Below are positions 1 to 64,000 of a stretch of DNA of 64,000 bases, in pieces (the first letter of the stretch is position 1; the number at the start of each line of letters is the position of its first letter). Origin of the DNA: a virus. Taxonomy: Duplodnaviria > Caudoviricetes. The position numbers and the translations under genes are program-made. The notes under the pieces were generated by a model that saw nothing but the letters and a program-made list of their open reading frames with translations, was not told the DNA's origin and ran no database searches. The stretch is from positions 1-64,000 of the IMG/VR virus record IMGVR_UViG_2806311071_000002; one strand, written 5' to 3'.

Positions 1-630
1 TTAACCATTTCTCCAAGGTACAACAACAGGGGTACCAATTATCCAATTATAAGAAATTCCGTACTTTCCATTATCGGATACTTTTTTTATGGCATACTTA
101 CCAGCAAACATTGCCCCTGCAATTGCTCCAGCATATACTGAAATCCCAGGTATTTTTTTTATCAATGCTGCTATCCCGGCGATAGCCCCTGCCATACCGT
201 CAGCATCCTCAACAATATCTAAGAATTTTTTAATTACACACGAATTCATGCTCACCTTGACTATAGGAATTGCTACCGAAACACCTTGTTTCCCTCTACA
301 TTTTGCTAGAGTTGACATCTCACTTGATTCATCGGAAATATTAACTGTAGCAGAATCGACTAGTGTTCGATGGCCATAAGTTAACAAATATTGATCAACT
401 TTAATCGACTCTTTAGAGGTTCCTTTATCTAGAGTTTTTTGATCAATAAAATACTGTTTTCCGCCATATTCGATTGTATAAGATGCTTCACCTTCAGACT
501 GACTTATAACATTCATTCCAGAAACATTGGTTTTTACCTTTTCATTCATCGATGTCTTAGCATAAGAAGGAAGTGCAAATCCGCAGACTAAACTCAATAC
601 AAGAAGCAAGCTTACTATTTTTGTTTTCAA
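1..630 (-). CDS. Secreted protein of unknown function (chromosomal side of att)
   Basis: TTG start after AAGGAAGG RBS; signal peptide MKTKIVSLLLVLSLVCGFALPSYA; Gly/Ala-rich hydrophobic C-terminal region. Confidence 0.7.
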   Translation of the reverse strand: MKTKIVSLLLVLSLVCGFALPSYAKTSMNEKVKTNVSGMNVISQSEGEASYTIEYGGKQYFIDQKTLDKGTSKESIKVDQYLLTYGHRTLVDSATVNISDESSEMSTLAKCRGKQGVSVAIPIVKVSMNSCVIKKFLDIVEDADGMAGAIAGIAALIKKIPGISVYAGAIAGAMFAGKYAIKKVSDNGKYGISYNWIIGTPVVVPWRNG

Positions 631-732
631 GTCCTTCCTTTAAGGAGACTAACATAGTCATAATGAAAAATACACCATATAACGTTAAAATAGGAAATCC
701 CACCCACACAACTGCTTACTACAAAAAAGCAC

Positions 733-1000
733 TCAGATTATTCCGAGTGCTGTAGCAATGCGTAAAATGGCACGCTGTTTTATTTCATAATAGGTGTCCT
801 TCTTCATGCCGAGTTCCATATAAATATGAATGTCTTTCGTTTGGCTGGCTGCTAAGTATTTTTTCTCAATGATCATGCGTTCTTCATCGTCCAGGCTGTT
901 TTCTAACGCCCTTTCCATCTGCTTAACCTTCAGTTCATTTAATATGAAAGAATCTCTGATTGAAGGAAACAGGCTGATACCAGCATCAACCGATTCCTTC
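733..1000 (-). pseudogene. C-terminal fragment of an ArpU-family phage transcriptional regulator
   Basis: LDDEERMIIEKKYL...DIHIYMELGMKKDTYYEIKQRAILRIATALGI is ArpU-like; the called ORF upstream of ~1000 looks unrelated. Confidence 0.6.
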
Positions 1001-1101
1001 AAAAATTTAAAGAAAAGTCTAAGCGTGGTTTTTCCACAAAAAAAGAGGTTCAATTGGATGTAGCTGGAAAAGAAAAACGAATGGATCATCAAAACAAATA
1101 A
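991..1101 (+). pseudogene. Remnant of a tyrosine-integrase N-terminal arm-binding domain
   Basis: Manual translation QKFKEKSKRGFSTKKEVQL then early stop; resembles the KSKxGFxTKKEAQ motif of Bacillus phage integrases. Confidence 0.45.
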
Positions 1102-1317
1102 AAAACGAGAATACAATATGGAGTTTTTCAATAGCGATGACATACCTTTTTTTACGTGTAGCATATGAATGAGAATTATATCTCCACAATTATGGAGTAA
1201 TTTTTTATTGATTTTTTGTGGGTGTTTTGTGGGTGGTGTATGATCTATATTAAATTATTAAATTTGTTAACAAATCAAAAAATCCCCTGACACCAATAGT
1301 GCCAAGGGATTGAGAGA

Positions 1318-1377
1318 TTAATACTGAGACATATATTGTTCGCGCTCCCACGGATGAACCTGTGTGCGGAACATATC
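1318..1377 (-). mobile_element. glnA: Prophage attachment-site core: displaced 3' end of glnA
   Basis: Reverse complement translates to DMFRTQVHPWEREQYMSQY*, the B. subtilis-group GlnA C-terminus; similarity stops abruptly before the D codon. Confidence 0.85.
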
Positions 1378-1476
1378 TTTTTATATTATCAAGGTTCAAA
1401 AATGTTGATTTAATAAGGTTTCCAAGGTTTTTTAGAGGCCATATTTTCATCAAATTTCATTAATTATAATATTCCA

Positions 1477-1517
1477 GTGGTCAAACGGTGGTCATTGATG
1501 GTGGTCATTGGTGGTCA
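1477..1517 (+). repeat. Four GTGGTCA direct repeats, putative integrase arm-type sites
   Basis: gtggtcaaacggtggtcattgatggtggtcattggtggtca lies ~100 bp inside the att core; a TTTTGTGGGTG pair lies at ~1214-1235 on the other side. Confidence 0.6.
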
Positions 1518-1541
1518 AGCCTCCGACTAAAGGTAAGCAAA

Positions 1542-1569
1542 AAATCCCTCTTGAAAAATAGAGGGATTT
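1542..1569 (-). terminator. Intrinsic terminator ending the early operon
   Basis: aaatccctct-tgaaaaat-agagggattt inverted repeat followed by a T-run on the - strand. Confidence 0.75.
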
Positions 1570-1583
1570 AACAAAATTCGATC

Positions 1584-1853
1584 CTATTCAGTCGGCTGTT
1601 CCAATAACCATTCAAGAAGAAATTCTTTTGTTTGTTTCGCAGGAAACATCCACTTTCTCCCCACTTTTCTTTTTGGAAATCTTGGGTCAAAGAAGAATTT
1701 CTCCTGTATTGTATTCCAGCACATTTTTGTATTTTTAATTAAATCATCAGTATCCCAGAAAAGCAATTCATTATCCAGCTTATTTAAATGCTTCTCCAAT
1801 TCTTCAAGGTATAATTTTTTAATCTCTGATTCATTCACCTTAACTTCTAGCAT
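1584..1853 (-). CDS. Putative excisionase / recombination directionality factor (winged-helix)
   Basis: 89 aa with Xis-like wing FPKRKVGRKWMF; last phage gene before att, where SPbeta has sprB. Confidence 0.55.
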   Translation of the reverse strand: MLEVKVNESEIKKLYLEELEKHLNKLDNELLFWDTDDLIKNTKMCWNTIQEKFFFDPRFPKRKVGRKWMFPAKQTKEFLLEWLLEQPTE

Positions 1854-1867
1854 ATAGCCCTCCTCAC

Positions 1868-2404
1868 TTATTTCATCTTCTTAATCAAATCATCGCAAAG
1901 TTTGTTCAAATAATATGTATAGTTAATTTTTTTCTTCATCCAGCGTATTTCAGTACCGATCTCTTCACATATGGAAATCGGAATGCTGGACTTGTTTACT
2001 TTATTCTTATATGTATGTGGCAACTGATTTTCAGCTATGGTCTTATATGTAAGGAAATCATTAATATGTACGAAATAAACCTTATTCTCAGGCTCTCTGA
2101 ATTGAAACAGAAAACCAGGAATTATGTTTGGATATTGCGCTGCCTCTTTTAAGTGTTTAATCTGTTGCGGCTTTATGATCTTTTCACTAAAAGACACAGA
2201 CTTGTTCTTTGTTGATTTAAGTTCAAATGGAAACAGATATCCTTTAAAGTGTAAGAAGCAATCATATTTGTTTTTAGATACCGCTGCACCCCTTTTCAAA
2301 AACATTGGGTTAACATCTTTAATTCTGTAGAAGAACAGCTTTTGATCTGTAGCTGATTTTTCTATATTTGCTTCAAAAACCTTACCTTGATTTGTAACTC
2401 CCAA
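1868..2404 (-). CDS. recU: RecU-family Holliday junction resolvase (YotM-like)
   Basis: NQGKVFE, YDCFL...FELKST and QQIKHL motifs. Confidence 0.8.
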   Translation of the reverse strand: MGVTNQGKVFEANIEKSATDQKLFFYRIKDVNPMFLKRGAAVSKNKYDCFLHFKGYLFPFELKSTKNKSVSFSEKIIKPQQIKHLKEAAQYPNIIPGFLFQFREPENKVYFVHINDFLTYKTIAENQLPHTYKNKVNKSSIPISICEEIGTEIRWMKKKINYTYYLNKLCDDLIKKMK

Positions 2405-2491
2405 TCAATCACTCTCCTAAAATATTGAAACCAAAATTGAAATTAACCTTTGCTACGCTGTACGAATGGAACCATGAAGAAAGAAGAAAAG

Positions 2492-2686
2492 TTAAATACT
2501 AATCCCTTTTCGAGTCCATCTGATTTCCTGCATCAATTCTTCATTATTATCTGAAAGGTTAATAAGGTTACGGTGGGCTCTTTCGTATTCTTTGTTCTCG
2601 AGAGCTTCTTTCACCGTACCCATTTGTCTTTCCATTTTGTTGAACAGTATTTGAATTGTTTTATATTCCTCGTTTATACCTTTCAC
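2492..2686 (-). CDS. Hypothetical phage protein
   Basis: ORF with RBS, in operon. Confidence 0.6.
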   Translation of the reverse strand: MKGINEEYKTIQILFNKMERQMGTVKEALENKEYERAHRNLINLSDNNEELMQEIRWTRKGISI

Positions 2687-2703
2687 CTCATTTTATTTTT
2701 ATC

Positions 2704-2889
2704 CTAAATAACCTTATAATGTGTCTGTGGTATTCCATAATCATTCCCTTTGCAAAAAACCGTTCCTGTGTCAGGTGTAATTACCTTTTTGACTACCCAT
2801 TCGCTTCCAACAGGGTAGATAATGTGGCCCCAATGACCTTGTGCTTCCTTTGTTACTCTAATCTTGTCCCCTTTCTTAACTATTGACAT
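2704..2889 (-). CDS. Hypothetical small SH3/KOW-like protein
   Basis: KKGDKIRV start; AGGAGG RBS. Confidence 0.6.
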   Translation of the reverse strand: MSIVKKGDKIRVTKEAQGHWGHIIYPVGSEWVVKKVITPDTGTVFCKGNDYGIPQTHYKVI

Positions 2890-2941
2890 GACCGCTTCCT
2901 CCTTTTATGCGTTTCATTAAAAGACCGATTTTATCTATAAT

Positions 2942-3193
2942 TCAAAACAAAATATTCTTAATTTTTATCATGTGATCTAGCTCTTCTTTAAATGTTTTAC
3001 ATTTATCCTTGTCAATCTCTCTACCTGTTTCATCTAGGAGCTTACCTTCGTCTGTGATGACACATGTCTGTCCGCAAAATTCAATCCCATTAGATTCAAT
3101 TAGCTTTATGAAATCATCATAAGTAAATTCAGTGCCATCTTCGTTAAACAGCGCTCCTTCAATATGTAATCCAATTGTTTTTACATTTTTCAT
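2942..3193 (-). CDS. Hypothetical phage protein
   Basis: GGGAGG RBS before MKNVKT. Confidence 0.55.
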
Positions 3194-3363
3194 TGAAACA
3201 ATCCTCCCCAAATTACTCCTGCAGCTATAGCAGCTATAAAGACAGAAACAAATTTCATTATTATGAAGAACTTGATATGCTTTGTTTCATCTTCAGTTAA
3301 GTTCAAATCTGATAAAGCGAATAAACCAAACATTATCAACAAAATCCAAGCTGTTACAATCAT

Positions 3364-3912
3364 CTACTTAGAACCTCTTTCGACTGTGTAACCACCGGTA
3401 ATGTCATTTAAGATCGTGCTACTTGATGAAAGCTTTTTGCTCTCACTATCTTTATTTTTAGTGTAATTAATGAAATCATCGAACTGGATCAAATACACTC
3501 CGTAAGCTGTGTTATTCAATTTATAAACGGTATCGTCACTTGGTTTCGAAAACCAGCTTTCAGTACCTTGGCCATACACTTCAAAAATTTGAACAATCTC
3601 GTCCTTATACTCAAAATAAGCCAGCTTATTTTCAAATTCACATTCCTCATCAACTGGATTTCCTACATGATTTGTCGCATATTCCATCATTGAGGTAAGC
3701 ATGTAACCTAATTCAACGTCCGAGAAACTTAGTTGAGGCTTAGGTGTTCCATAATAAATATCAGCCTCATTTAGAGATCCCCTCTGATTAACTTCTTTAA
3801 TGATCTCTTCAATAGCGGTGTAGCCTTCATGAATGATGAAATCTCTTCGCATCTCGTCTCTTCTTTTGTATTCCTCTAAGAAACTTGTTATCTTAAACTC
3901 TGTATTCTTCAT
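3364..3912 (-). CDS. Hypothetical acidic phage protein
   Basis: 182-aa ORF with AGGAGG RBS. Confidence 0.7.
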   Translation of the reverse strand: MKNTEFKITSFLEEYKRRDEMRRDFIIHEGYTAIEEIIKEVNQRGSLNEADIYYGTPKPQLSFSDVELGYMLTSMMEYATNHVGNPVDEECEFENKLAYFEYKDEIVQIFEVYGQGTESWFSKPSDDTVYKLNNTAYGVYLIQFDDFINYTKNKDSESKKLSSSSTILNDITGGYTVERGSK

Positions 3913-4023
3913 TTAACTCCTCCTTGTACAAATCGATTATTACTGGTAACCGTTGAAAGAAAGTAATAATGCAACCTCTAGCATCAAAAAGGTATTCGCA
4001 ATCATTTTCAGTACTTGATTACG

Positions 4024-4554
4024 TTAGTTTTTGTATAATTCCCTACGTATTTTCTCTGCTACGCTTGCAGCTTCATTTAAATTTTCAAAACGCCCAAAAA
4101 CTTTATTTTTACCTTGATACATAAACTGAACAACATACTTTTTATTTGAAAAAGATACATTCCTCACTCCTGTCTTGCCGTTTGAGTTTGCACCTTTTCT
4201 GTTTTTAGAGTTTTCTTTAAAAGTCCGAGGTCTTAAATTTGCTTCTGTGTTATTTAGTGTGTCGTGATCTATATGATCAACTACCTTTTTGGAGTCAGTT
4301 GGGCAAATGATTCTATGTAAGTAATACGTTTTGTACTTAGGTTTACCATTAATAATCCCCAATTATTTAGAAGCCTGGCAATAAAAACTGTTTGTGTTCT
4401 TTGCCCATTTAGCTGTCCATGTAAGCCCTAGCTCTTTAAGTTTTTCCAGGTTTTTGGTGTCCACAATGGTTTTTACATCTTCAGAATTTCTTCTTTTGAG
4501 ATATATGACTGTGATTTCTCCGTTTACTTCAATCTTATTTTTTATATTCATCAT
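4024..4554 (-). pseudogene. HNH-AP2 homing endonuclease interrupted by one in-frame TAA
   Basis: ORFs 4363-4554 and 4024-4362 are contiguous and in frame; YLHR...VDHIDHDTLNN...NLR HNH motif and TGVRNV...GRF AP2 motif. Confidence 0.8.
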
Positions 4555-4795
4555 CCTTTTTTAGCTTTTTCATGAACAAAATCTTAATAGAATCAACATT
4601 TTAATCTGTTGTAATCGTAAATGACCCATCATCTTCATCTAGAGTAATAACAATTTCACGAATACCATTGATACAGTCACTAAATTCTTGCATTTCCCTT
4701 CCGAGTTTCTGAATTGATTTAGCCAACTCCTCCGGTGTATTTGCTCCTCTTTGGGTACTCATTATTAAATTCTCCCTTCAAATAAAATTAGAATT

Positions 4796-5626
4796 TCATT
4801 TGATCTCAAATGTCTTTAGCTCAAACGTTTTATACGTGTCAACTTCATTACCAGGTACCTCATTTACTCTTGGATACATATCGTAGTCATACGGATACCC
4901 AATGCAATTCATGTGAAAGCTCGTTCCTTCTTTATCAAACTCAGCTTGTAAATGATCGTGTCCACAAATCCAATGTTCCGCATTAATGAATGGCAAATCG
5001 ACCATATAGCAGCTGTTAGGCTCAAATGGTGAATATGGATTGTGTACAGGAGGGACATGCGAAACAAATACATCAATGTGAGTGTTTTGAAGGGTATCAT
5101 ACCAGTCCATTGATTCTTTCCACATTGCTCTTACCGCATCTTCTTTGCTGTATCCATTAAGGCTGATATAGTTTGAATCATTTGAGACTCCTTTGAAGAA
5201 ATCCCACCCTTCATTTCCTTTAGGAAGATACCACATAACATCTCCTGCAAAGACTTTCCCTTTGTATGTATCCGTTGACTTTATTAATGGAGTGACATTC
5301 TTGATATCTGTAGCCTTTTGAATTAGATCATTTAACCTTCCCAATGAATCTGAGTATTTTCGTTGCTGATTTTTGCTGAGTAAATAAAGATCATGATTAC
5401 CATACGTGAAATAAACCTTTTCATATTGGTTTGCTACTTCGTCAAGTACCCACAGTGTCTGTTGATTCCACTCTGTAAAGTCACCGGCAATGATTAATAC
5501 CTCTCCATTTCCATTCGATATTAACCTTCTAATAATCTCCCTTGTTCGCTTTTCCCACTTGATTTGATTATCGTTCCAAGGAATCCAGTGGTTAATATGC
5601 AGATCTGAAACATAATCGATTTTCAT
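4796..5626 (-). CDS. yotB: Calcineurin-like metallophosphoesterase
   Basis: SDLH, AGDF, GNHD, SHVPP and GHDH motifs; SPbeta position. Confidence 0.85.
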
Positions 5627-5710
5627 TTTATCCCCCCTTCTTTGTTTAAGTACGAGTTAACTCATGCTCCATGACCAATTGACATAAATCCCCTCTTTTC
5701 AAATTAATGT

Positions 5711-5767
5711 GTATAATCTCAAATCATCTCCACACAATACAATTGAACAAACTTGTTTTACATACTA
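5711..5767 (+). promoter_or_regulatory. Putative sigma-G promoter(s) of sspC
   Basis: GTATA-N17-CACAATA, plus a second CATACTA -10-like element at 5761. Confidence 0.5.
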
Positions 5768-5784
5768 CTTTAGGAGATGATCAT

Positions 5785-5997
5785 ATGGCTCAACAAAACA
5801 GATCAAACAACAGCAATGAATTACTTGTTCCTCAAGCTGCTGGTGCACTTGAACAAATGAAGTATGAAATTGCTTCTGAGTTCGGTGTAAACTTAGGGCC
5901 TGAGACAACTAGCCGTGCAAACGGCTCAGTAGGTGGAGAGATTACAAAACGTTTGGTTCGCCTAGCTCAACAAAGCATGAATGGTCAATTTCATTAA
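5785..5997 (+). CDS. sspC: alpha/beta-type small acid-soluble spore protein
   Basis: [10 protein letters not shown] and [16 protein letters not shown] motifs; AGGAGA RBS before ATG at 5785. Confidence 0.95.
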
Positions 5998-6002
5998 TGT
6001 AT

Positions 6003-6027
6003 GAGGGGATTGCTCCCCTCTCTTTTT
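6003..6027 (+). terminator. sspC terminator
   Basis: gagggga-ttgc-tcccctc followed by a T-run. Confidence 0.75.
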
Positions 6028-6078
6028 ATGCTCCTCTTCCAAAACCGTACAAAACTACTGGCATTGTATTCACCTCCT

Positions 6079-6267
6079 TTAGTGGACATATGTACTTCGT
6101 CTAACCAGCTCGTCTAAAACAATTTGAAGTTTTCTTCTTTGGTCTTTTATGTATACGTTGTTATCAGTACGCAAGCCATCATTAATTCTATTTTGTATGT
6201 CTGTCTTCAGTGTCTCTAAGCTTTCTATTGCTAATTTTTCTAGACTAACTTTATATGATTGATTCAT
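6079..6267 (-). CDS. Hypothetical phage protein
   Basis: GGAGG RBS before MNQSYK. Confidence 0.55.
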   Translation of the reverse strand: MNQSYKVSLEKLAIESLETLKTDIQNRINDGLRTDNNVYIKDQRRKLQIVLDELVRRSTYVH

Positions 6268-6617
6268 TTTAATAGCCTCCAACAAAAACAAGTGAAATTA
6301 TCAATAACCAAAAGACTGCTCCAGAAACAGCAAGAAAGCTTTTTGCAATACACATAAACTCTTGAAAATCATTCTTCAACGACTCTTTCACTGCATCACC
6401 TTCTCTTTAACTTCTCTTTAAAATACAGATTTCATATTAACTTAGTCGTAATACCTAATTTCTTTTTTATCCATCACTTTTCGGATTATTCGCTCATGTT
6501 TCGATCTCCTTCTTTTGTTGCTTCCTTTAACTTTTGGTGTTTGAAACATTCCATCGCAAGTCCAATCATATCCGCTATACTTTTTAAACACCGTCGTCTT
6601 CAGGCGTCTATGATACG

Positions 6618-7349
6618 TCACTCACCTCCCACCTCTTCGCGTGAGTCGTCAACGATTCTTCCATATTTAGCGACCATCGACGATATACCTGCCATACCAT
6701 CGCACCATGCTTTCTCGCCTTTCGCTATTTCGTACTTTTTCGATTTATCTACGGTTGATCTAACAACGTCGCCCACACGAACCTCAGTCGGCTGCGGAGC
6801 GTTCAAGTATTCGTCTGGCACCGCCAAGCCTAACGCACGTCTTAGCGCAATCGCCTTTCCGATGTGAACGTTGAAGCAGTCGTCAGGTACGGCTTTTGCG
6901 ATTCCTCTTGCGTAGACCTCTCGGGTACGAATCCCTTTCAACAAGACGACAACAGTTCGCTTATGGCGATTTACTACGAATTCAACTTCACAGGATGCGT
7001 GGTAGAATGCGTCTAATTTATATCTGACTCCATCACCGTTTTTCGTTAATTCCCAAACGTCTGCCTTCGCCTGCTTAACGATTTCATCACGGCGGGCTTG
7101 GGCGGTTTTCTCTGGCTTCCATAAACGTTCCTCTAACGTTGTACAGAGCGGAGTCGTTACTGTATTCACATCGCCAGGCATAATAACAACGTCTTGGTTC
7201 GTTTTTGCGTAGTGAACTACGAACCTATACGAATATGCTCCACCAATAACGACATCTCCAAAACGAGATTTATAGCCGAAATATTTATCGTCCTTCTTTT
7301 CAAATACCGTATTCGCATTATTGATCACCGTTTGATTTACGTTTTTCAT
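6618..7349 (-). CDS. Conserved hypothetical Bacillus phage protein (GC-richer segment)
   Basis: 243 aa; RGIAKAVPDDCFNVHIGKAIALRRALG segment; visibly higher GC than flanks. Confidence 0.75.
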   Translation of the reverse strand: MKNVNQTVINNANTVFEKKDDKYFGYKSRFGDVVIGGAYSYRFVVHYAKTNQDVVIMPGDVNTVTTPLCTTLEERLWKPEKTAQARRDEIVKQAKADVWELTKNGDGVRYKLDAFYHASCEVEFVVNRHKRTVVVLLKGIRTREVYARGIAKAVPDDCFNVHIGKAIALRRALGLAVPDEYLNAPQPTEVRVGDVVRSTVDKSKKYEIAKGEKAWCDGMAGISSMVAKYGRIVDDSREEVGGE

Positions 7350-7366
7350 TCCTCATCTCCTCCAAT

Positions 7367-7693
7367 TTATATTAAATTAATTTGATTCTCAATTTCCTCA
7401 ATAAACGCCTCTAAAGCTTCTTCATCAACCATTACTTGTCCATCTTGGATTTTGATGATTTCTTTCATTCGGCCATCCATATTTCTAAATTCTTCTGCTT
7501 GCTGCACAGTAAACATTGCTCTGTATTTCTTTATGTATAAAAGAAAATCTATAAGTACTCCGATCTCCCCAATTTTGTGGAGATTGAAATGTTCTTGTTC
7601 CACTTCCAATCTGAGCAAATCTGCTTCCTTTTCTAAGACATCAATTTCAAGCTCTTCTTTCTTTGATAACAATTCTTGCTCTTTTTGTTTCAA
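7367..7693 (-). CDS. Hypothetical coiled-coil protein
   Basis: GAGGTG RBS, TTG start. Confidence 0.6.
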   Translation of the reverse strand: MKQKEQELLSKKEELEIDVLEKEADLLRLEVEQEHFNLHKIGEIGVLIDFLLYIKKYRAMFTVQQAEEFRNMDGRMKEIIKIQDGQVMVDEEALEAFIEEIENQINLI

Positions 7694-7791
7694 TAGATCA
7701 CCTCTATACTTATTTTTTATTTTTATAACTTGTTACAATACAAATTCTCTATTGAGGATATGATAATAATATACTTATATTTCATTTTTGT

Positions 7792-8310
7792 CTATGCTTT
7801 TCTGAAATTTTCATAAGTAATAAATGAATAATCTTGTCCTTTTGTTGTTAGCGCACTCCGATGATCCTTTTCAATTATTCTCCAATCATCATTTAACCTT
7901 GGAAAATAGGAATCTGCCTTCGCAACAACTGAATCAACAATCGTTAAATAAACCTTATCTGCATGAGGTAAGAATGCCTCGTATATAGCGCCTCCTCCAA
8001 TGACCATTACTTCTTCATCTGTATCCAATTGCCCTCGTATGAGCTTTAATACATCGTTAACCGAATGATAAACAAATGAAGAGTGATCAGGCTTGAAATC
8101 CTTATTTTTAGTCAATATGATATTCCTTCGGTTCTGAAGTGGCTTTCCTGTAATGTTTACGATCGATTCGTATGTAAGTCTTCCCTGAATACACAACTTT
8201 CCTGTAGTGAGTTCTTTAAAACGTTTTATGTCTTCAGGAATATGGTAAAGCAGATTATTCTCATACCCGATGGCCATTGATTTGTCGCAGCAAGCAATAA
8301 GAGATAGCAT
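7792..8310 (-). CDS. dfrA: Dihydrofolate reductase
   Basis: IGYENNLLYHIPEDIKRFK, GRLTYESI, PLQNRRNIILT, VIGGGAIY and DSYFP motifs. Confidence 0.95.
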   Translation of the reverse strand: MLSLIACCDKSMAIGYENNLLYHIPEDIKRFKELTTGKLCIQGRLTYESIVNITGKPLQNRRNIILTKNKDFKPDHSSFVYHSVNDVLKLIRGQLDTDEEVMVIGGGAIYEAFLPHADKVYLTIVDSVVAKADSYFPRLNDDWRIIEKDHRSALTTKGQDYSFITYENFRKA

Positions 8311-9149
8311 TATACCGCTACCTCAAAGTAAAGCTTGTCTCCATGCTTATAATTAACCAATTTGAAATCATCAATTGTGAAATCATAAAAGTCTTTTACA
8401 TCCGGATTAATCCATAGCTCAGGTGCTTCATATTGCTCTCTGTCCATTTGAATTTTCAAATTGTCTATATGGCGAGTGTATACATGACAGTCTCCGATAT
8501 TGAAGATATACTCACCAGACTCATAACCAGTAACTTTAGCAATCATACGCTGCAATACATTGTACTGGAATACATTGAATGGATTCCCGAGCGCGAGATC
8601 ATTACTGCGACAGAAAACTTCTAAATGCAACTTCCCGCCTTTTACAAGCCATTGAGTGCCATAAACACAGGGCGTCAATGCCATTGAGTCTAATTCATCC
8701 GGGTTCCAAAGTGTTGTAATATGCCTACGGGAAGACGGGTTGTTTTTTAACTGATGGAGAAGATAATCAACCTGGTCAACTTTCTCACCGTTTAGCTCCC
8801 TGTTCTTTTTACCAAGCTGATATCCATATGCTTTACCGATCGTACCATCTTCGTGTTTCCATTGATCCCAAATATGTACGCCCATCTTGTTTAATTCGTT
8901 AACATCATTTGATTTAAGTTGCCATATCCAAAGCAATTCCTTGATTGCTGTTTTCCAAGCAACTTTTTTAGTCGTTAAAATTGGTATTTCAGAATTATCA
9001 AAGCGCATTTGCTTACTGATTACACTTAATGTATGTGCTGGTGTTCCATCAGTATCCCATTTGGTTCTGACATCGAATTCTTCGTCTGATACCCCATTAT
9101 TAATAATGTCATTTATGATTGTGTTGTACTGCTTATCAAATTGACTCAT
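8310..9149 (-). CDS. thyA: Thymidylate synthase (thyP3-like)
   Basis: PILTTKK, SRRHI, MALTPC, RSND...NPFN and GDCHVY motifs. Confidence 0.97.
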   Translation of the reverse strand: MSQFDKQYNTIINDIINNGVSDEEFDVRTKWDTDGTPAHTLSVISKQMRFDNSEIPILTTKKVAWKTAIKELLWIWQLKSNDVNELNKMGVHIWDQWKHEDGTIGKAYGYQLGKKNRELNGEKVDQVDYLLHQLKNNPSSRRHITTLWNPDELDSMALTPCVYGTQWLVKGGKLHLEVFCRSNDLALGNPFNVFQYNVLQRMIAKVTGYESGEYIFNIGDCHVYTRHIDNLKIQMDREQYEAPELWINPDVKDFYDFTIDDFKLVNYKHGDKLYFEVAV

Positions 9150-9161
9150 TTCTATTCTCCT

Positions 9162-9539
9162 TTATTTAAACCAACTAATAATAAAGTTAATCACGAAGAC
9201 AATATTACCGCAAACAAACAGCATGTACACGCACTTGTTTTGTTTATTGTTTGAGTCACCTTCCAAAACATCGAGAATTTTAAACATTGTTAAACCGGTA
9301 TAAATTAAAGCAAAAGCTGTCCAAGCTAACATTAGCAAGTTGTCATGCGTAATCAATCCAATAGTAGCCAAGGGGATAATAAAAGAAATCCCCTTGAACA
9401 ATGTCATGACATACACTAAGTTCTTATTTTTCTTCAGTTCTTTATACGGCGAATTAGAAAGCATATGTGTAACTTTTGAGTAAACGTTCTGTTCTCCTCG
9501 TGTAATTAATCTAATTTCATTAATGTTTAGTGCAAACAA
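9162..9539 (-). CDS. Membrane protein
   Basis: Three hydrophobic segments; true start possibly further upstream. Confidence 0.6.
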   Translation of the reverse strand: MFALNINEIRLITRGEQNVYSKVTHMLSNSPYKELKKNKNLVYVMTLFKGISFIIPLATIGLITHDNLLMLAWTAFALIYTGLTMFKILDVLEGDSNNKQNKCVYMLFVCGNIVFVINFIISWFK

Positions 9540-9612
9540 GTATGCTGCAAGTAATAACGTAAAGTATGTAATTATAATACATCTCCTTATTTTATTTTTA
9601 CCCTATAAATAA

Positions 9613-9918
9613 CTATGCTTTATCAAACAGCTCGCCGGCTCTCTTCATGTCTTTGATTTCCTCACTCACACTTTCTTTGATTACATGAGGTAGCCGGTCA
9701 ATTCCTCGTTGTATTCTTTTCTGACCTGTGTTTCTTATATGTATTGTTAGTTCTTTAAAGGCCTCCATTGATTCGTCTGATATTAAATCAAACAGCCGTT
9801 GTATCTTAGCTAATAAGCTTATATATTCTTCATCGTCTTCACTGAAAAGTTTGAGACCCTGTTCAAGGTTGTTTATTTCTTTTAGATGATTTTTTATTTT
9901 TTCTAAGTGATTATCCAT
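9613..9918 (-). CDS. Hypothetical helical protein
   Basis: Coupled to the upstream ORF (MDNHLE start). Confidence 0.6.
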   Translation of the reverse strand: MDNHLEKIKNHLKEINNLEQGLKLFSEDDEEYISLLAKIQRLFDLISDESMEAFKELTIHIRNTGQKRIQRGIDRLPHVIKESVSEEIKDMKRAGELFDKA

Positions 9919-10177
9919 GATGGTTAAACCTTTCAACAATTTCTAAAACTTCAGCGAGCTTATCTGTTAGCTGTCTTCCCAGGTCTGTTGTTTGTTCCTG
10001 ATCCAGTTTGTTCATTTTTCCTTTGCCATTAAGAATATCTCTCTTTTCCTCCAAAATTCCAATTTCAATTTTAATCAGTTCTCTATAAGCTTCGCTTTCT
10101 TTGGGAAGCAATCCAGAGACAACTTTTACAGCCTGTAGTTCTTTGTTTAATTTATAATAATGATAAGTATTCTCCAT
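9911..10177 (-). CDS. Hypothetical protein
   Basis: AGGGG RBS. Confidence 0.6.
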   Translation of the reverse strand: MENTYHYYKLNKELQAVKVVSGLLPKESEAYRELIKIEIGILEEKRDILNGKGKMNKLDQEQTTDLGRQLTDKLAEVLEIVERFNHHG

Positions 10178-10790
10178 ATCTTTTCCCCTTTTTGTTTTAA
10201 TTTGATTCTAATAAACTCAAAAAATTAACTGCTGCAACTCTATACCTTTGGTCTTCTTCATAAGTTGCAACTTGTTTCATATGCTCAAAGAACTTATCCT
10301 CAAGCCCTTGTTTTTGAATAAATCCCAAACAAAGTCCGTTTCTGAAGAGCATGTCATCATACTTTGCTTGTAAATCTTTACGGCTGTTATTGTTTATGGT
10401 CTTTTTCCTCCTTAAAATTTGTATAAAAGTCTTCTTTTATAGAGATGTTCGTTCAATCGACACCCTTTGGTATCCCTAAGTTCTTTGTAAACTTTAGCCA
10501 TCATAATTTCGCTTTTTCTAAATTTTAAACTTGTACATATTCCCTTTCCTGTCTACATGATAGCGTCCTTTTGGATAATATACATATCCATCTGCATTTA
10601 CCTTATCAATTACATTAAACATGAATTCGCCATGTTTTGTATTCCCTGTCATCCACGCCTTTTTACGTAATCTTTTTTTCATCCAGCAACTCCTTGGTTG
10701 GTATAATTGTTGAGTTTTTTGAGTATTTTAAGTTGTACCCTGGCTGAGACCCTCCACTGACAAACATCATGATCAAAGCCAGGGTTTGTA

Positions 10791-11219
10791 TTAATTAGTT
10801 CCAGTCGATCCGTGACCACCTCGATCTTCGTTGTCCAGATGATCTACCTCAATCAATTTAACTGCAGGCATCTTCTCCATGATTCTGAACTGACAGATAC
10901 GATCCCCTTTTTTAATTTCTGTATCCCGTAAGGCATAAGCCGGAAAGAACCAGAAATCATTGTCTCCCTTGTAGGACTCATCAATAACACCCATTGAGTT
11001 TGTCTCAATGATGCCAAAGTTTTTAAATGTGCTTGAACGCGGAACAACATGAGCCTCATATCCTTCTGGTAGCTCCATCGCTACTCCTAATGGAATGAGT
11101 TTAAATTCGTCCTTTATGATTGCTACATCTTCAGCTGCTCGAAGATCAATCCAATCCCCTTGCTCAATTTTGCTAATTCTCGTTTGAGTTTCGTCTAGAT
11201 ATTTGATTTTAATTTGCAT
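10791..11219 (-). CDS. dut: Trimeric dUTPase (YosS-like)
   Basis: [22 protein letters not shown] and RGGHGSTG motifs. Confidence 0.95.
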
Positions 11220-11453
11220 TATTTATTAGCTCCTTTTGTTTTATTATGTGAAAAAACTATCCAAAAATTAAATAGGCCGCCCAACATGAATATCGTTGAA
11301 TAATCCAGTCAATATGCTTAATCTTACAGAAGGTTATCCAATCCATTATCAACAAAGGTATTAGAGTAATTAAAAAAATTAACAGCAGTATGTACTTCCA
11401 CCATGAAATCTCGTTAATATTCCAACCGAATATGGTTAGCCCCCCTAAGGAAA

Positions 11454-11702
11454 TTATCTTTTATTATAATCCTTTAGTAGTTCATCAAGTTCTTCAGGCT
11501 TAAATCCAACACTACGCTTTACTTCTTCTTCTTGCTCATTAAGCAGTATAGTTACCGGTACACCCATTACCTCAAATTGCGCTGCCACTTCTGGCTTCTG
11601 TGTAACATCAACTGTCTCATATTCAACTCCTGCATTATTTAAATAATTAGATATCATTTTGCAGGGATTGCAATTAGGCTGCTCTAATTTAATTAATCTC
11701 AT
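11454..11702 (-). CDS. Thioredoxin/NrdH-like redoxin (YosR-like)
   Basis: CNPC and GVP motifs; downstream of nrdF. Confidence 0.9.
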   Translation of the reverse strand: MRLIKLEQPNCNPCKMISNYLNNAGVEYETVDVTQKPEVAAQFEVMGVPVTILLNEQEEEVKRSVGFKPEELDELLKDYNKR

Positions 11703-12422
11703 TTAAATCGCCTCTCTTTTATATTTGAATTTCCATCCTTTATGTGTTTTAGCCCTTCCAGATAAACACCGCATAATACCTTGTTTAATTAATCCATGGT
11801 CTCTTGCAAACTCCCTAATTCCTTTAGCTTCAATCAAAACTCCTTCAGGAGATAATGCGAATATTTCTTTTTTAATATTTTCTAAGTCTCTATAATTGTT
11901 GTTTTCTTTCTTAGTTAAGAAGCAACATGTTACAAGTGAGTATTTCCTTTTATTTATTGGCACATTTATTTGAATTTTATCTTTATCCAAATGAATCTTT
12001 CCTTGAGAAAACAGTATCTCATCATACCCTTTGATTAAAGGGAGATCCTCTAAAAAATTTTCGAAGCAATGCCACCTTCTTTCCACAGTCACTCCTTTGG
12101 CACCGTATCTTTCATAACCACTTCCCCTTGGATGATAGCAACGCTCAAGCATTCCGCTCCAAACACTGTACTCCTTTTTATGATCAGTCATTTTCACATT
12201 GCCCATGTACCCTACTCCGAATACAGACTTCTCAAACTTATCTTTTATCTTCCCGCGTTTCATTTCAACTTTTTCAACAACTCTTCCATACCCAGTTTTA
12301 AGAAATCGAATTCTATATTTATATCTGTTCATTTCTCTAAAAACTTGAACCACTTTGTACTTTTGGTTTGCGTTATTCACATAAACTTTACCGACAAGAC
12401 TGTCTTTTTTAAGTTTAATCAA
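11703..12422 (-). CDS. Free-standing HNH-type homing endonuclease
   Basis: [12 protein letters not shown]...YGAKGV...[11 protein letters not shown]...LDKD motif; C-terminal HTH ending HKGWKF; overlaps nrdF stop. Confidence 0.75.
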
Positions 12423-13401
12423 ATATAAAATCCGTGTCCCTTAATGATTCTACTGTTGCTTTTTTATAGCCAACGCCCTTCATTGAAAAGAAGTCATGGG
12501 ATTTAGTCTTTGTGCTCAATCCATTAATAACAATTGGATTAACGTCTTCTTCCTCGAACAGATGATCGAATCCCAGATTGTTTAAAGCTTTATTCGCATT
12601 GTATCTGATGAATTTCTTTACATCTGGGGCTAAGCCAACCTGATCATAAACATCTTCTGTATACTCCAATTCATTTTCATAAAGCTCTTGTAGCAAGCTT
12701 AAAGCCCATTCATACATTTCTTTTTGCTTCTTAGGCGTTTGTTTCTTGTATATCTCTTGGGCTAACAATCCGACATAAACGCCGTGTATCGCCTCGTCAC
12801 GGATAATTAAATTTACAATTTCCCCGCTCTGCATGAGCTTCCCTTGTCCATAAAAGTAAAGTGGATAATAAAACCCTGAATAGAAAAGGAAACTCTCCAG
12901 AAACACAGACGCAACCATCGCTTTGAATAAGGAAATATCATCGTTTTTCTGAACTGCTTCATAAATTGAAACAATTGTTCTTGCTTTCTTTTGAAGAAAT
13001 TTATTGTTTTTAACCCATTCAAACACTTCGTTGATCTGCTCTGTTGGAGCTAATGTAAGAAAGATGTTGCTGTAAGATTTCGCATGGACAGCATTTTCCA
13101 TCATGGCCATAAAGTTTAATACTGCTTTTCTTTGATGGCCTTCGACGTGCTCGGCCACAATCGGCATGCCAGTGTTCCCCTGCTCTGTATCAAGCAGTGT
13201 CAGGCCGGCTAAAACTTTCATATAAGTGTCTTGCTCATTTTTACCCAAATACTTCCAAGTGAGAAGATCGCCGTTTAATGCGATCTCTTCCGGAAGCCAA
13301 AACTGCTTTACGTTTTGGTTGTAAAACATTTGGGTGAAATCATCTTCATGCTTTGACCAGTTTGCTGCAGTATACTGCTTGTTTTTCTTTAGTTGTGACA
13401 A
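12415..13401 (-). CDS. nrdF: Class Ib ribonucleotide reductase beta subunit, intronless
   Basis: [30 protein letters not shown] and RDEAIH motifs; continuous 328 aa. Confidence 0.97.
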
Positions 13402-13517
13402 AAATGTGACCTCCTAGATATATTTCCTCCCTTAACACTTGTAAAATGAAGGAAATATTTTATAAATGTTGTAAGTCTTATAATGCAACATATTCACTAT
13501 TAAGGGAGGAATAAAAA

Positions 13518-13952
13518 ATGAAAAAGAAACTGATTATTGGTGCTTTAGTTTTAGGGCTAATACCTACTATTGGTAGTACTGCTGCTTCAGCTAAGCCGCT
13601 TCAAAATCCTGTGAAAGTCATAAATCCTTTAGCAGATGATAGGTGTAAAGGCGGTGGCACTCTAATTTGTGAAACTGGTATATTTTCAGCTAAAGGAACT
13701 CTTTATTTCGATTATTATGGAAGTGAAGACGATCAAATCAGAATTTACATTGCAAATGATGGGAAGTACCCCTTTGAGTACAGAATTACGAACCCTGACG
13801 GTAAGAGAATAGCAGACGGTTTAACAGTGAAACCAGGAAAGTCCACAGAATCAACCTTTTACGTAAAAGATATTGAAGGTACGTATAAAGTCCGCGTAAC
13901 AAATGATGATGGTGAAGATATCAAGGCTTTTGTTAAAGCAAGAGGACTTTAA
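13518..13952 (+). CDS. Secreted beta-rich protein (moron) inserted between nrdE and nrdF
   Basis: Signal peptide ending ASA; GGGAGG RBS; TTGTAA/TATAAT-like promoter upstream; terminator at 13964-13995. Confidence 0.8.
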   Translation: MKKKLIIGALVLGLIPTIGSTAASAKPLQNPVKVINPLADDRCKGGGTLICETGIFSAKGTLYFDYYGSEDDQIRIYIANDGKYPFEYRITNPDGKRIADGLTVKPGKSTESTFYVKDIEGTYKVRVTNDDGEDIKAFVKARGL

Positions 13953-13963
13953 TTAAAAACCCA

Positions 13964-13995
13964 GGAGTCAGACAGAGTTACATATGCTGACTCCT
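13964..13995. terminator. Hairpin between the convergent moron and nrdE
   Basis: aggagtcag...ctgactcct inverted repeat. Confidence 0.6.
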
Positions 13996-14003
13996 TTATT
14001 TGT

Positions 14004-16635
14004 TTAAACAACACATGACAAGCAACTATCCTGCCCAGTATCCTTTGTCCGCGCATAATACAGCGTCTTAATTCCTTTGTAATGCGCATATAAGTCAATC
14101 CGGTTTAAATCTCTTGTCGTCATCGTATCCTTCAAGAACAGCGTAAACGAAATGCCTTGATCGACGTGCTGCTGAATAGTTGCAATTAGATCAACTACCT
14201 TAAACATATCCATGTCGTACGCTTCCTTATAGAAGAACCAATTCTGAGCCGATAAACCTGGCATTGGATAATATGTCTTACTGTTTCCGTATGTACGTTC
14301 CTCAATTCTCTCCATAATAGGCATTACACCGGCCGTAGATGATTGAACATATGAGATGCTTCCAGTAGGTGCAACAGCTTGCCTATACGAATGATGCAAA
14401 CCATATTTCATTACATCATCTTTAAGCTTGCTCCAATCTTCAATGTTAGGAATATGTTGATCTCCAAACAGGCTTTTAACCTTTTCATATTTAGGGCTAT
14501 AATCATTTGTCACGTACTTATCAAAATACTCGCCTGATTTGTAGGTCGATCCATCAAACTTGTAGTACGTCTCCCCTGTTTTTCTTGCGATTTCCATTGA
14601 ACGCTGCAGGGAGTAAAAGTTAACCATCATAAAGTATGTATTTGCAAAATCCTTAGCTTCTTCACTTTCATAAGCGATTTTATTTTGAGCTAGAAAACCA
14701 TGCAGGTTCATCTGCCCTAGACCAATTGATCGCATTAGTGTATTTGCTCTCGCAACAGCTGGGGCATTTACAATGTTTGTTTTCCTTGTGACAGTTGTCA
14801 GTGAGTCAATTGCTATTCTGACCGTTGAAGCAATTGATTGGTTACTCATTACATTTACAATGTTCATGGATCCAAGATTACATGAGATATCTAATCCAAT
14901 TTCATCTTCCTGATCGTAATCTGTATAAACTGACACTTGTGATGCTTGGAGCACTTCTGACTTTAATATTCAACGAAAGGCGCAACACTCTCGTCCGTTC
15001 TCTTATGAACTGCTTACGATCACTCGTAAGAATAGACTATATCATCGACCTATAAGGCCGCCCGCCTTTTCCATCGCCATATGCTTGCGATGTACTCTAC
15101 TCCCTTACGCGTATGCGTGGTTTCGATAGTCGTTCGGCATTTCCGCAAGGTGCGGTTTAGCACGGTATTGTCTATTGAATAGAGTTTCACCGTTTAGACG
15201 GGTTTGCTACGATCATTACTGACCGAAGGTGCTACAGTTAACACAAATTAGAAAACTTCACTTTTGAAATATGTTCATTTGGATGCACTTTATTTACATT
15301 GTCAGCAAACATAATATAAGGATAGCCAGATTCACTTCTCAGAATGGCCAATTGCTCCAACAGCTTCCGAGCATTCCCCTTTGCTTTTCTAACCCTTGGA
15401 TTTTCAACAAGCTCATCATACATTTCATTGATATCCATCTCATCGAGATATTGTCCGTATTCTTTGTAAACTGAATGAGGATAGAACATGTAAAAGTCTT
15501 TATCTTCTCTTGCCAGTTCAATAAATTTATCAGGAAGAATTACACCAATAGACAGTGTTTTAACTCGGACATCTTCATCAGCACTTATTTTTTTGGTATC
15601 CAGGAAGTCTGTAATGTCTGGATGGAATACACTTAGATAAACTGCTCCTGATCCTTGTCTTTGCAGACCATTCAAACGTGTTCGCTAAGCACGCCCCGCC
15701 ATATGGCTGCTTCATGTTACCATGAAGGTTAGACTATATCTTCACCCTTTAAGGGCGCCTCCTGTTTCGACTGCCAATAGCTTGCAGCCTACGCCTTTCG
15801 GCTAGTCGTTGCACGTTCAAGACTAAGTCTTGCTTCGCTCATGATTGTCCCTGTAGGAGTTCCCATGAATTAAAGAGGTTTTCGATCACCATTGCTGATG
15901 AAAGGGGCCAAATCAACCCATTTGGTCGGCATATCTGAAGGCATTATCTAGAAGTTTCATAACGCCTACGACACCTTTTGTGACATTTTCCACATCTTTG
16001 ATCGCTTCGCCTTTGGCTCTTAATTTATTTAAGTTTAATGCTACGCCACCGCCTACCTTAGACAGCTGCATTGAAATATCAATAGCACGTGAAATATCAT
16101 TCAAACTGTCGCCTACTTCTAGTAGGAAGCAACTTACCATTTCTCCTCTTCGCTTGCGACCGGCATTAATGAAAGCAGGCGTAGCAGGTTGATACTCTTG
16201 TTTCATCATAGTATGCACATTCTTAACCGCTTTCTCATAGTCTCCACCTGCGAAAAATAAAGCTACAATTGAAACACGATCCTCATACCTTTCCAGGATC
16301 TTTGTTTTGTCGTTTGTCTTTAATGCATAGTCATTGTAGAACTTAAAGGCACTCATGAAAGAAGAGAATCTGAATTTGTAACTGTAAGCAATTTTATAAA
16401 TTGATTTAATCTGTTCAAATGTGTATTTACTTAAGAATTCTTCTTCGTAATAATCGTTTTTAATCAGGTAATCCAGTTTTTCTTTTAAGTCATGGAAAAA
16501 GACTGTGTTTTGATTAATGTAATCAACAAAGTAACTGTGCACGGCCTCCTTATCCTTCTCAAATTGATACTTCCCGTCTTTCTGAATCATGATCTCGTTA
16601 TTGAGCTTGATCCACTTTGGTATTGTGTTTGTCAA
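14004..16635 (-). CDS. nrdE: Class Ib ribonucleotide reductase alpha subunit; exons 16635-15916, 15663-15241, 14960-14004 (699 aa spliced)
   Basis: TTG start MTNTIPKW after GGGAGG; spliced junctions DQMG|QRQG and SNLC|SEVL; VSCF, APTGS and C-terminal CLSC motifs. Confidence 0.95.
14961..15240 (-). ncRNA. Group I intron 2 in nrdE (280 nt, no ORF), directly after the active-site Cys codon
   Basis: Exon ends TGT and intron ends in G; contains GACTATC and GATATAGTCT core elements; removal gives NLCSE. Confidence 0.88.
15664..15915 (-). ncRNA. Group I intron 1 in nrdE (252 nt, no ORF)
   Basis: Exon ends in U (GGT) and intron ends in G; contains AAGATATAGTCT (S/P7 element); removal restores the frame. 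Confidence 0.9.
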
Positions 16636-16993
16636 TAAGTTGTACCTCCCGATTAATCTTCTGCAAGTCTTGTTTTGTTCCACTTAGTTCAAACTTTAAT
16701 AACAATGGTACATGGAACATTGCTGAAAGCTTGTCCCCAGCTAAACCATAGTTATCACCCCAAACCTTGTTACCACTCACAGCAACACCTTTTATTTTAT
16801 TTTTATTCTTAATAATGAAATTCAAAGTCCTTTCAGGTACTTCCCCAAAGCCTATCGTATATGTAATATGTATGAATTCTTCTTCAACAATTAAGTCATC
16901 TGTAATTTCAATGATGTCAAAGTTTAACTCCTTTTGTAATGCTTGAGCAAACCTTTTAACGTTACCTGTCTTGCTTTCATATGTAATAATCAA
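16598..16993 (-). CDS. nrdI: Flavodoxin-like NrdI
   Basis: SKTGNVKRF, YTIGFG, SGNKVWG and FELSG motifs. Confidence 0.95.
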   Translation of the reverse strand: MIITYESKTGNVKRFAQALQKELNFDIIEITDDLIVEEEFIHITYTIGFGEVPERTLNFIIKNKNKIKGVAVSGNKVWGDNYGLAGDKLSAMFHVPLLLKFELSGTKQDLQKINREVQLIDKHNTKVDQAQ

Positions 16994-17340
16994 TATTCTT
17001 TATATTCCCTGTTAACTAAGCTATTCGTAGTTGTTTCTGCTTCATTTTCAGCATGATGGAAAGCTTCAGCCATTTCTAAGTTGATCTCAGCCATCTCAGC
17101 ATAGCCTTTGGCCATTTGAGCTTCATAGTCTGATAGCTCTGTCATCGGTACTGGAATGTAGTTATCCTTCTGCTCTTGCGTGATAACCATTTGATCCCCT
17201 TCTAAATTGGTCGCAATCAGCTCTCCTTTTAAAGCAGTGTAAGAACCACCATTCTTCATATGTACTTGCGTATTTTCTTTTGCTTCATCCAAGGTTACAA
17301 AGTGACTGCGCTTAACGTATAACTGTTTAGCAGCTCCCAT
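16990..17340 (-). CDS. Hypothetical protein (YosL-like position)
   Basis: Coupled to nrdI; C-terminal MAKGYAEMAEINL segment. Confidence 0.7.
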   Translation of the reverse strand: MGAAKQLYVKRSHFVTLDEAKENTQVHMKNGGSYTALKGELIATNLEGDQMVITQEQKDNYIPVPMTELSDYEAQMAKGYAEMAEINLEMAEAFHHAENEAETTTNSLVNREYKEY

Positions 17341-17554
17341 TCCACAACTCCCTTTTCTTTATTTTTTGTTTTTATCTTTGTCATGTCTTACGTCTAACTT
17401 ATCCATATCATTGAGAATATGGTCAATAACAACATCACTGAACTTACCATAGACCTTATATCCAATTAATTTGCTTCTTAGATCTCTCCACTTTCTTGCT
17501 GCACTCATTTTATTTCCCCTTCCTATGAAACTGTGATTTTATAGAGTTATTCTC

Positions 17555-17827
17555 TTACAATAAATGTCCATCCATTACAACTATGCCTTCTTCTCTGCCT
17601 TTTAAATTGTTTGTAATCTCATCTTTAAAGAAGAATCCTTGTTCAAATCCAGTTCTATGAATGTAGGCTTTTACTGCATGATCTAATGAAACTTCATACA
17701 TTTCTTTGCTAAGATTCTCTTCGTCATCATCAGCAACTTCTTCTGTATACAGCTTCATTGCATCTTCCTTTGTATTTGCCTTGATTAATGCGTAATATGG
17801 ATCGCTTACCTCAAAGAATTTCATCAT
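17555..17827 (-). CDS. Hypothetical protein, paralogue of 51717-51992
   Basis: Shared KF(F/Y)E..DPYYALIKA N-terminus and MDGxLL C-terminus. Confidence 0.7.
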   Translation of the reverse strand: MMKFFEVSDPYYALIKANTKEDAMKLYTEEVADDDEENLSKEMYEVSLDHAVKAYIHRTGFEQGFFFKDEITNNLKGREEGIVVMDGHLL

Positions 17828-17840
17828 ATTTCGTCAACTC

Positions 17841-18182
17841 CTAATCTATTTTTGTAAATCTCTTAATCTCTTTACCATCAATAATCACTTTTCCAAAGAA
17901 CAGTTCTTTAGGTCTTGCCCAAAGAACTCCGTCATGGTCTTCATATATAACCAGCTTTTCTTCTGTTTCAGTGTGAATAGCCTCTCCAATAACCTTATAC
18001 AGACCGCCTTTATAATGTCTAAACTGGAAACCAACTACATCGTATGTATCCTTCAAAGCATCCAACAACTTCTGTGCATCTTGAGCACTTTTTGAACTGC
18101 TGTCATATTTGTTGAGATGTAAAACCGCTTCCTGCATTTTCATATTCACTTTGTTCATCCTTCCCGGTTCCTCGAAGTGCAT
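17841..18182 (-). CDS. DUF1653-family protein
   Basis: FRHYKGGLYKVIGEAIHTETEEKLVIY...WARP...RF motif. Confidence 0.8.
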   Translation of the reverse strand: MHFEEPGRMNKVNMKMQEAVLHLNKYDSSSKSAQDAQKLLDALKDTYDVVGFQFRHYKGGLYKVIGEAIHTETEEKLVIYEDHDGVLWARPKELFFGKVIIDGKEIKRFTKID

Positions 18183-18321
18183 TAATTCTATTCACCATTT
18201 CTCTAAGCTCTTCAAGCTTCACTTTTGCATTTTCATATTCCCACTCTGGATAATACAAAGTTTCCAGCTCCAAAATTCTTCTCTTGAGTAGATTGAGAAC
18301 TTCTGATAATGCCTTATTCAT
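18103..18321 (-). CDS. Hypothetical protein
   Basis: ORF in operon; overlap with the next gene makes boundaries uncertain. Confidence 0.4.
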   Translation of the reverse strand: MNKALSEVLNLLKRRILELETLYYPEWEYENAKVKLEELREMVNRINALRGTGKDEQSEYENAGSGFTSQQI

Positions 18322-18430
18322 TCCAATTTCCTCAGCAGTTGTGTTTGAATTTATCAGAGCTTCTCGAATACGTTGAGACTGCCTTTGACTTATACTAATG
18401 TCTAATCAACTCCTTAAAATCATCCTTTTA

Positions 18431-18715
18431 TTAAAATTTCAATACTCCATCCCAATCATCCAACTCCTTTAATTCTTCCTCAGCCATTTCATTTCTGGCG
18501 AAGTATTTTTTAGCTTCTTCAACAATGTTTAACACTACTTGTTTTATTGTCATACCTATATACGATAAAGACTCCCGTTTAATGTACTCGGCACTATTAT
18601 TTACATGCTTAACAGTAAAGCTATTAACTTCCCATCCCTTCGTATAAAGCGGTTCAGCATAGATTGTTATAAATAGCTCTTTGTCTTTCAAAGTAACACG
18701 TTTTTTAATTTTCAC
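18431..18715 (-). CDS. Hypothetical protein
   Basis: AGGAG RBS, GTG start; bounded by 18-bp palindromes on both sides. Confidence 0.65.
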   Translation of the reverse strand: MKIKKRVTLKDKELFITIYAEPLYTKGWEVNSFTVKHVNNSAEYIKRESLSYIGMTIKQVVLNIVEEAKKYFARNEMAEEELKELDDWDGVLKF

Positions 18716-18758
18716 TGCTTGTTCTCCTTTTCGTTAAAATAAAACTTTTAATTAAATT

Positions 18759-18956
18759 TCAATCAACTGATTCGTATCTAACCTTTGGATAGGTTGTTTT
18801 CATATAAACTTTTTTCATGCACAATGGGCATTGAAACGGATACTTCGGCGGGTTTGATGTGAGCATCATATTTGAAAATACAAGCTCTGGAGATTCATCG
18901 CATTCATCACAATGTAACGTCTCTCTAAAAACATTAACTTTCTGAGATTTAATCAT
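18759..18956 (-). CDS. Small Zn-ribbon protein
   Basis: CDEC...CPLC. Confidence 0.65.
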   Translation of the reverse strand: MIKSQKVNVFRETLHCDECDESPELVFSNMMLTSNPPKYPFQCPLCMKKVYMKTTYPKVRYESVD

Positions 18957-18974
18957 TTTCAGATACCTCCTTCG

Positions 18975-19322
18975 TTAAATAAACAATGTACTGACATACA
19001 GAACAATCAATGCAAAAGCTGAATGAAGTAAAGACTTACCGGCTTTCTTGAAAATGTTCTCATCTTTTTCCTGATCTGACCGTTTTACGCCTTTGACAAA
19101 TACGTTGAGTAAAACACCAATAACAAATGCATGAGGTAAAGTGACATGGACATTTTGAATGTTGTATGTATCAATAAGCAAAGGATTTAACACGTGATTC
19201 AATCCATAATATACAACTAGTGACATAGTCAATGCTTCAACAAAAATGAGTAACCCAACTACAATCAGAGAACCTGATCCGATAAAGAAACCGTTCCAAA
19301 TATCTTTTGTATCCTTATTCAA
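18975..19322 (-). CDS. Membrane protein
   Basis: Three TM-like segments. Confidence 0.7.
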   Translation of the reverse strand: MNKDTKDIWNGFFIGSGSLIVVGLLIFVEALTMSLVVYYGLNHVLNPLLIDTYNIQNVHVTLPHAFVIGVLLNVFVKGVKRSDQEKDENIFKKAGKSLLHSAFALIVLYVSTLFI

Positions 19323-19336
19323 TAAATATCTCTCCC

Positions 19337-19732
19337 CTAGTCTTTTTTAATTAGCCTCTTCCACCAAGAAGCTTTAATAAGTCTTTGTTTTAGACCATCA
19401 TTGCTTTTTGCTTGCTCCTCATTGAGTTCTTCGCATTCCTTCAAGCTTTTTTCATCTACAATTGTCTTGATCACTCTGTCGGTTTGATATGTCCATTCGT
19501 TATGTATGTTTCGCTGCCTGTCAGTCACTATGACATATTCATTAAGTCCGGGGATATAAACCTTGCCTCCAATTTCTATAGGCTCAATATCTATATGCCC
19601 CTCGAAGATTGGTTCAGTGCGAATTACTTTACACACTGGCTGAGCAATCCATCTTACTGTGCCTGGGGCACGGTGTGCGTAATAACTTTCTTTCATAACC
19701 AATCCTTCAAATGTTGCATTATGTCGTCCCAC
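19337..19732 (-). CDS. Hypothetical phage protein
   Basis: GGAGG RBS. Confidence 0.7.
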   Translation of the reverse strand: MGRHNATFEGLVMKESYYAHRAPGTVRWIAQPVCKVIRTEPIFEGHIDIEPIEIGGKVYIPGLNEYVIVTDRQRNIHNEWTYQTDRVIKTIVDEKSLKECEELNEEQAKSNDGLKQRLIKASWWKRLIKKD

Positions 19733-19744
19733 TTTTTCACCTCC

Positions 19745-20065
19745 TTAAATGTAACTACCTAATGTGTAATCTGAGATAATTCCTTGTTCAATTAAGTCGG
19801 ACATAATTTCTTGGACTTTATCATGTATGATATGTGGAAATTCAAGTTTTTCTCTTGTATAAGTATTCATGTAGTACTGATAATCATATGGCTGCAAACA
19901 TCTTTCATTTAAAACATCAATTTCACCTTTGAGACTGTTTTTATGTATTGTTAAATTAAAAGTAATGTTAGGCTGAATTGTCTTCACGAGGTACCATTTT
20001 GATTTCACATGATCAGTAAAGCCAATATCCCTCATTTGTTTCTCTTCAAGTATGTGAAATCTCAT
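19745..20065 (-). CDS. Hypothetical phage protein
   Basis: GAGGGAG RBS. Confidence 0.65.
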   Translation of the reverse strand: MRFHILEEKQMRDIGFTDHVKSKWYLVKTIQPNITFNLTIHKNSLKGEIDVLNERCLQPYDYQYYMNTYTREKLEFPHIIHDKVQEIMSDLIEQGIISDYTLGSYI

Positions 20066-20220
20066 TTTTCTCCCTCATTGATGATTTTCTTTAAGGCTTT
20101 TAAAAGCATGTTTAATGATTTCTTGTCACCCATTTCATCCCGATTGACCTCAATAAAGTGAACTGCTGACGTTAATTTATCCTGCATTTCAGTTGCTCCT
20201 TTCACGATAAAAATTGAATT

Positions 20221-20691
20221 TTAATCTAAATGTTCCATTACAATTTTTAGATAATCCTTATAGTCAATAGCAACCACATTGTCTCCTTTGACAAGTCGTT
20301 CACTTTTAACTCCAAAGAACCATCTGTCGTCTATCCACTGACGACCAGTCATATTATTTAAACCAAGTTCATCATGAGACCTGAAAGGACTCACCTTTTC
20401 AATTTGCTCAATCATAGCTTTTATTTCTTTAAAATGCTTAGATCGTTTTTTGATAGCGTAAAATCCGTCTTCTGGATTTTTAACAATGTCATTTTTAAAT
20501 ACTTCATATGCTTCAGTTCCTTCATAGACTCCGAAATATTCAGAGTGATAAAACGAGAAACCTTCCTCGACGCCATACTTTTCTTTAAACTTGTCGAAGA
20601 AAGTGTTAATGCCCTCTTTTCGTTTCTTCTCTGCTTTATACCAATCGCTCTCCTGTTTAACTTCATAAATCGGTGCATTTAAGGTTTGCAT
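20221..20691 (-). CDS. Hypothetical phage protein
   Basis: Likely start MQTLNAP after GAGGAG. Confidence 0.65.
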   Translation of the reverse strand: MQTLNAPIYEVKQESDWYKAEKKRKEGINTFFDKFKEKYGVEEGFSFYHSEYFGVYEGTEAYEVFKNDIVKNPEDGFYAIKKRSKHFKEIKAMIEQIEKVSPFRSHDELGLNNMTGRQWIDDRWFFGVKSERLVKGDNVVAIDYKDYLKIVMEHLD

Positions 20692-20998
20692 ACTCCCACT
20701 CCTCATTATTTGTTTTGATTTGTCGTATACTGCGCTTGCCCGGGAAATTATGAATATTTCCTTCTGACTATTTCCCTTCACATTGTTCATATCACTGTAA
20801 GAATAACTCCAAGAATGAGTGAACATCCTCCGATTAAGAAAACCGTAAGATAAAATGGTTTGCCTTCTTTAAAGTTCTTATTCTCAACCAAACATGCCAT
20901 TCCATTGCCTAAGAATATTGAACCGAATAAGATCAGACCCAGTACTAAATATGAAATTTCATCGCCTCAATTCTCGATAAAAGGAATATTATATACTC

Positions 20999-21196
20999 TT
21001 ATTTTATTTTTAAATTTAAATGCTCCAAACTTTTTGAAACAGTCATTTCACTACATTCGTTCTTAATGCGCTTAGATTGTTCTTGTGCGCAATCATTGCA
21101 ACAATTGAAATCTACATAAGTCTTCAATTCACTTACTCTGAGGCATATGATTTGGCCTTCTATGTATTCGCTACAGATATCACATATTCTGTTCAT
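20999..21196 (-). CDS. Small Cys-rich protein
   Basis: CDIC...CCNDC. Confidence 0.6.
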   Translation of the reverse strand: MNRICDICSEYIEGQIICLRVSELKTYVDFNCCNDCAQEQSKRIKNECSEMTVSKSLEHLNLKIK

Positions 21197-21460
21197 TTAT
21201 CCTCTCCTTCCGCCTCTTAGTAATTTTATTCTATACTTATTTTTTATATTTGTCTACTGTTTTTCAAATTATTTCTTTGATGTTTTTTAGAGCCGTAAAT
21301 GCTTGTAAGAGCGTTTTCTCTGCTCTTTCCCATACATGTTTATCTTCATACCGGATGTTGTTCTCTAAATAAACATATAAACTGTCTAGCAATGATTCAA
21401 TATTATCAATATCATTACCAATCATTTCGTTTTGGATTTCATTGATTGCTATTACCTCCT

Positions 21461-21688
21461 CTATGAGAATATTATTATAGCTTTTCCATTGTCATTCTTT
21501 ATGTACGGTGAGTGCTTTCTCTGAAGGTAATTTGTCCCCCTGCCTTCACCAATGCTCACGTTATAAACGGTCTTTACCTTATGTGTGTCTAATGCTTTTT
21601 GTTTAGCCTCTTCTACAGATTCTGCTTCAATTACCAAAGACGCGTTTTCGCCTTTGTCATCTTTACATCTAACATAGTACCTTTTCAA
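21461..21688 (-). CDS. Hypothetical phage protein
   Basis: ORF in operon. Confidence 0.6.
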   Translation of the reverse strand: MKRYYVRCKDDKGENASLVIEAESVEEAKQKALDTHKVKTVYNVSIGEGRGTNYLQRKHSPYIKNDNGKAIIIFS

Positions 21689-21725
21689 TAAACATCCCTT
21701 TATCCTTTCTTTTTATCCTGTTGTA

Positions 21726-21941
21726 TTAATCCTCTTTTAGGTAAGTCTTAAAAAACTCTTCTAGGTTTGCAGCAATCGCACCAGCAACTTCTGCATAATA
21801 TGTATGGCTCTTCTCTTCGGATCTTAAAAGCTCAACTGCAGCCTTAGCAATGGCTTTTATTTTCCCCTCGTCTAATTTGCCGCTTCTTACTTCATCTTTA
21901 ATTTTTTCTACCTTCTCTTTTAAGCTTTCTGGATAGTTCAT
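21726..21941 (-). CDS. Hypothetical phage protein
   Basis: GAGGTG RBS. Confidence 0.6.
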   Translation of the reverse strand: MNYPESLKEKVEKIKDEVRSGKLDEGKIKAIAKAAVELLRSEEKSHTYYAEVAGAIAANLEEFFKTYLKED

Positions 21942-21989
21942 TGCAGACCCACCTCTTATATTTTATTTTTACTCTTTAAAAGACAAATT

Positions 21990-23501
21990 TTATTCAGATT
22001 CTTTATTAACGTATGTATGTATTAATTCCTTGAATATTGACTCAAGTACAGTTACAGTAATTGAATTGCCGGCTTGCTTGTACAACTGCGAATTACTAAT
22101 TCCCACTGATAAAGCTTTCTCAAAATCTTCTTCATCAAATGCTTGCAGCCTCCAACATTCTAATGGAGTGAGCTTTCTAATTCTGTATTTTGGGTATTCA
22201 CCAATTGCTACACCATGACGATCAATTGTATTAACAGTGAAGGCCGGTTCATCGTCTTCTTTAAAGCGTCTGCCATTTTGTCTTTTTTCTTCCCTTTCTG
22301 GAGTTAAGACGGGTCTTATTTCAGGGTTTGGCACAGAAATTTTCACCCCTTCACCCTTATTTGTTGTTATAGTTGGACTTAGCCCATTTGAATTGTAAAC
22401 CTGGCCATTCATTCCTTTTCCTGAAGGATTAATATTACCAACATACTCAACAGCAATTTTAGGTTCTCTATGACCTCCTCCCATAGTTGTTAATGTTGGT
22501 GACACCCCATCAGGCGAGTACACTCTTTTAATTGCATCATGTCCTTTTAGATCAATGTGACCAATCATGATCGGGTCTTCCACTTTGTATAGCGAAGTCT
22601 GCCCTCCAAGACCACCTACCGATTGGGATGTCAAAGTTGTTGCAATGCCATTTGAATCATAGACTCTATTGCCTTGTTTAAAGTTTCTGGAATATGTTTT
22701 TCCGTTATTCAGCCACCTCTTTCCTACGTTAATGCCACCAACAAACACCACATCTTTTTCTTTTGGTTTTTCAATTTGTTCAATCAGTTTAGATGTTTTT
22801 TCTTCGCTTAAGTAATACTTCTCATCTACATATTCCTCAAGAATTTCTCGCAATCTCTGTCCAACAATATCTTGTGCAGACCATTTAAAATTGAAACTTT
22901 TTATATTTAATTCTTTTAATCTCTTTTTTCCCTTACTTAAAACATCGTTCCTTCCCTTTTCCAAAACCCATTCGTCATTTTCAATTAGATCTTCTCGAAC
23001 TCCAATTATGTATATACGCTCACGATTCTGAGGAACATTGAAAAATTTTGAATTAAGCAGCTCTAGGTCAATTCTGTAACCAACCTCACTAAAAGCTTCT
23101 GCCATCACATTCAAGGTGCTGCCTTTATCATGATTAATTAACCCTTTAACATTCTCAAAAACAAAGAACTTTGGTTGCTTTTCCTTAAGAGTTTCAATGT
23201 ATTGAAAAAACAATGTCCCCCTTGTATCTTCAAATCCTTTCCGATGCCCGGCTACACTAAAGCTTTGACAAGGAGATCCTCCAACTAAAAGATCAAATTC
23301 AGGCAAAAACGTTTTATCTATCTTACTTACATCACCGTAGTTTAGCTGCTCATCAACGTTGTGAATTGCACAATATGACTTAATGGCATACTTATCAATT
23401 TCGCTAAAGCCAACCAGTTCATATTCGACCCCAATGTTTCTTAGCGCAGCTTCAAATGCACCGATTCCACTAAAAAGACTCATTACACGTAGTTTACTCA
23501 A
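21990..23501 (-). CDS. mtbP: Multispecific DNA (cytosine-5) methyltransferase with four TRD modules
   Basis: LFSGIG, GSPCQSFS, ENV, QNRERI and YKQAGNS motifs; repeated RVY...G.S/ATTLT-type units in the variable region. Confidence 0.93.
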   Translation of the reverse strand: MSKLRVMSLFSGIGAFEAALRNIGVEYELVGFSEIDKYAIKSYCAIHNVDEQLNYGDVSKIDKTFLPEFDLLVGGSPCQSFSVAGHRKGFEDTRGTLFFQYIETLKEKQPKFFVFENVKGLINHDKGSTLNVMAEAFSEVGYRIDLELLNSKFFNVPQNRERIYIIGVREDLIENDEWVLEKGRNDVLSKGKKRLKELNIKSFNFKWSAQDIVGQRLREILEEYVDEKYYLSEEKTSKLIEQIEKPKEKDVVFVGGINVGKRWLNNGKTYSRNFKQGNRVYDSNGIATTLTSQSVGGLGGQTSLYKVEDPIMIGHIDLKGHDAIKRVYSPDGVSPTLTTMGGGHREPKIAVEYVGNINPSGKGMNGQVYNSNGLSPTITTNKGEGVKISVPNPEIRPVLTPEREEKRQNGRRFKEDDEPAFTVNTIDRHGVAIGEYPKYRIRKLTPLECWRLQAFDEEDFEKALSVGISNSQLYKQAGNSITVTVLESIFKELIHTYVNKESE

Positions 23502-23641
23502 TAAACAACCTCCATATATTTTATTTTTATTCTAAATAAAATTGATCTTTTAATCGGTTTCACAAACACTTCACACATTTCAAATATTTTACATGTTAGA
23601 CTAGGGTTGTACTTACAATCAAAACCTAGGAGGTAATCCTT

Positions 23642-23989
23642 ATGAAAAAGTTTTACAAAGGATTGATTGTTTCTGCTCTATCGCTTACAACACTAGCTCT
23701 CCCTGCATTCACATCACAAGCTTCAGCCCTAACACCTGTCAAATCAGTTGATCAAGTTAAGCAGCTAGGTGATCCGCTTGGTACTGTTGATTTTCACATG
23801 CTTAGGAATTCTAATGTATCTCTATTAAAAGGCTACACCCGGTGGGAAATTGTATCTGGAAGCAACCTTATAAGCATTAGTTCCAGTGGTGTTGTATCCT
23901 CTCATTCAACTTTGGGCACAGCATTGGTTTACGCGTATGACATTAACGACAATTATGTAATTTATAAAATTACAGTAGAAGCACGTTAG
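23642..23989 (+). CDS. Secreted small beta-rich protein (moron)
   Basis: Signal peptide ending ASA; AGGAGG RBS; hairpin at 23996-24017. Confidence 0.75.
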   Translation: MKKFYKGLIVSALSLTTLALPAFTSQASALTPVKSVDQVKQLGDPLGTVDFHMLRNSNVSLLKGYTRWEIVSGSNLISISSSGVVSSHSTLGTALVYAYDINDNYVIYKITVEAR

Positions 23990-24051
23990 TTAACTAAGGA
24001 GTGTTAATTCACTCCTTTTAACTTTATTTTCACTCTAAATATATTGATATT

Positions 24052-24570
24052 TCAAAGTAATTTCCGTTCAATCTCTTCCCAATTCATAACACGAATAAAT
24101 CTATTGTCATCCCTGTTATGGGGTGCATCAAATAGTATTTTCATTCCATCAAATGTTTCCAAGTTATGTATTCCGTCATCAATCATGATGTCTGCTTTAA
24201 TTATGTTTTTATTGCCACAAAGCACAACATTGCTATGTGGTATAAATGGGAAATGCTCTGTGAGCCATTCTAACTTTGCTTTAAGGGATTCTGGATGGTT
24301 TGTTGCTGTAGTAACAACATATACTTCATATTTCTTAGTCAGCTCCTTAACCGCCCTCTGACTTCCTTCTATAACATCCAGATTTCTGAACAATTCGTAA
24401 TCCAAATGTCTGTAAACATTGTTTTGGGTATTTGAATATTTGCTAATATCCCAGCACAGTATATCTTCCTCTTTTAGAAAAGGATCATCATAGGTGTTAA
24501 TGTAGGCTACCCAATCACTTAGTAAATCAGCTAAAACTTGATCCATGTCAATTGCAATTACTTTCTTCAT
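24052..24570 (-). CDS. yorS: 5'(3')-deoxyribonucleotidase (HAD, NT5C family)
   Basis: IAIDMDQVLAD and IDD motifs. Confidence 0.88.
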   Translation of the reverse strand: MKKVIAIDMDQVLADLLSDWVAYINTYDDPFLKEEDILCWDISKYSNTQNNVYRHLDYELFRNLDVIEGSQRAVKELTKKYEVYVVTTATNHPESLKAKLEWLTEHFPFIPHSNVVLCGNKNIIKADIMIDDGIHNLETFDGMKILFDAPHNRDDNRFIRVMNWEEIERKLL

Positions 24571-25075
24571 AAATCACCCCATTCGTTAAAAAGATTATGT
24601 CTTCAGCAATTTCTTTACTAGACCACTGCTCTGTATCCCATGAATATGTATGTAATCCTGCATCGCTCATTACTTCTCTGTATAACTCTAAGACCGGTTC
24701 AATATCTCGATCATTTATGTATTCATCACCACGTTCACTTAAACGCTGCTTAATAACTTTCGGATCAGCATGTAAGTAGATCACCTTGGCTTTGTCTCTA
24801 ATCTTCTCCTCAATCAGCCTTTGCTGTTCTTCCGTTAAGATTGAGTAATCCTTGAACTTCCTCGTATAAACCAAATTTGAATATATGTATCGGTCAATAA
24901 TTACATTGTCCTCATCGGCTAGCTTATTAAAGTGTTCAAACAGCTTCTCATTACCGCTCTTGGCCAATTCAAAGCTGGATCCCTTTATTACCGGATATCC
25001 GAGTTCTTTGCTTAGCTTATCTGCTACTGTTGATTTATAGCAGCAGTCAGTGCCTTCTAAAATTATCATCGTCAT
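24548..25075 (-). CDS. yorR: Deoxynucleoside monophosphate kinase-like protein
   Basis: ILEGTDCCYKST P-loop variant; IIDRY motif. Confidence 0.82.
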   Translation of the reverse strand: MTMIILEGTDCCYKSTVADKLSKELGYPVIKGSSFELAKSGNEKLFEHFNKLADEDNVIIDRYIYSNLVYTRKFKDYSILTEEQQRLIEEKIRDKAKVIYLHADPKVIKQRLSERGDEYINDRDIEPVLELYREVMSDAGLHTYSWDTEQWSSKEIAEDIIFLTNGVIYEESNCN

Positions 25076-25230
25076 TTATCTTCCACCCTTCTTACATTGC
25101 TGAAGCCAAGCACTCTATATGAGCCGTCTGGATACTCAACTTCTAATTGCTCATGTCCTTTATCAACTTGTGCAACAACACCAATCTCTCCTGTGAAACC
25201 AGCAATCACCTTCTCTCCCTTTTTGAACAT
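25072..25230 (-). CDS. Small KOW/SH3-like protein (below ORF-track cutoff)
   Basis: Manual translation MFKKGEKVIAGFTGEIGVVAQV...; 52 aa; GGAGG RBS. Confidence 0.6.
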   Translation of the reverse strand: MFKKGEKVIAGFTGEIGVVAQVDKGHEQLEVEYPDGSYRVLGFSNVRRVEDK

Positions 25231-25234
25231 ACAA

Positions 25235-25438
25235 TTAACCTCCTTTAGCTGGATTTAATTCATGCTCCTTGAAGAATGTAATATCACCTGTTTCATCACT
25301 GACCGCGTAATCATATGTCGCAGAGTGAAGCAACTCAATAATTTTCCCCTCCCGTCCAACATGATGAGGACAAGCGTTCTTTGCATTCTCATTTATGATG
25401 ACTTTTAACCCTTCTGGATAAGACCAAAACTTCGGCAA
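25235..25438 (-). CDS. yorP: YorP-family protein
   Basis: MPKFWSYPEGLKVIINENAKNACPHHVGREG. Confidence 0.75.
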   Translation of the reverse strand: MPKFWSYPEGLKVIINENAKNACPHHVGREGKIIELLHSATYDYAVSDETGDITFFKEHELNPAKGG

Positions 25439-25465
25439 TTAACCACCCCCTTTCGATTCCAACTA

Positions 25466-25654
25466 TTAATCTTCTAACTTGATTTTTGAAACATCTTCAA
25501 AGGTTATACCTGAGCTTAACAAGAACTTTTTAAATTCATCTAACAGGAATCCCAGGGTACCATCTTGATGATCATCTAAAGCGCATGAAGTAATGACTCT
25601 TTCTAATCTCGTTGTTTGGCTATATTCATCAGTGAACGACATTTCGACTTTCAA
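25466..25654 (-). CDS. Hypothetical protein
   Basis: GAGGGG RBS. Confidence 0.55.
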   Translation of the reverse strand: MKVEMSFTDEYSQTTRLERVITSCALDDHQDGTLGFLLDEFKKFLLSSGITFEDVSKIKLED

Positions 25655-25980
25655 ATCCCCTCTAATACCTGATCATCCCCTTATACTTTACTTTTAATCG
25701 TTAGATTTTTGTGTGTTATCACCTCCTATAATGTCATCAAATTTCCGTTCATCATATGTACCATCGTAATACCAAAGTTCGACACTATTTGTTTCGTGAT
25801 AAATGTCTACTATAATTCCTAATTCACCAGTTGATTTCACATATACTTCCTGATCTAGAGCAAACATGAGTACCCCACACTCTCTTATGTAATATTTTTC
25901 TATGTACTTATTGCATCGTCCACACTTTCAAAAAGTTTACAGCATTCCATCCATTGGTTACATTTACCACACCTTGATCA

Positions 25981-26736
25981 TTAGTTTTTCAATACCTTCA
26001 CCTTAACTGCCTTTCTTCCGAATAACCTTGCTTCATCTTCTGTATTCATAAGGATGTCAATTCTGTTGTTTTTTATATCTCCACCAGTATCAATTGCATA
26101 TGCTTGAAAGCTGTTTCCTTTGTAGCTAACCTCAACTAATGAGTTTAATGGAATTATTTTAGGATCCACCGCAATTATCCTCTTCCCTTTGAAATATGAT
26201 GTGCTTGATACATCATAGCCTGTCCTAGTTTTCCCAATGCACCCAGATGAACAAAATGCAGTATAAGCTGTTGCTACGACGTTTATTGAATGCAATGAAT
26301 GTGAAGGCCTCCGTGTATTTTCAGTAGCCTTTATTACAGCTTTATCTTCTTTACCTACTGAATACTTATTTTTAGTTTTTATAGTCAATCGTCTATGCTG
26401 CACCTTCTTGAGCTTTTTTGTTTGTATTAATTTTGCATTGATATACTTCTCTTGGCTTTCGATGCGTATATCCATGCTACTTTTAATTTTAGGAAGTGGT
26501 TTGCAGTTATGTTCCTTTTGATGCGTAAGGCTTTCAATTAATAATTCTTTTTGCTTTTTATTGTGTAATGGTTCTTCTTTCGCAGCAACTTCATTTTTTA
26601 CACTGTTGATATTCTTTACACTTACCACTCCCCCAGCAAACAAGAGCATTACGGTTGCTGTTAATTTTATGCTATTAATATTATAATATACATATTTTTT
26701 ATTTTTGTCTATGAGTTTTTTGAAAATTTTCATCAC
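25981..26736 (-). CDS. Membrane-anchored 3D-domain (lytic transglycosylase-like) protein
   Basis: N-terminal TM; ATAYT, IAVDPKIIPL and AIDTGGDIKNNRIDI motifs. Confidence 0.88.
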   Translation of the reverse strand: MMKIFKKLIDKNKKYVYYNINSIKLTATVMLLFAGGVVSVKNINSVKNEVAAKEEPLHNKKQKELLIESLTHQKEHNCKPLPKIKSSMDIRIESQEKYINAKLIQTKKLKKVQHRRLTIKTKNKYSVGKEDKAVIKATENTRRPSHSLHSINVVATAYTAFCSSGCIGKTRTGYDVSSTSYFKGKRIIAVDPKIIPLNSLVEVSYKGNSFQAYAIDTGGDIKNNRIDILMNTEDEARLFGRKAVKVKVLKN

Positions 26737-26747
26737 TTCCTCATAAT

Positions 26748-29039
26748 TTATGATACCTGTATTTCTATTTCCTTTTTATCAGCCCACGTGGTTTCTGTGA
26801 TCTCTAAGTCAACCACCACGGGCACTTGCATCCATTCCACATCTTCCATAATTCTCTTAATATGAGGGAAAATCCATTCCTCACCCTTGTGCACTAAAAA
26901 CTGCAATTCATCATGAATGTTGGCTAAGGGAAGGGTTTTACAATTGTTTTCTCTCAAAAATTCTCCAATTCTAATAACATATCGTTTTAACATGTCTGCG
27001 CATGATCCTTGGACATTATAGTTCCCTACTTTGTATGCTTTATCAGTATTTGAAAGGAAATAAACTCTCCCATACATATTTGTTGCATAGCCACTCTTTT
27101 GCACCTTAGTTGCAACTTGTTTCTGATAATAAGACACCTCCGGAAAGGTATTTGACCAACCTGAGACAAGGGCATTAGCAATTTCCATTGAGACTTCAAG
27201 TGCTTCTGATGCTTTTTTAGCACCCCCACCATAGTTTCGCATGAAGTTAAACATCTTTCCTATGTATCTCCAAAACTTTTTAAAAGATTTTTCATCAACT
27301 GGAGATTCTTTTTCATGGTCATATTGCTTATACTTTTCCACACATTTAAACGCCAGTGCCATTAATGTATTATGAGATGTTTCGCTATGTACATCAGTAG
27401 GAGTCCAGCTTTCTCCGTTTTCAAGAAGCCAAACTGACGTTCCATCTTCTTTTTTTTCATACCACCTCGCTCTTTCTTCTTTCGTATCAAAACGATACTC
27501 TTCACCAGTTATGTAATGAGTGCATTTAAAAGGCATATATGCTCTACATAGATTTAAATCAGGTCTCTTCAACAGAACTGTATAGTTTGCCTGTACTCTT
27601 AACTCTATTTGTGATAAGTCAAAGTATGCAATTTTGTTGTAATTTCCACCCTCCACTATAAATGCTCGTCTCGGAGAGAAAATTTCATATTCAATCGGTG
27701 CCTTACCTTCTCCATTTTCTTTCTCGTAATGCTCTCCTTCCTCTGTTAGAATTCTTTCTTTAGGAAATTGCTGCGCATCAGATCCCAGCCTTCCAGACAC
27801 GGTGTTAAACTGCCCATATTGTGTATAAAAATGATTATCATATTGCGCTACTTCAATAATCCTTGAAATATAAGTTGATTGCCACTTTTCAAGTCGTCTA
27901 AGTCTTGTAATTAATTGAGATACACGATCCTCTTTGTGCTTTTTAAGAAATGATTTATCAGTAGTTTCTGGTCTCTCTCCAAGTTTTTTCTCAAAGTAAT
28001 CAGCAATTACTGTCCCTTGAGAAACAGTGAAATATTCTCCGACGATCTCCCACAGTTCCTCGTATAGTTTTTGAATTTCGTCCTCACATTTTTTAAAGCA
28101 GGTGTGAAGATAAGACATGTCTACTTTCATACCGACACGTTCCATTTTTAATAACTCAATTATTAGTTTATTTTCTTGTTCAAGAATGGCTTTTTGTTTT
28201 CTTTTTAATACTGTAGGGTATGTAAATTCAACTAACTCTAATGTATATATTCCATCACTATGAACATATTCCATCATTACATTTCTGTCTACCTCAGAAT
28301 AATCAGCAAAGGGGTTCTCTTCCATCCACTTAAAATAGACCGTCTCAATCTCTTCAGGAACCTTGAGCCAACGTTGCTTTTTCTCTTTAGTAAAGTAGTC
28401 CATTTCATTACGTTTCTTAACTTTATATGCCTCTTTAATTTTTCCTAATCCCCAACCCTTGTAAGGCTTTAGCAACTCCTTTAAGACGTTTCGTTTTTCA
28501 TCATTTATTTTTCTAAGCTCTTTTTTTACCTCTTTTTCAAATTCAGCTGCCCTTGGATCAATGTACTTCTCCGAAACTTTTTTTAGTCCTAATACATCCC
28601 CTCCATCTCTTGCAGAAACAGCATCAAAACTTAACCTACATAGCCCCATAGTATCGACAATGTTTCTTAAGGCATATACAACCTCTTCGTTAACTCCTCC
28701 ATTAATGAGCATATGCAAATCATATTTTACGTTATGTCCTACTGTCATCATGCATTTTTTAGTAAGATTAATTACTTTTAATAACACGTCCCTATCAGAA
28801 TTAAATGCAAAACTCCGCCCCTTTAACTGAGCTGTTCTTTTATTCCTGGGTAGCAACCAACTAAAAACCCACATAAAAGGACGATCCTTAATTATGTGCA
28901 ACCCAGTCGTCTCAGAATCAAGTACGCATAATTTGGGGCTATCCTTGAGAAAGAGGCTCTCTATTTGTTCAAAGTCCTCTACCCAGTGCTTCTCATACTT
29001 TTCAGTGACTTCTGTTTCTAACTTTGGTTTTATTATCAT
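26748..29039 (-). CDS. Family A DNA polymerase with 3'-5' exonuclease
   Basis: ExoI DSETTG; ExoII HNVKYD; TVSGRLGS; motif A DLSQIELR; motif B RYIGKMFNFMRNYG; motif C IHDE. Confidence 0.93.
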   Translation of the reverse strand: MIIKPKLETEVTEKYEKHWVEDFEQIESLFLKDSPKLCVLDSETTGLHIIKDRPFMWVFSWLLPRNKRTAQLKGRSFAFNSDRDVLLKVINLTKKCMMTVGHNVKYDLHMLINGGVNEEVVYALRNIVDTMGLCRLSFDAVSARDGGDVLGLKKVSEKYIDPRAAEFEKEVKKELRKINDEKRNVLKELLKPYKGWGLGKIKEAYKVKKRNEMDYFTKEKKQRWLKVPEEIETVYFKWMEENPFADYSEVDRNVMMEYVHSDGIYTLELVEFTYPTVLKRKQKAILEQENKLIIELLKMERVGMKVDMSYLHTCFKKCEDEIQKLYEELWEIVGEYFTVSQGTVIADYFEKKLGERPETTDKSFLKKHKEDRVSQLITRLRRLEKWQSTYISRIIEVAQYDNHFYTQYGQFNTVSGRLGSDAQQFPKERILTEEGEHYEKENGEGKAPIEYEIFSPRRAFIVEGGNYNKIAYFDLSQIELRVQANYTVLLKRPDLNLCRAYMPFKCTHYITGEEYRFDTKEERARWYEKKEDGTSVWLLENGESWTPTDVHSETSHNTLMALAFKCVEKYKQYDHEKESPVDEKSFKKFWRYIGKMFNFMRNYGGGAKKASEALEVSMEIANALVSGWSNTFPEVSYYQKQVATKVQKSGYATNMYGRVYFLSNTDKAYKVGNYNVQGSCADMLKRYVIRIGEFLRENNCKTLPLANIHDELQFLVHKGEEWIFPHIKRIMEDVEWMQVPVVVDLEITETTWADKKEIEIQVS

Positions 29040-29058
29040 TGCTTCACCCCATTTTCAC

Positions 29059-30747
29059 CTAAAATAAAAAACTGTCTGTTACTTCGATATCTACAATTTC
29101 AACAGCAGGGGTTAACCTATCTTCATATTTATTAACCTTGCACTTGCCAACAATGTTGATATAAAAGTTCTCGTCACCATTATCAAACATCTCATCGAAA
29201 TCACCCTTATAGTACGGTTTAATTAGCTTATATTCGCCTGTTTTAATAACGAATGTTGATGTTCTATTCTTATGCACTTGAATATCTGATTTATTAACTT
29301 GTATCCCTTCTACGGCTAATATCGGCTCTTTGAGTGTCGATCCCCATTCATCTCGGTATTTATGTATAGTTTTTATTATCGAAGCACTCATGTCTTGGGC
29401 AGGGATAATAAAGTCAACTTCATGAATATCCTCTAGCGCAATTTCTGAATCAATTAAACTATTTAGTTGAATGTTTAAGCTTTCAAAATATTCCGGTTCG
29501 ATTTCAAACCCAAATGCATTTGCATGGCCTTCGCAAAAATTAAAAAGACCTGATTCAGTTAATACCTGTTTAAAGTTCTCAACTCCGCATTTTTCATACC
29601 CTCTAGCAGATCCTCCGAATTTCCCCCCTTTCGTTTTCCTTCCTAGGATTACAGGACGCTTAAACTTTTTTGCTAATTGTGTAGCTACAAGACCCGTAAA
29701 GGAGGGTTCCAATTCACCGGTAACGTCCAAAACTACAACTTTATCATTTATTTTCTTTTCAACGTAAATCTGATTAATCAGGCTACTAATTGGCTTTTCG
29801 AGTGATTTTTTCTGCCTGTTCTTCGTATTCGCAATTCTTCTGGCTACTGACTTAACAATCGGTTCGTATATTTTTTTTCTTGAATAATAAACAGATTCCT
29901 GGCTACCCAGTAATGCCTTCATCATGTCTATCTTTTCATCCATGGTTGCATAACGAATAGCAGCATTTATGAGCGGGACAATAGAGAACCCTGTGAAATG
30001 AATATTAATATTTCCATTCAAGAAAAATTTTTGCCTATCCACGATTTCCTGTATTAAAGGGTTTTTTATTTGTTTTAAGCCCTTTTTTACGTAATACCGT
30101 GTTTCCGGTTCCCTTAAGTCCATTACATCACCGATATTTCCTATTGCAACTAAATCCAAAAAATCATCTGCCAAACGTATTCCCAATTTATCATCTAACG
30201 CTTGGCAAAATTTATAAATGATACCTGTTCCAGAAAAGCTTTTGTTTTGGTACTTACTTGAGAGTTGATTATTAATAACAATAGCAGCATTGGATTCCCT
30301 CTCACATTCGTGATGATCTAAGATCAGCGTATCTATTCCCCGCTCTTGTAACTTTTCATGCAAATCATATTGATTACTGCCCGCATCTGGAACGATTAGC
30401 AAATGCGTATCTTCTGGAATTGTCTCAAGCGAGGCTCCATGTTCCTTTTTTTCATGAAGCCGCCATCTTACATCAAGCATAGGAAAAGCCCGGTTAAGAT
30501 AATTAATAAGAATCGCGCTTGAAAGGTAACCATCACAATCTGAGTCAACCTGAATAAAAATATTATTCCGTAATTCAATATGCTTGATCAAACAATCAAT
30601 ACCTTTTTTCATGTTGTTTAATAACGAGTAATGGTTTAAAGCTGATTCATTCAAATTAAAGAATAAATCAGAATCAAAACCCCTATTTTTTATTATTGTT
30701 GAGATTGGTTCTTTGTAATTGTTCTCCCCTATAAGTTTATAATTCAT
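29059..30747 (-). CDS. RecJ-like DHH single-stranded DNA exonuclease (YorK-like)
   Basis: DSDCDG, DAG, LDHH, GSARG and GHANAFG motifs. Confidence 0.92.
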   Translation of the reverse strand: MNYKLIGENNYKEPISTIIKNRGFDSDLFFNLNESALNHYSLLNNMKKGIDCLIKHIELRNNIFIQVDSDCDGYLSSAILINYLNRAFPMLDVRWRLHEKKEHGASLETIPEDTHLLIVPDAGSNQYDLHEKLQERGIDTLILDHHECERESNAAIVINNQLSSKYQNKSFSGTGIIYKFCQALDDKLGIRLADDFLDLVAIGNIGDVMDLREPETRYYVKKGLKQIKNPLIQEIVDRQKFFLNGNINIHFTGFSIVPLINAAIRYATMDEKIDMMKALLGSQESVYYSRKKIYEPIVKSVARRIANTKNRQKKSLEKPISSLINQIYVEKKINDKVVVLDVTGELEPSFTGLVATQLAKKFKRPVILGRKTKGGKFGGSARGYEKCGVENFKQVLTESGLFNFCEGHANAFGFEIEPEYFESLNIQLNSLIDSEIALEDIHEVDFIIPAQDMSASIIKTIHKYRDEWGSTLKEPILAVEGIQVNKSDIQVHKNRTSTFVIKTGEYKLIKPYYKGDFDEMFDNGDENFYINIVGKCKVNKYEDRLTPAVEIVDIEVTDSFLF

Positions 30748-30759
30748 TATTTTCCTCTC

Positions 30760-31824
30760 TTACCTTGTTATTTTATATTTATTATCGTACAAGGCCGTCC
30801 AACTAGCTTGTCCTTTATCTGTTGGTGAGTCTTTACCGGACAACAGATTATCCTTATCATAAATTCCATAGCGTATCCTGCCAGTAACCCTCGACACTTC
30901 ATTTACAATGAATTTGGCATCTTTGTCTTTGTCATAAGCAAATACAAATTTGATCCCAATACCCAGTTCTTTAAGTATTCTTATTTGCTCATCAGACATA
31001 CTGTCCCCCTCTATGGAGATACAATTTTTATAGCCCCACTGGTTCAAAAACCATGTTGTTTTAGCGCCTTCAACAATAATCACCTCGTTTAAGGTCTTTA
31101 TATACGGTAGAGCTCTATGTAAATTGTAAAATTCTATTGACTTATTGCACGAATGCATATATATATACTTATATTTATCTTTTATAACTTCGTCTTTTCC
31201 AATATAACGTCCTTTAACCCCGATTAATCGACCGTCCCTATTGTGTACTGGAAAAGTGACTCGTTCGGATCTTACATCAATGCCTACTCCAAAAAGTTTT
31301 TGTGTGCTTATCGATAACCCTTCCTTATACCAACCATAATACGGGACAATGCCATATTGATCTAAAACACTTTGTGGCATTATTTCGTTCTCTATTATTT
31401 TCCTATTTTCTTTATTTCGTTCTTTCTGAAGTTTGTGCAACCATTTATTAGGCTGCGGTTTTTCTTTTTCCGCTGTTATTTTATAAAAATCATCTATGTA
31501 CTCTAAATAATTAAGTTTACTGCATAACCAAAATTTGCTTTTGGAAAGGCATGCTTTTTTTTCATCTTCAGTTGTAGCTCCATAAAGTATGTAAGATATA
31601 ACATCAAATATCGAACCTGATATTCCCTTACTTCTGATGTTTGATGTTAAAGAGGCGGTGTTTTTAACCTGCACACTCCGCTCGTTATCGCCGTCAGGAA
31701 GACCCGCAACAAACAATTTACCTCCTTGTTCAGTGCTAATACCCCAACAACCAAGTGCTTCTAATACTTCTTGAATCTGTTCTTCTCTATAAATTCTTTC
31801 TCTAATGGTTTGTAGATCGGACAT
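30760..31824 (-). CDS. DNA primase (TOPRIM)
   Basis: RVTFPV...GVKGR...KY, VEG and DKD motifs; adjacent to helicase. Confidence 0.85.
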   Translation of the reverse strand: MSDLQTIRERIYREEQIQEVLEALGCWGISTEQGGKLFVAGLPDGDNERSVQVKNTASLTSNIRSKGISGSIFDVISYILYGATTEDEKKACLSKSKFWLCSKLNYLEYIDDFYKITAEKEKPQPNKWLHKLQKERNKENRKIIENEIMPQSVLDQYGIVPYYGWYKEGLSISTQKLFGVGIDVRSERVTFPVHNRDGRLIGVKGRYIGKDEVIKDKYKYIYMHSCNKSIEFYNLHRALPYIKTLNEVIIVEGAKTTWFLNQWGYKNCISIEGDSMSDEQIRILKELGIGIKFVFAYDKDKDAKFIVNEVSRVTGRIRYGIYDKDNLLSGKDSPTDKGQASWTALYDNKYKITR

Positions 31825-31838
31825 TAATCGCCACCTTC

Positions 31839-33350
31839 TTAGAATGCTCCTCCGAGTCTTGGAACCTTTACATACGCAACTTCTTCGAAAGAGTTAATAC
31901 TGTAATTGACTTCATAAATAATCTGCTCTTCCTCACTACCGAAACGGTTCTTCGCTAGAAATAGAACTAAATAGGTCTTCTTTGGATCCAATATGTACTC
32001 TTCTTCATACCAGTTCCCCAGCTCATCCTTTTTATAGTTATATGGCTTTAATTCATATCTGGTTTTAGAACCTGTGTACTCATCTGCGAAAAGTAACCTT
32101 CCCATCATTACAACTGCAGCTACTTCGTTTATCTCCATACTCTTTCCCGTAGAGTCTAAGTCCAAGAATCTTGTCTCTTTGCCTAACTTTAGCTGTACTG
32201 TCGCTAAAGTCCCCACATTCTGGTTGTCTTCCTTAATCAAATCATGCAGTTCTTGAGCTGAGTTTGAAAAAGCTTCCCACCGAGCCATATCTTTTTGTGA
32301 TCGATCAGGTTTAAAGGTATCGATGATAAGCTTGTTATAGCCCTTGGGCCTGTAAAGTTCAACTCGGCTTAATATATCCTCTACACGATACTTTTTTAAC
32401 TCCAGTGTTTTAATTAATCCCTGGCCACGCTCCCACGCCCAATCTTTTGCTGCATTTAATTTATTTAGCATCTCTTGCTTAAAATTACCCTCATACAACT
32501 TTTCTCTGTTTATCGGTTTTTTTAGGATCTTAGATGAAATGGTTGCAAGAAGTAATGAACGCCACTTCTTAACACTCTCCTCGTTTATGGCCAGAATTGC
32601 TTTTTCTTGGTTTTCGAAAAGGCTCAAGATAAACTTTTCCATTGCAATTGAGCTTTTCCCAACTCCAGATGAAAGAACTAAATAGTAAAGAGACCCGTCC
32701 TTCCATCCTTTAATTTTCCTATTTAATCGTGGAGAATCATGTAATGGCGATCCCATAGACTCACCTGAATCCAGGTCTTCAATTGTCTCATTGAGCCCAT
32801 CCACGAGATCATGCTCGATAACATCGCCAGAGTTGATGTGAGCGAATGTTTCCTTATACTTATATTGCACATATAACTGCAGTTGTTTAAGCGTCATAAT
32901 CGTAAGCTTTTCAATTAACTTCTCATCTGCAATATCAATCAATGAAGCATCTTGTAATTTTCGCAAGCTCTCATATTTTTGAATTTCATTAAAATGATAC
33001 TCTTCATTCTGACTGTCGGTTTTACACTCATACATAAGTTCTTCGACTGATTCATAGCCACCAAAATCATTGTAAGCATCTAAATAGCTCTTTTTATTTT
33101 TTTCTTTAGGCCTTGATACTAAGAATGAATAAACAGTTTTGTCGTCAAAATCTCTGATTCCATTTTCAAACATCTGAGATCCAACAGTGAAGTAGAAGTA
33201 CCATATTGGCTCAGTAAATGTTTCCTTTGTAATCTTATGTGTTCTGTATCTTTGATACAACATTGGATTTGACCACAAATACCCAACGAAAAGAGACTCA
33301 TGAATATATGACGGTTCAACAAATTCATCTATGTAATTTCGTTTCTTCAT
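31839..33350 (-). CDS. DnaB-like replicative helicase
   Basis: SGVGKS Walker A; IIDT, TVQL and KNRFG motifs. Confidence 0.88.
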   Translation of the reverse strand: MKKRNYIDEFVEPSYIHESLFVGYLWSNPMLYQRYRTHKITKETFTEPIWYFYFTVGSQMFENGIRDFDDKTVYSFLVSRPKEKNKKSYLDAYNDFGGYESVEELMYECKTDSQNEEYHFNEIQKYESLRKLQDASLIDIADEKLIEKLTIMTLKQLQLYVQYKYKETFAHINSGDVIEHDLVDGLNETIEDLDSGESMGSPLHDSPRLNRKIKGWKDGSLYYLVLSSGVGKSSIAMEKFILSLFENQEKAILAINEESVKKWRSLLLATISSKILKKPINREKLYEGNFKQEMLNKLNAAKDWAWERGQGLIKTLELKKYRVEDILSRVELYRPKGYNKLIIDTFKPDRSQKDMARWEAFSNSAQELHDLIKEDNQNVGTLATVQLKLGKETRFLDLDSTGKSMEINEVAAVVMMGRLLFADEYTGSKTRYELKPYNYKKDELGNWYEEEYILDPKKTYLVLFLAKNRFGSEEEQIIYEVNYSINSFEEVAYVKVPRLGGAF

Positions 33351-33359
33351 GGCACTCTC

Positions 33360-33977
33360 CTATAAAAAACTTGAGATATCTAATTCATCTTTTTTTATGA
33401 TTTTAGGTTTAATTTTAATATCAATTTCACTTTGCACTTGAATTTGTTTGTTAATAATATTTGTGCGGATATCGTCTTGTTGCTTACTACGCCTGTCCGT
33501 TTCTTTCATCTCGTTTAAATTATTGATCACGATACTCAGGAAATAGGTAAACTCTTGCCAACTTGTTTCAAGGGTTTTGTAGTTGCGGACATTATGTAAT
33601 TGTTGTTCAGAGAATTTATATGCTTCTAAAATTTTTGTAAATGGAACGCCCTCTTTATACCTTTTAATCTTTTGATTTTGGTATTTAACTGTACCGTTCC
33701 TTATATCCTGGATACGCTCAATCATACGGGAGTCTAACCGCTCTAATCTATGCAAATTTAATAAGTAATTGTAGAGTTCATCAAATTCTGTTGCTTCATT
33801 TTCTTTAAATTTCTTATCCTGCTTGTATGCCTCGAAGCAATCGTCGTGAAAATATTTCCTGATATATTTTTCTGATCCATTTTTATTGAGTTTCCCAGTC
33901 GGTTTTGCTTCACAGGACATACTATTCTTAACCCCTTTTGATCCACACCACTGACATTTTACTTCTTTCATAGGCAA
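33360..33977 (-). CDS. Replication protein, possible helicase loader (YorH-like)
   Basis: CQWC...HDDC Zn motif; immediately upstream of helicase. Confidence 0.6.
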   Translation of the reverse strand: MPMKEVKCQWCGSKGVKNSMSCEAKPTGKLNKNGSEKYIRKYFHDDCFEAYKQDKKFKENEATEFDELYNYLLNLHRLERLDSRMIERIQDIRNGTVKYQNQKIKRYKEGVPFTKILEAYKFSEQQLHNVRNYKTLETSWQEFTYFLSIVINNLNEMKETDRRSKQQDDIRTNIINKQIQVQSEIDIKIKPKIIKKDELDISSFL

Positions 33978-34012
33978 TTCTCCTTTATAAAATAGGGAGA
34001 GAAATCTCTCCC

Positions 34013-35176
34013 TTAGTTAGCCGCCTCCAGTATTTCTTTAGTGATATTTAAAGCTTCTTTCAGATCTTCTACAGAAGTTAATTGCTTATAATTCTTTTGT
34101 CCGCCAAACTTTGCCGCGTAAGCATCAGCTAATTGATGTTTTACTGAGGGTGCTTGACCGGTTACTAAAGAAGTGATTTCGTCCAAGTAAGTCTGAGGAT
34201 CGCTTTCAGCCTTCTCAGCTGCTTCCTGCACCTTCTCCTCTCTAAGTAACTCTTCTTCTTTTTTTATTTCCTGGACAGTTCGGTCAGTCTTTGTAATTTG
34301 CCCTAACACTGCATTCTCAAAGGTTTTCAAGAAGTTTTCAGCACTGTATTCAACCTTTTCTGGTAGTTCAGTGTATCGGCCTCCAGCAATTTCAACATAC
34401 TCAGAAGGTCTAAAATACATCATTACTTTTGTGTCATGGAAGTTACTTGCTTTATCACGACCTTTTTTATCTTTAATATTGTCATCAAGCTCATTTCCCT
34501 GTTTATCCAATACGGATACTTCGTTATGTAAGCAGCAAATAAGACTTGCCTGCGACTCAAAGACTTTTCTTCCGGAGTTAGGCATCATAAGTTGAATGGA
34601 GTTATACTTCATTCCATCATAAAGGGTTGTTTCCTTTTCCTTTGTCCATGCGAGAAACATTAATCCATAACCTGCATTTTTCAAAGTATCGAAAGGCTTT
34701 TTAAGTTCCTCATAAAGAGCTGTCCACCCATTTTCCTTACCGTTAGTCGACTCAGAAATATCCTGAAGCGATTCGAATGTTTTACCATAAAGCCTTTTTC
34801 TATCATTCAAAATCCAGGCTGTACAAGCATCAATAGCTCTGTCTGCTGTATCTACTCCAATAAGCTTGACGATTCTTCCTGTTTTTGCTTCTTGGACTAA
34901 TTCAGGCACTACAGCTTTTTTGAAATACTCCCATACTTTCCAAAGGTTTTTGTCTGTGCCTTCCTCATGCAAAGGAACAATATTGTCTAGTTGCCAAGTT
35001 TCATACCCGTCCTCAAAGGACAATAATAAAGCCTCTTCTGGGTGTGCGTAATGCATCTCTGTTACTTCTTTCCAGAGCCGTGTCTTACCTGTTTTATATC
35101 CCCCTGCTACTAGCGTCATGATGGATTGAAGTTCAACCTTTGGTGTGTTATTTTTAATTTTTTTTCGAAAGCTCAT
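34013..35176 (-). CDS. AAA_24/Sak4-like ATPase (YorG-like)
   Basis: GGYKTGKT, FEDG and VDTAD motifs. Confidence 0.8.
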   Translation of the reverse strand: MSFRKKIKNNTPKVELQSIMTLVAGGYKTGKTRLWKEVTEMHYAHPEEALLLSFEDGYETWQLDNIVPLHEEGTDKNLWKVWEYFKKAVVPELVQEAKTGRIVKLIGVDTADRAIDACTAWILNDRKRLYGKTFESLQDISESTNGKENGWTALYEELKKPFDTLKNAGYGLMFLAWTKEKETTLYDGMKYNSIQLMMPNSGRKVFESQASLICCLHNEVSVLDKQGNELDDNIKDKKGRDKASNFHDTKVMMYFRPSEYVEIAGGRYTELPEKVEYSAENFLKTFENAVLGQITKTDRTVQEIKKEEELLREEKVQEAAEKAESDPQTYLDEITSLVTGQAPSVKHQLADAYAAKFGGQKNYKQLTSVEDLKEALNITKEILEAAN

Positions 35177-35224
35177 TTAATCTCTCCCTTTAATTTATTA
35201 TATTAATCAAAGTTATTTTTGTTT

Positions 35225-36565
35225 TTAGAAAGGCAGATCATCGTCATTGACAACGACTTCTGCAAACGGGTCTTCACTCGACGTATTCTCATTTGAAATT
35301 TCTTCTTCTGTCAACAGTCCGCTTTTATATGTACCACCAATGTAGTTGAGGATTTCTAAACCTTTTCGAGTCCCAGTAGAAACAGTTTCAAAGGACGCCA
35401 CTTTTTCCCCTACATCTTCAAAAGGGTTTTCGTCCTCGGTCTCTTTAACTTCGACTTGTGTGAATTGCGCTCTGTTATTGTCGATCCCTTCAACAACTAG
35501 AAAAGCACCTCTCTCTAATGCGCCAAAAGCATCTGCAAAAGATTTTTTTCCTTCTTCTGGCTCTTTATAATAGACAACTAGATCAACATCTTTTGGGACA
35601 CTTCGATCTTTTCCATAATCAAGATAAACTCCATTTACTTTAGTGTCTTTTGTCTCTTCGTCTTGATATGTACTCTTAATCCCTAGTTGCATTTCAAATT
35701 TATTGTGTTCGATAAAATTTTCAGACCCAAAGTCTCTTACATAAGGCACATAACTGTATTTGCCGTTTGCTTCGGCTACTCTCACTTCACTTTGAATGTT
35801 ATTTGACACCTTAATTTTGTCTGTTTCTACAACTCCGTCAGTGTAACTTATTTTAAACCGCTGCCCCTCACCGTCGTCTTTTACCTTTGCAATGAATAGG
35901 TCTCCACCGGAAGGATCCAGCCATCCTACCTTAACTTTCGCCACGCCTTCTTTCGCTTTTCCACTACCGAGTCGGATTCCGTCTTGTTCTGAGTCATACA
36001 CATTAAACTGGGCTTCACTTTCCACGTCTTTAATTTCAACTTCTCCATTTTTCAAAGGATAAACTCTGTTAATAATTCGCTTCACTAATTTAATTTCTTC
36101 TCCGTTGCTGTTTTCAAAAGTATCAAATTCGTACTGTCCTTGAACTTCAGCCCACATACCAGGCTTAACGATTTTTGCAAATTGTTCTGCCATATCCCAT
36201 TCCGGAGTAATCACATGATATGTCTCATCAGGTAGCTTTGTCTTGTCGTTACGATCTGCCCACGGGACTGCTACCGTTTTTTTATGTTTGGAGCTATACG
36301 CATAAACTAAATCACGTTCCATTCCTGCAAGCTCAACTTTTAATTCATTATAAGGCGCAGTTTCGATACTGAATTGAAGTACTCTCCGATTCTTTTTAGT
36401 CTGGGTAACTGTCGTTTCATAAATTTCAACATCATACCAACTGTCTGTTTCAGGATCTTTTTTTCTTACTGGCTTTACTAATCCAACAAATCTGAAACTA
36501 TTGGTAAACTCTTTACCGCCATGTTTTTTATTAATTTTAATTTCATCTTTTTTCTTCGCCATCAA
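35225..36565 (-). CDS. Putative ssDNA-binding protein (YorF-like)
   Basis: Acidic C-terminus DDDLPF; position next to ATPase. Confidence 0.65.
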   Translation of the reverse strand: MMAKKKDEIKINKKHGGKEFTNSFRFVGLVKPVRKKDPETDSWYDVEIYETTVTQTKKNRRVLQFSIETAPYNELKVELAGMERDLVYAYSSKHKKTVAVPWADRNDKTKLPDETYHVITPEWDMAEQFAKIVKPGMWAEVQGQYEFDTFENSNGEEIKLVKRIINRVYPLKNGEVEIKDVESEAQFNVYDSEQDGIRLGSGKAKEGVAKVKVGWLDPSGGDLFIAKVKDDGEGQRFKISYTDGVVETDKIKVSNNIQSEVRVAEANGKYSYVPYVRDFGSENFIEHNKFEMQLGIKSTYQDEETKDTKVNGVYLDYGKDRSVPKDVDLVVYYKEPEEGKKSFADAFGALERGAFLVVEGIDNNRAQFTQVEVKETEDENPFEDVGEKVASFETVSTGTRKGLEILNYIGGTYKSGLLTEEEISNENTSSEDPFAEVVVNDDDLPF

Positions 36566-36592
36566 AATACCATCCTCTTTTTTTATTTTTGT

Positions 36593-36949
36593 TTACTTTT
36601 TCTTTGAATATGTAGTTTTGCTAAACTTACAATCTTTAATCCCGAGTTCTTTATTTAACTCTATGTATCTCCTTTTAGGAAATTTCCAATTCACTTGATC
36701 AACTTCTTGGTCTTTCTTATTTAAAATTTCAAAGACCTGCTTTTTTCTATTTACCTTGATGATTAAATTGCCATATGCATACTCCGTGTAAAATAACCGT
36801 TTCCTCACTCGACTAGGATGTGTTTCTTTAACGAGAGTGACATTTCGAATCATCTTTAATAACACTTGATCCGATGAAGTAGCGTGATTATTTTTGACCG
36901 TCTTTCGATATTGAGCCAAAGCTTTCTCAGTAATTCCGAGTACTAACAC
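36593..36949 (-). CDS. Hypothetical basic protein (YorE-like position)
   Basis: First gene of the replication operon; AGGAGG RBS. Confidence 0.65.
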   Translation of the reverse strand: MLVLGITEKALAQYRKTVKNNHATSSDQVLLKMIRNVTLVKETHPSRVRKRLFYTEYAYGNLIIKVNRKKQVFEILNKKDQEVDQVNWKFPKRRYIELNKELGIKDCKFSKTTYSKKK

Positions 36950-37099
36950 GGTTGTACCTCCTTTCCTTTAACTTGATTTTATTATATCCTTATTTTTTAT
37001 TTTTGTCTATTGTTTTTATACTTATTTTTTATTTTTGTTTATTTGTTAGGATTGCAAGGCTTCAGACATTTATCGAAACCCTGCAATTTAAATGGATGA

Positions 37100-37477
37100 T
37101 TAAACAACCTCATTCCAAGACCACATGTTCATTGTCTGCAGCGTAAAACCGTCAGGAAGCTTTTTCATTTTTATATTCACATTGTATCTCTTCCCAGTGG
37201 TCTTATGGATCACAGCAAGTTCTTCACCATCATAGAACCTTACAATCGCTTCATTAAATTCAATTGGCTGATCAACCATATAACCTTCTTTAAGCGCTCT
37301 GATATACAGATAAGGATCTGCCTTATAAAGCTCATAAAGCCTATTCGCAAAATCTTCGTGTTTATCTCTAAGTAGTTCAAAATTTATTAGGGATATGTAC
37401 AGTTTTTCAGATATGTTCAGCTTGTTCTTGAAGTACCGGATTGCTTCGTCTTGTTCTTTACTTAAAATATTGGTCAT
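37100..37477 (-). CDS. Hypothetical phage protein
   Basis: Start MTNILS after GGAGA. Confidence 0.65.
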   Translation of the reverse strand: MTNILSKEQDEAIRYFKNKLNISEKLYISLINFELLRDKHEDFANRLYELYKADPYLYIRALKEGYMVDQPIEFNEAIVRFYDGEELAVIHKTTGKRYNVNIKMKKLPDGFTLQTMNMWSWNEVV

Positions 37478-37568
37478 ATATCCATCTCCCAATCTTGTTA
37501 AAACTACAATTTTATTTAATCTAATAAAGTTGACAAAGCTGGTTAAGCCCTGTCAACTTTTTGTTTAT

Positions 37569-37964
37569 CTAAATCGTTTCGTATCCTTTAAATTTAAAAA
37601 ATGTAATTTCTGTATGTCTTGTTGAAACCTTCAAATAGTCTTTGAAAAAGCTCTCTACTAGAAGCTTGGTATAAAATTCAAATATGGCTCGTCCAAACTC
37701 TGCATTATTTTCTGTTGATGTTCTTTCACGGAATTTGTCATCACTAAAGTGATGTTTATAATGGAAAATTACATTTGTGAACTCATATTCAACCCTGATT
37801 TCATTATCCTTTTCTTCAAATTCTAATTTTTCAATTTTAATCGGAGTGGTTTCAATATACGTTTTAAATAGTTCTTTTAAAGCAGATTTCAATTCACCTA
37901 ATAAGCCGTCTTTTTTCTTAACAATTTCAAAACTTAGCAATCCTTGTATTTTTCGTTTTTCCAT
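37569..37964 (-). CDS. Hypothetical protein
   Basis: AGGGG RBS; hairpin at 37526-37561 downstream. Confidence 0.55.
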   Translation of the reverse strand: MEKRKIQGLLSFEIVKKKDGLLGELKSALKELFKTYIETTPIKIEKLEFEEKDNEIRVEYEFTNVIFHYKHHFSDDKFRERTSTENNAEFGRAIFEFYTKLLVESFFKDYLKVSTRHTEITFFKFKGYETI

Positions 37965-38047
37965 TTTTATCAATCCCCTTCTTTGTAATTACATCTTTAT
38001 TATATCTCAAATTTCTTAATAATAAGATATTAAAGCTTTACGTAGCC

Positions 38048-39790
38048 TTAAATGACTACGTCTCCTTCTGCAGTCTTCAGTGTTCCACTATCGTATGTGT
38101 TATGGATTAATGTTGTATTCTTTGCTTTATCTGTGCAATAAGGGTGAGATAATAACTTGCTTCCAATTCCGCGCGCATCGTTTCTTACGAGACGTACCTT
38201 GTTTGTATTCTCTAAATAAACACCATATCCTTGGTCTGTTGAACGATTAAACATGATCTCATTATTGTTTAACATGTGTTCTGAACCACCTGTCAGGTGG
38301 ATAGCAATCAATGACTTACAGAAATAAATCTGATTCTCACTGATCTGACAGCTGTATTTCTCGGATGTACCTTTGATTGCAACATTTCTTGGATTATGAA
38401 TTTCATTTCTGTTGAAATACACTTCAGAATCCTTATCCCAAAAGATGCCGTATCCACTTCCGCTTAAGAATAGGTCATTCAACTTTAAACGAACTGATTG
38501 AGACCTCTCACAATAAATTCCCCCGTGCACATTTGCAAATTCATTAATTGCAAAGCTTACACGGTTCGAATCCACGATTTTAATGGCATAAGCAGATGTG
38601 GTATTTCCCCCTTTATTATTTGTAACTCTCACATCTTTTGAGTTTCGCACTTGAACTTGTATACAATCGCTGTTTTCAATATGATTATTCGAAATAAAAA
38701 CATCTTCTGCTTCATGTGTTGCAATCGGACAAGCCGCGATGTTTTCAAGTATATTGTTCGTTACATCAATCCCTTTACCTCTTACACAAATGCCTATTTC
38801 AAACCCTCTTACAGTGTTACCGCTGATTTGTACTCTATTTCCTGACTCCGTGCTTGAAACACCCACCGAGTCAATTCCATATTTCTTGGATTTTCCCTTA
38901 TTAATAATCTTGTTGTCCTTAACACTGACATCAGTGCTGTATCCATAAGAAATAACATTGTCACTATAGTTTCCTTCTAAAATTACTTCACCGCTTGTGT
39001 GAGCTGTAACGGATCCACGCCCATTATTTTTAAACCGGCAATTTCGCACAGTTAATTTATACGGGTGATCATATTTAATTCCGTTTTCTCCAAAGCCCTC
39101 TAAATCAATTCCTAATTGTGGCCCAATTGTATCTCCCCCAGCTTCCTCTATATCACAGTCATCGACAAGAAGACCTTCACAACCATTGGTAGCCAGATTA
39201 TTTCTTCTCCCTCTTAAAAGAGTACACTTTCGAACGGTTACATTCTTTGAAGGCGTATACGCTCCTGGAGTGTTCATCATCCCATCGGCTGCTATCCAAA
39301 TGTTATCTCCAATACAGTCAGAGACTTGTACATTTTCAATTAACACATTACTGCTACCATGAACATGAATTCCATATCCCCATTCATGTGTCCTTTTAAT
39401 TGAAGTTATTTTTGAATAATCGTGTTCATACCGGTCACCTATAATTTGACCACCGCGAATCGTTACATTACTCGCTTGGCCGATATAAAAACAGGAGTAA
39501 CCTTGAGAATCATTTGGCTGCACTTTAAATATAGCCTCTGGATGCAGTATCAACTCAATATTTGATGGTACATTAATACCTCCGCCAAATTCAGGCAACC
39601 GCCTTGACGTATTCACTGCATCAATTAGGTAGATACCTTTTGGAACATGTACTTTATAGAATGATTTTGAGCTTGCGTATTCTAAAGCTCGGTTTAATCC
39701 TTCTGTTGTTTCAATTGCATTTGACCCTTTATCATCAATTCCCCAATCCAGAGCATCAACAAAATAGTATAAGGGCTGCTGCATGTTCAT
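38048..39790 (-). CDS. yorA: Right-handed parallel beta-helix (pectate-lyase-like) protein
   Basis: Repeated G-I-x-V...NV-x-I-xN units; VHVPKGIYLI. Confidence 0.85.
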   Translation of the reverse strand: MNMQQPLYYFVDALDWGIDDKGSNAIETTEGLNRALEYASSKSFYKVHVPKGIYLIDAVNTSRRLPEFGGGINVPSNIELILHPEAIFKVQPNDSQGYSCFYIGQASNVTIRGGQIIGDRYEHDYSKITSIKRTHEWGYGIHVHGSSNVLIENVQVSDCIGDNIWIAADGMMNTPGAYTPSKNVTVRKCTLLRGRRNNLATNGCEGLLVDDCDIEEAGGDTIGPQLGIDLEGFGENGIKYDHPYKLTVRNCRFKNNGRGSVTAHTSGEVILEGNYSDNVISYGYSTDVSVKDNKIINKGKSKKYGIDSVGVSSTESGNRVQISGNTVRGFEIGICVRGKGIDVTNNILENIAACPIATHEAEDVFISNNHIENSDCIQVQVRNSKDVRVTNNKGGNTTSAYAIKIVDSNRVSFAINEFANVHGGIYCERSQSVRLKLNDLFLSGSGYGIFWDKDSEVYFNRNEIHNPRNVAIKGTSEKYSCQISENQIYFCKSLIAIHLTGGSEHMLNNNEIMFNRSTDQGYGVYLENTNKVRLVRNDARGIGSKLLSHPYCTDKAKNTTLIHNTYDSGTLKTAEGDVVI

Positions 39791-40602
39791 GTTGTTAAAC
39801 CCTTCCCGTCTACATTTTCATTGAGAAACCGTGACAAGATGTCAATGAAGCTATAAAAGGTCTCATTTTTTGTTCCTGAACGCCCTTTGAGAGAAAAGGT
39901 GTTAAACATTGATTTACGTAATCCAGTACTTAACTCAAGTTGAATGCTCTTTCCTGTTTTATTTTTATTGGCAACATTGTTCGGGCTGCTACCAGATAGC
40001 CTCGTACCCTCATCAAGAAGCTCTGCAGAGTAACCGGCATTGTTTAATGTGCTTGTTATCGCTTCAGCTTTGTCTCGATCTGTGCCGCCAACTAAAACAT
40101 GTTCTTCATTACTTGCATAGCCATGAAGTGACAGTGTGAACTCATGTTCCTCCAACATTTCAAGTGCTTGAGGTTCATCAAAATTCGTACTGGTCAAATG
40201 TAAATCAAATGCTCCTGGTATCTTTAAAGCTTCAAAAAGATATGTAGAGTATGTTTCGCTTAATTCCTTTGCAAGCTCGCTTGTTCCTCCTTCTATGCCA
40301 CCTCCATGGGGAGCAAGAATTAATACATCAGTGTCTTGCTCTTTTGAGAATACGCTGAAACTGAACGGCGATTCATTCACTTTAAGCTCTTCAAAGTTTC
40401 GATACTTGTCTGCTGCTAGAGAACTTACTGGATTCAGAAATGAAGCTAGAGCTGTCACCAAGACTGGAAAAGTCTTCTTAACTGTGATACACTTTAATAG
40501 CTTCGCTTCAGGGTGAAGTGTGCAGGGGAGGTGCGACCGACCAAGTTTTACCTTCTCTGCTCCTTTAATCTTTTTTAACAGTTCCTTTTTAATCCTCAAC
40601 AA
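39787..40602 (-). CDS. pghZ: Phage poly-gamma-glutamate hydrolase (PghP/YoqZ family)
   Basis: APHGGGIEGGTSE, HLTSTNFDEP, SLHGY and QLELS motifs. Confidence 0.9.
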   Translation of the reverse strand: MLRIKKELLKKIKGAEKVKLGRSHLPCTLHPEAKLLKCITVKKTFPVLVTALASFLNPVSSLAADKYRNFEELKVNESPFSFSVFSKEQDTDVLILAPHGGGIEGGTSELAKELSETYSTYLFEALKIPGAFDLHLTSTNFDEPQALEMLEEHEFTLSLHGYASNEEHVLVGGTDRDKAEAITSTLNNAGYSAELLDEGTRLSGSSPNNVANKNKTGKSIQLELSTGLRKSMFNTFSLKGRSGTKNETFYSFIDILSRFLNENVDGKGLTT

Positions 40603-40875
40603 TTAATAACCACTCCTTTTTGTTTTTGCTTTATTCTTAAAACTTAAATCACATAGATAACTCACATTGTTATCACCCCCTTAAATTAGACATACAAGTT
40701 AAATCCAAGACACAATATTACCGCATTTTAAATGCACGTGTTCCTAATCTCCTTCCCAAGGGCCTTCTACTAAATCAATCTCATAATCAAATTCATCTTT
40801 TTCAATTACTTTTTTACATTCGCTGCAAAAGCAAGTAAACATTTTCACTCATCCTCTGTCTGTAAAATATCGTTT

Positions 40876-41148
40876 TTATTCAGTTTCTTTTCTTACCCAT
40901 TTTCTAACCTTCATTTCTTTTAACTCCACTTCATAACAATCCACTTGATCTTCAAATTCCCAAGGGCTTTCATGCTGGCTTTCAGTGGCACCCTTGCTAT
41001 AGAAAGTTTCAAAAAAGCGTCCTTGATATGGAAATACAATTCTATAGTGAACGCTCCACCTTGATGTGTCAGTGATTTCTTCTAAAATTGAGGACTCCGG
41101 TAGCCCCAATTCATTTACCATGTAATCCTTGTCCAATTTAATATTCAT
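40876..41148 (-). CDS. Hypothetical phage protein
   Basis: SRWS...GATESQ...PWE segment. Confidence 0.7.
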   Translation of the reverse strand: MNIKLDKDYMVNELGLPESSILEEITDTSRWSVHYRIVFPYQGRFFETFYSKGATESQHESPWEFEDQVDCYEVELKEMKVRKWVRKETE

Positions 41149-42028
41149 TCAAAATAACCCCTCTTCCTTTGCAGCATTCACATTCGACTAAAGGCTCGTT
41201 GATTTTGGCCATCAGATCATCTAAAAATTTCTTAATATTACTCTTTAAATCTTCAACGTCCTTTCCACTAAACGGTTCTACAATTGGGTAGCTCTGATAG
41301 GCTTTAGGTGCAACATTGTAAATTTCAACTTCCCGCTTTGTTTGAAATCTTTTCTCAAGTTTAGGCTTTCTCCGTTTGTACATTGCATTAAGATCAACTA
41401 TATACTCGTGAGGTTTGTAAAGCTCCAAAACTTTGACCACAGTAAAACAGAAATCATAATCACTCGTGACTCTTGCAAGTTTAGGGTTTATATTGGCTTT
41501 TATATGGTTTCTGATAATCTTATAGCTTTCTTCTCGGGACAGGTGACACGGCTTTGTTTCAAGAAGCATTGGATGAGTTTGAATTCTATCCAGTAAGTTA
41601 TAATTCAAGTTAAAATTATGACTTTGCAGCTTAAGTTCTCCGTCAATCTCTTCAATTACGTTCATTTCAAACTCAATTTTTTCATTTTGTTGTGGGACTT
41701 CTTCAAATTTCAAATCATATAGACCTTTTACTTCGTAGTATTCACTTTCTTCATCTATGTATGAAACATTAATTACTTGTGGTGTCAGATCAGTTTCCTG
41801 GAATCCCTCTTTTAATTCATACCTATGATTGATTTTTTTAGTTGGCATTTGCTTTTCAATAACACTTGGTTCCTTATCCAGCTTAAACCAGTCTGACTTA
41901 TACGTTTTAGCTGCTTGTTTCCCATCGAAAAGCAATTCATCTAATTGACTATGAAAATATCTCTTGTCTTCAATGTTGTCAGAAACCAAAAAACAGTTAT
42001 TAGTTTTAATACCAATTAGCTTCATCAA
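41138..42028 (-). CDS. Hypothetical phage protein with C-terminal CxxCxGxG
   Basis: 296-aa ORF. Confidence 0.75.
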   Translation of the reverse strand: MMKLIGIKTNNCFLVSDNIEDKRYFHSQLDELLFDGKQAAKTYKSDWFKLDKEPSVIEKQMPTKKINHRYELKEGFQETDLTPQVINVSYIDEESEYYEVKGLYDLKFEEVPQQNEKIEFEMNVIEEIDGELKLQSHNFNLNYNLLDRIQTHPMLLETKPCHLSREESYKIIRNHIKANINPKLARVTSDYDFCFTVVKVLELYKPHEYIVDLNAMYKRRKPKLEKRFQTKREVEIYNVAPKAYQSYPIVEPFSGKDVEDLKSNIKKFLDDLMAKINEPLVECECCKGRGVILNEY

Positions 42029-42109
42029 AATCTCCCTTTATTGATTTTATTTTTATCCTTATAAAATTCCTGTTTTATCTTCATCGATGCTATCTGTTCT
42101 CTCTAATTA

Positions 42110-42325
42110 TCATACACTTATTTTATTTTTATCAAATAAATCAATTATGTAAGCCTCGTACATCTCATCCCAATAGGGATCTGTTCTAGCTATGTATTTC
42201 GTTACCTTCCCATTTTCCTCAATCTTAAAAGTTTGCCCCTTTTTAATATCAGTGAACTTCTTCTTTGTCCATATCCCTCTAATTAACACATCCACTTCTT
42301 TAACCTCAACTGTTTGCTGCTTCAT
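42110..42325 (-). CDS. Hypothetical protein
   Basis: AGGAGG RBS before (V)MKQQTV. Confidence 0.6.
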
Positions 42326-42395
42326 CACATTCCTCCTTTTTGATTTTCGTGTATCAAGCCTGTACAATATTCAAAAACCCTAAAGGATGATGAAC

Positions 42396-43070
42396 ATGTG
42401 TGGCAGGTTCACTTTATTCTCTGAGTTCGATGACATCATTGCGCAATTCAATATAGATCAATTTTTGTCTGAAGACGAATACCATCCAAGCTATAACGTT
42501 GCCCCTTCACAAAACATCCTGACAATCATTAATGATGGATCAAACAATCGTCTAGGCAAGCTTAGATGGGGTCTTATTCCTCCTTGGGCTAAGGATGAAA
42601 AGATCGGGTATAAAATGATTAATGCTCGTGCTGAAACATTGGCCGAGAAACCCAGCTTTCGAAAGCCACTCGTAAGCAAACGTTGTATCATCCCAGCTGA
42701 CAGTTTTTATGAATGGAAGCGTCTTGATCCAAAGACTAAGATTCCTATGCGTATTAAGCTCAAATCCTCCAATCTCTTTGCTTTTGCCGGCTTATATGAA
42801 AAGTGGAACACGTCAGAAGGCAATCCGTTGTATACTTGCACAATCATCACAACAAAGCCCAATGAGCTTATGGAAGACATCCATGATCGGATGCCAGTTA
42901 TCCTTACTGATGAGAACAAAAAGGAATGGCTTAACCCCAAAAACACCGATCCTGATTATCTTCAAAGCTTACTGCTGCCGTATGACGCTGTTGACATGGA
43001 AGCTTATCAAGTTTCATCCTTAGTTAACTCACCTAAAAACAACTCACCTGAGCTCATTGAATCCCATTAA
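42396..43070 (+). CDS. yoqW: SRAP/HMCES abasic-site protection protein
   Basis: MCGRF N-terminus; INARAET, FYEW and HDRMP motifs. Confidence 0.95.
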   Translation: MCGRFTLFSEFDDIIAQFNIDQFLSEDEYHPSYNVAPSQNILTIINDGSNNRLGKLRWGLIPPWAKDEKIGYKMINARAETLAEKPSFRKPLVSKRCIIPADSFYEWKRLDPKTKIPMRIKLKSSNLFAFAGLYEKWNTSEGNPLYTCTIITTKPNELMEDIHDRMPVILTDENKKEWLNPKNTDPDYLQSLLLPYDAVDMEAYQVSSLVNSPKNNSPELIESH

Positions 43071-43139
43071 GTACCACAGTCATTTTGCTTTATATATCAC
43101 CTTCGCTTAGCTATTATGTTCTAAGTAGGAGGTGATATT

Positions 43140-43952
43140 TTGTTTGTATCGCCAATGTTATTACATTCAATCAAAGAACCATTTGATGACGATGGTTATA
43201 TTACCGAGCTTAAATTTGATGGAATTAGACTGATCCTCTCCAAGTTTAATGATCAGATAAAGCTTTATACTCGTCACAACAATGAGGTAACAAGCAAGTT
43301 CCCAGAACTCTTGGATCTTGATATACCCAATGGAACTGTTTTAGACGGCGAAATCATTGTTGCTGCCCCAGGAGGCGCTCCAGATTTCGAAGCTGTAATG
43401 GAACGCTTTATGTCTAAGAAATCAGCTCATAAGGTGGTTTACTGTGTATTCGATGTAATTTATATTGAAGGACAACCAATCGCTAATAAGCCGCTCATTG
43501 AACGTAAAAACGTCCTTTTACACCTTAACCTTGACCACGATAATGTATTTGTTATTGAAGGTTTACAAGGAAACGGATTAGCTTATTTTAATCTGGCCAA
43601 AGAAAAGCATCTTGAAGGAATCGTACTAAAGAAAGCCAACTCCCCTTATGAAATCAATAAACGTTCCCATAGCTGGCTGAAAGTGATTAATTATGATTAC
43701 ACAGATGTGCTTATCACTGGCTACACCAAAGAGGATATAAAGTTTCTTCTGTCTTATCCTGATGGTACTGCAGCTGGATTTATGGAATTCGTGCCGAACG
43801 CAGAACGAAGTAAATTCCACTCTATGAAACATGTAAAGTCTGAAACTGACGAATATGTATTTGTAGAACCAATCTTATGTAAGGTTAAACACAGATTTAA
43901 GACTAAGCATGGCAAACTCCGTATACCTTCCTTTGAATCCTGGAGAGTCTAA
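43140..43952 (+). CDS. ligB: ATP-dependent DNA ligase
   Basis: ELKFDGIR, LDGEI, FDV, EGIVLK and WLKV motifs. Confidence 0.93.
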   Translation: MFVSPMLLHSIKEPFDDDGYITELKFDGIRLILSKFNDQIKLYTRHNNEVTSKFPELLDLDIPNGTVLDGEIIVAAPGGAPDFEAVMERFMSKKSAHKVVYCVFDVIYIEGQPIANKPLIERKNVLLHLNLDHDNVFVIEGLQGNGLAYFNLAKEKHLEGIVLKKANSPYEINKRSHSWLKVINYDYTDVLITGYTKEDIKFLLSYPDGTAAGFMEFVPNAERSKFHSMKHVKSETDEYVFVEPILCKVKHRFKTKHGKLRIPSFESWRV

Positions 43953-44169
43953 CCTCTCCGTTACATAATTCCTTAATGTCTCTTTCTTAACAAAATTCAA
44001 AATCTATTACATTAACACTTTAAGTTAGTTCTATTCCATCTCAATCCACTTATAATATTTCCCTATATGACAATCAAAGCGCCAACCATCCTCAATGACT
44101 TTCGTATGACTATTCTTATATTTCGAGTGATTTAATAACACCCTAGGAGAAAACATTATTCTCTGCCAA

Positions 44170-44367
44170 TTAAATAATTCTTTCATTTTTCATACCCCTT
44201 TCCTTGTGAATTTTCACTTTTGATAACAATGTTATCTTTACAGTTCGTTCAATTAAATATTCTGCATTGCAGTAATCGCATTTTACTCTAAATTCAAGAG
44301 ATGGCTCATAAACAATGGTTTCTCCACAAATCTCACAAGGAAAAACATCTTCATTAATTGTCCCCAT
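44170..44367 (-). CDS. Small Zn-ribbon protein
   Basis: CEICG...CDYC. Confidence 0.6.
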   Translation of the reverse strand: MGTINEDVFPCEICGETIVYEPSLEFRVKCDYCNAEYLIERTVKITLLSKVKIHKERGMKNERII

Positions 44368-44534
44368 AAATAAATCACATCCTTTAAAATAACTATTTTA
44401 TTTTGATCCCTAAATAATTTACCAAATATCATAGCCCACAAAATCATTTAAAATATTCGTCATTTCCTCATTCTCTTCTTCTGTCAATCCATATTCATCA
44501 AGTCTCTTTAAATAATCTTCTCGTTCGTTCTTGG

Positions 44535-45362
44535 TCAATTCCTTTCCTCCTTTAATTCCACATTAATATTCAATACTTTTGCAATCCGTTTACCCACCTC
44601 ATCGGAAACTGTTTGTGACACCCTTTCTTTAAATCCATGTAGTAGCTGACCTCCGTTTTCAAAACCTTCTGCAATAAGTGATTCAATCTTTTCTCCCGCA
44701 ATTCTATCCAGTTTTCCTGACTTAGACATCTTCTGAACTTCATTAGAAACCGCAATGCTAATCATATCTTGTACATCTTGTATTGAAATACCTAATTCAT
44801 TATGTATGTAGTTTTTGACTTCTTTGTATGCACTATTTTTATTTTCAAAGGTCTTCTTATGTTTACCTAATGGGACGAGGACACGGTATTCATCGCCAAA
44901 CACCAACCCAATAGTTTCTACGCTTACGTCTCCAGCAGAATGGCGTGATTTTACCGTTCCAACTCTCCCTGTATCATAATCGTCCCCTATTACTCCGTCA
45001 GGCCTAACAATGATAATCTTCTCGCCTACTTCCCCCTCACGTTCGACCATTTCGTAGCGTCGACCGTCAATGTGCACGATGTTGGTAGGTTCGAGAACGT
45101 GGTATTCTTCGCGGTAGATAAGTCCGTCGCAATTAATACCAGATGAGGCTGCGTCGCTGTGTACGTCTCCGTCCATTCTGTGATGAGTGTGATTTACTGT
45201 AAAAATATCGCCGATTTCGTAACCTTCATCGAACTCCTCTTTCCCAATAATTACGATCTTCTCACCGACCTCCGCCTTCCGATCGACCTCAACGTATTCA
45301 CGCTTGATGCCACCTAGTTTTTCGTCAACCAGTACGTGAATTTTAGCGTTAGTTTCCGTCAT
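44535..45362 (-). CDS. Chimeric hypothetical protein: two tandem SH3-like repeats plus a helical C-terminus
   Basis: Repeats R.Y..V.R..EVGEKI.I...EY.VL; GC content drops after ~44870. Confidence 0.7.
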   Translation of the reverse strand: MTETNAKIHVLVDEKLGGIKREYVEVDRKAEVGEKIVIIGKEEFDEGYEIGDIFTVNHTHHRMDGDVHSDAASSGINCDGLIYREEYHVLEPTNIVHIDGRRYEMVEREGEVGEKIIIVRPDGVIGDDYDTGRVGTVKSRHSAGDVSVETIGLVFGDEYRVLVPLGKHKKTFENKNSAYKEVKNYIHNELGISIQDVQDMISIAVSNEVQKMSKSGKLDRIAGEKIESLIAEGFENGGQLLHGFKERVSQTVSDEVGKRIAKVLNINVELKEERN

Positions 45363-45554
45363 TTATTCCGTCTCCTTTTCTACTTTGAAAATCATGTCTG
45401 TCTTACAAGTGGGACACGCGTCATTTAGGATAGTAAAACCGTCGTAATCGCATGTAGTTGTCTTTCTCTTTTCACTAGATCCGAAAATATGCCCGTTAAT
45501 ACATTCGTACTTTTGTTCTTTAGCTTCGAAATTAAGTCCACAACCTAATAACAA
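45363..45554 (-). CDS. Small Cys-rich protein
   Basis: CINGH...CPTC. Confidence 0.5.
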   Translation of the reverse strand: MLLGCGLNFEAKEQKYECINGHIFGSSEKRKTTTCDYDGFTILNDACPTCKTDMIFKVEKETE

Positions 45555-45599
45555 AACCGTAACGATAACTACTCCCCAAATAATAGAAAACGCCTCCCG

Positions 45600-45683
45600 T
45601 TAATTTACTACGTGCACCTGCACCGACTGCTGGCCGAACTGTACTGCGTCGGCTTCTCGCGCAACAAATACGTCAATCTTGGC
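45600..45683 (-). pseudogene. C-terminal remnant of a 3D-domain gene
   Basis: Manual translation AKIDVFVAREADAVQFGQQSVQVHVVN*, parallel to RIDILMNTEDEARLFGRKAVKVKVL of 25981-26736. Confidence 0.6.
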
Positions 45684-45819
45684 GAAATTCTTTCCAAAAA
45701 TGCGGACTCAACTGCGTATGTGCGATTAGCTGTACATTCATATCGGATTCCAAAATATAACCCTACTAGTGATTTATAGTATAATGAACTCGCAAACTAA
45801 ATAAGAAAGGAAGATATGA

Positions 45820-46188
45820 ATGAAATTGAATCGGGATTGCATGAGAGATGTACTACTAACTGTGGAAGAAGAGGTTGGTTTTAAAGACAGTGTATCCATC
45901 CAAACCCTCCACACATTCCCTAGACTGAAAGAATATAAACTTGTCGACATTTTTTATTGCGTTGAAAAATTAATGGAAGCTAGATTTGTCGTAGGGATTA
46001 CATACAAAGGTGGCGCTGGTGTTTCTGAGCTAACGTTCAAAGGTCATGAGTTCATAGAATCTATTCGAGATGACGATGTTTGGAACAAGACTAAGAACGA
46101 ATTAGGAAAAGTCGGTGGAGCCACATTGCCTATCATCGTTGAACTAGCCACTAGTTTTTTAAAAACTAAACTAGGTCTCACTGTCTAA
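45820..46188 (+). CDS. DUF2513-family winged-helix protein (moron)
   Basis: MKLNRDCMRDVLL...LTFKGHEFIESIRDDDVW motif. Confidence 0.85.
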   Translation: MKLNRDCMRDVLLTVEEEVGFKDSVSIQTLHTFPRLKEYKLVDIFYCVEKLMEARFVVGITYKGGAGVSELTFKGHEFIESIRDDDVWNKTKNELGKVGGATLPIIVELATSFLKTKLGLTV

Positions 46189-46960
46189 CCCCGCTACTCC
46201 CGAAGCCGCCTGCACCTCGATCGCTATCGCCGAGCGTATCAACTTCCGTAAACGCCACCTGCTCGACCGGCTTGATTACGGCTTGGGCGATACGGTCGCC
46301 TTTTCGGATGATGTACGAACCTTTCGCAAAATGATCCCAAGCTCCGAGGTAATCGAGAGCACTGACGATTTTATCTCTGATATCGAAAAGAAAGTCCTTT
46401 TCAATATCTGTATAACGATTAATATTGTCGACGATCACTCCGACCTCTCCTCGATAGCCCGAATCAACTGTTCCGAGTTGCACACGCAGTCTAGTATTCA
46501 GCGTAATGCCCGAGCGCGGTCGGATCTGCATTTCGTAAGTATGAGCTTCTGAAGTGTAGTGATGCCTATTTAATTTTATATGAGTCTTCGCTTCTGCTTT
46601 GGTCAAAAACATTGTATCCGGCCGTACAATATGAACCTTTCGTTCTGGAATTAATTCTGCTTCTTCATCAATGTATTTTTGAATCCACTCAATAGGATCG
46701 TCAAAGTCGCCCTTTTTCAACTCAGTTAAAGCTTCCTTAGAGAGCTCACTATCTTCTTTTAAATCTTCTAAATAATCATCTAAAACATATGCTTCTGCAA
46801 TATATGGCAGGTATACAGAATACCGTTCTGCGTTTTCTTCCCGAACTTCGACCCATTCATAATCGCCAACTGTCCAGAAACGTGGTGCAGCTTGACAGTC
46901 GCTGTCTTGATTTTTCAACTCTTGCTGAAGTTCTTTTAAAAACTGAATATCTTGATTCAT
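46178..46960 (-). CDS. Fusion of an unknown acidic phage protein (~140 aa) to the C-terminal part of a dUTPase
   Basis: RPRSG, GTVDSGYRGE, GDRIAQ and RGAGGFGSSG present; dUTPase motif 1 absent. Confidence 0.8.
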   Translation of the reverse strand: MNQDIQFLKELQQELKNQDSDCQAAPRFWTVGDYEWVEVREENAERYSVYLPYIAEAYVLDDYLEDLKEDSELSKEALTELKKGDFDDPIEWIQKYIDEEAELIPERKVHIVRPDTMFLTKAEAKTHIKLNRHHYTSEAHTYEMQIRPRSGITLNTRLRVQLGTVDSGYRGEVGVIVDNINRYTDIEKDFLFDIRDKIVSALDYLGAWDHFAKGSYIIRKGDRIAQAVIKPVEQVAFTEVDTLGDSDRGAGGFGSSGVRQ

Positions 46961-47083
46961 TCGCTTCCTCCTATCTGTTTAAAATCACGATTTTAATTTA
47001 ACTTTAATGTGTATCATCTTGAGAAAATCCCCTTTAATTGGTAAGCTGACACCAGATCATACTTATACAAGGCAGGTGATGTC

Positions 47084-47458
47084 ATGAATAAAATAATCGG
47101 AATGGCTGGATTAATTATCTCCTTACTTGTGTCAGGGTTTTCAGCAAGTGATTCATTGACTCAAAAGATCGCTATGGCTTGTCTATTTTTGTTCTTATTG
47201 ATTTATAATTTTGAACATACTAAGGAGTTCTCTAAAAAATCTTTGGCTATTATAGGCTCTTCCTTCATTGTATTAATGCTTGGAATTTATCAATTGCTCT
47301 CTATAACTGGTGATTATTTTAAGAGCCATGGCTTAAATATGGGCCTTATCATCTTACTTGAGATTGTCTTAGTTATTGTATTAGTGACTGCTGCGCTGAG
47401 TTTAATCAAGTATATGGCTGATCGGTTAAGGAAAACACCTGTTGGTAAAGAGCTTTGA
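47084..47458 (+). CDS. Four-TM membrane protein (YoqO-like)
   Basis: Hydrophobic segments; own RBS and terminator. Confidence 0.7.
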   Translation: MNKIIGMAGLIISLLVSGFSASDSLTQKIAMACLFLFLLIYNFEHTKEFSKKSLAIIGSSFIVLMLGIYQLLSITGDYFKSHGLNMGLIILLEIVLVIVLVTAALSLIKYMADRLRKTPVGKEL

Positions 47459-47471
47459 CTCTTTGCCTTTT

Positions 47472-47696
47472 TTAAGCTAAATATTTCTTTTTATGCCGTC
47501 TTCTATGTACAAAATCAAATGCGATATCAACTTTAACTTTTGTTGGTTCCTTCACCTCTGGTGCTACTCGCTCCGTAACAACAATCAGTTGTCCATTTTC
47601 CTGGCGGTCAATGCTCTGGACTGAATATCCTTTAGCAGCGTAATATTCTCCAATAATCTCATCAACGTGGTTGCTATGCAGATTTGCCTTTATCAT
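47472..47696 (-). CDS. Hypothetical protein
   Basis: GGAGG RBS before MIKANL. Confidence 0.6.
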   Translation of the reverse strand: MIKANLHSNHVDEIIGEYYAAKGYSVQSIDRQENGQLIVVTERVAPEVKEPTKVKVDIAFDFVHRRRHKKKYLA

Positions 47697-47881
47697 TCGA
47701 ATAACCTCCACTTATTTTATTTTTATCCTTATTTCTTCTATATGTATTCCATCCGCAGCCGTCAAACATGCTTATGTCCGCACCCAGATGCCATTTAAAC
47801 CAAACTAAGTTAAACCAGGCTGTGTCAATTATGTGCTTTAAATATCCTATGCGCCTTCCTCCTTTCAATGAAATAATCCTT

Positions 47882-48073
47882 TTATTGTGATTTATTTTCC
47901 AACGCTTTTAATTCTTCTTCATACAAAGGTAGAATAGCCTTTTCGGCTTCGCCCCTAGACACACCATGCTGCTCCATATATGTAACAATATCCATTCCAA
48001 TGTTATTTCCTAGCTCGGTTTCCCAAACTATGTGATCAGCCATAGCAAGATTTCCATCCATTAAGTAGTTCAT
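47882..48073 (-). CDS. Hypothetical protein
   Basis: AGGGG RBS; bounded by palindrome copies. Confidence 0.6.
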   Translation of the reverse strand: MNYLMDGNLAMADHIVWETELGNNIGMDIVTYMEQHGVSRGEAEKAILPLYEEELKALENKSQ

Positions 48074-48176
48074 CCCCTTTCTATATAAAACAGTCTTTTA
48101 TTACGATTCTGTAGCCTAAATTAAAAATCTCTTTCCTTCTTGGTTACAATTGAAACAGCCAAGTCAAGATTAACTA

Positions 48177-48515
48177 TTACTTTCTTTCATACATTTGTAT
48201 AACTTGATGTGCTTCGTGCTCTGAAATCAGACCGCCCCCATTAAAACGCCTAACTATTTTTCGTTTTGCTTTACTGAGTGGAGACAAGCCATGTTTTTTG
48301 AACAGAGTCACGATATATTGTTTTTGTTTTGGTGTAATGAAATGAGGACTATATACTCGGTCATCTTGTCGCAAATAAGCTTGTAGGTTAGCCTTTAACT
48401 GTTCGCCTTGTCTTACTGCCATATGAAGATACATATTTTCTTTATAGACATCTTTCATATGATCGACTTGCCTTTTTAAATTTTCATTTTCTTCCCTTAA
48501 TTGTGATTCCGTCAT
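48177..48515 (-). CDS. Hypothetical protein
   Basis: GGAGGG RBS. Confidence 0.65.
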   Translation of the reverse strand: MTESQLREENENLKRQVDHMKDVYKENMYLHMAVRQGEQLKANLQAYLRQDDRVYSPHFITPKQKQYIVTLFKKHGLSPLSKAKRKIVRRFNGGGLISEHEAHQVIQMYERK

Positions 48516-48546
48516 CTTTATTTCCCTCCGTTATTTCATATGTTTG

Positions 48547-48801
48547 TTATGATTTAATTTCAACAATTAGACTGTCTGGATAGTTCTTCAAATCAAGTGC
48601 GTTCACATGACAGTGTCCTACATGGCCTTCTTTATCAATGTAAGTATAGAAGAACTTTTCCCCATTATTGATGATAACTTCACCATGGTGCGTATACTCC
48701 ATCTCTGAACCCTTATACCAGATCACTTTAACTTCAGTTCCTGGTTGGATTTTATCCGGGTCAAATATTGTTACTTCTTTTAGCAAGTTCATTTTCTCCA
48801 T
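48547..48801 (-). CDS. Hypothetical protein
   Basis: GGGGG RBS before MEKMN. Confidence 0.6.
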   Translation of the reverse strand: MEKMNLLKEVTIFDPDKIQPGTEVKVIWYKGSEMEYTHHGEVIINNGEKFFYTYIDKEGHVGHCHVNALDLKNYPDSLIVEIKS

Positions 48802-48844
48802 TTTTATTCCCCCGATGCTCATTTAACTTCAATTAGATTCTGTT

Positions 48845-49048
48845 TTAATCCCAATTAAAATGTTTGGGTCTAGCGACAAATTCGTAGTTCTCCTCCCAAT
48901 CAAATTGTTTTAAACCATCTTCTTCAAATTCCCAGCATTCACCTAGTAAAGGATCATCTAATTCAGGAACTCTTTTCTTTAAAGTTCGAAGTTTGTTGAA
49001 ATGACTAGCTGTTTTTAATTTAACTTTATCCATTGGTGCAAACTTCAT
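48845..49048 (-). CDS. Hypothetical protein
   Basis: ORF in operon. Confidence 0.55.
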   Translation of the reverse strand: MKFAPMDKVKLKTASHFNKLRTLKKRVPELDDPLLGECWEFEEDGLKQFDWEENYEFVARPKHFNWD

Positions 49049-49287
49049 TTTTTCATCTACTTTCTTTTAATTTTTCTAATTTCAAAACGCCATTTATATG
49101 CATCTGAGCCAATTCGATCGAATAACTTTTTCTTGCTTTTGTTTTTGATGGTTCTGATATTCCAAAACAAAACTTTCGTGATCGTGTATTATATCCTCCA
49201 TATAAAACATCATTCTCCATTTAAATCCTCCCTTTCTCAATAAAGTTTTATTTTTAATCTAATTCCCTCATGTTTTCCCACTCCCAA

Positions 49288-49974
49288 TTAGGAGATTTGG
49301 CTAAATAAAAAGTGTTCATCTTTAAATCCATAGGTTTCACTGAAAAGCATATTGCCGTACCTATCATCATTGTCTGACCAATGTTTAATTCTGTCGGAAA
49401 CTTCCACGAAGCGTTTCATTCCTTTTGCATCTACCACTATATAAACGAACCAGTAATCAGATTTCCTTGTTGCACAACCGGAAAGTTTAATAAACTCACT
49501 ACTTTTTTCCGGGTTGAAGCCCTTTCTCCATCCTTTAACAACTTGCCATTCACGCTCAAAAGCCGTTATAGACTGGTTCTCCTTGAATGGTTGCTTTTTG
49601 AAATCTGCTGTCTCTTTAGTAAAACCCTTGGCATCGATTTTATCTCTTTCATACCTTTGTGTCTTAGCGTGTTTTATTGGGATATCCTTTAATTGAGTAA
49701 TGTCTGTTCTTTGAAGCTCCTCTTTGCTAATAAATGAAATAACCTTCCCGTTTTTTAAAACCACATTTGGCAAAAATTCTAACTTGCAATTTGAGCACCT
49801 CTCGTTAAACCAATCATCTTCGACATATAAGCCTTCTGGCGCTCCTGAAACAACATCCCCCAACTCATAGTCTAATAGTAAGCATTCACCCCATTTAAAC
49901 TGAACCTCTGCGTTTTGGATTGCAGAACAGTTAGGACATTTGATCTGACCAACAAAGGTATCAAACATTCCCAT
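49288..49974 (-). CDS. Hypothetical protein with N-terminal Zn finger
   Basis: MGMFD...CPNC...QFK...CSNC; bounded by palindromes at 49240 and 49995. Confidence 0.7.
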   Translation of the reverse strand: MGMFDTFVGQIKCPNCSAIQNAEVQFKWGECLLLDYELGDVVSGAPEGLYVEDDWFNERCSNCKLEFLPNVVLKNGKVISFISKEELQRTDITQLKDIPIKHAKTQRYERDKIDAKGFTKETADFKKQPFKENQSITAFEREWQVVKGWRKGFNPEKSSEFIKLSGCATRKSDYWFVYIVVDAKGMKRFVEVSDRIKHWSDNDDRYGNMLFSETYGFKDEHFLFSQIS

Positions 49975-50012
49975 TCAATCGCCATCCTTTTTTAATAAAA
50001 TGCATCTTTTAA

Positions 50013-50441
50013 TCACTTCTTTGTAGCATAGCTTTCAAAGAATACTTCAACTGATCTTAGGTAACGGTATTTATTTGGATCTTCCGGATTTCTGAATCTT
50101 TTCGATAGCACCAATGACCAATTAAACATCAATGGGGAAAACCTCGCCCATTTGCTAAAGCTTAACTGAAGACCTTTCCATTCTCTTCCCGCTAATTCTG
50201 CTAATTCCAGAATTTGATCTTCTTTTAAATTCACTTCTTCTTCAAACATCACTTGAATTTCTTCGTATGGCTTATGCCCAAAACAACAATGACGTGTTTT
50301 CAATCCAATCTTGAAATTTAAAATATCAATTAAATTAATCATTTGTGTACCAAGCTCATCATATGGAATACCATTTTTGAGGAACTTTTCTCTTTGGTTT
50401 AGTTTCATATTATCTTTCAATAGCAGATCAAAAGAATTCAT
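50013..50441 (-). CDS. Hypothetical SPbeta-type protein
   Basis: GIPYDEL...[11 protein letters not shown] segment. Confidence 0.7.
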
Positions 50442-50461
50442 ACTCACTCCGCGCCCTCCTA

Positions 50462-50659
50462 TCACATGATAACTTGGCTAACACTTACACCATCCATTTT
50501 TATTCCTTCATATTCGTGCTTTATTCTCTGCTTATTATTGATTGAACCAATTTCACCTTTGCCGAAACAATCAACGCAAGGAATATCCTTGTCATAAAAT
50601 TTCCTCCCGTCTTCAACCCATGTAGCGTATCCTGTACCTTCGCAAACTGTGCACTTCAT
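50462..50659 (-). CDS. Small DnaJ-type Zn-finger protein
   Basis: CTVCEGTG...CVDCFGKG. Confidence 0.65.
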
Positions 50660-50970
50660 AACTCAGCGTCCTCCTTCACGATATATCCCTTTAAAATTGC
50701 CTTATTAAGATCATAAGCATGCAAGCTGTTCAACGGTTCAAACAATCCAGTCCACGGATAAGTAACACCCATATTAATACCCAGTTGTTTCCCGACGAAT
50801 TGAAGGCGTGCAAACTCTTTTTTATCTCCTTTGGACAACGCGTTCACTCTTTCGGGTTCAGCATCAGCCATTTTTAAATAAAACATCATGCCTTCATCAA
50901 TAGCCCGCGCCTGTTCCCATGTGACCTCAACCTTATCGTTTGTTTTGATTGTGATTTTTGTCTTTGTCAT
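50656..50970 (-). CDS. Hypothetical protein
   Basis: Translationally coupled. Confidence 0.65.
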   Translation of the reverse strand: MTKTKITIKTNDKVEVTWEQARAIDEGMMFYLKMADAEPERVNALSKGDKKEFARLQFVGKQLGINMGVTYPWTGLFEPLNSLHAYDLNKAILKGYIVKEDAEL

Positions 50971-51089
50971 TCCGCACCCTCCAATACTTCACCTGGAATC
51001 ATAGTCCCGCACTCCGGGCATTCGTAAATGTCCATATGCCATAGTTCTAATTCACTTTCGCCGCAGCTAGGGCAAATAATATCTTCCAT
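50967..51089 (-). CDS. 40-aa Zn-ribbon protein (below ORF-track cutoff)
   Basis: Manual translation MEDIICPSCGESELELWHMDIYECPECGTMIPGEVLEGAE*. Confidence 0.6.
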   Translation of the reverse strand: MEDIICPSCGESELELWHMDIYECPECGTMIPGEVLEGAE

Positions 51090-51301
51090 CACTCCGCGTC
51101 CACCTTCTTCCGTCGCATCGAATTGACAAGCGTTTGAATTTCTCTTGTGATCCGCTCAGCCTCTTTTGCGCCTTGATCTATCACATTGAGTCTGTTTCGC
51201 TTTCTGTAAATCACCGCGTCATGCATGACATTGTTCACCTGTTCGTTCAATTCATCAAACAGATTGAAAAGTTGAATTGTTTTATCTTTGTATGCCATCA
51301 C
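51089..51301 (-). CDS. Hypothetical helical protein flanked by 16-bp direct repeats
   Basis: CCATCACTCCGCGTCC at 51086-51101 and 51295-51310. Confidence 0.6.
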   Translation of the reverse strand: MMAYKDKTIQLFNLFDELNEQVNNVMHDAVIYRKRNRLNVIDQGAKEAERITREIQTLVNSMRRKKVDAE

Positions 51302-51720
51302 TCCGCGTCCTCCAATAACTCAGGAGTTTCAAAAATGTTTCCGACAACCTCGATTTCATCAAGTCGATACCATAAGAACCTATCCAATTGGCTCTTTTTG
51401 CTGACATGGTTCATTCTGTCGATACCTTTCCGTCTCTCAATAACATAACGGTCAATAACATTTTCTTTGAGTAAAGGATTCACATACGATTCCTCAGTGA
51501 TATCCTTCTGGTATATATCCTTCCCTTTCTTGTCCTTTAGACCTGTGCCCCACATGAGATACGTATTTTTTTGAGTACTAGACGCAATACGGATGGGACA
51601 AAGAGCTCCAACGATATTGCGATACACCCTCCATTCTCTACCCGAGATAATAAGACTCAGCTCACCATCATCCCAATAATGCATCTTCTCGCCGTCCCAC
51701 ACTCTGTATGCGGTGTTCAT
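51298..51720 (-). CDS. yopX: YopX-family protein
   Basis: YRVWD...TGLKDKKGKDIY...EVVGNIFETPELL. Confidence 0.9.
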   Translation of the reverse strand: MNTAYRVWDGEKMHYWDDGELSLIISGREWRVYRNIVGALCPIRIASSTQKNTYLMWGTGLKDKKGKDIYQKDITEESYVNPLLKENVIDRYVIERRKGIDRMNHVSKKSQLDRFLWYRLDEIEVVGNIFETPELLEDAE

Positions 51721-51992
51721 AGGAGCGAACCGTCCATGATAAGGACTTCAATGTCCGGATTGTTGAAAGTTCCTGAAATATAGGTGTAAGACATAAGCTC
51801 CCCATCTTCACCCTTCGTTTGTGAATACATAATGAGCGCATAGTCTCGTTCCACTTCTCGGATTTCATCGTCTTGAAAATTGTCGTAATCGTCCGTGTCA
51901 GCAATCTGCTCGTTGTAAATCCTTTCAGCATCCACCTCGTCTTTCGCTTTGATAAGCGCGTAATATGGATCATTGATTTCATAGAATTTCAT
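51717..51992 (-). CDS. Hypothetical protein, paralogue of 17555-17827
   Basis: MKFYEINDPYYALIKA...MDGSLL. Confidence 0.7.
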   Translation of the reverse strand: MKFYEINDPYYALIKAKDEVDAERIYNEQIADTDDYDNFQDDEIREVERDYALIMYSQTKGEDGELMSYTYISGTFNNPDIEVLIMDGSLL

Positions 51993-52039
51993 TGTTCTTC
52001 CCCCTTTACCTTTCTTGATAAAACTTACATTTTATGTAC

Positions 52040-52282
52040 TTATATTTCATTTTTATCCAACTTCATTTTAATAAAGAATTTTGTATACCCTATGTATTCC
52101 CTTTTGTATTTGCTTCCCTTCTTATCGGAGCCGGCATCAACAAATTCAAAGTATTTTTCTTTTATCGGATGTGCGCACACATAACCAATTTTCTCTTTTT
52201 CTATAATTCTTCTAACTAAACTTACTTTATTAAAATCAGTTAATGAAATTGTATTGTTCATACAGCTTTTTGTTCTAATCAT
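52040..52282 (-). CDS. Hypothetical protein
   Basis: GGAGAGG RBS before MIRTKS. Confidence 0.5.
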   Translation of the reverse strand: MIRTKSCMNNTISLTDFNKVSLVRRIIEKEKIGYVCAHPIKEKYFEFVDAGSDKKGSKYKREYIGYTKFFIKMKLDKNEI

Positions 52283-52574
52283 TGGCCTCTCCTTCTTGGT
52301 CAATTTGTATCTCTGCTATGTACATACCTTCATACGCATAATCGATTATTGAATGAAATAGCCCTACAACTCTTCTCATTTCTTTTTTGTCTTTGTGAAT
52401 GAGAAGTGTATCATATGCGTCTTTTAATTTACTCAACTTTTCATCAAGGAGCATTGCTTTTCTAACTCACCACCAGATACTTATTTTTTATATTTAACTA
52501 TAATTTACGCTACAAAATAATCTTTGTCAATCAAATTCGATCATATTTTTTTCCAGATGACCGAATTTGATTTT

Positions 52575-52793
52575 TCATTCTGCAAATTTAAATATTATTT
52601 CATTGATATGATCCCTTATTTTCACCAGATTTTCTGGTGTTACGGACACTGTTACGTCTACATGTTTGCCATTAAAGTTTAAAAGGAATTGATATTGCTC
52701 TGATGTCAAAATCTTTTTAGTTAGTTTGAGATTAACGGTGTTGTAATCCTGAAGATCAACAAACAATTTCACGTGTTCACCTACAAGCTCCAA
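52575..52793 (-). CDS. Hypothetical protein
   Basis: ORF in operon; start uncertain. Confidence 0.5.
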   Translation of the reverse strand: MELVGEHVKLFVDLQDYNTVNLKLTKKILTSEQYQFLLNFNGKHVDVTVSVTPENLVKIRDHINEIIFKFAE

Positions 52794-52849
52794 CTACACT
52801 GCTGTAATGCACATGCTGTAATTCCATGGAGTCTTCCTATTTTTTTTAT

Positions 52850-53065
52850 TTAAAGTACTTCTTCAGTATTAGATACCTCATATTCAATGTCATTCAATTT
52901 AAATTTCTCAACTTTCCCGTCTGCCTGCAGAAAGCATACTTCCCTGGCGACCATGAGTTTTTCACACAGTCTTTCAGCAAGGCTTTGAGAAACCTCTTCG
53001 TTTTTTGCTTTGTTTTTAAGTACAATTTCTAGATGTAGTGATACATTGTTCAAATAACCTGCCAT
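52850..53065 (-). CDS. yopT: YopT-like protein
   Basis: MAGYLNNVSLHLEIVLKNKA; divergent from the HTH gene as in SPbeta. Confidence 0.7.
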   Translation of the reverse strand: MAGYLNNVSLHLEIVLKNKAKNEEVSQSLAERLCEKLMVAREVCFLQADGKVEKFKLNDIEYEVSNTEEVL

Positions 53066-53111
53066 CCTCATTCTCCTATACTATGTTTTTTCTCTCCGAC
53101 AACCTTACAAG

Positions 53112-53125
53112 GGAACAAGCGTTCT
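53112..53125. promoter_or_regulatory. Putative LexA (SOS/Cheo) box
   Basis: GGAACAAGCGTTCT matches GAAC-N4-GTTC in the yopT/yopS divergent promoter region. Confidence 0.6.
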
Positions 53126-53242
53126 ATTTTGTTTGATAACATTATACAATTAATATGAGTGTAACGCTAGTGGTTATTTGAAGTCATCGTATGATATGTA
53201 TTATGTCTTTCCATAACAGAACTAGCAGGAGGATGTCCGATA

Positions 53243-53467
53243 ATGATTAAAGTTGGGATCGGGCAATGCTTGATACCTGAACTTTGTAGAAAGAAAGACA
53301 TTACAATTAATGAACTTGCTGAAATAACAGGAATCAAAAAGCAGCAATTGAGCGATTATAACCGGATGAAAAAAGTCGAGATGACTATCAGAACAGCTAA
53401 AAGAATCGCTGAAGCATTAGATTGTAATGTGGAAGATCTCTATGAATTCAAGGTTGAACGGCATTGA
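53243..53467 (+). CDS. yopS: Cro/CI-type HTH regulator
   Basis: ITINELAEITGIKKQQLSDY...IAEALDCNVEDLY. Confidence 0.85.
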   Translation: MIKVGIGQCLIPELCRKKDITINELAEITGIKKQQLSDYNRMKKVEMTIRTAKRIAEALDCNVEDLYEFKVERH

Positions 53468-53687
53468 GTTTCGACTAAGACAAATGTCCTGGTCTCCTCC
53501 TGAGTAAACCATACGGTTTACACGACTATTTTACTACATGCTGCCATTGGTGGAAAGAACTTATTTTGGCATATTGTGTCTAGTTTTGTCGAATGTCGAA
53601 ATTTTTCATATGAATATTAATATTATGCATATTTTTTATTTTTGAACATAACAAAACACCCAGCTTTAAGCTGGGCAGGGAAAAAAT

Positions 53688-54680
53688 TTAAATTAATTCT
53701 TCTTCTTTTAAACCTAACTCTTCTGCATAAAGCTTTTTTATCACTTCTTCATTAACGTAATCTTTCATACTGTAAACAGCCCTAGATCTATTACTAACAA
53801 CTAAATTAAAATCATCGATGATCTGGTATCTAACGGCATTATCGACAACGCCTCTTTCTTTATAAAGCTGATACGCTCGATAAAGATGACCTGACCTTAC
53901 AATTGTATTAGGCGTAAGAAAGTTTATTTTAAAGAATTCTGAGATATCCGTAATTAAATTTGTGATTATATGTCTACCGGCTTGCCCTTCATTTTTTCCC
54001 CGAGTTATTTTAGTTTTTATTACATAGTCATTGTCCACCAGGGAGACTTCTTTTGCCCAGCCTTCGCCTCTACCATTTTTCAATTGATACATGGTTTCCT
54101 TTGAAGCGTTTAATGCAATTATGAGACAATCACTACTAACTTTTAATTTGCGATCTCCATTCTTTATGTCATGCAATGTTAGAACATTACCGTTTAGCAT
54201 TGCTTCTTCAATTTGTTGCCGTGAAAGACTAAGAAGTTCGGAGTGCGCCATACCTGAGATACCTTCAAACAAACATCTTAGAACTGCTTTCGATTGATAA
54301 TTGAGCAGTTTTTCTTGCATCTCTTCCAGTTCACTATAGGAGATGTATAATTTTTTACCACCTAAGCACCCATATAGCTCTTCATTCGATATAGTTCTCG
54401 CTAAATTTACAGTACCCTTGCTCAAATTATAAGATGCTGCCCAATCGATATACATTGACAATAATGATAATGTTCTTTTTACACTCCCAATTGTTGTTTG
54501 ATCGAATGATCGTATTAGCTCTAAAATCTGTACTGAAGTGAAATCATAAATATCTTTTTTATAAAGATTTTCCGTTATTTCTGATTTTGAGAACAAGGGT
54601 CTCAACTGGTGAGCTACTGCCTCTGTAACAGAATCTAAATACTTTTCCTTAATATCACTATTGAACATTGCATCAAACAT
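53688..54680 (-). CDS. mrpR: Master prophage repressor MrpR (YopR/SroF), degenerate tyrosine-recombinase fold
   Basis: MFNSDIKEKYL, LFEGISG and IVRSG segments; last gene of the six-gene operon after aimP. Confidence 0.85.
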   Translation of the reverse strand: MFDAMFNSDIKEKYLDSVTEAVAHQLRPLFSKSEITENLYKKDIYDFTSVQILELIRSFDQTTIGSVKRTLSLLSMYIDWAASYNLSKGTVNLARTISNEELYGCLGGKKLYISYSELEEMQEKLLNYQSKAVLRCLFEGISGMAHSELLSLSRQQIEEAMLNGNVLTLHDIKNGDRKLKVSSDCLIIALNASKETMYQLKNGRGEGWAKEVSLVDNDYVIKTKITRGKNEGQAGRHIITNLITDISEFFKINFLTPNTIVRSGHLYRAYQLYKERGVVDNAVRYQIIDDFNLVVSNRSRAVYSMKDYVNEEVIKKLYAEELGLKEEELI

Positions 54681-54688
54681 CTCCTAAG

Positions 54689-56080
54689 CTAATTAAATTG
54701 CTGCTCTATCTCAATTTCTCTGAAGAAGTCACAAATTTTTTGAGGAGCTCTCGGAATACCGTTATTATCAATGACCCCAAGCTCCTTCCAAAGAGGATTG
54801 TCTTTTCTGAAATCAATTGGTTTTAGTATCTCTTCGACCTTATTTTCTACATCATCAATCGATACATCTGATTCCTGTAATCGTTTCGCTAATTGAACAT
54901 AGCCGTTAAAAAACAAATTGGCGTTAACAAGAGATCGCTTCCGTTCGTCTGCAATACTGCCTAAAAATTCATCAATATAAATATTGGCCATAGCATCAAA
55001 AAAGGCACTTAAGTATCTCCCGGTTTTCAAGATGTCTGCTTGATTGCTAAAATCCTTTTTAGAATAGTTGCGTTCAACAGCTTTCTTGAAATCCGAAAAA
55101 GTAATTAACAGGTTTTGCCCGCGGTTGATCCAGTCACTGTTGGTCTTAATGTAATCGCCAATGAGACTGTTATCTTGAATAAACTTAACGATCTTATTCG
55201 AGAAATAATGCTGACTCATCTCAGCAACCTTAGATTTTTTCACTGGGTTTATAGTGTTCTGTTGTCCAAAATGCTCTCTAGCCTGTTTTTGAGTGTAATT
55301 GTATATGTCTACTTTGAACACACGCTTTAGCAAATGCTTTAATTCAGGATGTTGTCTAATAGCAGTGGTTATCCCGATAAGTCTATGATACCCGTCCAGC
55401 ACGTCCAAAATTGTACCTTCAGTTACTGTTAAAGACATATTTTCTTCGTCATATATTAACTCAATTCCTTCATCCGCGCTGCCTACACGTGCATTAAAAG
55501 TGAACATTGAGCTTATTAATTTTCCCTCTTTAAACAACTCTTTAATTTCATCTACTGATTTTTTATTTAATTCAGGAACGGGTATTTCAATATCAGTTCC
55601 TTCAAGTTTCTTGGTTTTATTTGTTCTTTGAGCATTCGGATTATAATGAAGTAGCTTATTTTCAAATAGACGATAAAGCTCTTCAGCAGTAATCTGGAAT
55701 GTTAAATTGCTATCTGAGTATTTAACAGCGTTTTTAAAGGTGTAAGGAAGTTTAATTTCGTCTTCCACTTCACCTTCCCAAAGCGTTTCAATATCCTGCA
55801 TATCGGCTTCAGTAAAATAATTGGCAGGGTTAAACCTTTCTGATTCAAGAATCTTGAATAGGCATTTAGCTAAAAAATACATGTATTCTTTAGAAAGGTC
55901 TAACTCTGGATTTTCTAATTCGTTAATTATTTTTTGTGTTGTACCAGGAGGTATTTTGAACTCCGCCATACCTATTTGGACATCATTTATAAAAGAGCGT
56001 ATATGTTTTTTTTCAGAAAACACGTCTCTCATTTCGGTGAGCAATTTCTCATTTGCAGATTGGTCAAATATTACCGTCAT
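54689..56080 (-). CDS. yopQ: YopQ/SroE, ParB/DndB-like domain protein
   Basis: NPNAQR and VLDGYHRL motifs; operon position. Confidence 0.8.
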   Translation of the reverse strand: MTVIFDQSANEKLLTEMRDVFSEKKHIRSFINDVQIGMAEFKIPPGTTQKIINELENPELDLSKEYMYFLAKCLFKILESERFNPANYFTEADMQDIETLWEGEVEDEIKLPYTFKNAVKYSDSNLTFQITAEELYRLFENKLLHYNPNAQRTNKTKKLEGTDIEIPVPELNKKSVDEIKELFKEGKLISSMFTFNARVGSADEGIELIYDEENMSLTVTEGTILDVLDGYHRLIGITTAIRQHPELKHLLKRVFKVDIYNYTQKQAREHFGQQNTINPVKKSKVAEMSQHYFSNKIVKFIQDNSLIGDYIKTNSDWINRGQNLLITFSDFKKAVERNYSKKDFSNQADILKTGRYLSAFFDAMANIYIDEFLGSIADERKRSLVNANLFFNGYVQLAKRLQESDVSIDDVENKVEEILKPIDFRKDNPLWKELGVIDNNGIPRAPQKICDFFREIEIEQQFN

Positions 56081-56166
56081 TATATCACCTCATATTATGT
56101 TGCTAAAATAAAGTTACCAAAGGGAAACTTTATTATCAAGAGAAAAATAAATAATAATTATTATAA

Positions 56167-57249
56167 TCATTTCTCTTTTGATTCCGATTGGAATTTAATG
56201 AATTTATTCAGTATTGACGGTTCCACTGTTTCAAAAAAAGAAATAAAATCTTCTTTTTTAGCTTCATAAAGAATGTCAATTTCAATGTCCTCATCCATAA
56301 TAACGCCTGCAGCCTTGGATATATCTTTTCTTTTACTCATATAACGTTCAGTGGTTGCTACACTGCTATGATTACCTTGCTCCCTCGCAGCTAATATGTC
56401 GTGACCAGTGTGTTCGTAAACAAAGTCAATACCCACGCCCTTAAAAGAGTGAAATTTCAAGTCCCTCTCAGGCGGTATTCCCAACCTTTCTTTAGACCGT
56501 TTTAGAGAATGTCTTAGAGATTGCTCAGATAGACCTTTAAAAACATAATCCGTGTCGACTGCGTTTTCATCTCTTAGTTCTAAAAGCTCTTCATAAAAAG
56601 ATTTATTGATCCCAGTAGACACCACTTTAGAGCCCTTGTCTAAAACTGAAACCACATAATGACCGGTCGTCGGATCAAGTTCAAAATCAATCCATCTTAA
56701 AACTAATAATGCGCTAAGACGAAAAGAAGTTCTTGCTGCTGCCTTCACACACAGTTTTTTGTGTAATGGTTTTTGACGTTCGTTAATATACATATCTTCG
56801 GCTATAAGATCAGCTTCTTCTTTGTTTGTTCTTCCCCAATTCTTCTCAACTGTTTTCAACTTTCCAACAGAGTCAAATACGCTTAAATCAATAAATTCTT
56901 TGTAATCGTGGTTAAGGTATTTATATAGCATTCTTAAGGATGCTAATTTTCTTTTAATACTCTTATTTACAAGTCCTTTACTTTGAAGATGTTTTATATA
57001 CCCCGCAAGGTCGCTTTTAGTGATTTCTAAATCTTTTTCAGACAAATATTCGATTTCTTTTTCTTTTATGATTCTGAAAAATTGCTTTATATCACATGCA
57101 TAATTTTTTCGTGTATTAGAAACAGCAGTTAAATCCTGAGTTTGGTACTTTGAGTTACCTGAGCTGCTGGCTATGTCTTTGGTGTAGAGAAAGCTCATAA
57201 TATCCTCAAACACCTTGTATTCCTTAATAGGTTTAATTTCTGCACTCAT
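56167..57249 (-). CDS. yopP: YopP/SroD tyrosine-recombinase-family protein
   Basis: TSFRLSAL (R), DKG (K), FHSFK (H; R replaced by K), GNHSS...TERY (H, Y); start MSAEIK after GGAGG. Confidence 0.85.
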   Translation of the reverse strand: MSAEIKPIKEYKVFEDIMSFLYTKDIASSSGNSKYQTQDLTAVSNTRKNYACDIKQFFRIIKEKEIEYLSEKDLEITKSDLAGYIKHLQSKGLVNKSIKRKLASLRMLYKYLNHDYKEFIDLSVFDSVGKLKTVEKNWGRTNKEEADLIAEDMYINERQKPLHKKLCVKAAARTSFRLSALLVLRWIDFELDPTTGHYVVSVLDKGSKVVSTGINKSFYEELLELRDENAVDTDYVFKGLSEQSLRHSLKRSKERLGIPPERDLKFHSFKGVGIDFVYEHTGHDILAAREQGNHSSVATTERYMSKRKDISKAAGVIMDEDIEIDILYEAKKEDFISFFETVEPSILNKFIKFQSESKEK

Positions 57250-57466
57250 CGTCCTGTTCCTCCTTCCGTTTAAATTCGTTATCATCAATAAGATCATCAA
57301 TGGAAACATCCAGTACCAAAGCGATCAGCTTAACGGAAGTTACATCTCCCTCATGCGGTTCATTAATGATTTTCTTGAGTTTATCAATATTAATCATTGT
57401 TTCTTTTGCAATCTGTTCCATTGTGATGTTGCGTTCTTCCATCAGCTTTTTAATTCGCTTTGACAT
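57233..57466 (-). CDS. yopO: XRE-family HTH protein (YopO/SroC)
   Basis: IKKLMEERNITMEQIAKET...IALVLDVSIDDL. Confidence 0.8.
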   Translation of the reverse strand: MSKRIKKLMEERNITMEQIAKETMINIDKLKKIINEPHEGDVTSVKLIALVLDVSIDDLIDDNEFKRKEEQDDECRN

Positions 57467-57516
57467 AGGATCCTCCTTATAAGTTATGTATAATAAGGAT
57501 ATGCCCGCCTCTAGAG

Positions 57517-57849
57517 CTACGGTTTATAAATAAATTGCTCAAATTCAATTGAGATATGTGTTTTTAAATTCTCCATAAAAGCTATAAGCGTAGCATAATG
57601 AGGATTAGATTCTGCAGTTCTAGACAGCGCATCTCCGCCTCTGAGAACGTGCTCTATATCCTGGAGCAATGCTTTCACTTCCATTTTTGCTTTAAATAGG
57701 TCGCTTTGAGTCTTTGCGTTAAGTATGATTTTTCTGATGTCCAAAATACTATTTAGATACGTCTCAACAGCCATATTAGTAAAGTTTTCGTCAATGCTCT
57801 TAGTACTGCTAATTTTCTTCTTAGTAGCCTTTACATCCACTACTTGCAT
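57517..57849 (-). CDS. yopN: YopN/SroB
   Basis: Second gene of the operon after aimP; assignment mainly positional. Confidence 0.65.
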   Translation of the reverse strand: MQVVDVKATKKKISSTKSIDENFTNMAVETYLNSILDIRKIILNAKTQSDLFKAKMEVKALLQDIEHVLRGGDALSRTAESNPHYATLIAFMENLKTHISIEFEQFIYKP

Positions 57850-57854
57850 GGGTA

Positions 57855-58055
57855 CTAACCCTCCTTACACGCGCTCAATAATTTCATATAACCCTTAGTC
57901 ATTTCCTTCCTAACGGTTTCTCCTCTCTTTATTTTTTCTTTTTCTAACTCCTTTTCGTTTGCGAAGAAATCGTTATGTGCAATATTTTCAAACTTATTCT
58001 GATATAAGGTTTTATGTAATGTCATGCTGCTTTGCAAATACTTTATAGCCGACAT
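57855..58055 (-). CDS. yopM: YopM/SroA
   Basis: First gene of the operon after aimP; GGGAGGAG RBS; assignment mainly positional. Confidence 0.65.
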   Translation of the reverse strand: MSAIKYLQSSMTLHKTLYQNKFENIAHNDFFANEKELEKEKIKRGETVRKEMTKGYMKLLSACKEG

Positions 58056-58310
58056 AATTTCTCCTCCCGAACCTATACTTATTTTTTCTTTTTATTTCTA
58101 AATTCATTTTAATGCATTAACCCTAATAAGTAAAGATGTTTTAACGACAAATAGCACATTCTTTTTAATCTTTTTTCGAATGCGCTTGTTTCAATATTTA
58201 ATTATCGATAGTGATTTTTAGGTTTATGTAAGTGCACGGTTACTTGATCTGATGATTTTCCCTTACTTATGCGAAATTGGACTTATCTCGTGATGATCTT
58301 TAAAGCACAA

Positions 58311-58341
58311 AAGACGCCTAGCTCAATGAGCCAAACGTCTT
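58311..58341 (-). terminator. Terminator downstream of aimP
   Basis: aagacg-cctagctcaatgagccaaa-cgtctt hairpin with T-run on the - strand. Confidence 0.6.
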
Positions 58342-58406
58342 CTTGGTTTCATAATTTAATTTAATTAAGTAAATAATATAATCTTCTTAATTATGTGTCA
58401 AGGTTT

Positions 58407-58532
58407 TTATGCGCCTCGTGGCATTCCGGCTACTTCATATTCGCCAGAAGCTTGTTGGCTAGATGTGTTAACTCCTGCAAATGAGACAAAAAGTGCTCCC
58501 AAAATAATTGCTGCCATAACTACTTTTTTCAT
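58407..58532 (-). CDS. aimP: Arbitrium pro-peptide AimP, mature peptide GMPRGA (missed by ORF track)
   Basis: MKKVVMAAIILGALFVSFAGVNTSSQQASGEYEVAGMPRGA*; AAAGGAGGTG RBS. Confidence 0.96.
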   Translation of the reverse strand: MKKVVMAAIILGALFVSFAGVNTSSQQASGEYEVAGMPRGA

Positions 58533-58552
58533 GCTCTCACCTCCTTTCAAGT

Positions 58553-59713
58553 TTACAACGCCAGCAGATTTAAAAGCTGTTCATTCTCTCCAAGCTGCTT
58601 TAACATTATTAACGGTAATCTGATAAGAAACTTGTCATTTGATTTTTTAAAATATTCAATTGATGAGTAGAAGCATTGCTTGTCCATTCTGAGTTTTCCT
58701 TTTAAGTAATAATGCATGGCCAACTCATTATCGTTATGTTCCAAATGATCTAATTGCTCTAGGATTTCTTTTGCTTTTTCTGTATTTTTTTTATTTATAA
58801 GCATATGTGCGTATTCCTGTAAATCAATTATTTCCTTAGAATCTGTGTTTAGAAAATCGTTTTCTTTTTCCCAAACATTGTTTAAAAAACAGAGAGCTTG
58901 TCCCAATATTCTTTTATAGATGTAATTGTCCGTTGAAGCACTTAAACCCTTTAGAAAAAATTCTTTAGCTTGATTGTAATCTGAGAATAATAAGGAATTG
59001 CCAGCAGTTAGATAGCTAAAAACTTGGAACCTTTGGATATTGGTGCTGTCAATTGCTTTCTTTGCATACTCTCTACATTCACTTAACTTGTTCTCATTAA
59101 GTTTGATATTCGATTGTAAAACAAAAACTCGGGTTTGATACAGACTTTTGAGAAAAAGATTTTCTTTAACTTCAGAAAGGTCAACTTGTTTTATTAGTCT
59201 ATCCATTGGAGCAAAGTTGCCTGACTCTAGATAATGGTATAGCAAAGATATACGCGCAAAGTTGTTCATTTCAGTTGTTTTAATATTTAGTCTTCCAAGC
59301 CTTTTTGTCGCCTCAAACTCATTAATATTTCCTTGCGTAAGCTCTCTATGTATCTCGTACACCTTGCCATATTCTTTACTTTTATTATTGCTGCTTTTAA
59401 TCATTAAATTTATCAACCGGTCTTCAATTTCATAAAACTTATTCGCATCTGCATACTCTAAAGCACTTCTTGCCGCTTTAGTATTTGGATCAAGATGCGC
59501 ACAATAGTCCTTCATTAGCTCATTTTCGCGTTCAGGATACTGGCTTTTCACAATATTTACAAGAGAAGAGAATTCATTAAAAGTTTTCCCATCATGATTT
59601 AGGAAATCGTAAAGAGGGTTTGGGTTTTTAAGACCGGCTACCGTTGCCCATTTACTCATGAGTGATTTATCATTTTCTAAATCTTTCCGCATAGCTATTC
59701 TTATAAGCTCCAT
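58553..59713 (-). CDS. aimR: Arbitrium receptor AimR (HTH plus TPR)
   Basis: 386 aa; MELIRIAM...KWATVAGLKNPNPLYDFLNHDGK N-terminus; upstream of aimP. Confidence 0.96.
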   Translation of the reverse strand: MELIRIAMRKDLENDKSLMSKWATVAGLKNPNPLYDFLNHDGKTFNEFSSLVNIVKSQYPERENELMKDYCAHLDPNTKAARSALEYADANKFYEIEDRLINLMIKSSNNKSKEYGKVYEIHRELTQGNINEFEATKRLGRLNIKTTEMNNFARISLLYHYLESGNFAPMDRLIKQVDLSEVKENLFLKSLYQTRVFVLQSNIKLNENKLSECREYAKKAIDSTNIQRFQVFSYLTAGNSLLFSDYNQAKEFFLKGLSASTDNYIYKRILGQALCFLNNVWEKENDFLNTDSKEIIDLQEYAHMLINKKNTEKAKEILEQLDHLEHNDNELAMHYYLKGKLRMDKQCFYSSIEYFKKSNDKFLIRLPLIMLKQLGENEQLLNLLAL

Positions 59714-59837
59714 TCGTTTCCCCTCTTTTCATATGTTCCTTTATTTATAATCTTATAATACAGAATAAACACAATCTCGTCAACGATATAATGCTTATTT
59801 TTTATTTTTATCTATTTAAAATTCGTATTTTATGAAG

Positions 59838-59865
59838 ACATGATCCTCTTAATGAGGTCATGTCA
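59838..59865. terminator. Hairpin at the 3' end of the three-gene operon
   Basis: gacatga-t-cctc-ttaat-gagg-tcatgtc inverted repeat. Confidence 0.55.
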
Positions 59866-59866
59866 G

Positions 59867-60433
59867 TTATTTGTATTGATAGTAAACACCCTTCTTGTTT
59901 AGCTTTTCAATAACTTCGTGTTTGAATGGTTCTCCAAGAATTGCAAATCTAACTGTATAATTACCTACTAGGATATCCTGAAAAGACAGATTGGATATTA
60001 TTTTGCTGGTTTCCCCTTCCGGTTGGCGTCTAAAGAGTAAACTCTTTCTGTATTCTTTAAAGTCATTTATTTCACACTCGTTCACTTTTACAAAATGCTC
60101 AATTAAACGTTCCATTTTTTCTTTACTCGAATACATTTGTGTGAAACCAAAGTGATGAAAAGCATGACAATTCGCACAGATTAGATTTAACCCAATTAAT
60201 TTAACTACAATATTTTCATAATCATACTCTTCATGCTCATGTATATGAAGCTTGCTCGTTTCACCGTTTTTAGGCGAATATTTGCAAATGCTACATACAG
60301 GAATTTTCTTTTGTAAAATTTGATCTCTTATTTTAGCCCAAAGTGATTGCCCTATCGTTTTTCTGATTGTCTTTCCATGAAACATACCTGGTTTAGCATC
60401 AATCTTCAATTTGAAATGAGTAAAATCATCCAT
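59867..60433 (-). CDS. HNH endonuclease with Zn finger
   Basis: WAKIR...CSIC...LHIHE...LICANCHAFHH. Confidence 0.8.
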   Translation of the reverse strand: MDDFTHFKLKIDAKPGMFHGKTIRKTIGQSLWAKIRDQILQKKIPVCSICKYSPKNGETSKLHIHEHEEYDYENIVVKLIGLNLICANCHAFHHFGFTQMYSSKEKMERLIEHFVKVNECEINDFKEYRKSLLFRRQPEGETSKIISNLSFQDILVGNYTVRFAILGEPFKHEVIEKLNKKGVYYQYK

Positions 60434-60460
60434 AAAATCATCCCTCTTTAAGATATTAAT

Positions 60461-61087
60461 TTATTTACGTTCTTCCCACCATGCTTCTATTTTTTCTACT
60501 CTCATTTCAGATTCTAGGTGATTGATGCTTTCATTAACCTGGTGATATTCTTTTAATAGGGCAATATAATTTTCAATTAGAGTTTTTAACTCTGCACAGC
60601 CTTCTATATAGATATACTTATTATATCTTACTTGATTTTTCCTAAGTATATCCTTTATCCAATCAGCATCTGAATATCGGATTTGAACTATGTCAAAGGT
60701 AGCCAAAACTTTTCCCAGCTCCCCTATTGCAAATTTAAACTCTAAATCAATTTTTTCAGGAAGCTTATATACATTTTCATTTTTAGTAAGATCCTTTCCC
60801 ATCCATAAAGAGTCTTTGTCTAAATATTTAGCTACACGAATTGGAACGGTTTCTTTAACATTTATAAGCTTAGCTTTTAACTTCTTTCTTTTTTTAATAT
60901 TGAAGGAAAAAAACTTATCTGATTGTTTTTTTAATGTTCTCATAATTTCATGATCAATCCAGGATTTAGCGAATTTACATAACTCATCAGTTAATGCAAC
61001 CCGAGTCTCTTTTAGTTTTTTTAAAAGTTGTTCTTTGGTTGAACTTTGCTTTTTATATGTTTCTGTATCCAACTGGGCAACCTCCAT
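60461..61087 (-). CDS. Hypothetical coiled-coil protein
   Basis: ATG directly follows the upstream stop; helical N- and C-termini. Confidence 0.7.
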   Translation of the reverse strand: MEVAQLDTETYKKQSSTKEQLLKKLKETRVALTDELCKFAKSWIDHEIMRTLKKQSDKFFSFNIKKRKKLKAKLINVKETVPIRVAKYLDKDSLWMGKDLTKNENVYKLPEKIDLEFKFAIGELGKVLATFDIVQIRYSDADWIKDILRKNQVRYNKYIYIEGCAELKTLIENYIALLKEYHQVNESINHLESEMRVEKIEAWWEERK

Positions 61088-62410
61088 TTAGTTTTTATTT
61101 ATTTCACCTGCAGACTTCACAAAGTATTTTTCGAGAATCGATTGAGTATTAATACAATGGAGTTCTATTTGTTTCACGTAGTTAGTAAATTCATCGTTAA
61201 ATGTTACAATTTTTGTATACATTTCCTCAAATGAATCTCTATCTTCTGAATTGAAATAACAATATATAATTTTTGGCCTTTTCACATTCCTAGAAAAAAG
61301 TGAATACATAACAGAACGTAAGATGTGATAATCGTTTTCAATATTCATACCAAATATTAAGACATTGTTGATACAATTTCTTTTAAATGTCTCTTCTATG
61401 TCCTCTGAATAGTACGATTTTATTTTATTATAATAATTATTTTTGATAGAATAATGAGCAATTAAGTTATATTGAGTTTTATATATAAAATAGTCTCCGA
61501 TTATTATGTCCGAGAAGCTGACGTATTCTTTTCCATCAATCAACCCAAGACTTTGGTTATAAACAAACTCAATTTTATTTTTTATAAACTTACCATGCGG
61601 ATGAATTATAGAATCGTTTTCTAAAAGTGTGTCCGCAATAAGGTCATAATTAAATGAAAGCAATGATGTGAATAAATTCAAAAATTTTTTAATGCCGCAC
61701 AAATTTAATTTATCTTTTTTCTCTAATTGGCTAAAATCACATGATTTCCCATTAGCATAGATAGCTATTGAAAAAAGCATTCTTATGTAGGTCGCAAAAC
61801 CATTCATTATAGTGTTTTCCAGCACGTGACTTTTTTGTGAAAGTAAAATTCGGCTTTTGTGTCCAGCAATAATTGATTCAACAAATGTGTTACTTTGTGG
61901 AAAAGAAAATGTTCCTTTGTCAAGCTCACTAATTGCGAAATAAAAATAAATTAAAATACTCCAGTTTTCAATATTAACATACTTATAACCTCTTCTATTT
62001 CCAACTTCACAAATATTCTTTAGGACATCAATTTCACTAATATTAAAAGCCAATGTATGAATCATTTCTTTACTTGAAAGACTTTGAAGTACCATGTCGT
62101 TATTTATAATCTCATTTGCTAGCGCTAATCCATCTTTGAATAAATTTTCAAGGTCTATTTCTGAATAAAATTTCAAATGTCTATAAACACCTGTAAAATT
62201 GTCTTTACATTTCTCCTTAAATCTTGAGTTTACTCCTTTTATATTGTATTGACCTTTCTTCGAAATTATTTTTTTATGAGAATCATATAATCGATTATAA
62301 ATTCCGCTAAAACAATCATCAAAATTAATACTGAAACCATTACCTAATAATATTGCACTATTGCTGTTAATTATATAATCTTCTAACTGTTCCAGACATA
62401 AATTTTTCAA
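61088..62410 (-). CDS. SIR2-like / AbiH-like protein
   Basis: ILLGNGFSI, SFNYD, IHPHG and IFGMNIEND motifs in sirtuin-like order. Confidence 0.7.
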   Translation of the reverse strand: MKNLCLEQLEDYIINSNSAILLGNGFSINFDDCFSGIYNRLYDSHKKIISKKGQYNIKGVNSRFKEKCKDNFTGVYRHLKFYSEIDLENLFKDGLALANEIINNDMVLQSLSSKEMIHTLAFNISEIDVLKNICEVGNRRGYKYVNIENWSILIYFYFAISELDKGTFSFPQSNTFVESIIAGHKSRILLSQKSHVLENTIMNGFATYIRMLFSIAIYANGKSCDFSQLEKKDKLNLCGIKKFLNLFTSLLSFNYDLIADTLLENDSIIHPHGKFIKNKIEFVYNQSLGLIDGKEYVSFSDIIIGDYFIYKTQYNLIAHYSIKNNYYNKIKSYYSEDIEETFKRNCINNVLIFGMNIENDYHILRSVMYSLFSRNVKRPKIIYCYFNSEDRDSFEEMYTKIVTFNDEFTNYVKQIELHCINTQSILEKYFVKSAGEINKN

Positions 62411-62598
62411 ACGTATTCCCCTTTTATAAATAGATTGCTTTCATGAAGCATTACTTTAAAGTCTCTTCCATTCTACATACTCAAATCGCTGCTGATAAAG
62501 GTCTTCCAGAATTGCGGCCCATTCAACCCAGCCGTCCGCAACGATGCTTTTCTTCTCCCCATCCTCAATCCATTCAATCCAGTACACCTGCACACCCC

Positions 62599-62814
62599 TT
62601 ACCTAGTGATAACTTCAATTTGTCTTATAGCAGAAATGACTTTAAATTGTGTATGCAGCTCGTTTGAGATCACTAAAGCTTCTGACATTGTAGTGAACTT
62701 AGAAGCGCCATGAAGCCCCTTAGATGTCTTATAACCACTTCCATCTAATTTAAATGACTTGAAGTAATCATCATTATCAAATTGAATAACAAAAAAGTTA
62801 TCGATAACCGGCAT
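62599..62814 (-). CDS. Hypothetical protein (YopF-like position)
   Basis: GAGGGG RBS. Confidence 0.65.
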   Translation of the reverse strand: MPVIDNFFVIQFDNDDYFKSFKLDGSGYKTSKGLHGASKFTTMSEALVISNELHTQFKVISAIRQIEVITR

Positions 62815-62816
62815 AG

Positions 62817-63068
62817 CTAACCCCTCTTCAACAGACCAGCAATTTTTATGGCCAGTGGCAGCAATCCAATTAATATGTAAAACACCATGATATTTATTTT
62901 ATTCTTAAAGAAAAGTTCAATCATATTCTGCTCCATGCCTGGTGAAAATGAATCAATCAGTTCCTGCTTAAACTCTTCATCATAAACCTGATCAACAAAT
63001 AAGGCCTTAACTCCCGTTAGAAAGCCAACACCAAGCCAGAGTATTAAGAAATATGCTATTCCAATCAA
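62817..63068 (-). CDS. Two-TM membrane protein (YopE-like position)
   Basis: Hydrophobic termini; GGAGGG RBS. Confidence 0.65.
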   Translation of the reverse strand: MIGIAYFLILWLGVGFLTGVKALFVDQVYDEEFKQELIDSFSPGMEQNMIELFFKNKINIMVFYILIGLLPLAIKIAGLLKRG

Positions 63069-63138
63069 ATTAAAGCCCTCCTTATATACATCGTCTGGTA
63101 TTATAGTAGTGTTAAATACTTTGTGTAGGTGAAATTTA

Positions 63139-63321
63139 ATGGAAGAGAAAGATTTTGAGACTAATGGCTACGATGTAACAGTTGTGTATGATTATAAGGA
63201 GTATCCCGATGTTAAATATGGCCGCTGTGACAACTGTGATTATGCTTTGTTCAAGAGTTCAGTGAAAAGTGGTGTGTTTTTACGTGAGTGTCGTAGGTGT
63301 GGTATGAAGAAGAGCATTTAG
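63139..63321 (+). CDS. Small Zn-finger protein
   Basis: CDNC...CRRC; AGGTG RBS; terminator at 63312-63337. Confidence 0.6.
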   Translation: MEEKDFETNGYDVTVVYDYKEYPDVKYGRCDNCDYALFKSSVKSGVFLRECRRCGMKKSI

Positions 63322-63335
63322 TTTAATGCTCTTTT

Positions 63336-63560
63336 TTATTTCACTGGATCCATGTAGCTTACATATACTTCAATTCCGTCTTCAGTTTTATATTCCGCAA
63401 TTTTGTCTGGATCCGATTCAATCTTTTCAATAAGCCGCTTTGCACTTTTATTGCCCTTTTCACTATTTGATGCAACAATCCAAGACCAATAATTCCATTC
63501 AGAGATGCAGGACTTAATCTTTTCTGGTATCTTATGACCTCTTGTATAAACCTTGATCAT
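63336..63560 (-). CDS. Hypothetical protein
   Basis: GGGGGAG RBS. Confidence 0.6.
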   Translation of the reverse strand: MIKVYTRGHKIPEKIKSCISEWNYWSWIVASNSEKGNKSAKRLIEKIESDPDKIAEYKTEDGIEVYVSYMDPVK

Positions 63561-63666
63561 TTATTCGTCTCCCCCTATAAAATAATGCTTGTTCTTGATC
63601 CCTTTGCCTCTGCAAAAAAAGTCTGCAACGTGATAAGGTTAACCAAATTACCTTAGGAGTGTTTGC

Positions 63667-63897
63667 ATGCTAAAAGCTACAAAAATTCTCATTTCATTTA
63701 TGGCGTTGTTACTAGCCGTGTATTCTCTGTTTAATCAAAGTGGATTCCTGTTGATTTCTCTTCAGGTATTAGTTGCAGTTCTTTTTATCATAGTCGGGCT
63801 GGAATTACTTTCAAAGAAACAAAAGAGCTATGGATATATCTTCTTTGGAACATCCGCCTTTATACTTGCCGTGAATATTATTAAATTCATGATTTAA
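63667..63897 (+). CDS. Small three-TM membrane protein
   Basis: Highly hydrophobic; AGGAG RBS. Confidence 0.65.
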   Translation: MLKATKILISFMALLLAVYSLFNQSGFLLISLQVLVAVLFIIVGLELLSKKQKSYGYIFFGTSAFILAVNIIKFMI

Positions 63898-64000
63898 ACC
63901 TCAGATGATAGTGCCTTTATGTATCTCAATCTCTTGTTGAATACATAGTCTTCAAGCCCATTTCAATTTATAATTTTTCTTATCTCATTATTTAATCCAA

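Follow-up and report, generated by a model that had tools for sequence, protein, structure and literature searches.

The palindromes described here look like fixed, numbered joints for the swapping of accessory genes. The window, a 64,000-nucleotide stretch of an SPbeta-like Bacillus phage genome, carries 22 of them, each marked by a centre of its own. Neither the sites nor their reading as addressed joints has a published description in the literature that we searched.

A symmetric site at gene junctions

The pattern WTAAAA-N6-TTTTAW occurs 14 times in the window, against 0.38 copies expected and a largest count of 2 in 100 dinucleotide shuffles; these are the same 14 copies, position for position, that a first-pass annotation of the sequence had listed. 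When the spacer was varied from 0 to 20, N6 yielded 14 matches in the window (0-1 at any other spacing), 33 in SPbeta (0-3 at others) and 22-36 in each of 8 genomes (3 at most at others). Everted and direct arm arrangements showed no spacing peak in the same control. Each palindrome is a 28-bp site in duplex DNA with two-fold symmetry (TYTrnWTAAAA-N6-TTTTAWnyARA), made of 11-bp arms and a 6-bp centre. Scanning with a 28-bp matrix, flanks included, at a threshold of 12 gave 298 matches in the 8 genomes and 5 in reversed sequences. The eight or so one-mismatch copies named previously (4587, 4782, 6418, 17525, 20977, 40862, 47868 and 49240) all score at least 13 with this matrix and complete the total of 22 sites, whereas five further one-mismatch matches to the regular expression (25516, 37863, 40575, 50691 and 56243) fall below the cut-off and were dismissed as chance. 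All 22 sites are at gene junctions, as the annotation had it: they lie in intergenic gaps or extend 1-4 bases into the stop codon of the neighbouring gene, the genes being on the minus strand. Its statement that 25.9-36.9 kb is free of copies also holds, no site lying between 23553 and 37498. Sites are given below with their strand (.), core, matrix score and context.

2912..2939 (.), dyad site; exact core 2917-2934, centre GACCGA, score 22.6; centre in all 7 relatives, both flanks unrelated in 6, one flank common with SPR
4582..4609 (.), dyad site; one-mismatch core 4587-4604, score 14.4; identical centre in 7 relatives, flanks unrelated in every one
4777..4804 (.), dyad site; one-mismatch core 4782-4799, centre TTAGAA, score 13.1; address family with all four flank combinations (L0R0, L1R0, L0R1, L1R1)
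6413..6440 (.), dyad site; one-mismatch core 6418-6435, score 15.9; centre common to 5 relatives, flank homology mixed, one-sided and two-sided
10418..10445 (.), dyad site; exact core 10423-10440, score 26.2; BLAST match to SPbeta stops exactly at core edge 10440; SPbeta counterpart at 128076 with a single centre base changed
17520..17547 (.), dyad site; one-mismatch core 17525-17542, score 13.3; centre common to 5 relatives
18409..18436 (.), dyad site; exact core 18414-18431, minus-strand centre GGATGA, score 19.6; one-base overlap with the stop-codon end of gene 18431-18715; identical centre in 6 relatives, flanks unrelated in all
18729..18756 (.), dyad site; exact core 18734-18751, minus-strand centre GTTTTA, score 24.3; centre in all 7 relatives, flanks unrelated; left flanks of the family in 3 classes, right flanks in 6
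20202..20229 (.), dyad site; exact core 20207-20224, centre ATTGAA, score 20.2; overlaps stop of gene 20221-20826; BLAST match begins at 20208; family with six flank combinations, all four gametes among them
20972..20999 (.), dyad site; one-mismatch core 20977-20994, score 13.9; BLAST match to SPbeta begins at 20977; centre common to 6 relatives
21971..21998 (.), dyad site; exact core 21976-21993, downstream end of methyltransferase gene, score 24.7; overlaps stop of gene 21990-23501; centre common to 5 relatives
23531..23558 (.), dyad site; exact core 23536-23553, upstream of methyltransferase gene, minus-strand centre GATCAA, score 23.6; family in all 8 genomes, left flanks in 6 classes, right flanks in 4; also in phage rho11s record X05242, with a one-mismatch copy in SPR record K02124
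37493..37520 (.), dyad site; exact core 37498-37515, score 20.6; centre absent from the 7 relatives
40857..40884 (.), dyad site; one-mismatch core 40862-40879, score 14.4; overlaps stop of gene 40876-41148; centre common to 5 relatives
42056..42083 (.), dyad site; exact core 42061-42078, score 17.6; centre private among the 8 phages
44379..44406 (.), dyad site; exact core 44384-44401, score 19.4; centre private
46974..47001 (.), dyad site; exact core 46979-46996, score 22.7; BLAST match to SPbeta begins at 46979; single homologous flank in 5 relatives
47863..47890 (.), dyad site; one-mismatch core 47868-47885, score 18.4; overlaps stop of gene 47882-48073; centre common to 3 relatives
49235..49262 (.), dyad site; one-mismatch core 49240-49257, score 15.5; SPbeta BLAST match ends at 49262
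49990..50017 (.), dyad site; exact core 49995-50012, minus-strand centre GATGCA, score 19.4; abuts stop of gene 50013-50465; centre in 7 relatives, homology one-sided in 3 and lacking in 4
52013..52040 (.), dyad site; exact core 52018-52035, score 17.5; centre in 7 relatives, flanks mostly unrelated
59811..59838 (.), dyad site; exact core 59816-59833, upstream of aimR, score 22.8; end of a long SPbeta BLAST match (52308-59840), opposite SPbeta site 76170 upstream of aimR

Centres are conserved addresses and homology breaks inside the site

The centres are conserved addresses in fixed order. A centre works as an address because every copy's centre differs within a genome and the same centre is kept at the same map position in relatives. 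The 298 sites of the 8 Bacillus phages carry 76 different centres, nine of which are present once in each genome. Reuse within a genome is zero, about 1.1 cases being expected per genome (for 83 centres, the probability of no collision is 0.008). Each relative shares 16-20 of the 33 centres of this phage, always in one order (Spearman -1.00 for records with a common start), and this order persists through replacement of the adjoining genes.

Between phages, homology is lost within the site. In the 239 site pairs from the 8 Bacillus phages with homology on one flank only, identity is 85-91% up through the centre, drops to 44-54% in the outer part of the far arm and is 25-35% past it. Judging by far-arm markers (W at 72%, outer positions at 44-54%), crossovers appear to be spread across the arm and not placed at one phosphodiester bond. 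Centres are identical in 184 of these pairs, at odds with the Tn916-type tolerance of unlike spacers invoked earlier. Flanks occur in four-gamete combinations at centres ATTGAA and TTAGAA. That breakpoints between related phages fall at the motif was borne out: mosaic boundaries were found at 89 of 130 palindrome junctions (68%) as against 227 of 721 junctions without a palindrome (31%; odds ratio 4.7). Scored by pairs, the palindrome is a mosaic boundary in 256 of 365 (70%) and SPBRE, the other intergenic element that is conserved, in 11 of 72 (15%). Of the mosaic boundaries at tandem junctions, about 60% lack a palindrome. The pattern recurs in an independent lineage, Mammaliicoccus phi127 compared with phi36, with 18 common centres, 6 of them one-sided.

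Some sites stand in fully conserved contexts, and several address families have a single flank class on each side; the conserved contexts hint that exchange may not be the primary role. All major parental switches in four laboratory hybrids of phi3T and SPbeta lie in stretches of 1.4-18 kb identical in both parents, so that homologous recombination is enough to produce such hybrids and the palindromes are not required.

Phage distribution and candidate proteins

The palindrome is restricted to phage. A motif density in host DNA like that in the phage had been named as evidence against the sites; three Bacillus chromosomes (3.7-4.5 Mb) show no excess (25, 14 and 13 matches; reversed pattern 24, 15 and 15), and their motif density is about 50 times lower. 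Among 5-mer dyads, the palindrome ranks first in SPbeta-like phages of Geobacillus (30 vs 3.4), Mammaliicoccus (37 vs 1.6), B. cohnii (23 vs 2.4) and Staphylococcus (17 vs 2.5). In a Paenibacillus genome, 10 of 18 matches fall within 106 kb around a yomM homologue, in one prophage. The site is absent from Lactococcus phiL47, though yomM and yopP homologues are both present there. Three genes are of concern as possible sources of a cognate protein:

56167..57309 (-), YopP-like tyrosine recombinase gene; Pfam Phage_integrase and SAM-like domain, PHROG 1 integrase; candidate binder
54689..56080 (-), YopQ-like DndB/ParB-superfamily gene; Pfam DndB; candidate non-recombinase binder
100683-101684 of the 122-kb genome, outside the window, YomM, second tyrosine recombinase

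YomM has a full-length match to PHROG integrase, and matches of its model to XerA, Cre and lambda Int were found as well. In YomM, the residues Arg, Lys, His, His and Tyr are invariant; YopP keeps them too. The position of the second catalytic Arg of most tyrosine recombinases is instead occupied by Lys (Lys or Arg in YomM, HxxK or HxxR in YopP across 13 phages). From sequence comparison, YomM appears to be the better fit as candidate enzyme, being 86% identical across SPbeta-type and phi3T-type phages (80% in Geobacillus E3). YopP, the enzyme proposed at first, is a weaker candidate than claimed, since its identity between the two phage types is 33% despite the same site in both.

For YopQ, Brady et al. 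named a ParB_N_Srx domain (PMC8612738). Homologues of yopQ occur in 3 of 4 distant site-bearing phages, and none was found in phiL47. MrpR, from the same phage family, has the tyrosine-recombinase fold but is no longer catalytic, and its target is a repeated palindromic operator (PMC10516654). Its ChAP-seq peaks, 10 in number, are at SPBRE promoters and not at the approximately 33 palindromes (PMC10516654), and identity of the palindrome with the SPBRE/MrpR operator was rejected. The SPBRE count tracks the MrpR type (10-12 vs 0-3), whereas the palindrome is unchanged between phi3T-type and SPbeta-type phages in which YopQ, YopP and MrpR are 27-37% identical.

Exchange joint, docking site or other signal

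Our leading reading, held tentatively, is that the palindromes are joints of like-for-like exchange and probably serve a phage tyrosine recombinase of the Xer/Cre kind as core sites; their 11-6-11 layout matches that of simple core sites of this class. Most likely, a symmetric pair of phage-encoded protein subunits reads the palindrome. With two related genomes in one cell, exchange would take place between copies with the same address, replacing a block of accessory genes like for like with no loss of gene order, and unlike centres would keep copies in the same genome from recombining with each other. The enzyme would most likely be a simple Xer/Cre-type phage tyrosine recombinase, YomM before YopP. 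We infer the binding of a protein, the choice of protein and the catalysis of exchange (as opposed to ordinary recombination on 16-28 identical bases). Possible as well, if somewhat less probable, and raised as an operator alternative in the first-pass annotation, is an operator-like docking site for a paired, non-recombining DNA-binding protein (YopQ, or a recombinase-fold binder like MrpR), with a regulatory role in silencing, insulation or roadblock at gene junctions comparable to that of L5 stoperators or KorB sites; mosaic breakpoints would be by-products of short-homology recombination on the sole 16-28 bases still common. The MrpR precedent favours such a site, as do the position of palindromes directly after stop codons and ahead of ribosome-binding sites, the address families in fully conserved contexts, the laboratory hybrids, the scatter of crossovers over the far arm, and the presence of yopQ and mrpR homologues in distant site-bearing phages but not in phiL47. 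It does not predict letter-for-letter conservation of centres between unrelated flanks or the lack of reuse within genomes, and SPBRE, which is a genuine operator of about the same length, seldom marks a mosaic boundary. The divergence of YopQ, YopP and MrpR around an unchanged site, and the MrpR peaks, also argue against it.

Two other readings are very improbable. In one, the motif would work at the RNA level, between cistrons, as a signal for processing, stability or translational coupling. Consistent with this, 54 sites in tandem context in the 8 genomes have the stop codon TAA at core positions 2-4, within the left arm; the following start codon comes most often 20 nt past the core. However, mirrored variable positions pair no oftener than column frequencies predict, and the palindromes form no stable RNA hairpin (-0.2 to -4.4 kcal/mol, z +1.4 to -2.3), both of which disfavour the RNA-processing alternative raised in the first-pass annotation. 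Moreover, the arms are symmetric in their outer parts as well, the positions T (88), Y (98) and T (78) of 110 half-sites being kept on both sides, 48 of the 298 sites lie between convergent or divergent genes, and host genes lack such a signal. The other reading, proposed in the same annotation and now largely refuted, is an integron-like system in which units of a single gene and its site are gained, lost and reordered through different copies, unlike centres being tolerated. Address order is strictly conserved, which contradicts reordering; pure insertions or deletions flanked on each side by a palindrome occur no more often than by chance (2 of 90; null, 2.8); most one-sided pairs have identical centres; and no integron integrase, attI or promoter platform was found. 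Integron attC sites are long and folded, whereas the palindromes are sequence-conserved 28-bp duplex sites. The proposal of recombination sites stands as regards the reality of the sites, their layout, phage specificity and the breaking of homology. What is seen is like-for-like replacement at same-centre copies; gain, loss and reordering in the integron manner are not supported. A few junctions, in which the arm belongs to one address and the centre to another, do fit the integron-like scheme: phi3T 80189 joins SPbeta addresses 87598 and 88399. In SPR, an 88-aa gene stands alone between two sites (115966 and 116266) where the window has one (23536).

Anatomy and distribution of the palindrome

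The 14 exact copies of the palindrome WTAAAA-N6-TTTTAW reported from the window in the first-pass annotation are all present at their positions, compared to an expected number of 0.38. Pairing the half-sites at all spacings from 0 to 20 provided an internal control: the window holds 14 pairs at N6 and 0-1 at any other spacing, SPbeta holds 33 at N6 and 0-3 elsewhere, and everted or direct arrangements give no peak in the same scan. Eight related Bacillus phages (this phage and seven relatives) carry 22-36 exact copies per genome and at most 3 at the neighboring spacings (N3-N9). Alignment of the copies upheld the symmetry described initially but extended it outward. The half-site, derived from 110 and later from 516 examples, reads TYTrnWTAAAA, and the centre base next to it is T or G in most copies. 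With an 11-bp half-site and a 6-bp centre, the whole site therefore measures 11+6+11 = 28 bp, a layout that fits the core of a simple tyrosine recombinase of the Xer/dif or lox type (two inverted arms of ~11-13 bp, centre of 6-8 bp). Used at a threshold of 12, a 28-bp matrix retrieved 298 sites from the eight genomes and 5 from reversed sequences. Lowering the threshold to 10 gave 33 sites in this phage, and the 22 that fall inside the window are exactly the 14 perfect and 8 one-mismatch copies of the original list.

A motif-blind scan of all 5-mer dyads, in which the N6 count is compared with the mean at other spacings, returned the core of the palindrome as top dyad in phages of several hosts (table below). 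The exception is Lactococcus phiL47, where the top dyad is not the palindrome but ATTAT-N3-ATAAT (13 vs 1.9).

TAAAA-N6-TTTTA as top dyad: count at N6 versus mean at other spacings
SPbeta: 34 vs 1.6
This phage: 24 vs 1.2
Geobacillus virus E3: 30 vs 3.4
Mammaliicoccus phi127: 37 vs 1.6
Bacillus cohnii phage 136: 23 vs 2.4
Staphylococcus SPbeta-like 2: 17 vs 2.5

A high density in host DNA would have spoken against a phage-specific element. Three Bacillus chromosomes, drawn from the host genomes retrieved with an NrdE-like query, hold 13-25 matches per ~4 Mb, which equals the reversed-pattern control and leaves no excess. Genomes that do show an excess carry SPbeta-like prophages, and 10 of the 18 matches in a Paenibacillus genome lie within 106 kb around a prophage. 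A search of genome contigs with an MrpR-like protein found no prophages. When viral contigs were scanned with the 28-bp pattern, the matches listed were mostly single chance ones in AT-rich contigs. One unrelated viral contig (IMGVR_UViG_3300011335_000895, positions 32-159) has three matches at a 50-bp period; these are a tandem repeat, unlike the SPbeta-type arrangement.

Most sites lie between tandem genes (229), with 29 between convergent and 19 between divergent genes. In 54 sites, core positions 2-4 form the stop codon TAA, the next start usually following 20 nt on; both features look like close packing of genes around a site that has to lie outside them. Predicted RNA folds of the sites range from -0.2 to -4.4 kcal/mol with z-scores around 0 (no stable hairpin), and in the aligned half-sites mirrored variable positions do not pair above chance. 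Several results, namely the lack of covariation, the negligible folding and the occurrence of sites between convergent and divergent genes, thus place the signal in duplex DNA, presumably read by a symmetric pair of proteins, rather than in the transcript. An RNA hairpin or processing signal is disfavoured on these grounds, the transcript having no stable or covarying base pairs. A promoter reading was rejected: neither arm is suitably spaced relative to a -35 or -10 hexamer, and the palindrome makes a poor promoter. Old methyltransferase-gene records of rho11s and SPR place predicted -10/-35 boxes over or beside the site.

Addresses and mosaic boundaries

Each copy of the site has its own 6-bp centre, hereafter its address. 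The 298 sites form 76 exact-centre families, nine of which have one member in each of the eight genomes. Each relative shares 16-20 of the 33 centres of this phage, without exception in the same order. Within a genome every centre is unique (with 83 centres, P = 0.008 for the absence of any collision), and pairs of near-identical centres are rarer than expected. At window sites 2917, 4587, 18414 and 18734 the centre is letter-identical in six to seven relatives, and the 70 bp on both sides are unrelated. In an independent lineage, the Mammaliicoccus phages phi127 and phi36 have 18 of 35 centres in common, in order, six of them with one-sided homology.

Comparisons anchored on the sites yielded 239 distinct one-sided pairs, in which identity reaches 70% or more in one flank and stays under 50% in the other. 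Starting from the shared flank (80-97% identity), the near arm is ~95% identical and the centre 85-91%; past the centre, identity drops to 72% at the far W, to 44-54% over the outer part of the far arm and to 25-35% outside the site. Homology therefore ends within the far core arm. The same address can join different flanks: with L and R denoting classes of left and right flank in one address family, centre ATTGAA (window 20207) occurs in the combinations L0R0, L0R2, L1R0, L1R1, L1R2 and L2R0, and centre TTAGAA (window 4782) in all four combinations of L0/L1 with R0/R1. Centres are identical in 184 of the 239 pairs and differ at one base in 18; some 30 pairs have unlike centres, part of which are false matches through an adjacent A-rich repeat. 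Exchange thus appears restricted to matching centres, an outcome that ordinary recombination on longer identity predicts as well.

Among tandem junctions with at least one conserved neighbor, 68% of those with a palindrome and 31% of those without are mosaic boundaries (odds ratio 4.7). In a motif-blind collection of short exact matches flanked by unrelated sequence, about one-fifth of cases are palindromes, which occupy less than 1% of the genome. Roughly 60% of junction boundaries are without a palindrome.

The first-pass annotation had viewed the palindromes as a possible integron-like system through which cassettes may be gained, lost or reordered. The comparison does not support this model. 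There is no IntI gene with an adjacent attI or cassette promoter, the recombinase genes being located in the lysogeny operon and in the tail module; the addresses are colinear with those of the relatives; and only 2 of 90 pure indels are bounded by a palindrome at both ends (2.8 expected, i.e., chance level). Junctions uniting two different addresses amount to a handful. With indels at chance level and so few mixed-address junctions, the sites would therefore serve in-place replacement and not gain, loss or shuffling.

Four laboratory hybrids between phi3T and SPbeta show ordinary homologous recombination operating: every major switch falls within a stretch of 1.4-18 kb that the two parents share without a difference. 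Several such identical stretches end or begin at palindromes (Hyb1-3, PP526179), an example being the methyltransferase block between centres GATCAA and TTTGTC. As the crossovers fall inside long identical stretches, site-specific and homologous exchange are indistinguishable there.

Candidate readers of the site

Few proteins of this phage have homologues in the distant site-bearing phages; the DNA-binding candidates among them are MrpR, YopQ, YopP and YomM. The window makes up the opening 64 kb of an SPbeta-like phage genome of 122,255 bp and has patches 68-92% identical to SPbeta, SPR, phi3T and Goe phages. Its genes, mostly on the minus strand, include the following; yomM is outside the window.

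53688-54680, window: MrpR
54689-56080, window: YopQ-like protein of the DndB/ParB superfamily
56167-57309, window: YopP-like tyrosine recombinase
58553-59713, window: aimR
100683-101684 of this genome, plus strand: YomM
40301-41302 of SPbeta, minus strand: YomM

MrpR, a protein with a tyrosine recombinase fold, binds a repeated element of SPbeta termed SPBRE (Kohm et al. 2023, PMC10516654). We first expected the palindrome to be this element, as both are repeated, palindromic and intergenic in the same phages. However, the ten MrpR-bound SPbeta promoters share the sequence ~AAATACAAAWAATATGTAT, from which the palindrome differs, and the site fails to match the 15-bp motif that MrpR binds there. 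SPBRE is found in ~10 copies, all alike and at promoters, whereas every copy of the palindrome has its own centre. SPBRE-like sites number 10-12 in SPbeta-type phages and 0-3 in phi3T, BUCT082 and this phage; their count follows repressor type, whereas the palindrome is the same in all these phages. What MrpR binds is SPBRE rather than the palindrome. This phage has only three SPBRE-like sites, including those at window positions 1908 (plus strand) and 26700 (minus strand), even though 75% of its MrpR residues are identical in the SPbeta protein; the operator of this MrpR may differ from the strict SPBRE pattern used.

YopP, the candidate enzyme named in the first-pass annotation, as well as YopQ and MrpR, are only 27-37% identical between phi3T-type and SPbeta-type phages, although the site is the same. 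For YomM the identity between these two groups is 86%; the Geobacillus E3 orthologue is 80% identical, those of the staphylococcal group 54-55%, and those of phage 136 and phiL47 31%. YomM ranks with the most conserved proteins of the supergroup. In every prophage examined, this full-length tyrosine recombinase (PHROG 1, E 5e-27) is encoded with the tail chaperone genes on one side and the tape-measure gene on the other, and both domains of its model match those of XerA, Cre, lambda Int and XerH. Across more than 700 family members, Arg180, a Lys, His281, His309 and Tyr319 are invariant; Lys284 occupies the place of the second Arg of XerA, so that HxxK replaces HxxR, and the phage 136 and phiL47 orthologues have Arg at this position. 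In YopP, too, Arg, Lys, both His and the Tyr are retained, and Lys alternates with Arg at the second Arg position; searched by sequence against solved structures, the YopP-like protein had no match. The literature searched assigned no function to YomM. A simple enzyme of the Xer/Cre type is what an 11-6-11 site would call for, the link of either protein to the site being one of conservation. Both yomM and yopP are present in phiL47, which lacks the site.

Taken together, the best-supported account is that the palindromes act as addressed crossover joints. That a phage tyrosine recombinase catalyses centre-matched exchange has, in our estimate, a little under an even chance. A possible but less likely reading is that the site is operator-like, its role at junctions being a by-product of short-homology recombination. 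As a control, SPBRE, which is likewise a conserved protein site between genes and of comparable length, coincides with a mosaic boundary in 15% of pairs, versus 70% for the palindrome. What weight remains goes to the integron-like model, an RNA signal or something unconsidered.

A more specific version of catalysed exchange, which we regard as rather unlikely, makes the palindromes natural heterospecific lox-like sites of the late-operon, Xer/Cre-type YomM, whose primary task would be the circularisation or resolution of genomes that are packaged by headful and are terminally redundant and permuted. The duplicated terminal stretch would usually hold two copies of one address, and the unique centres would prevent deletions between unlike copies. 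Co-infecting relatives would swap blocks at like addresses as a by-product, which could have shaped the whole phage supergroup.

Known systems and implications

The closest known system to the site is that of the pdif sites and dif modules of Acinetobacter plasmids, acted upon by host XerC/XerD (Mindlin et al. 2019, PMC6449649): pdif sites are likewise 28 bp long, with two 11-bp arms, a palindromic inner part and a variable 6-bp centre, and occur in many copies per replicon, bounding accessory gene blocks. The phage site differs in having arms that are alike, with no XerC and XerD halves, in its carrier and in its candidate enzyme, which is probably phage-encoded. Moreover, its centres are unique and fixed by map position, and blocks are swapped in place, none being found in new contexts.

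The sequence of the site appears unlike dif, about half of the arm positions agreeing with Bacillus dif; the lack of an excess of the motif in host chromosomes speaks neither for nor against use by host Xer proteins. Cre/loxP of phage P1 combines a simple two-domain tyrosine recombinase with inverted arms and a short centre, and between engineered heterospecific lox sites a difference in the centre bars recombination, a principle that underlies laboratory cassette exchange. P1 has one natural lox site; SPbeta-like phages have 22-44 natural sites with distinct centres, 11-bp arms and a 6-bp centre. T4-type promoter-early stem-loops and lambdoid boundary or linker sequences are short conserved intergenic sequences for module exchange, alike throughout; these are promoters or hairpins used by homologous recombination, whereas the palindrome, with neither promoter nor stable hairpin, is a dyad-symmetric, protein-type site with a position-specific centre. 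The stoperators of mycobacteriophage L5, bound by the immunity repressor, are asymmetric 13-bp sequences, all alike and oriented with transcription, that occupy short gaps beside stop codons in ~30 copies genome-wide. Unlike these, the palindrome is symmetric, has individual centres and does not change with repressor type.

No description of the palindrome was found in the literature searched, a body that leaves aside the SPbeta genome paper (Lazarevic et al. 1999), which may mention the motif; the GenBank record of SPbeta annotates no such feature. SPbeta serves as a model phage; in its relatives these very variable slots hold many defence and anti-defence genes. If the account is true, a fixed set of numbered joints would account for the exchange of such genes with gene order kept, a function would be found for one of two orphan tyrosine recombinases that phages from Bacillus to Staphylococcus conserve, and a ready system of orthogonal sites would be at hand for engineering large phage genomes. 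Even as operators, 22-44 conserved sites per genome would represent an undescribed regulatory layer in a well-studied phage.

A second repeated element, ~RAATAAAAATAAAAT, directly follows a subset of the palindromes and stops a few bases short of the ribosome-binding site. It appears as conserved islands amid unrelated flanks. Its copies include:

16795-16807, window, minus strand
23515-23531, window, minus strand
39957-39969, window, minus strand
113681-113700, SPbeta
132764-132785, SPbeta

The genes for dihydrofolate reductase and thymidylate synthase are adjacent in the window (7792-8310 and 8310-9149, minus strand); no homologue of the latter was detected in SPbeta, and it is 89% identical to that of phi3T. 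Finally, a 133,358-bp contig labelled Streptomyces sp. NPDC058103 (NZ_JBHVTC010000023.1) encodes an NrdE segment 93% identical to that of this phage, has a length that fits an SPbeta-like phage, and is probably a Bacillus phage or a contaminant of that assembly.
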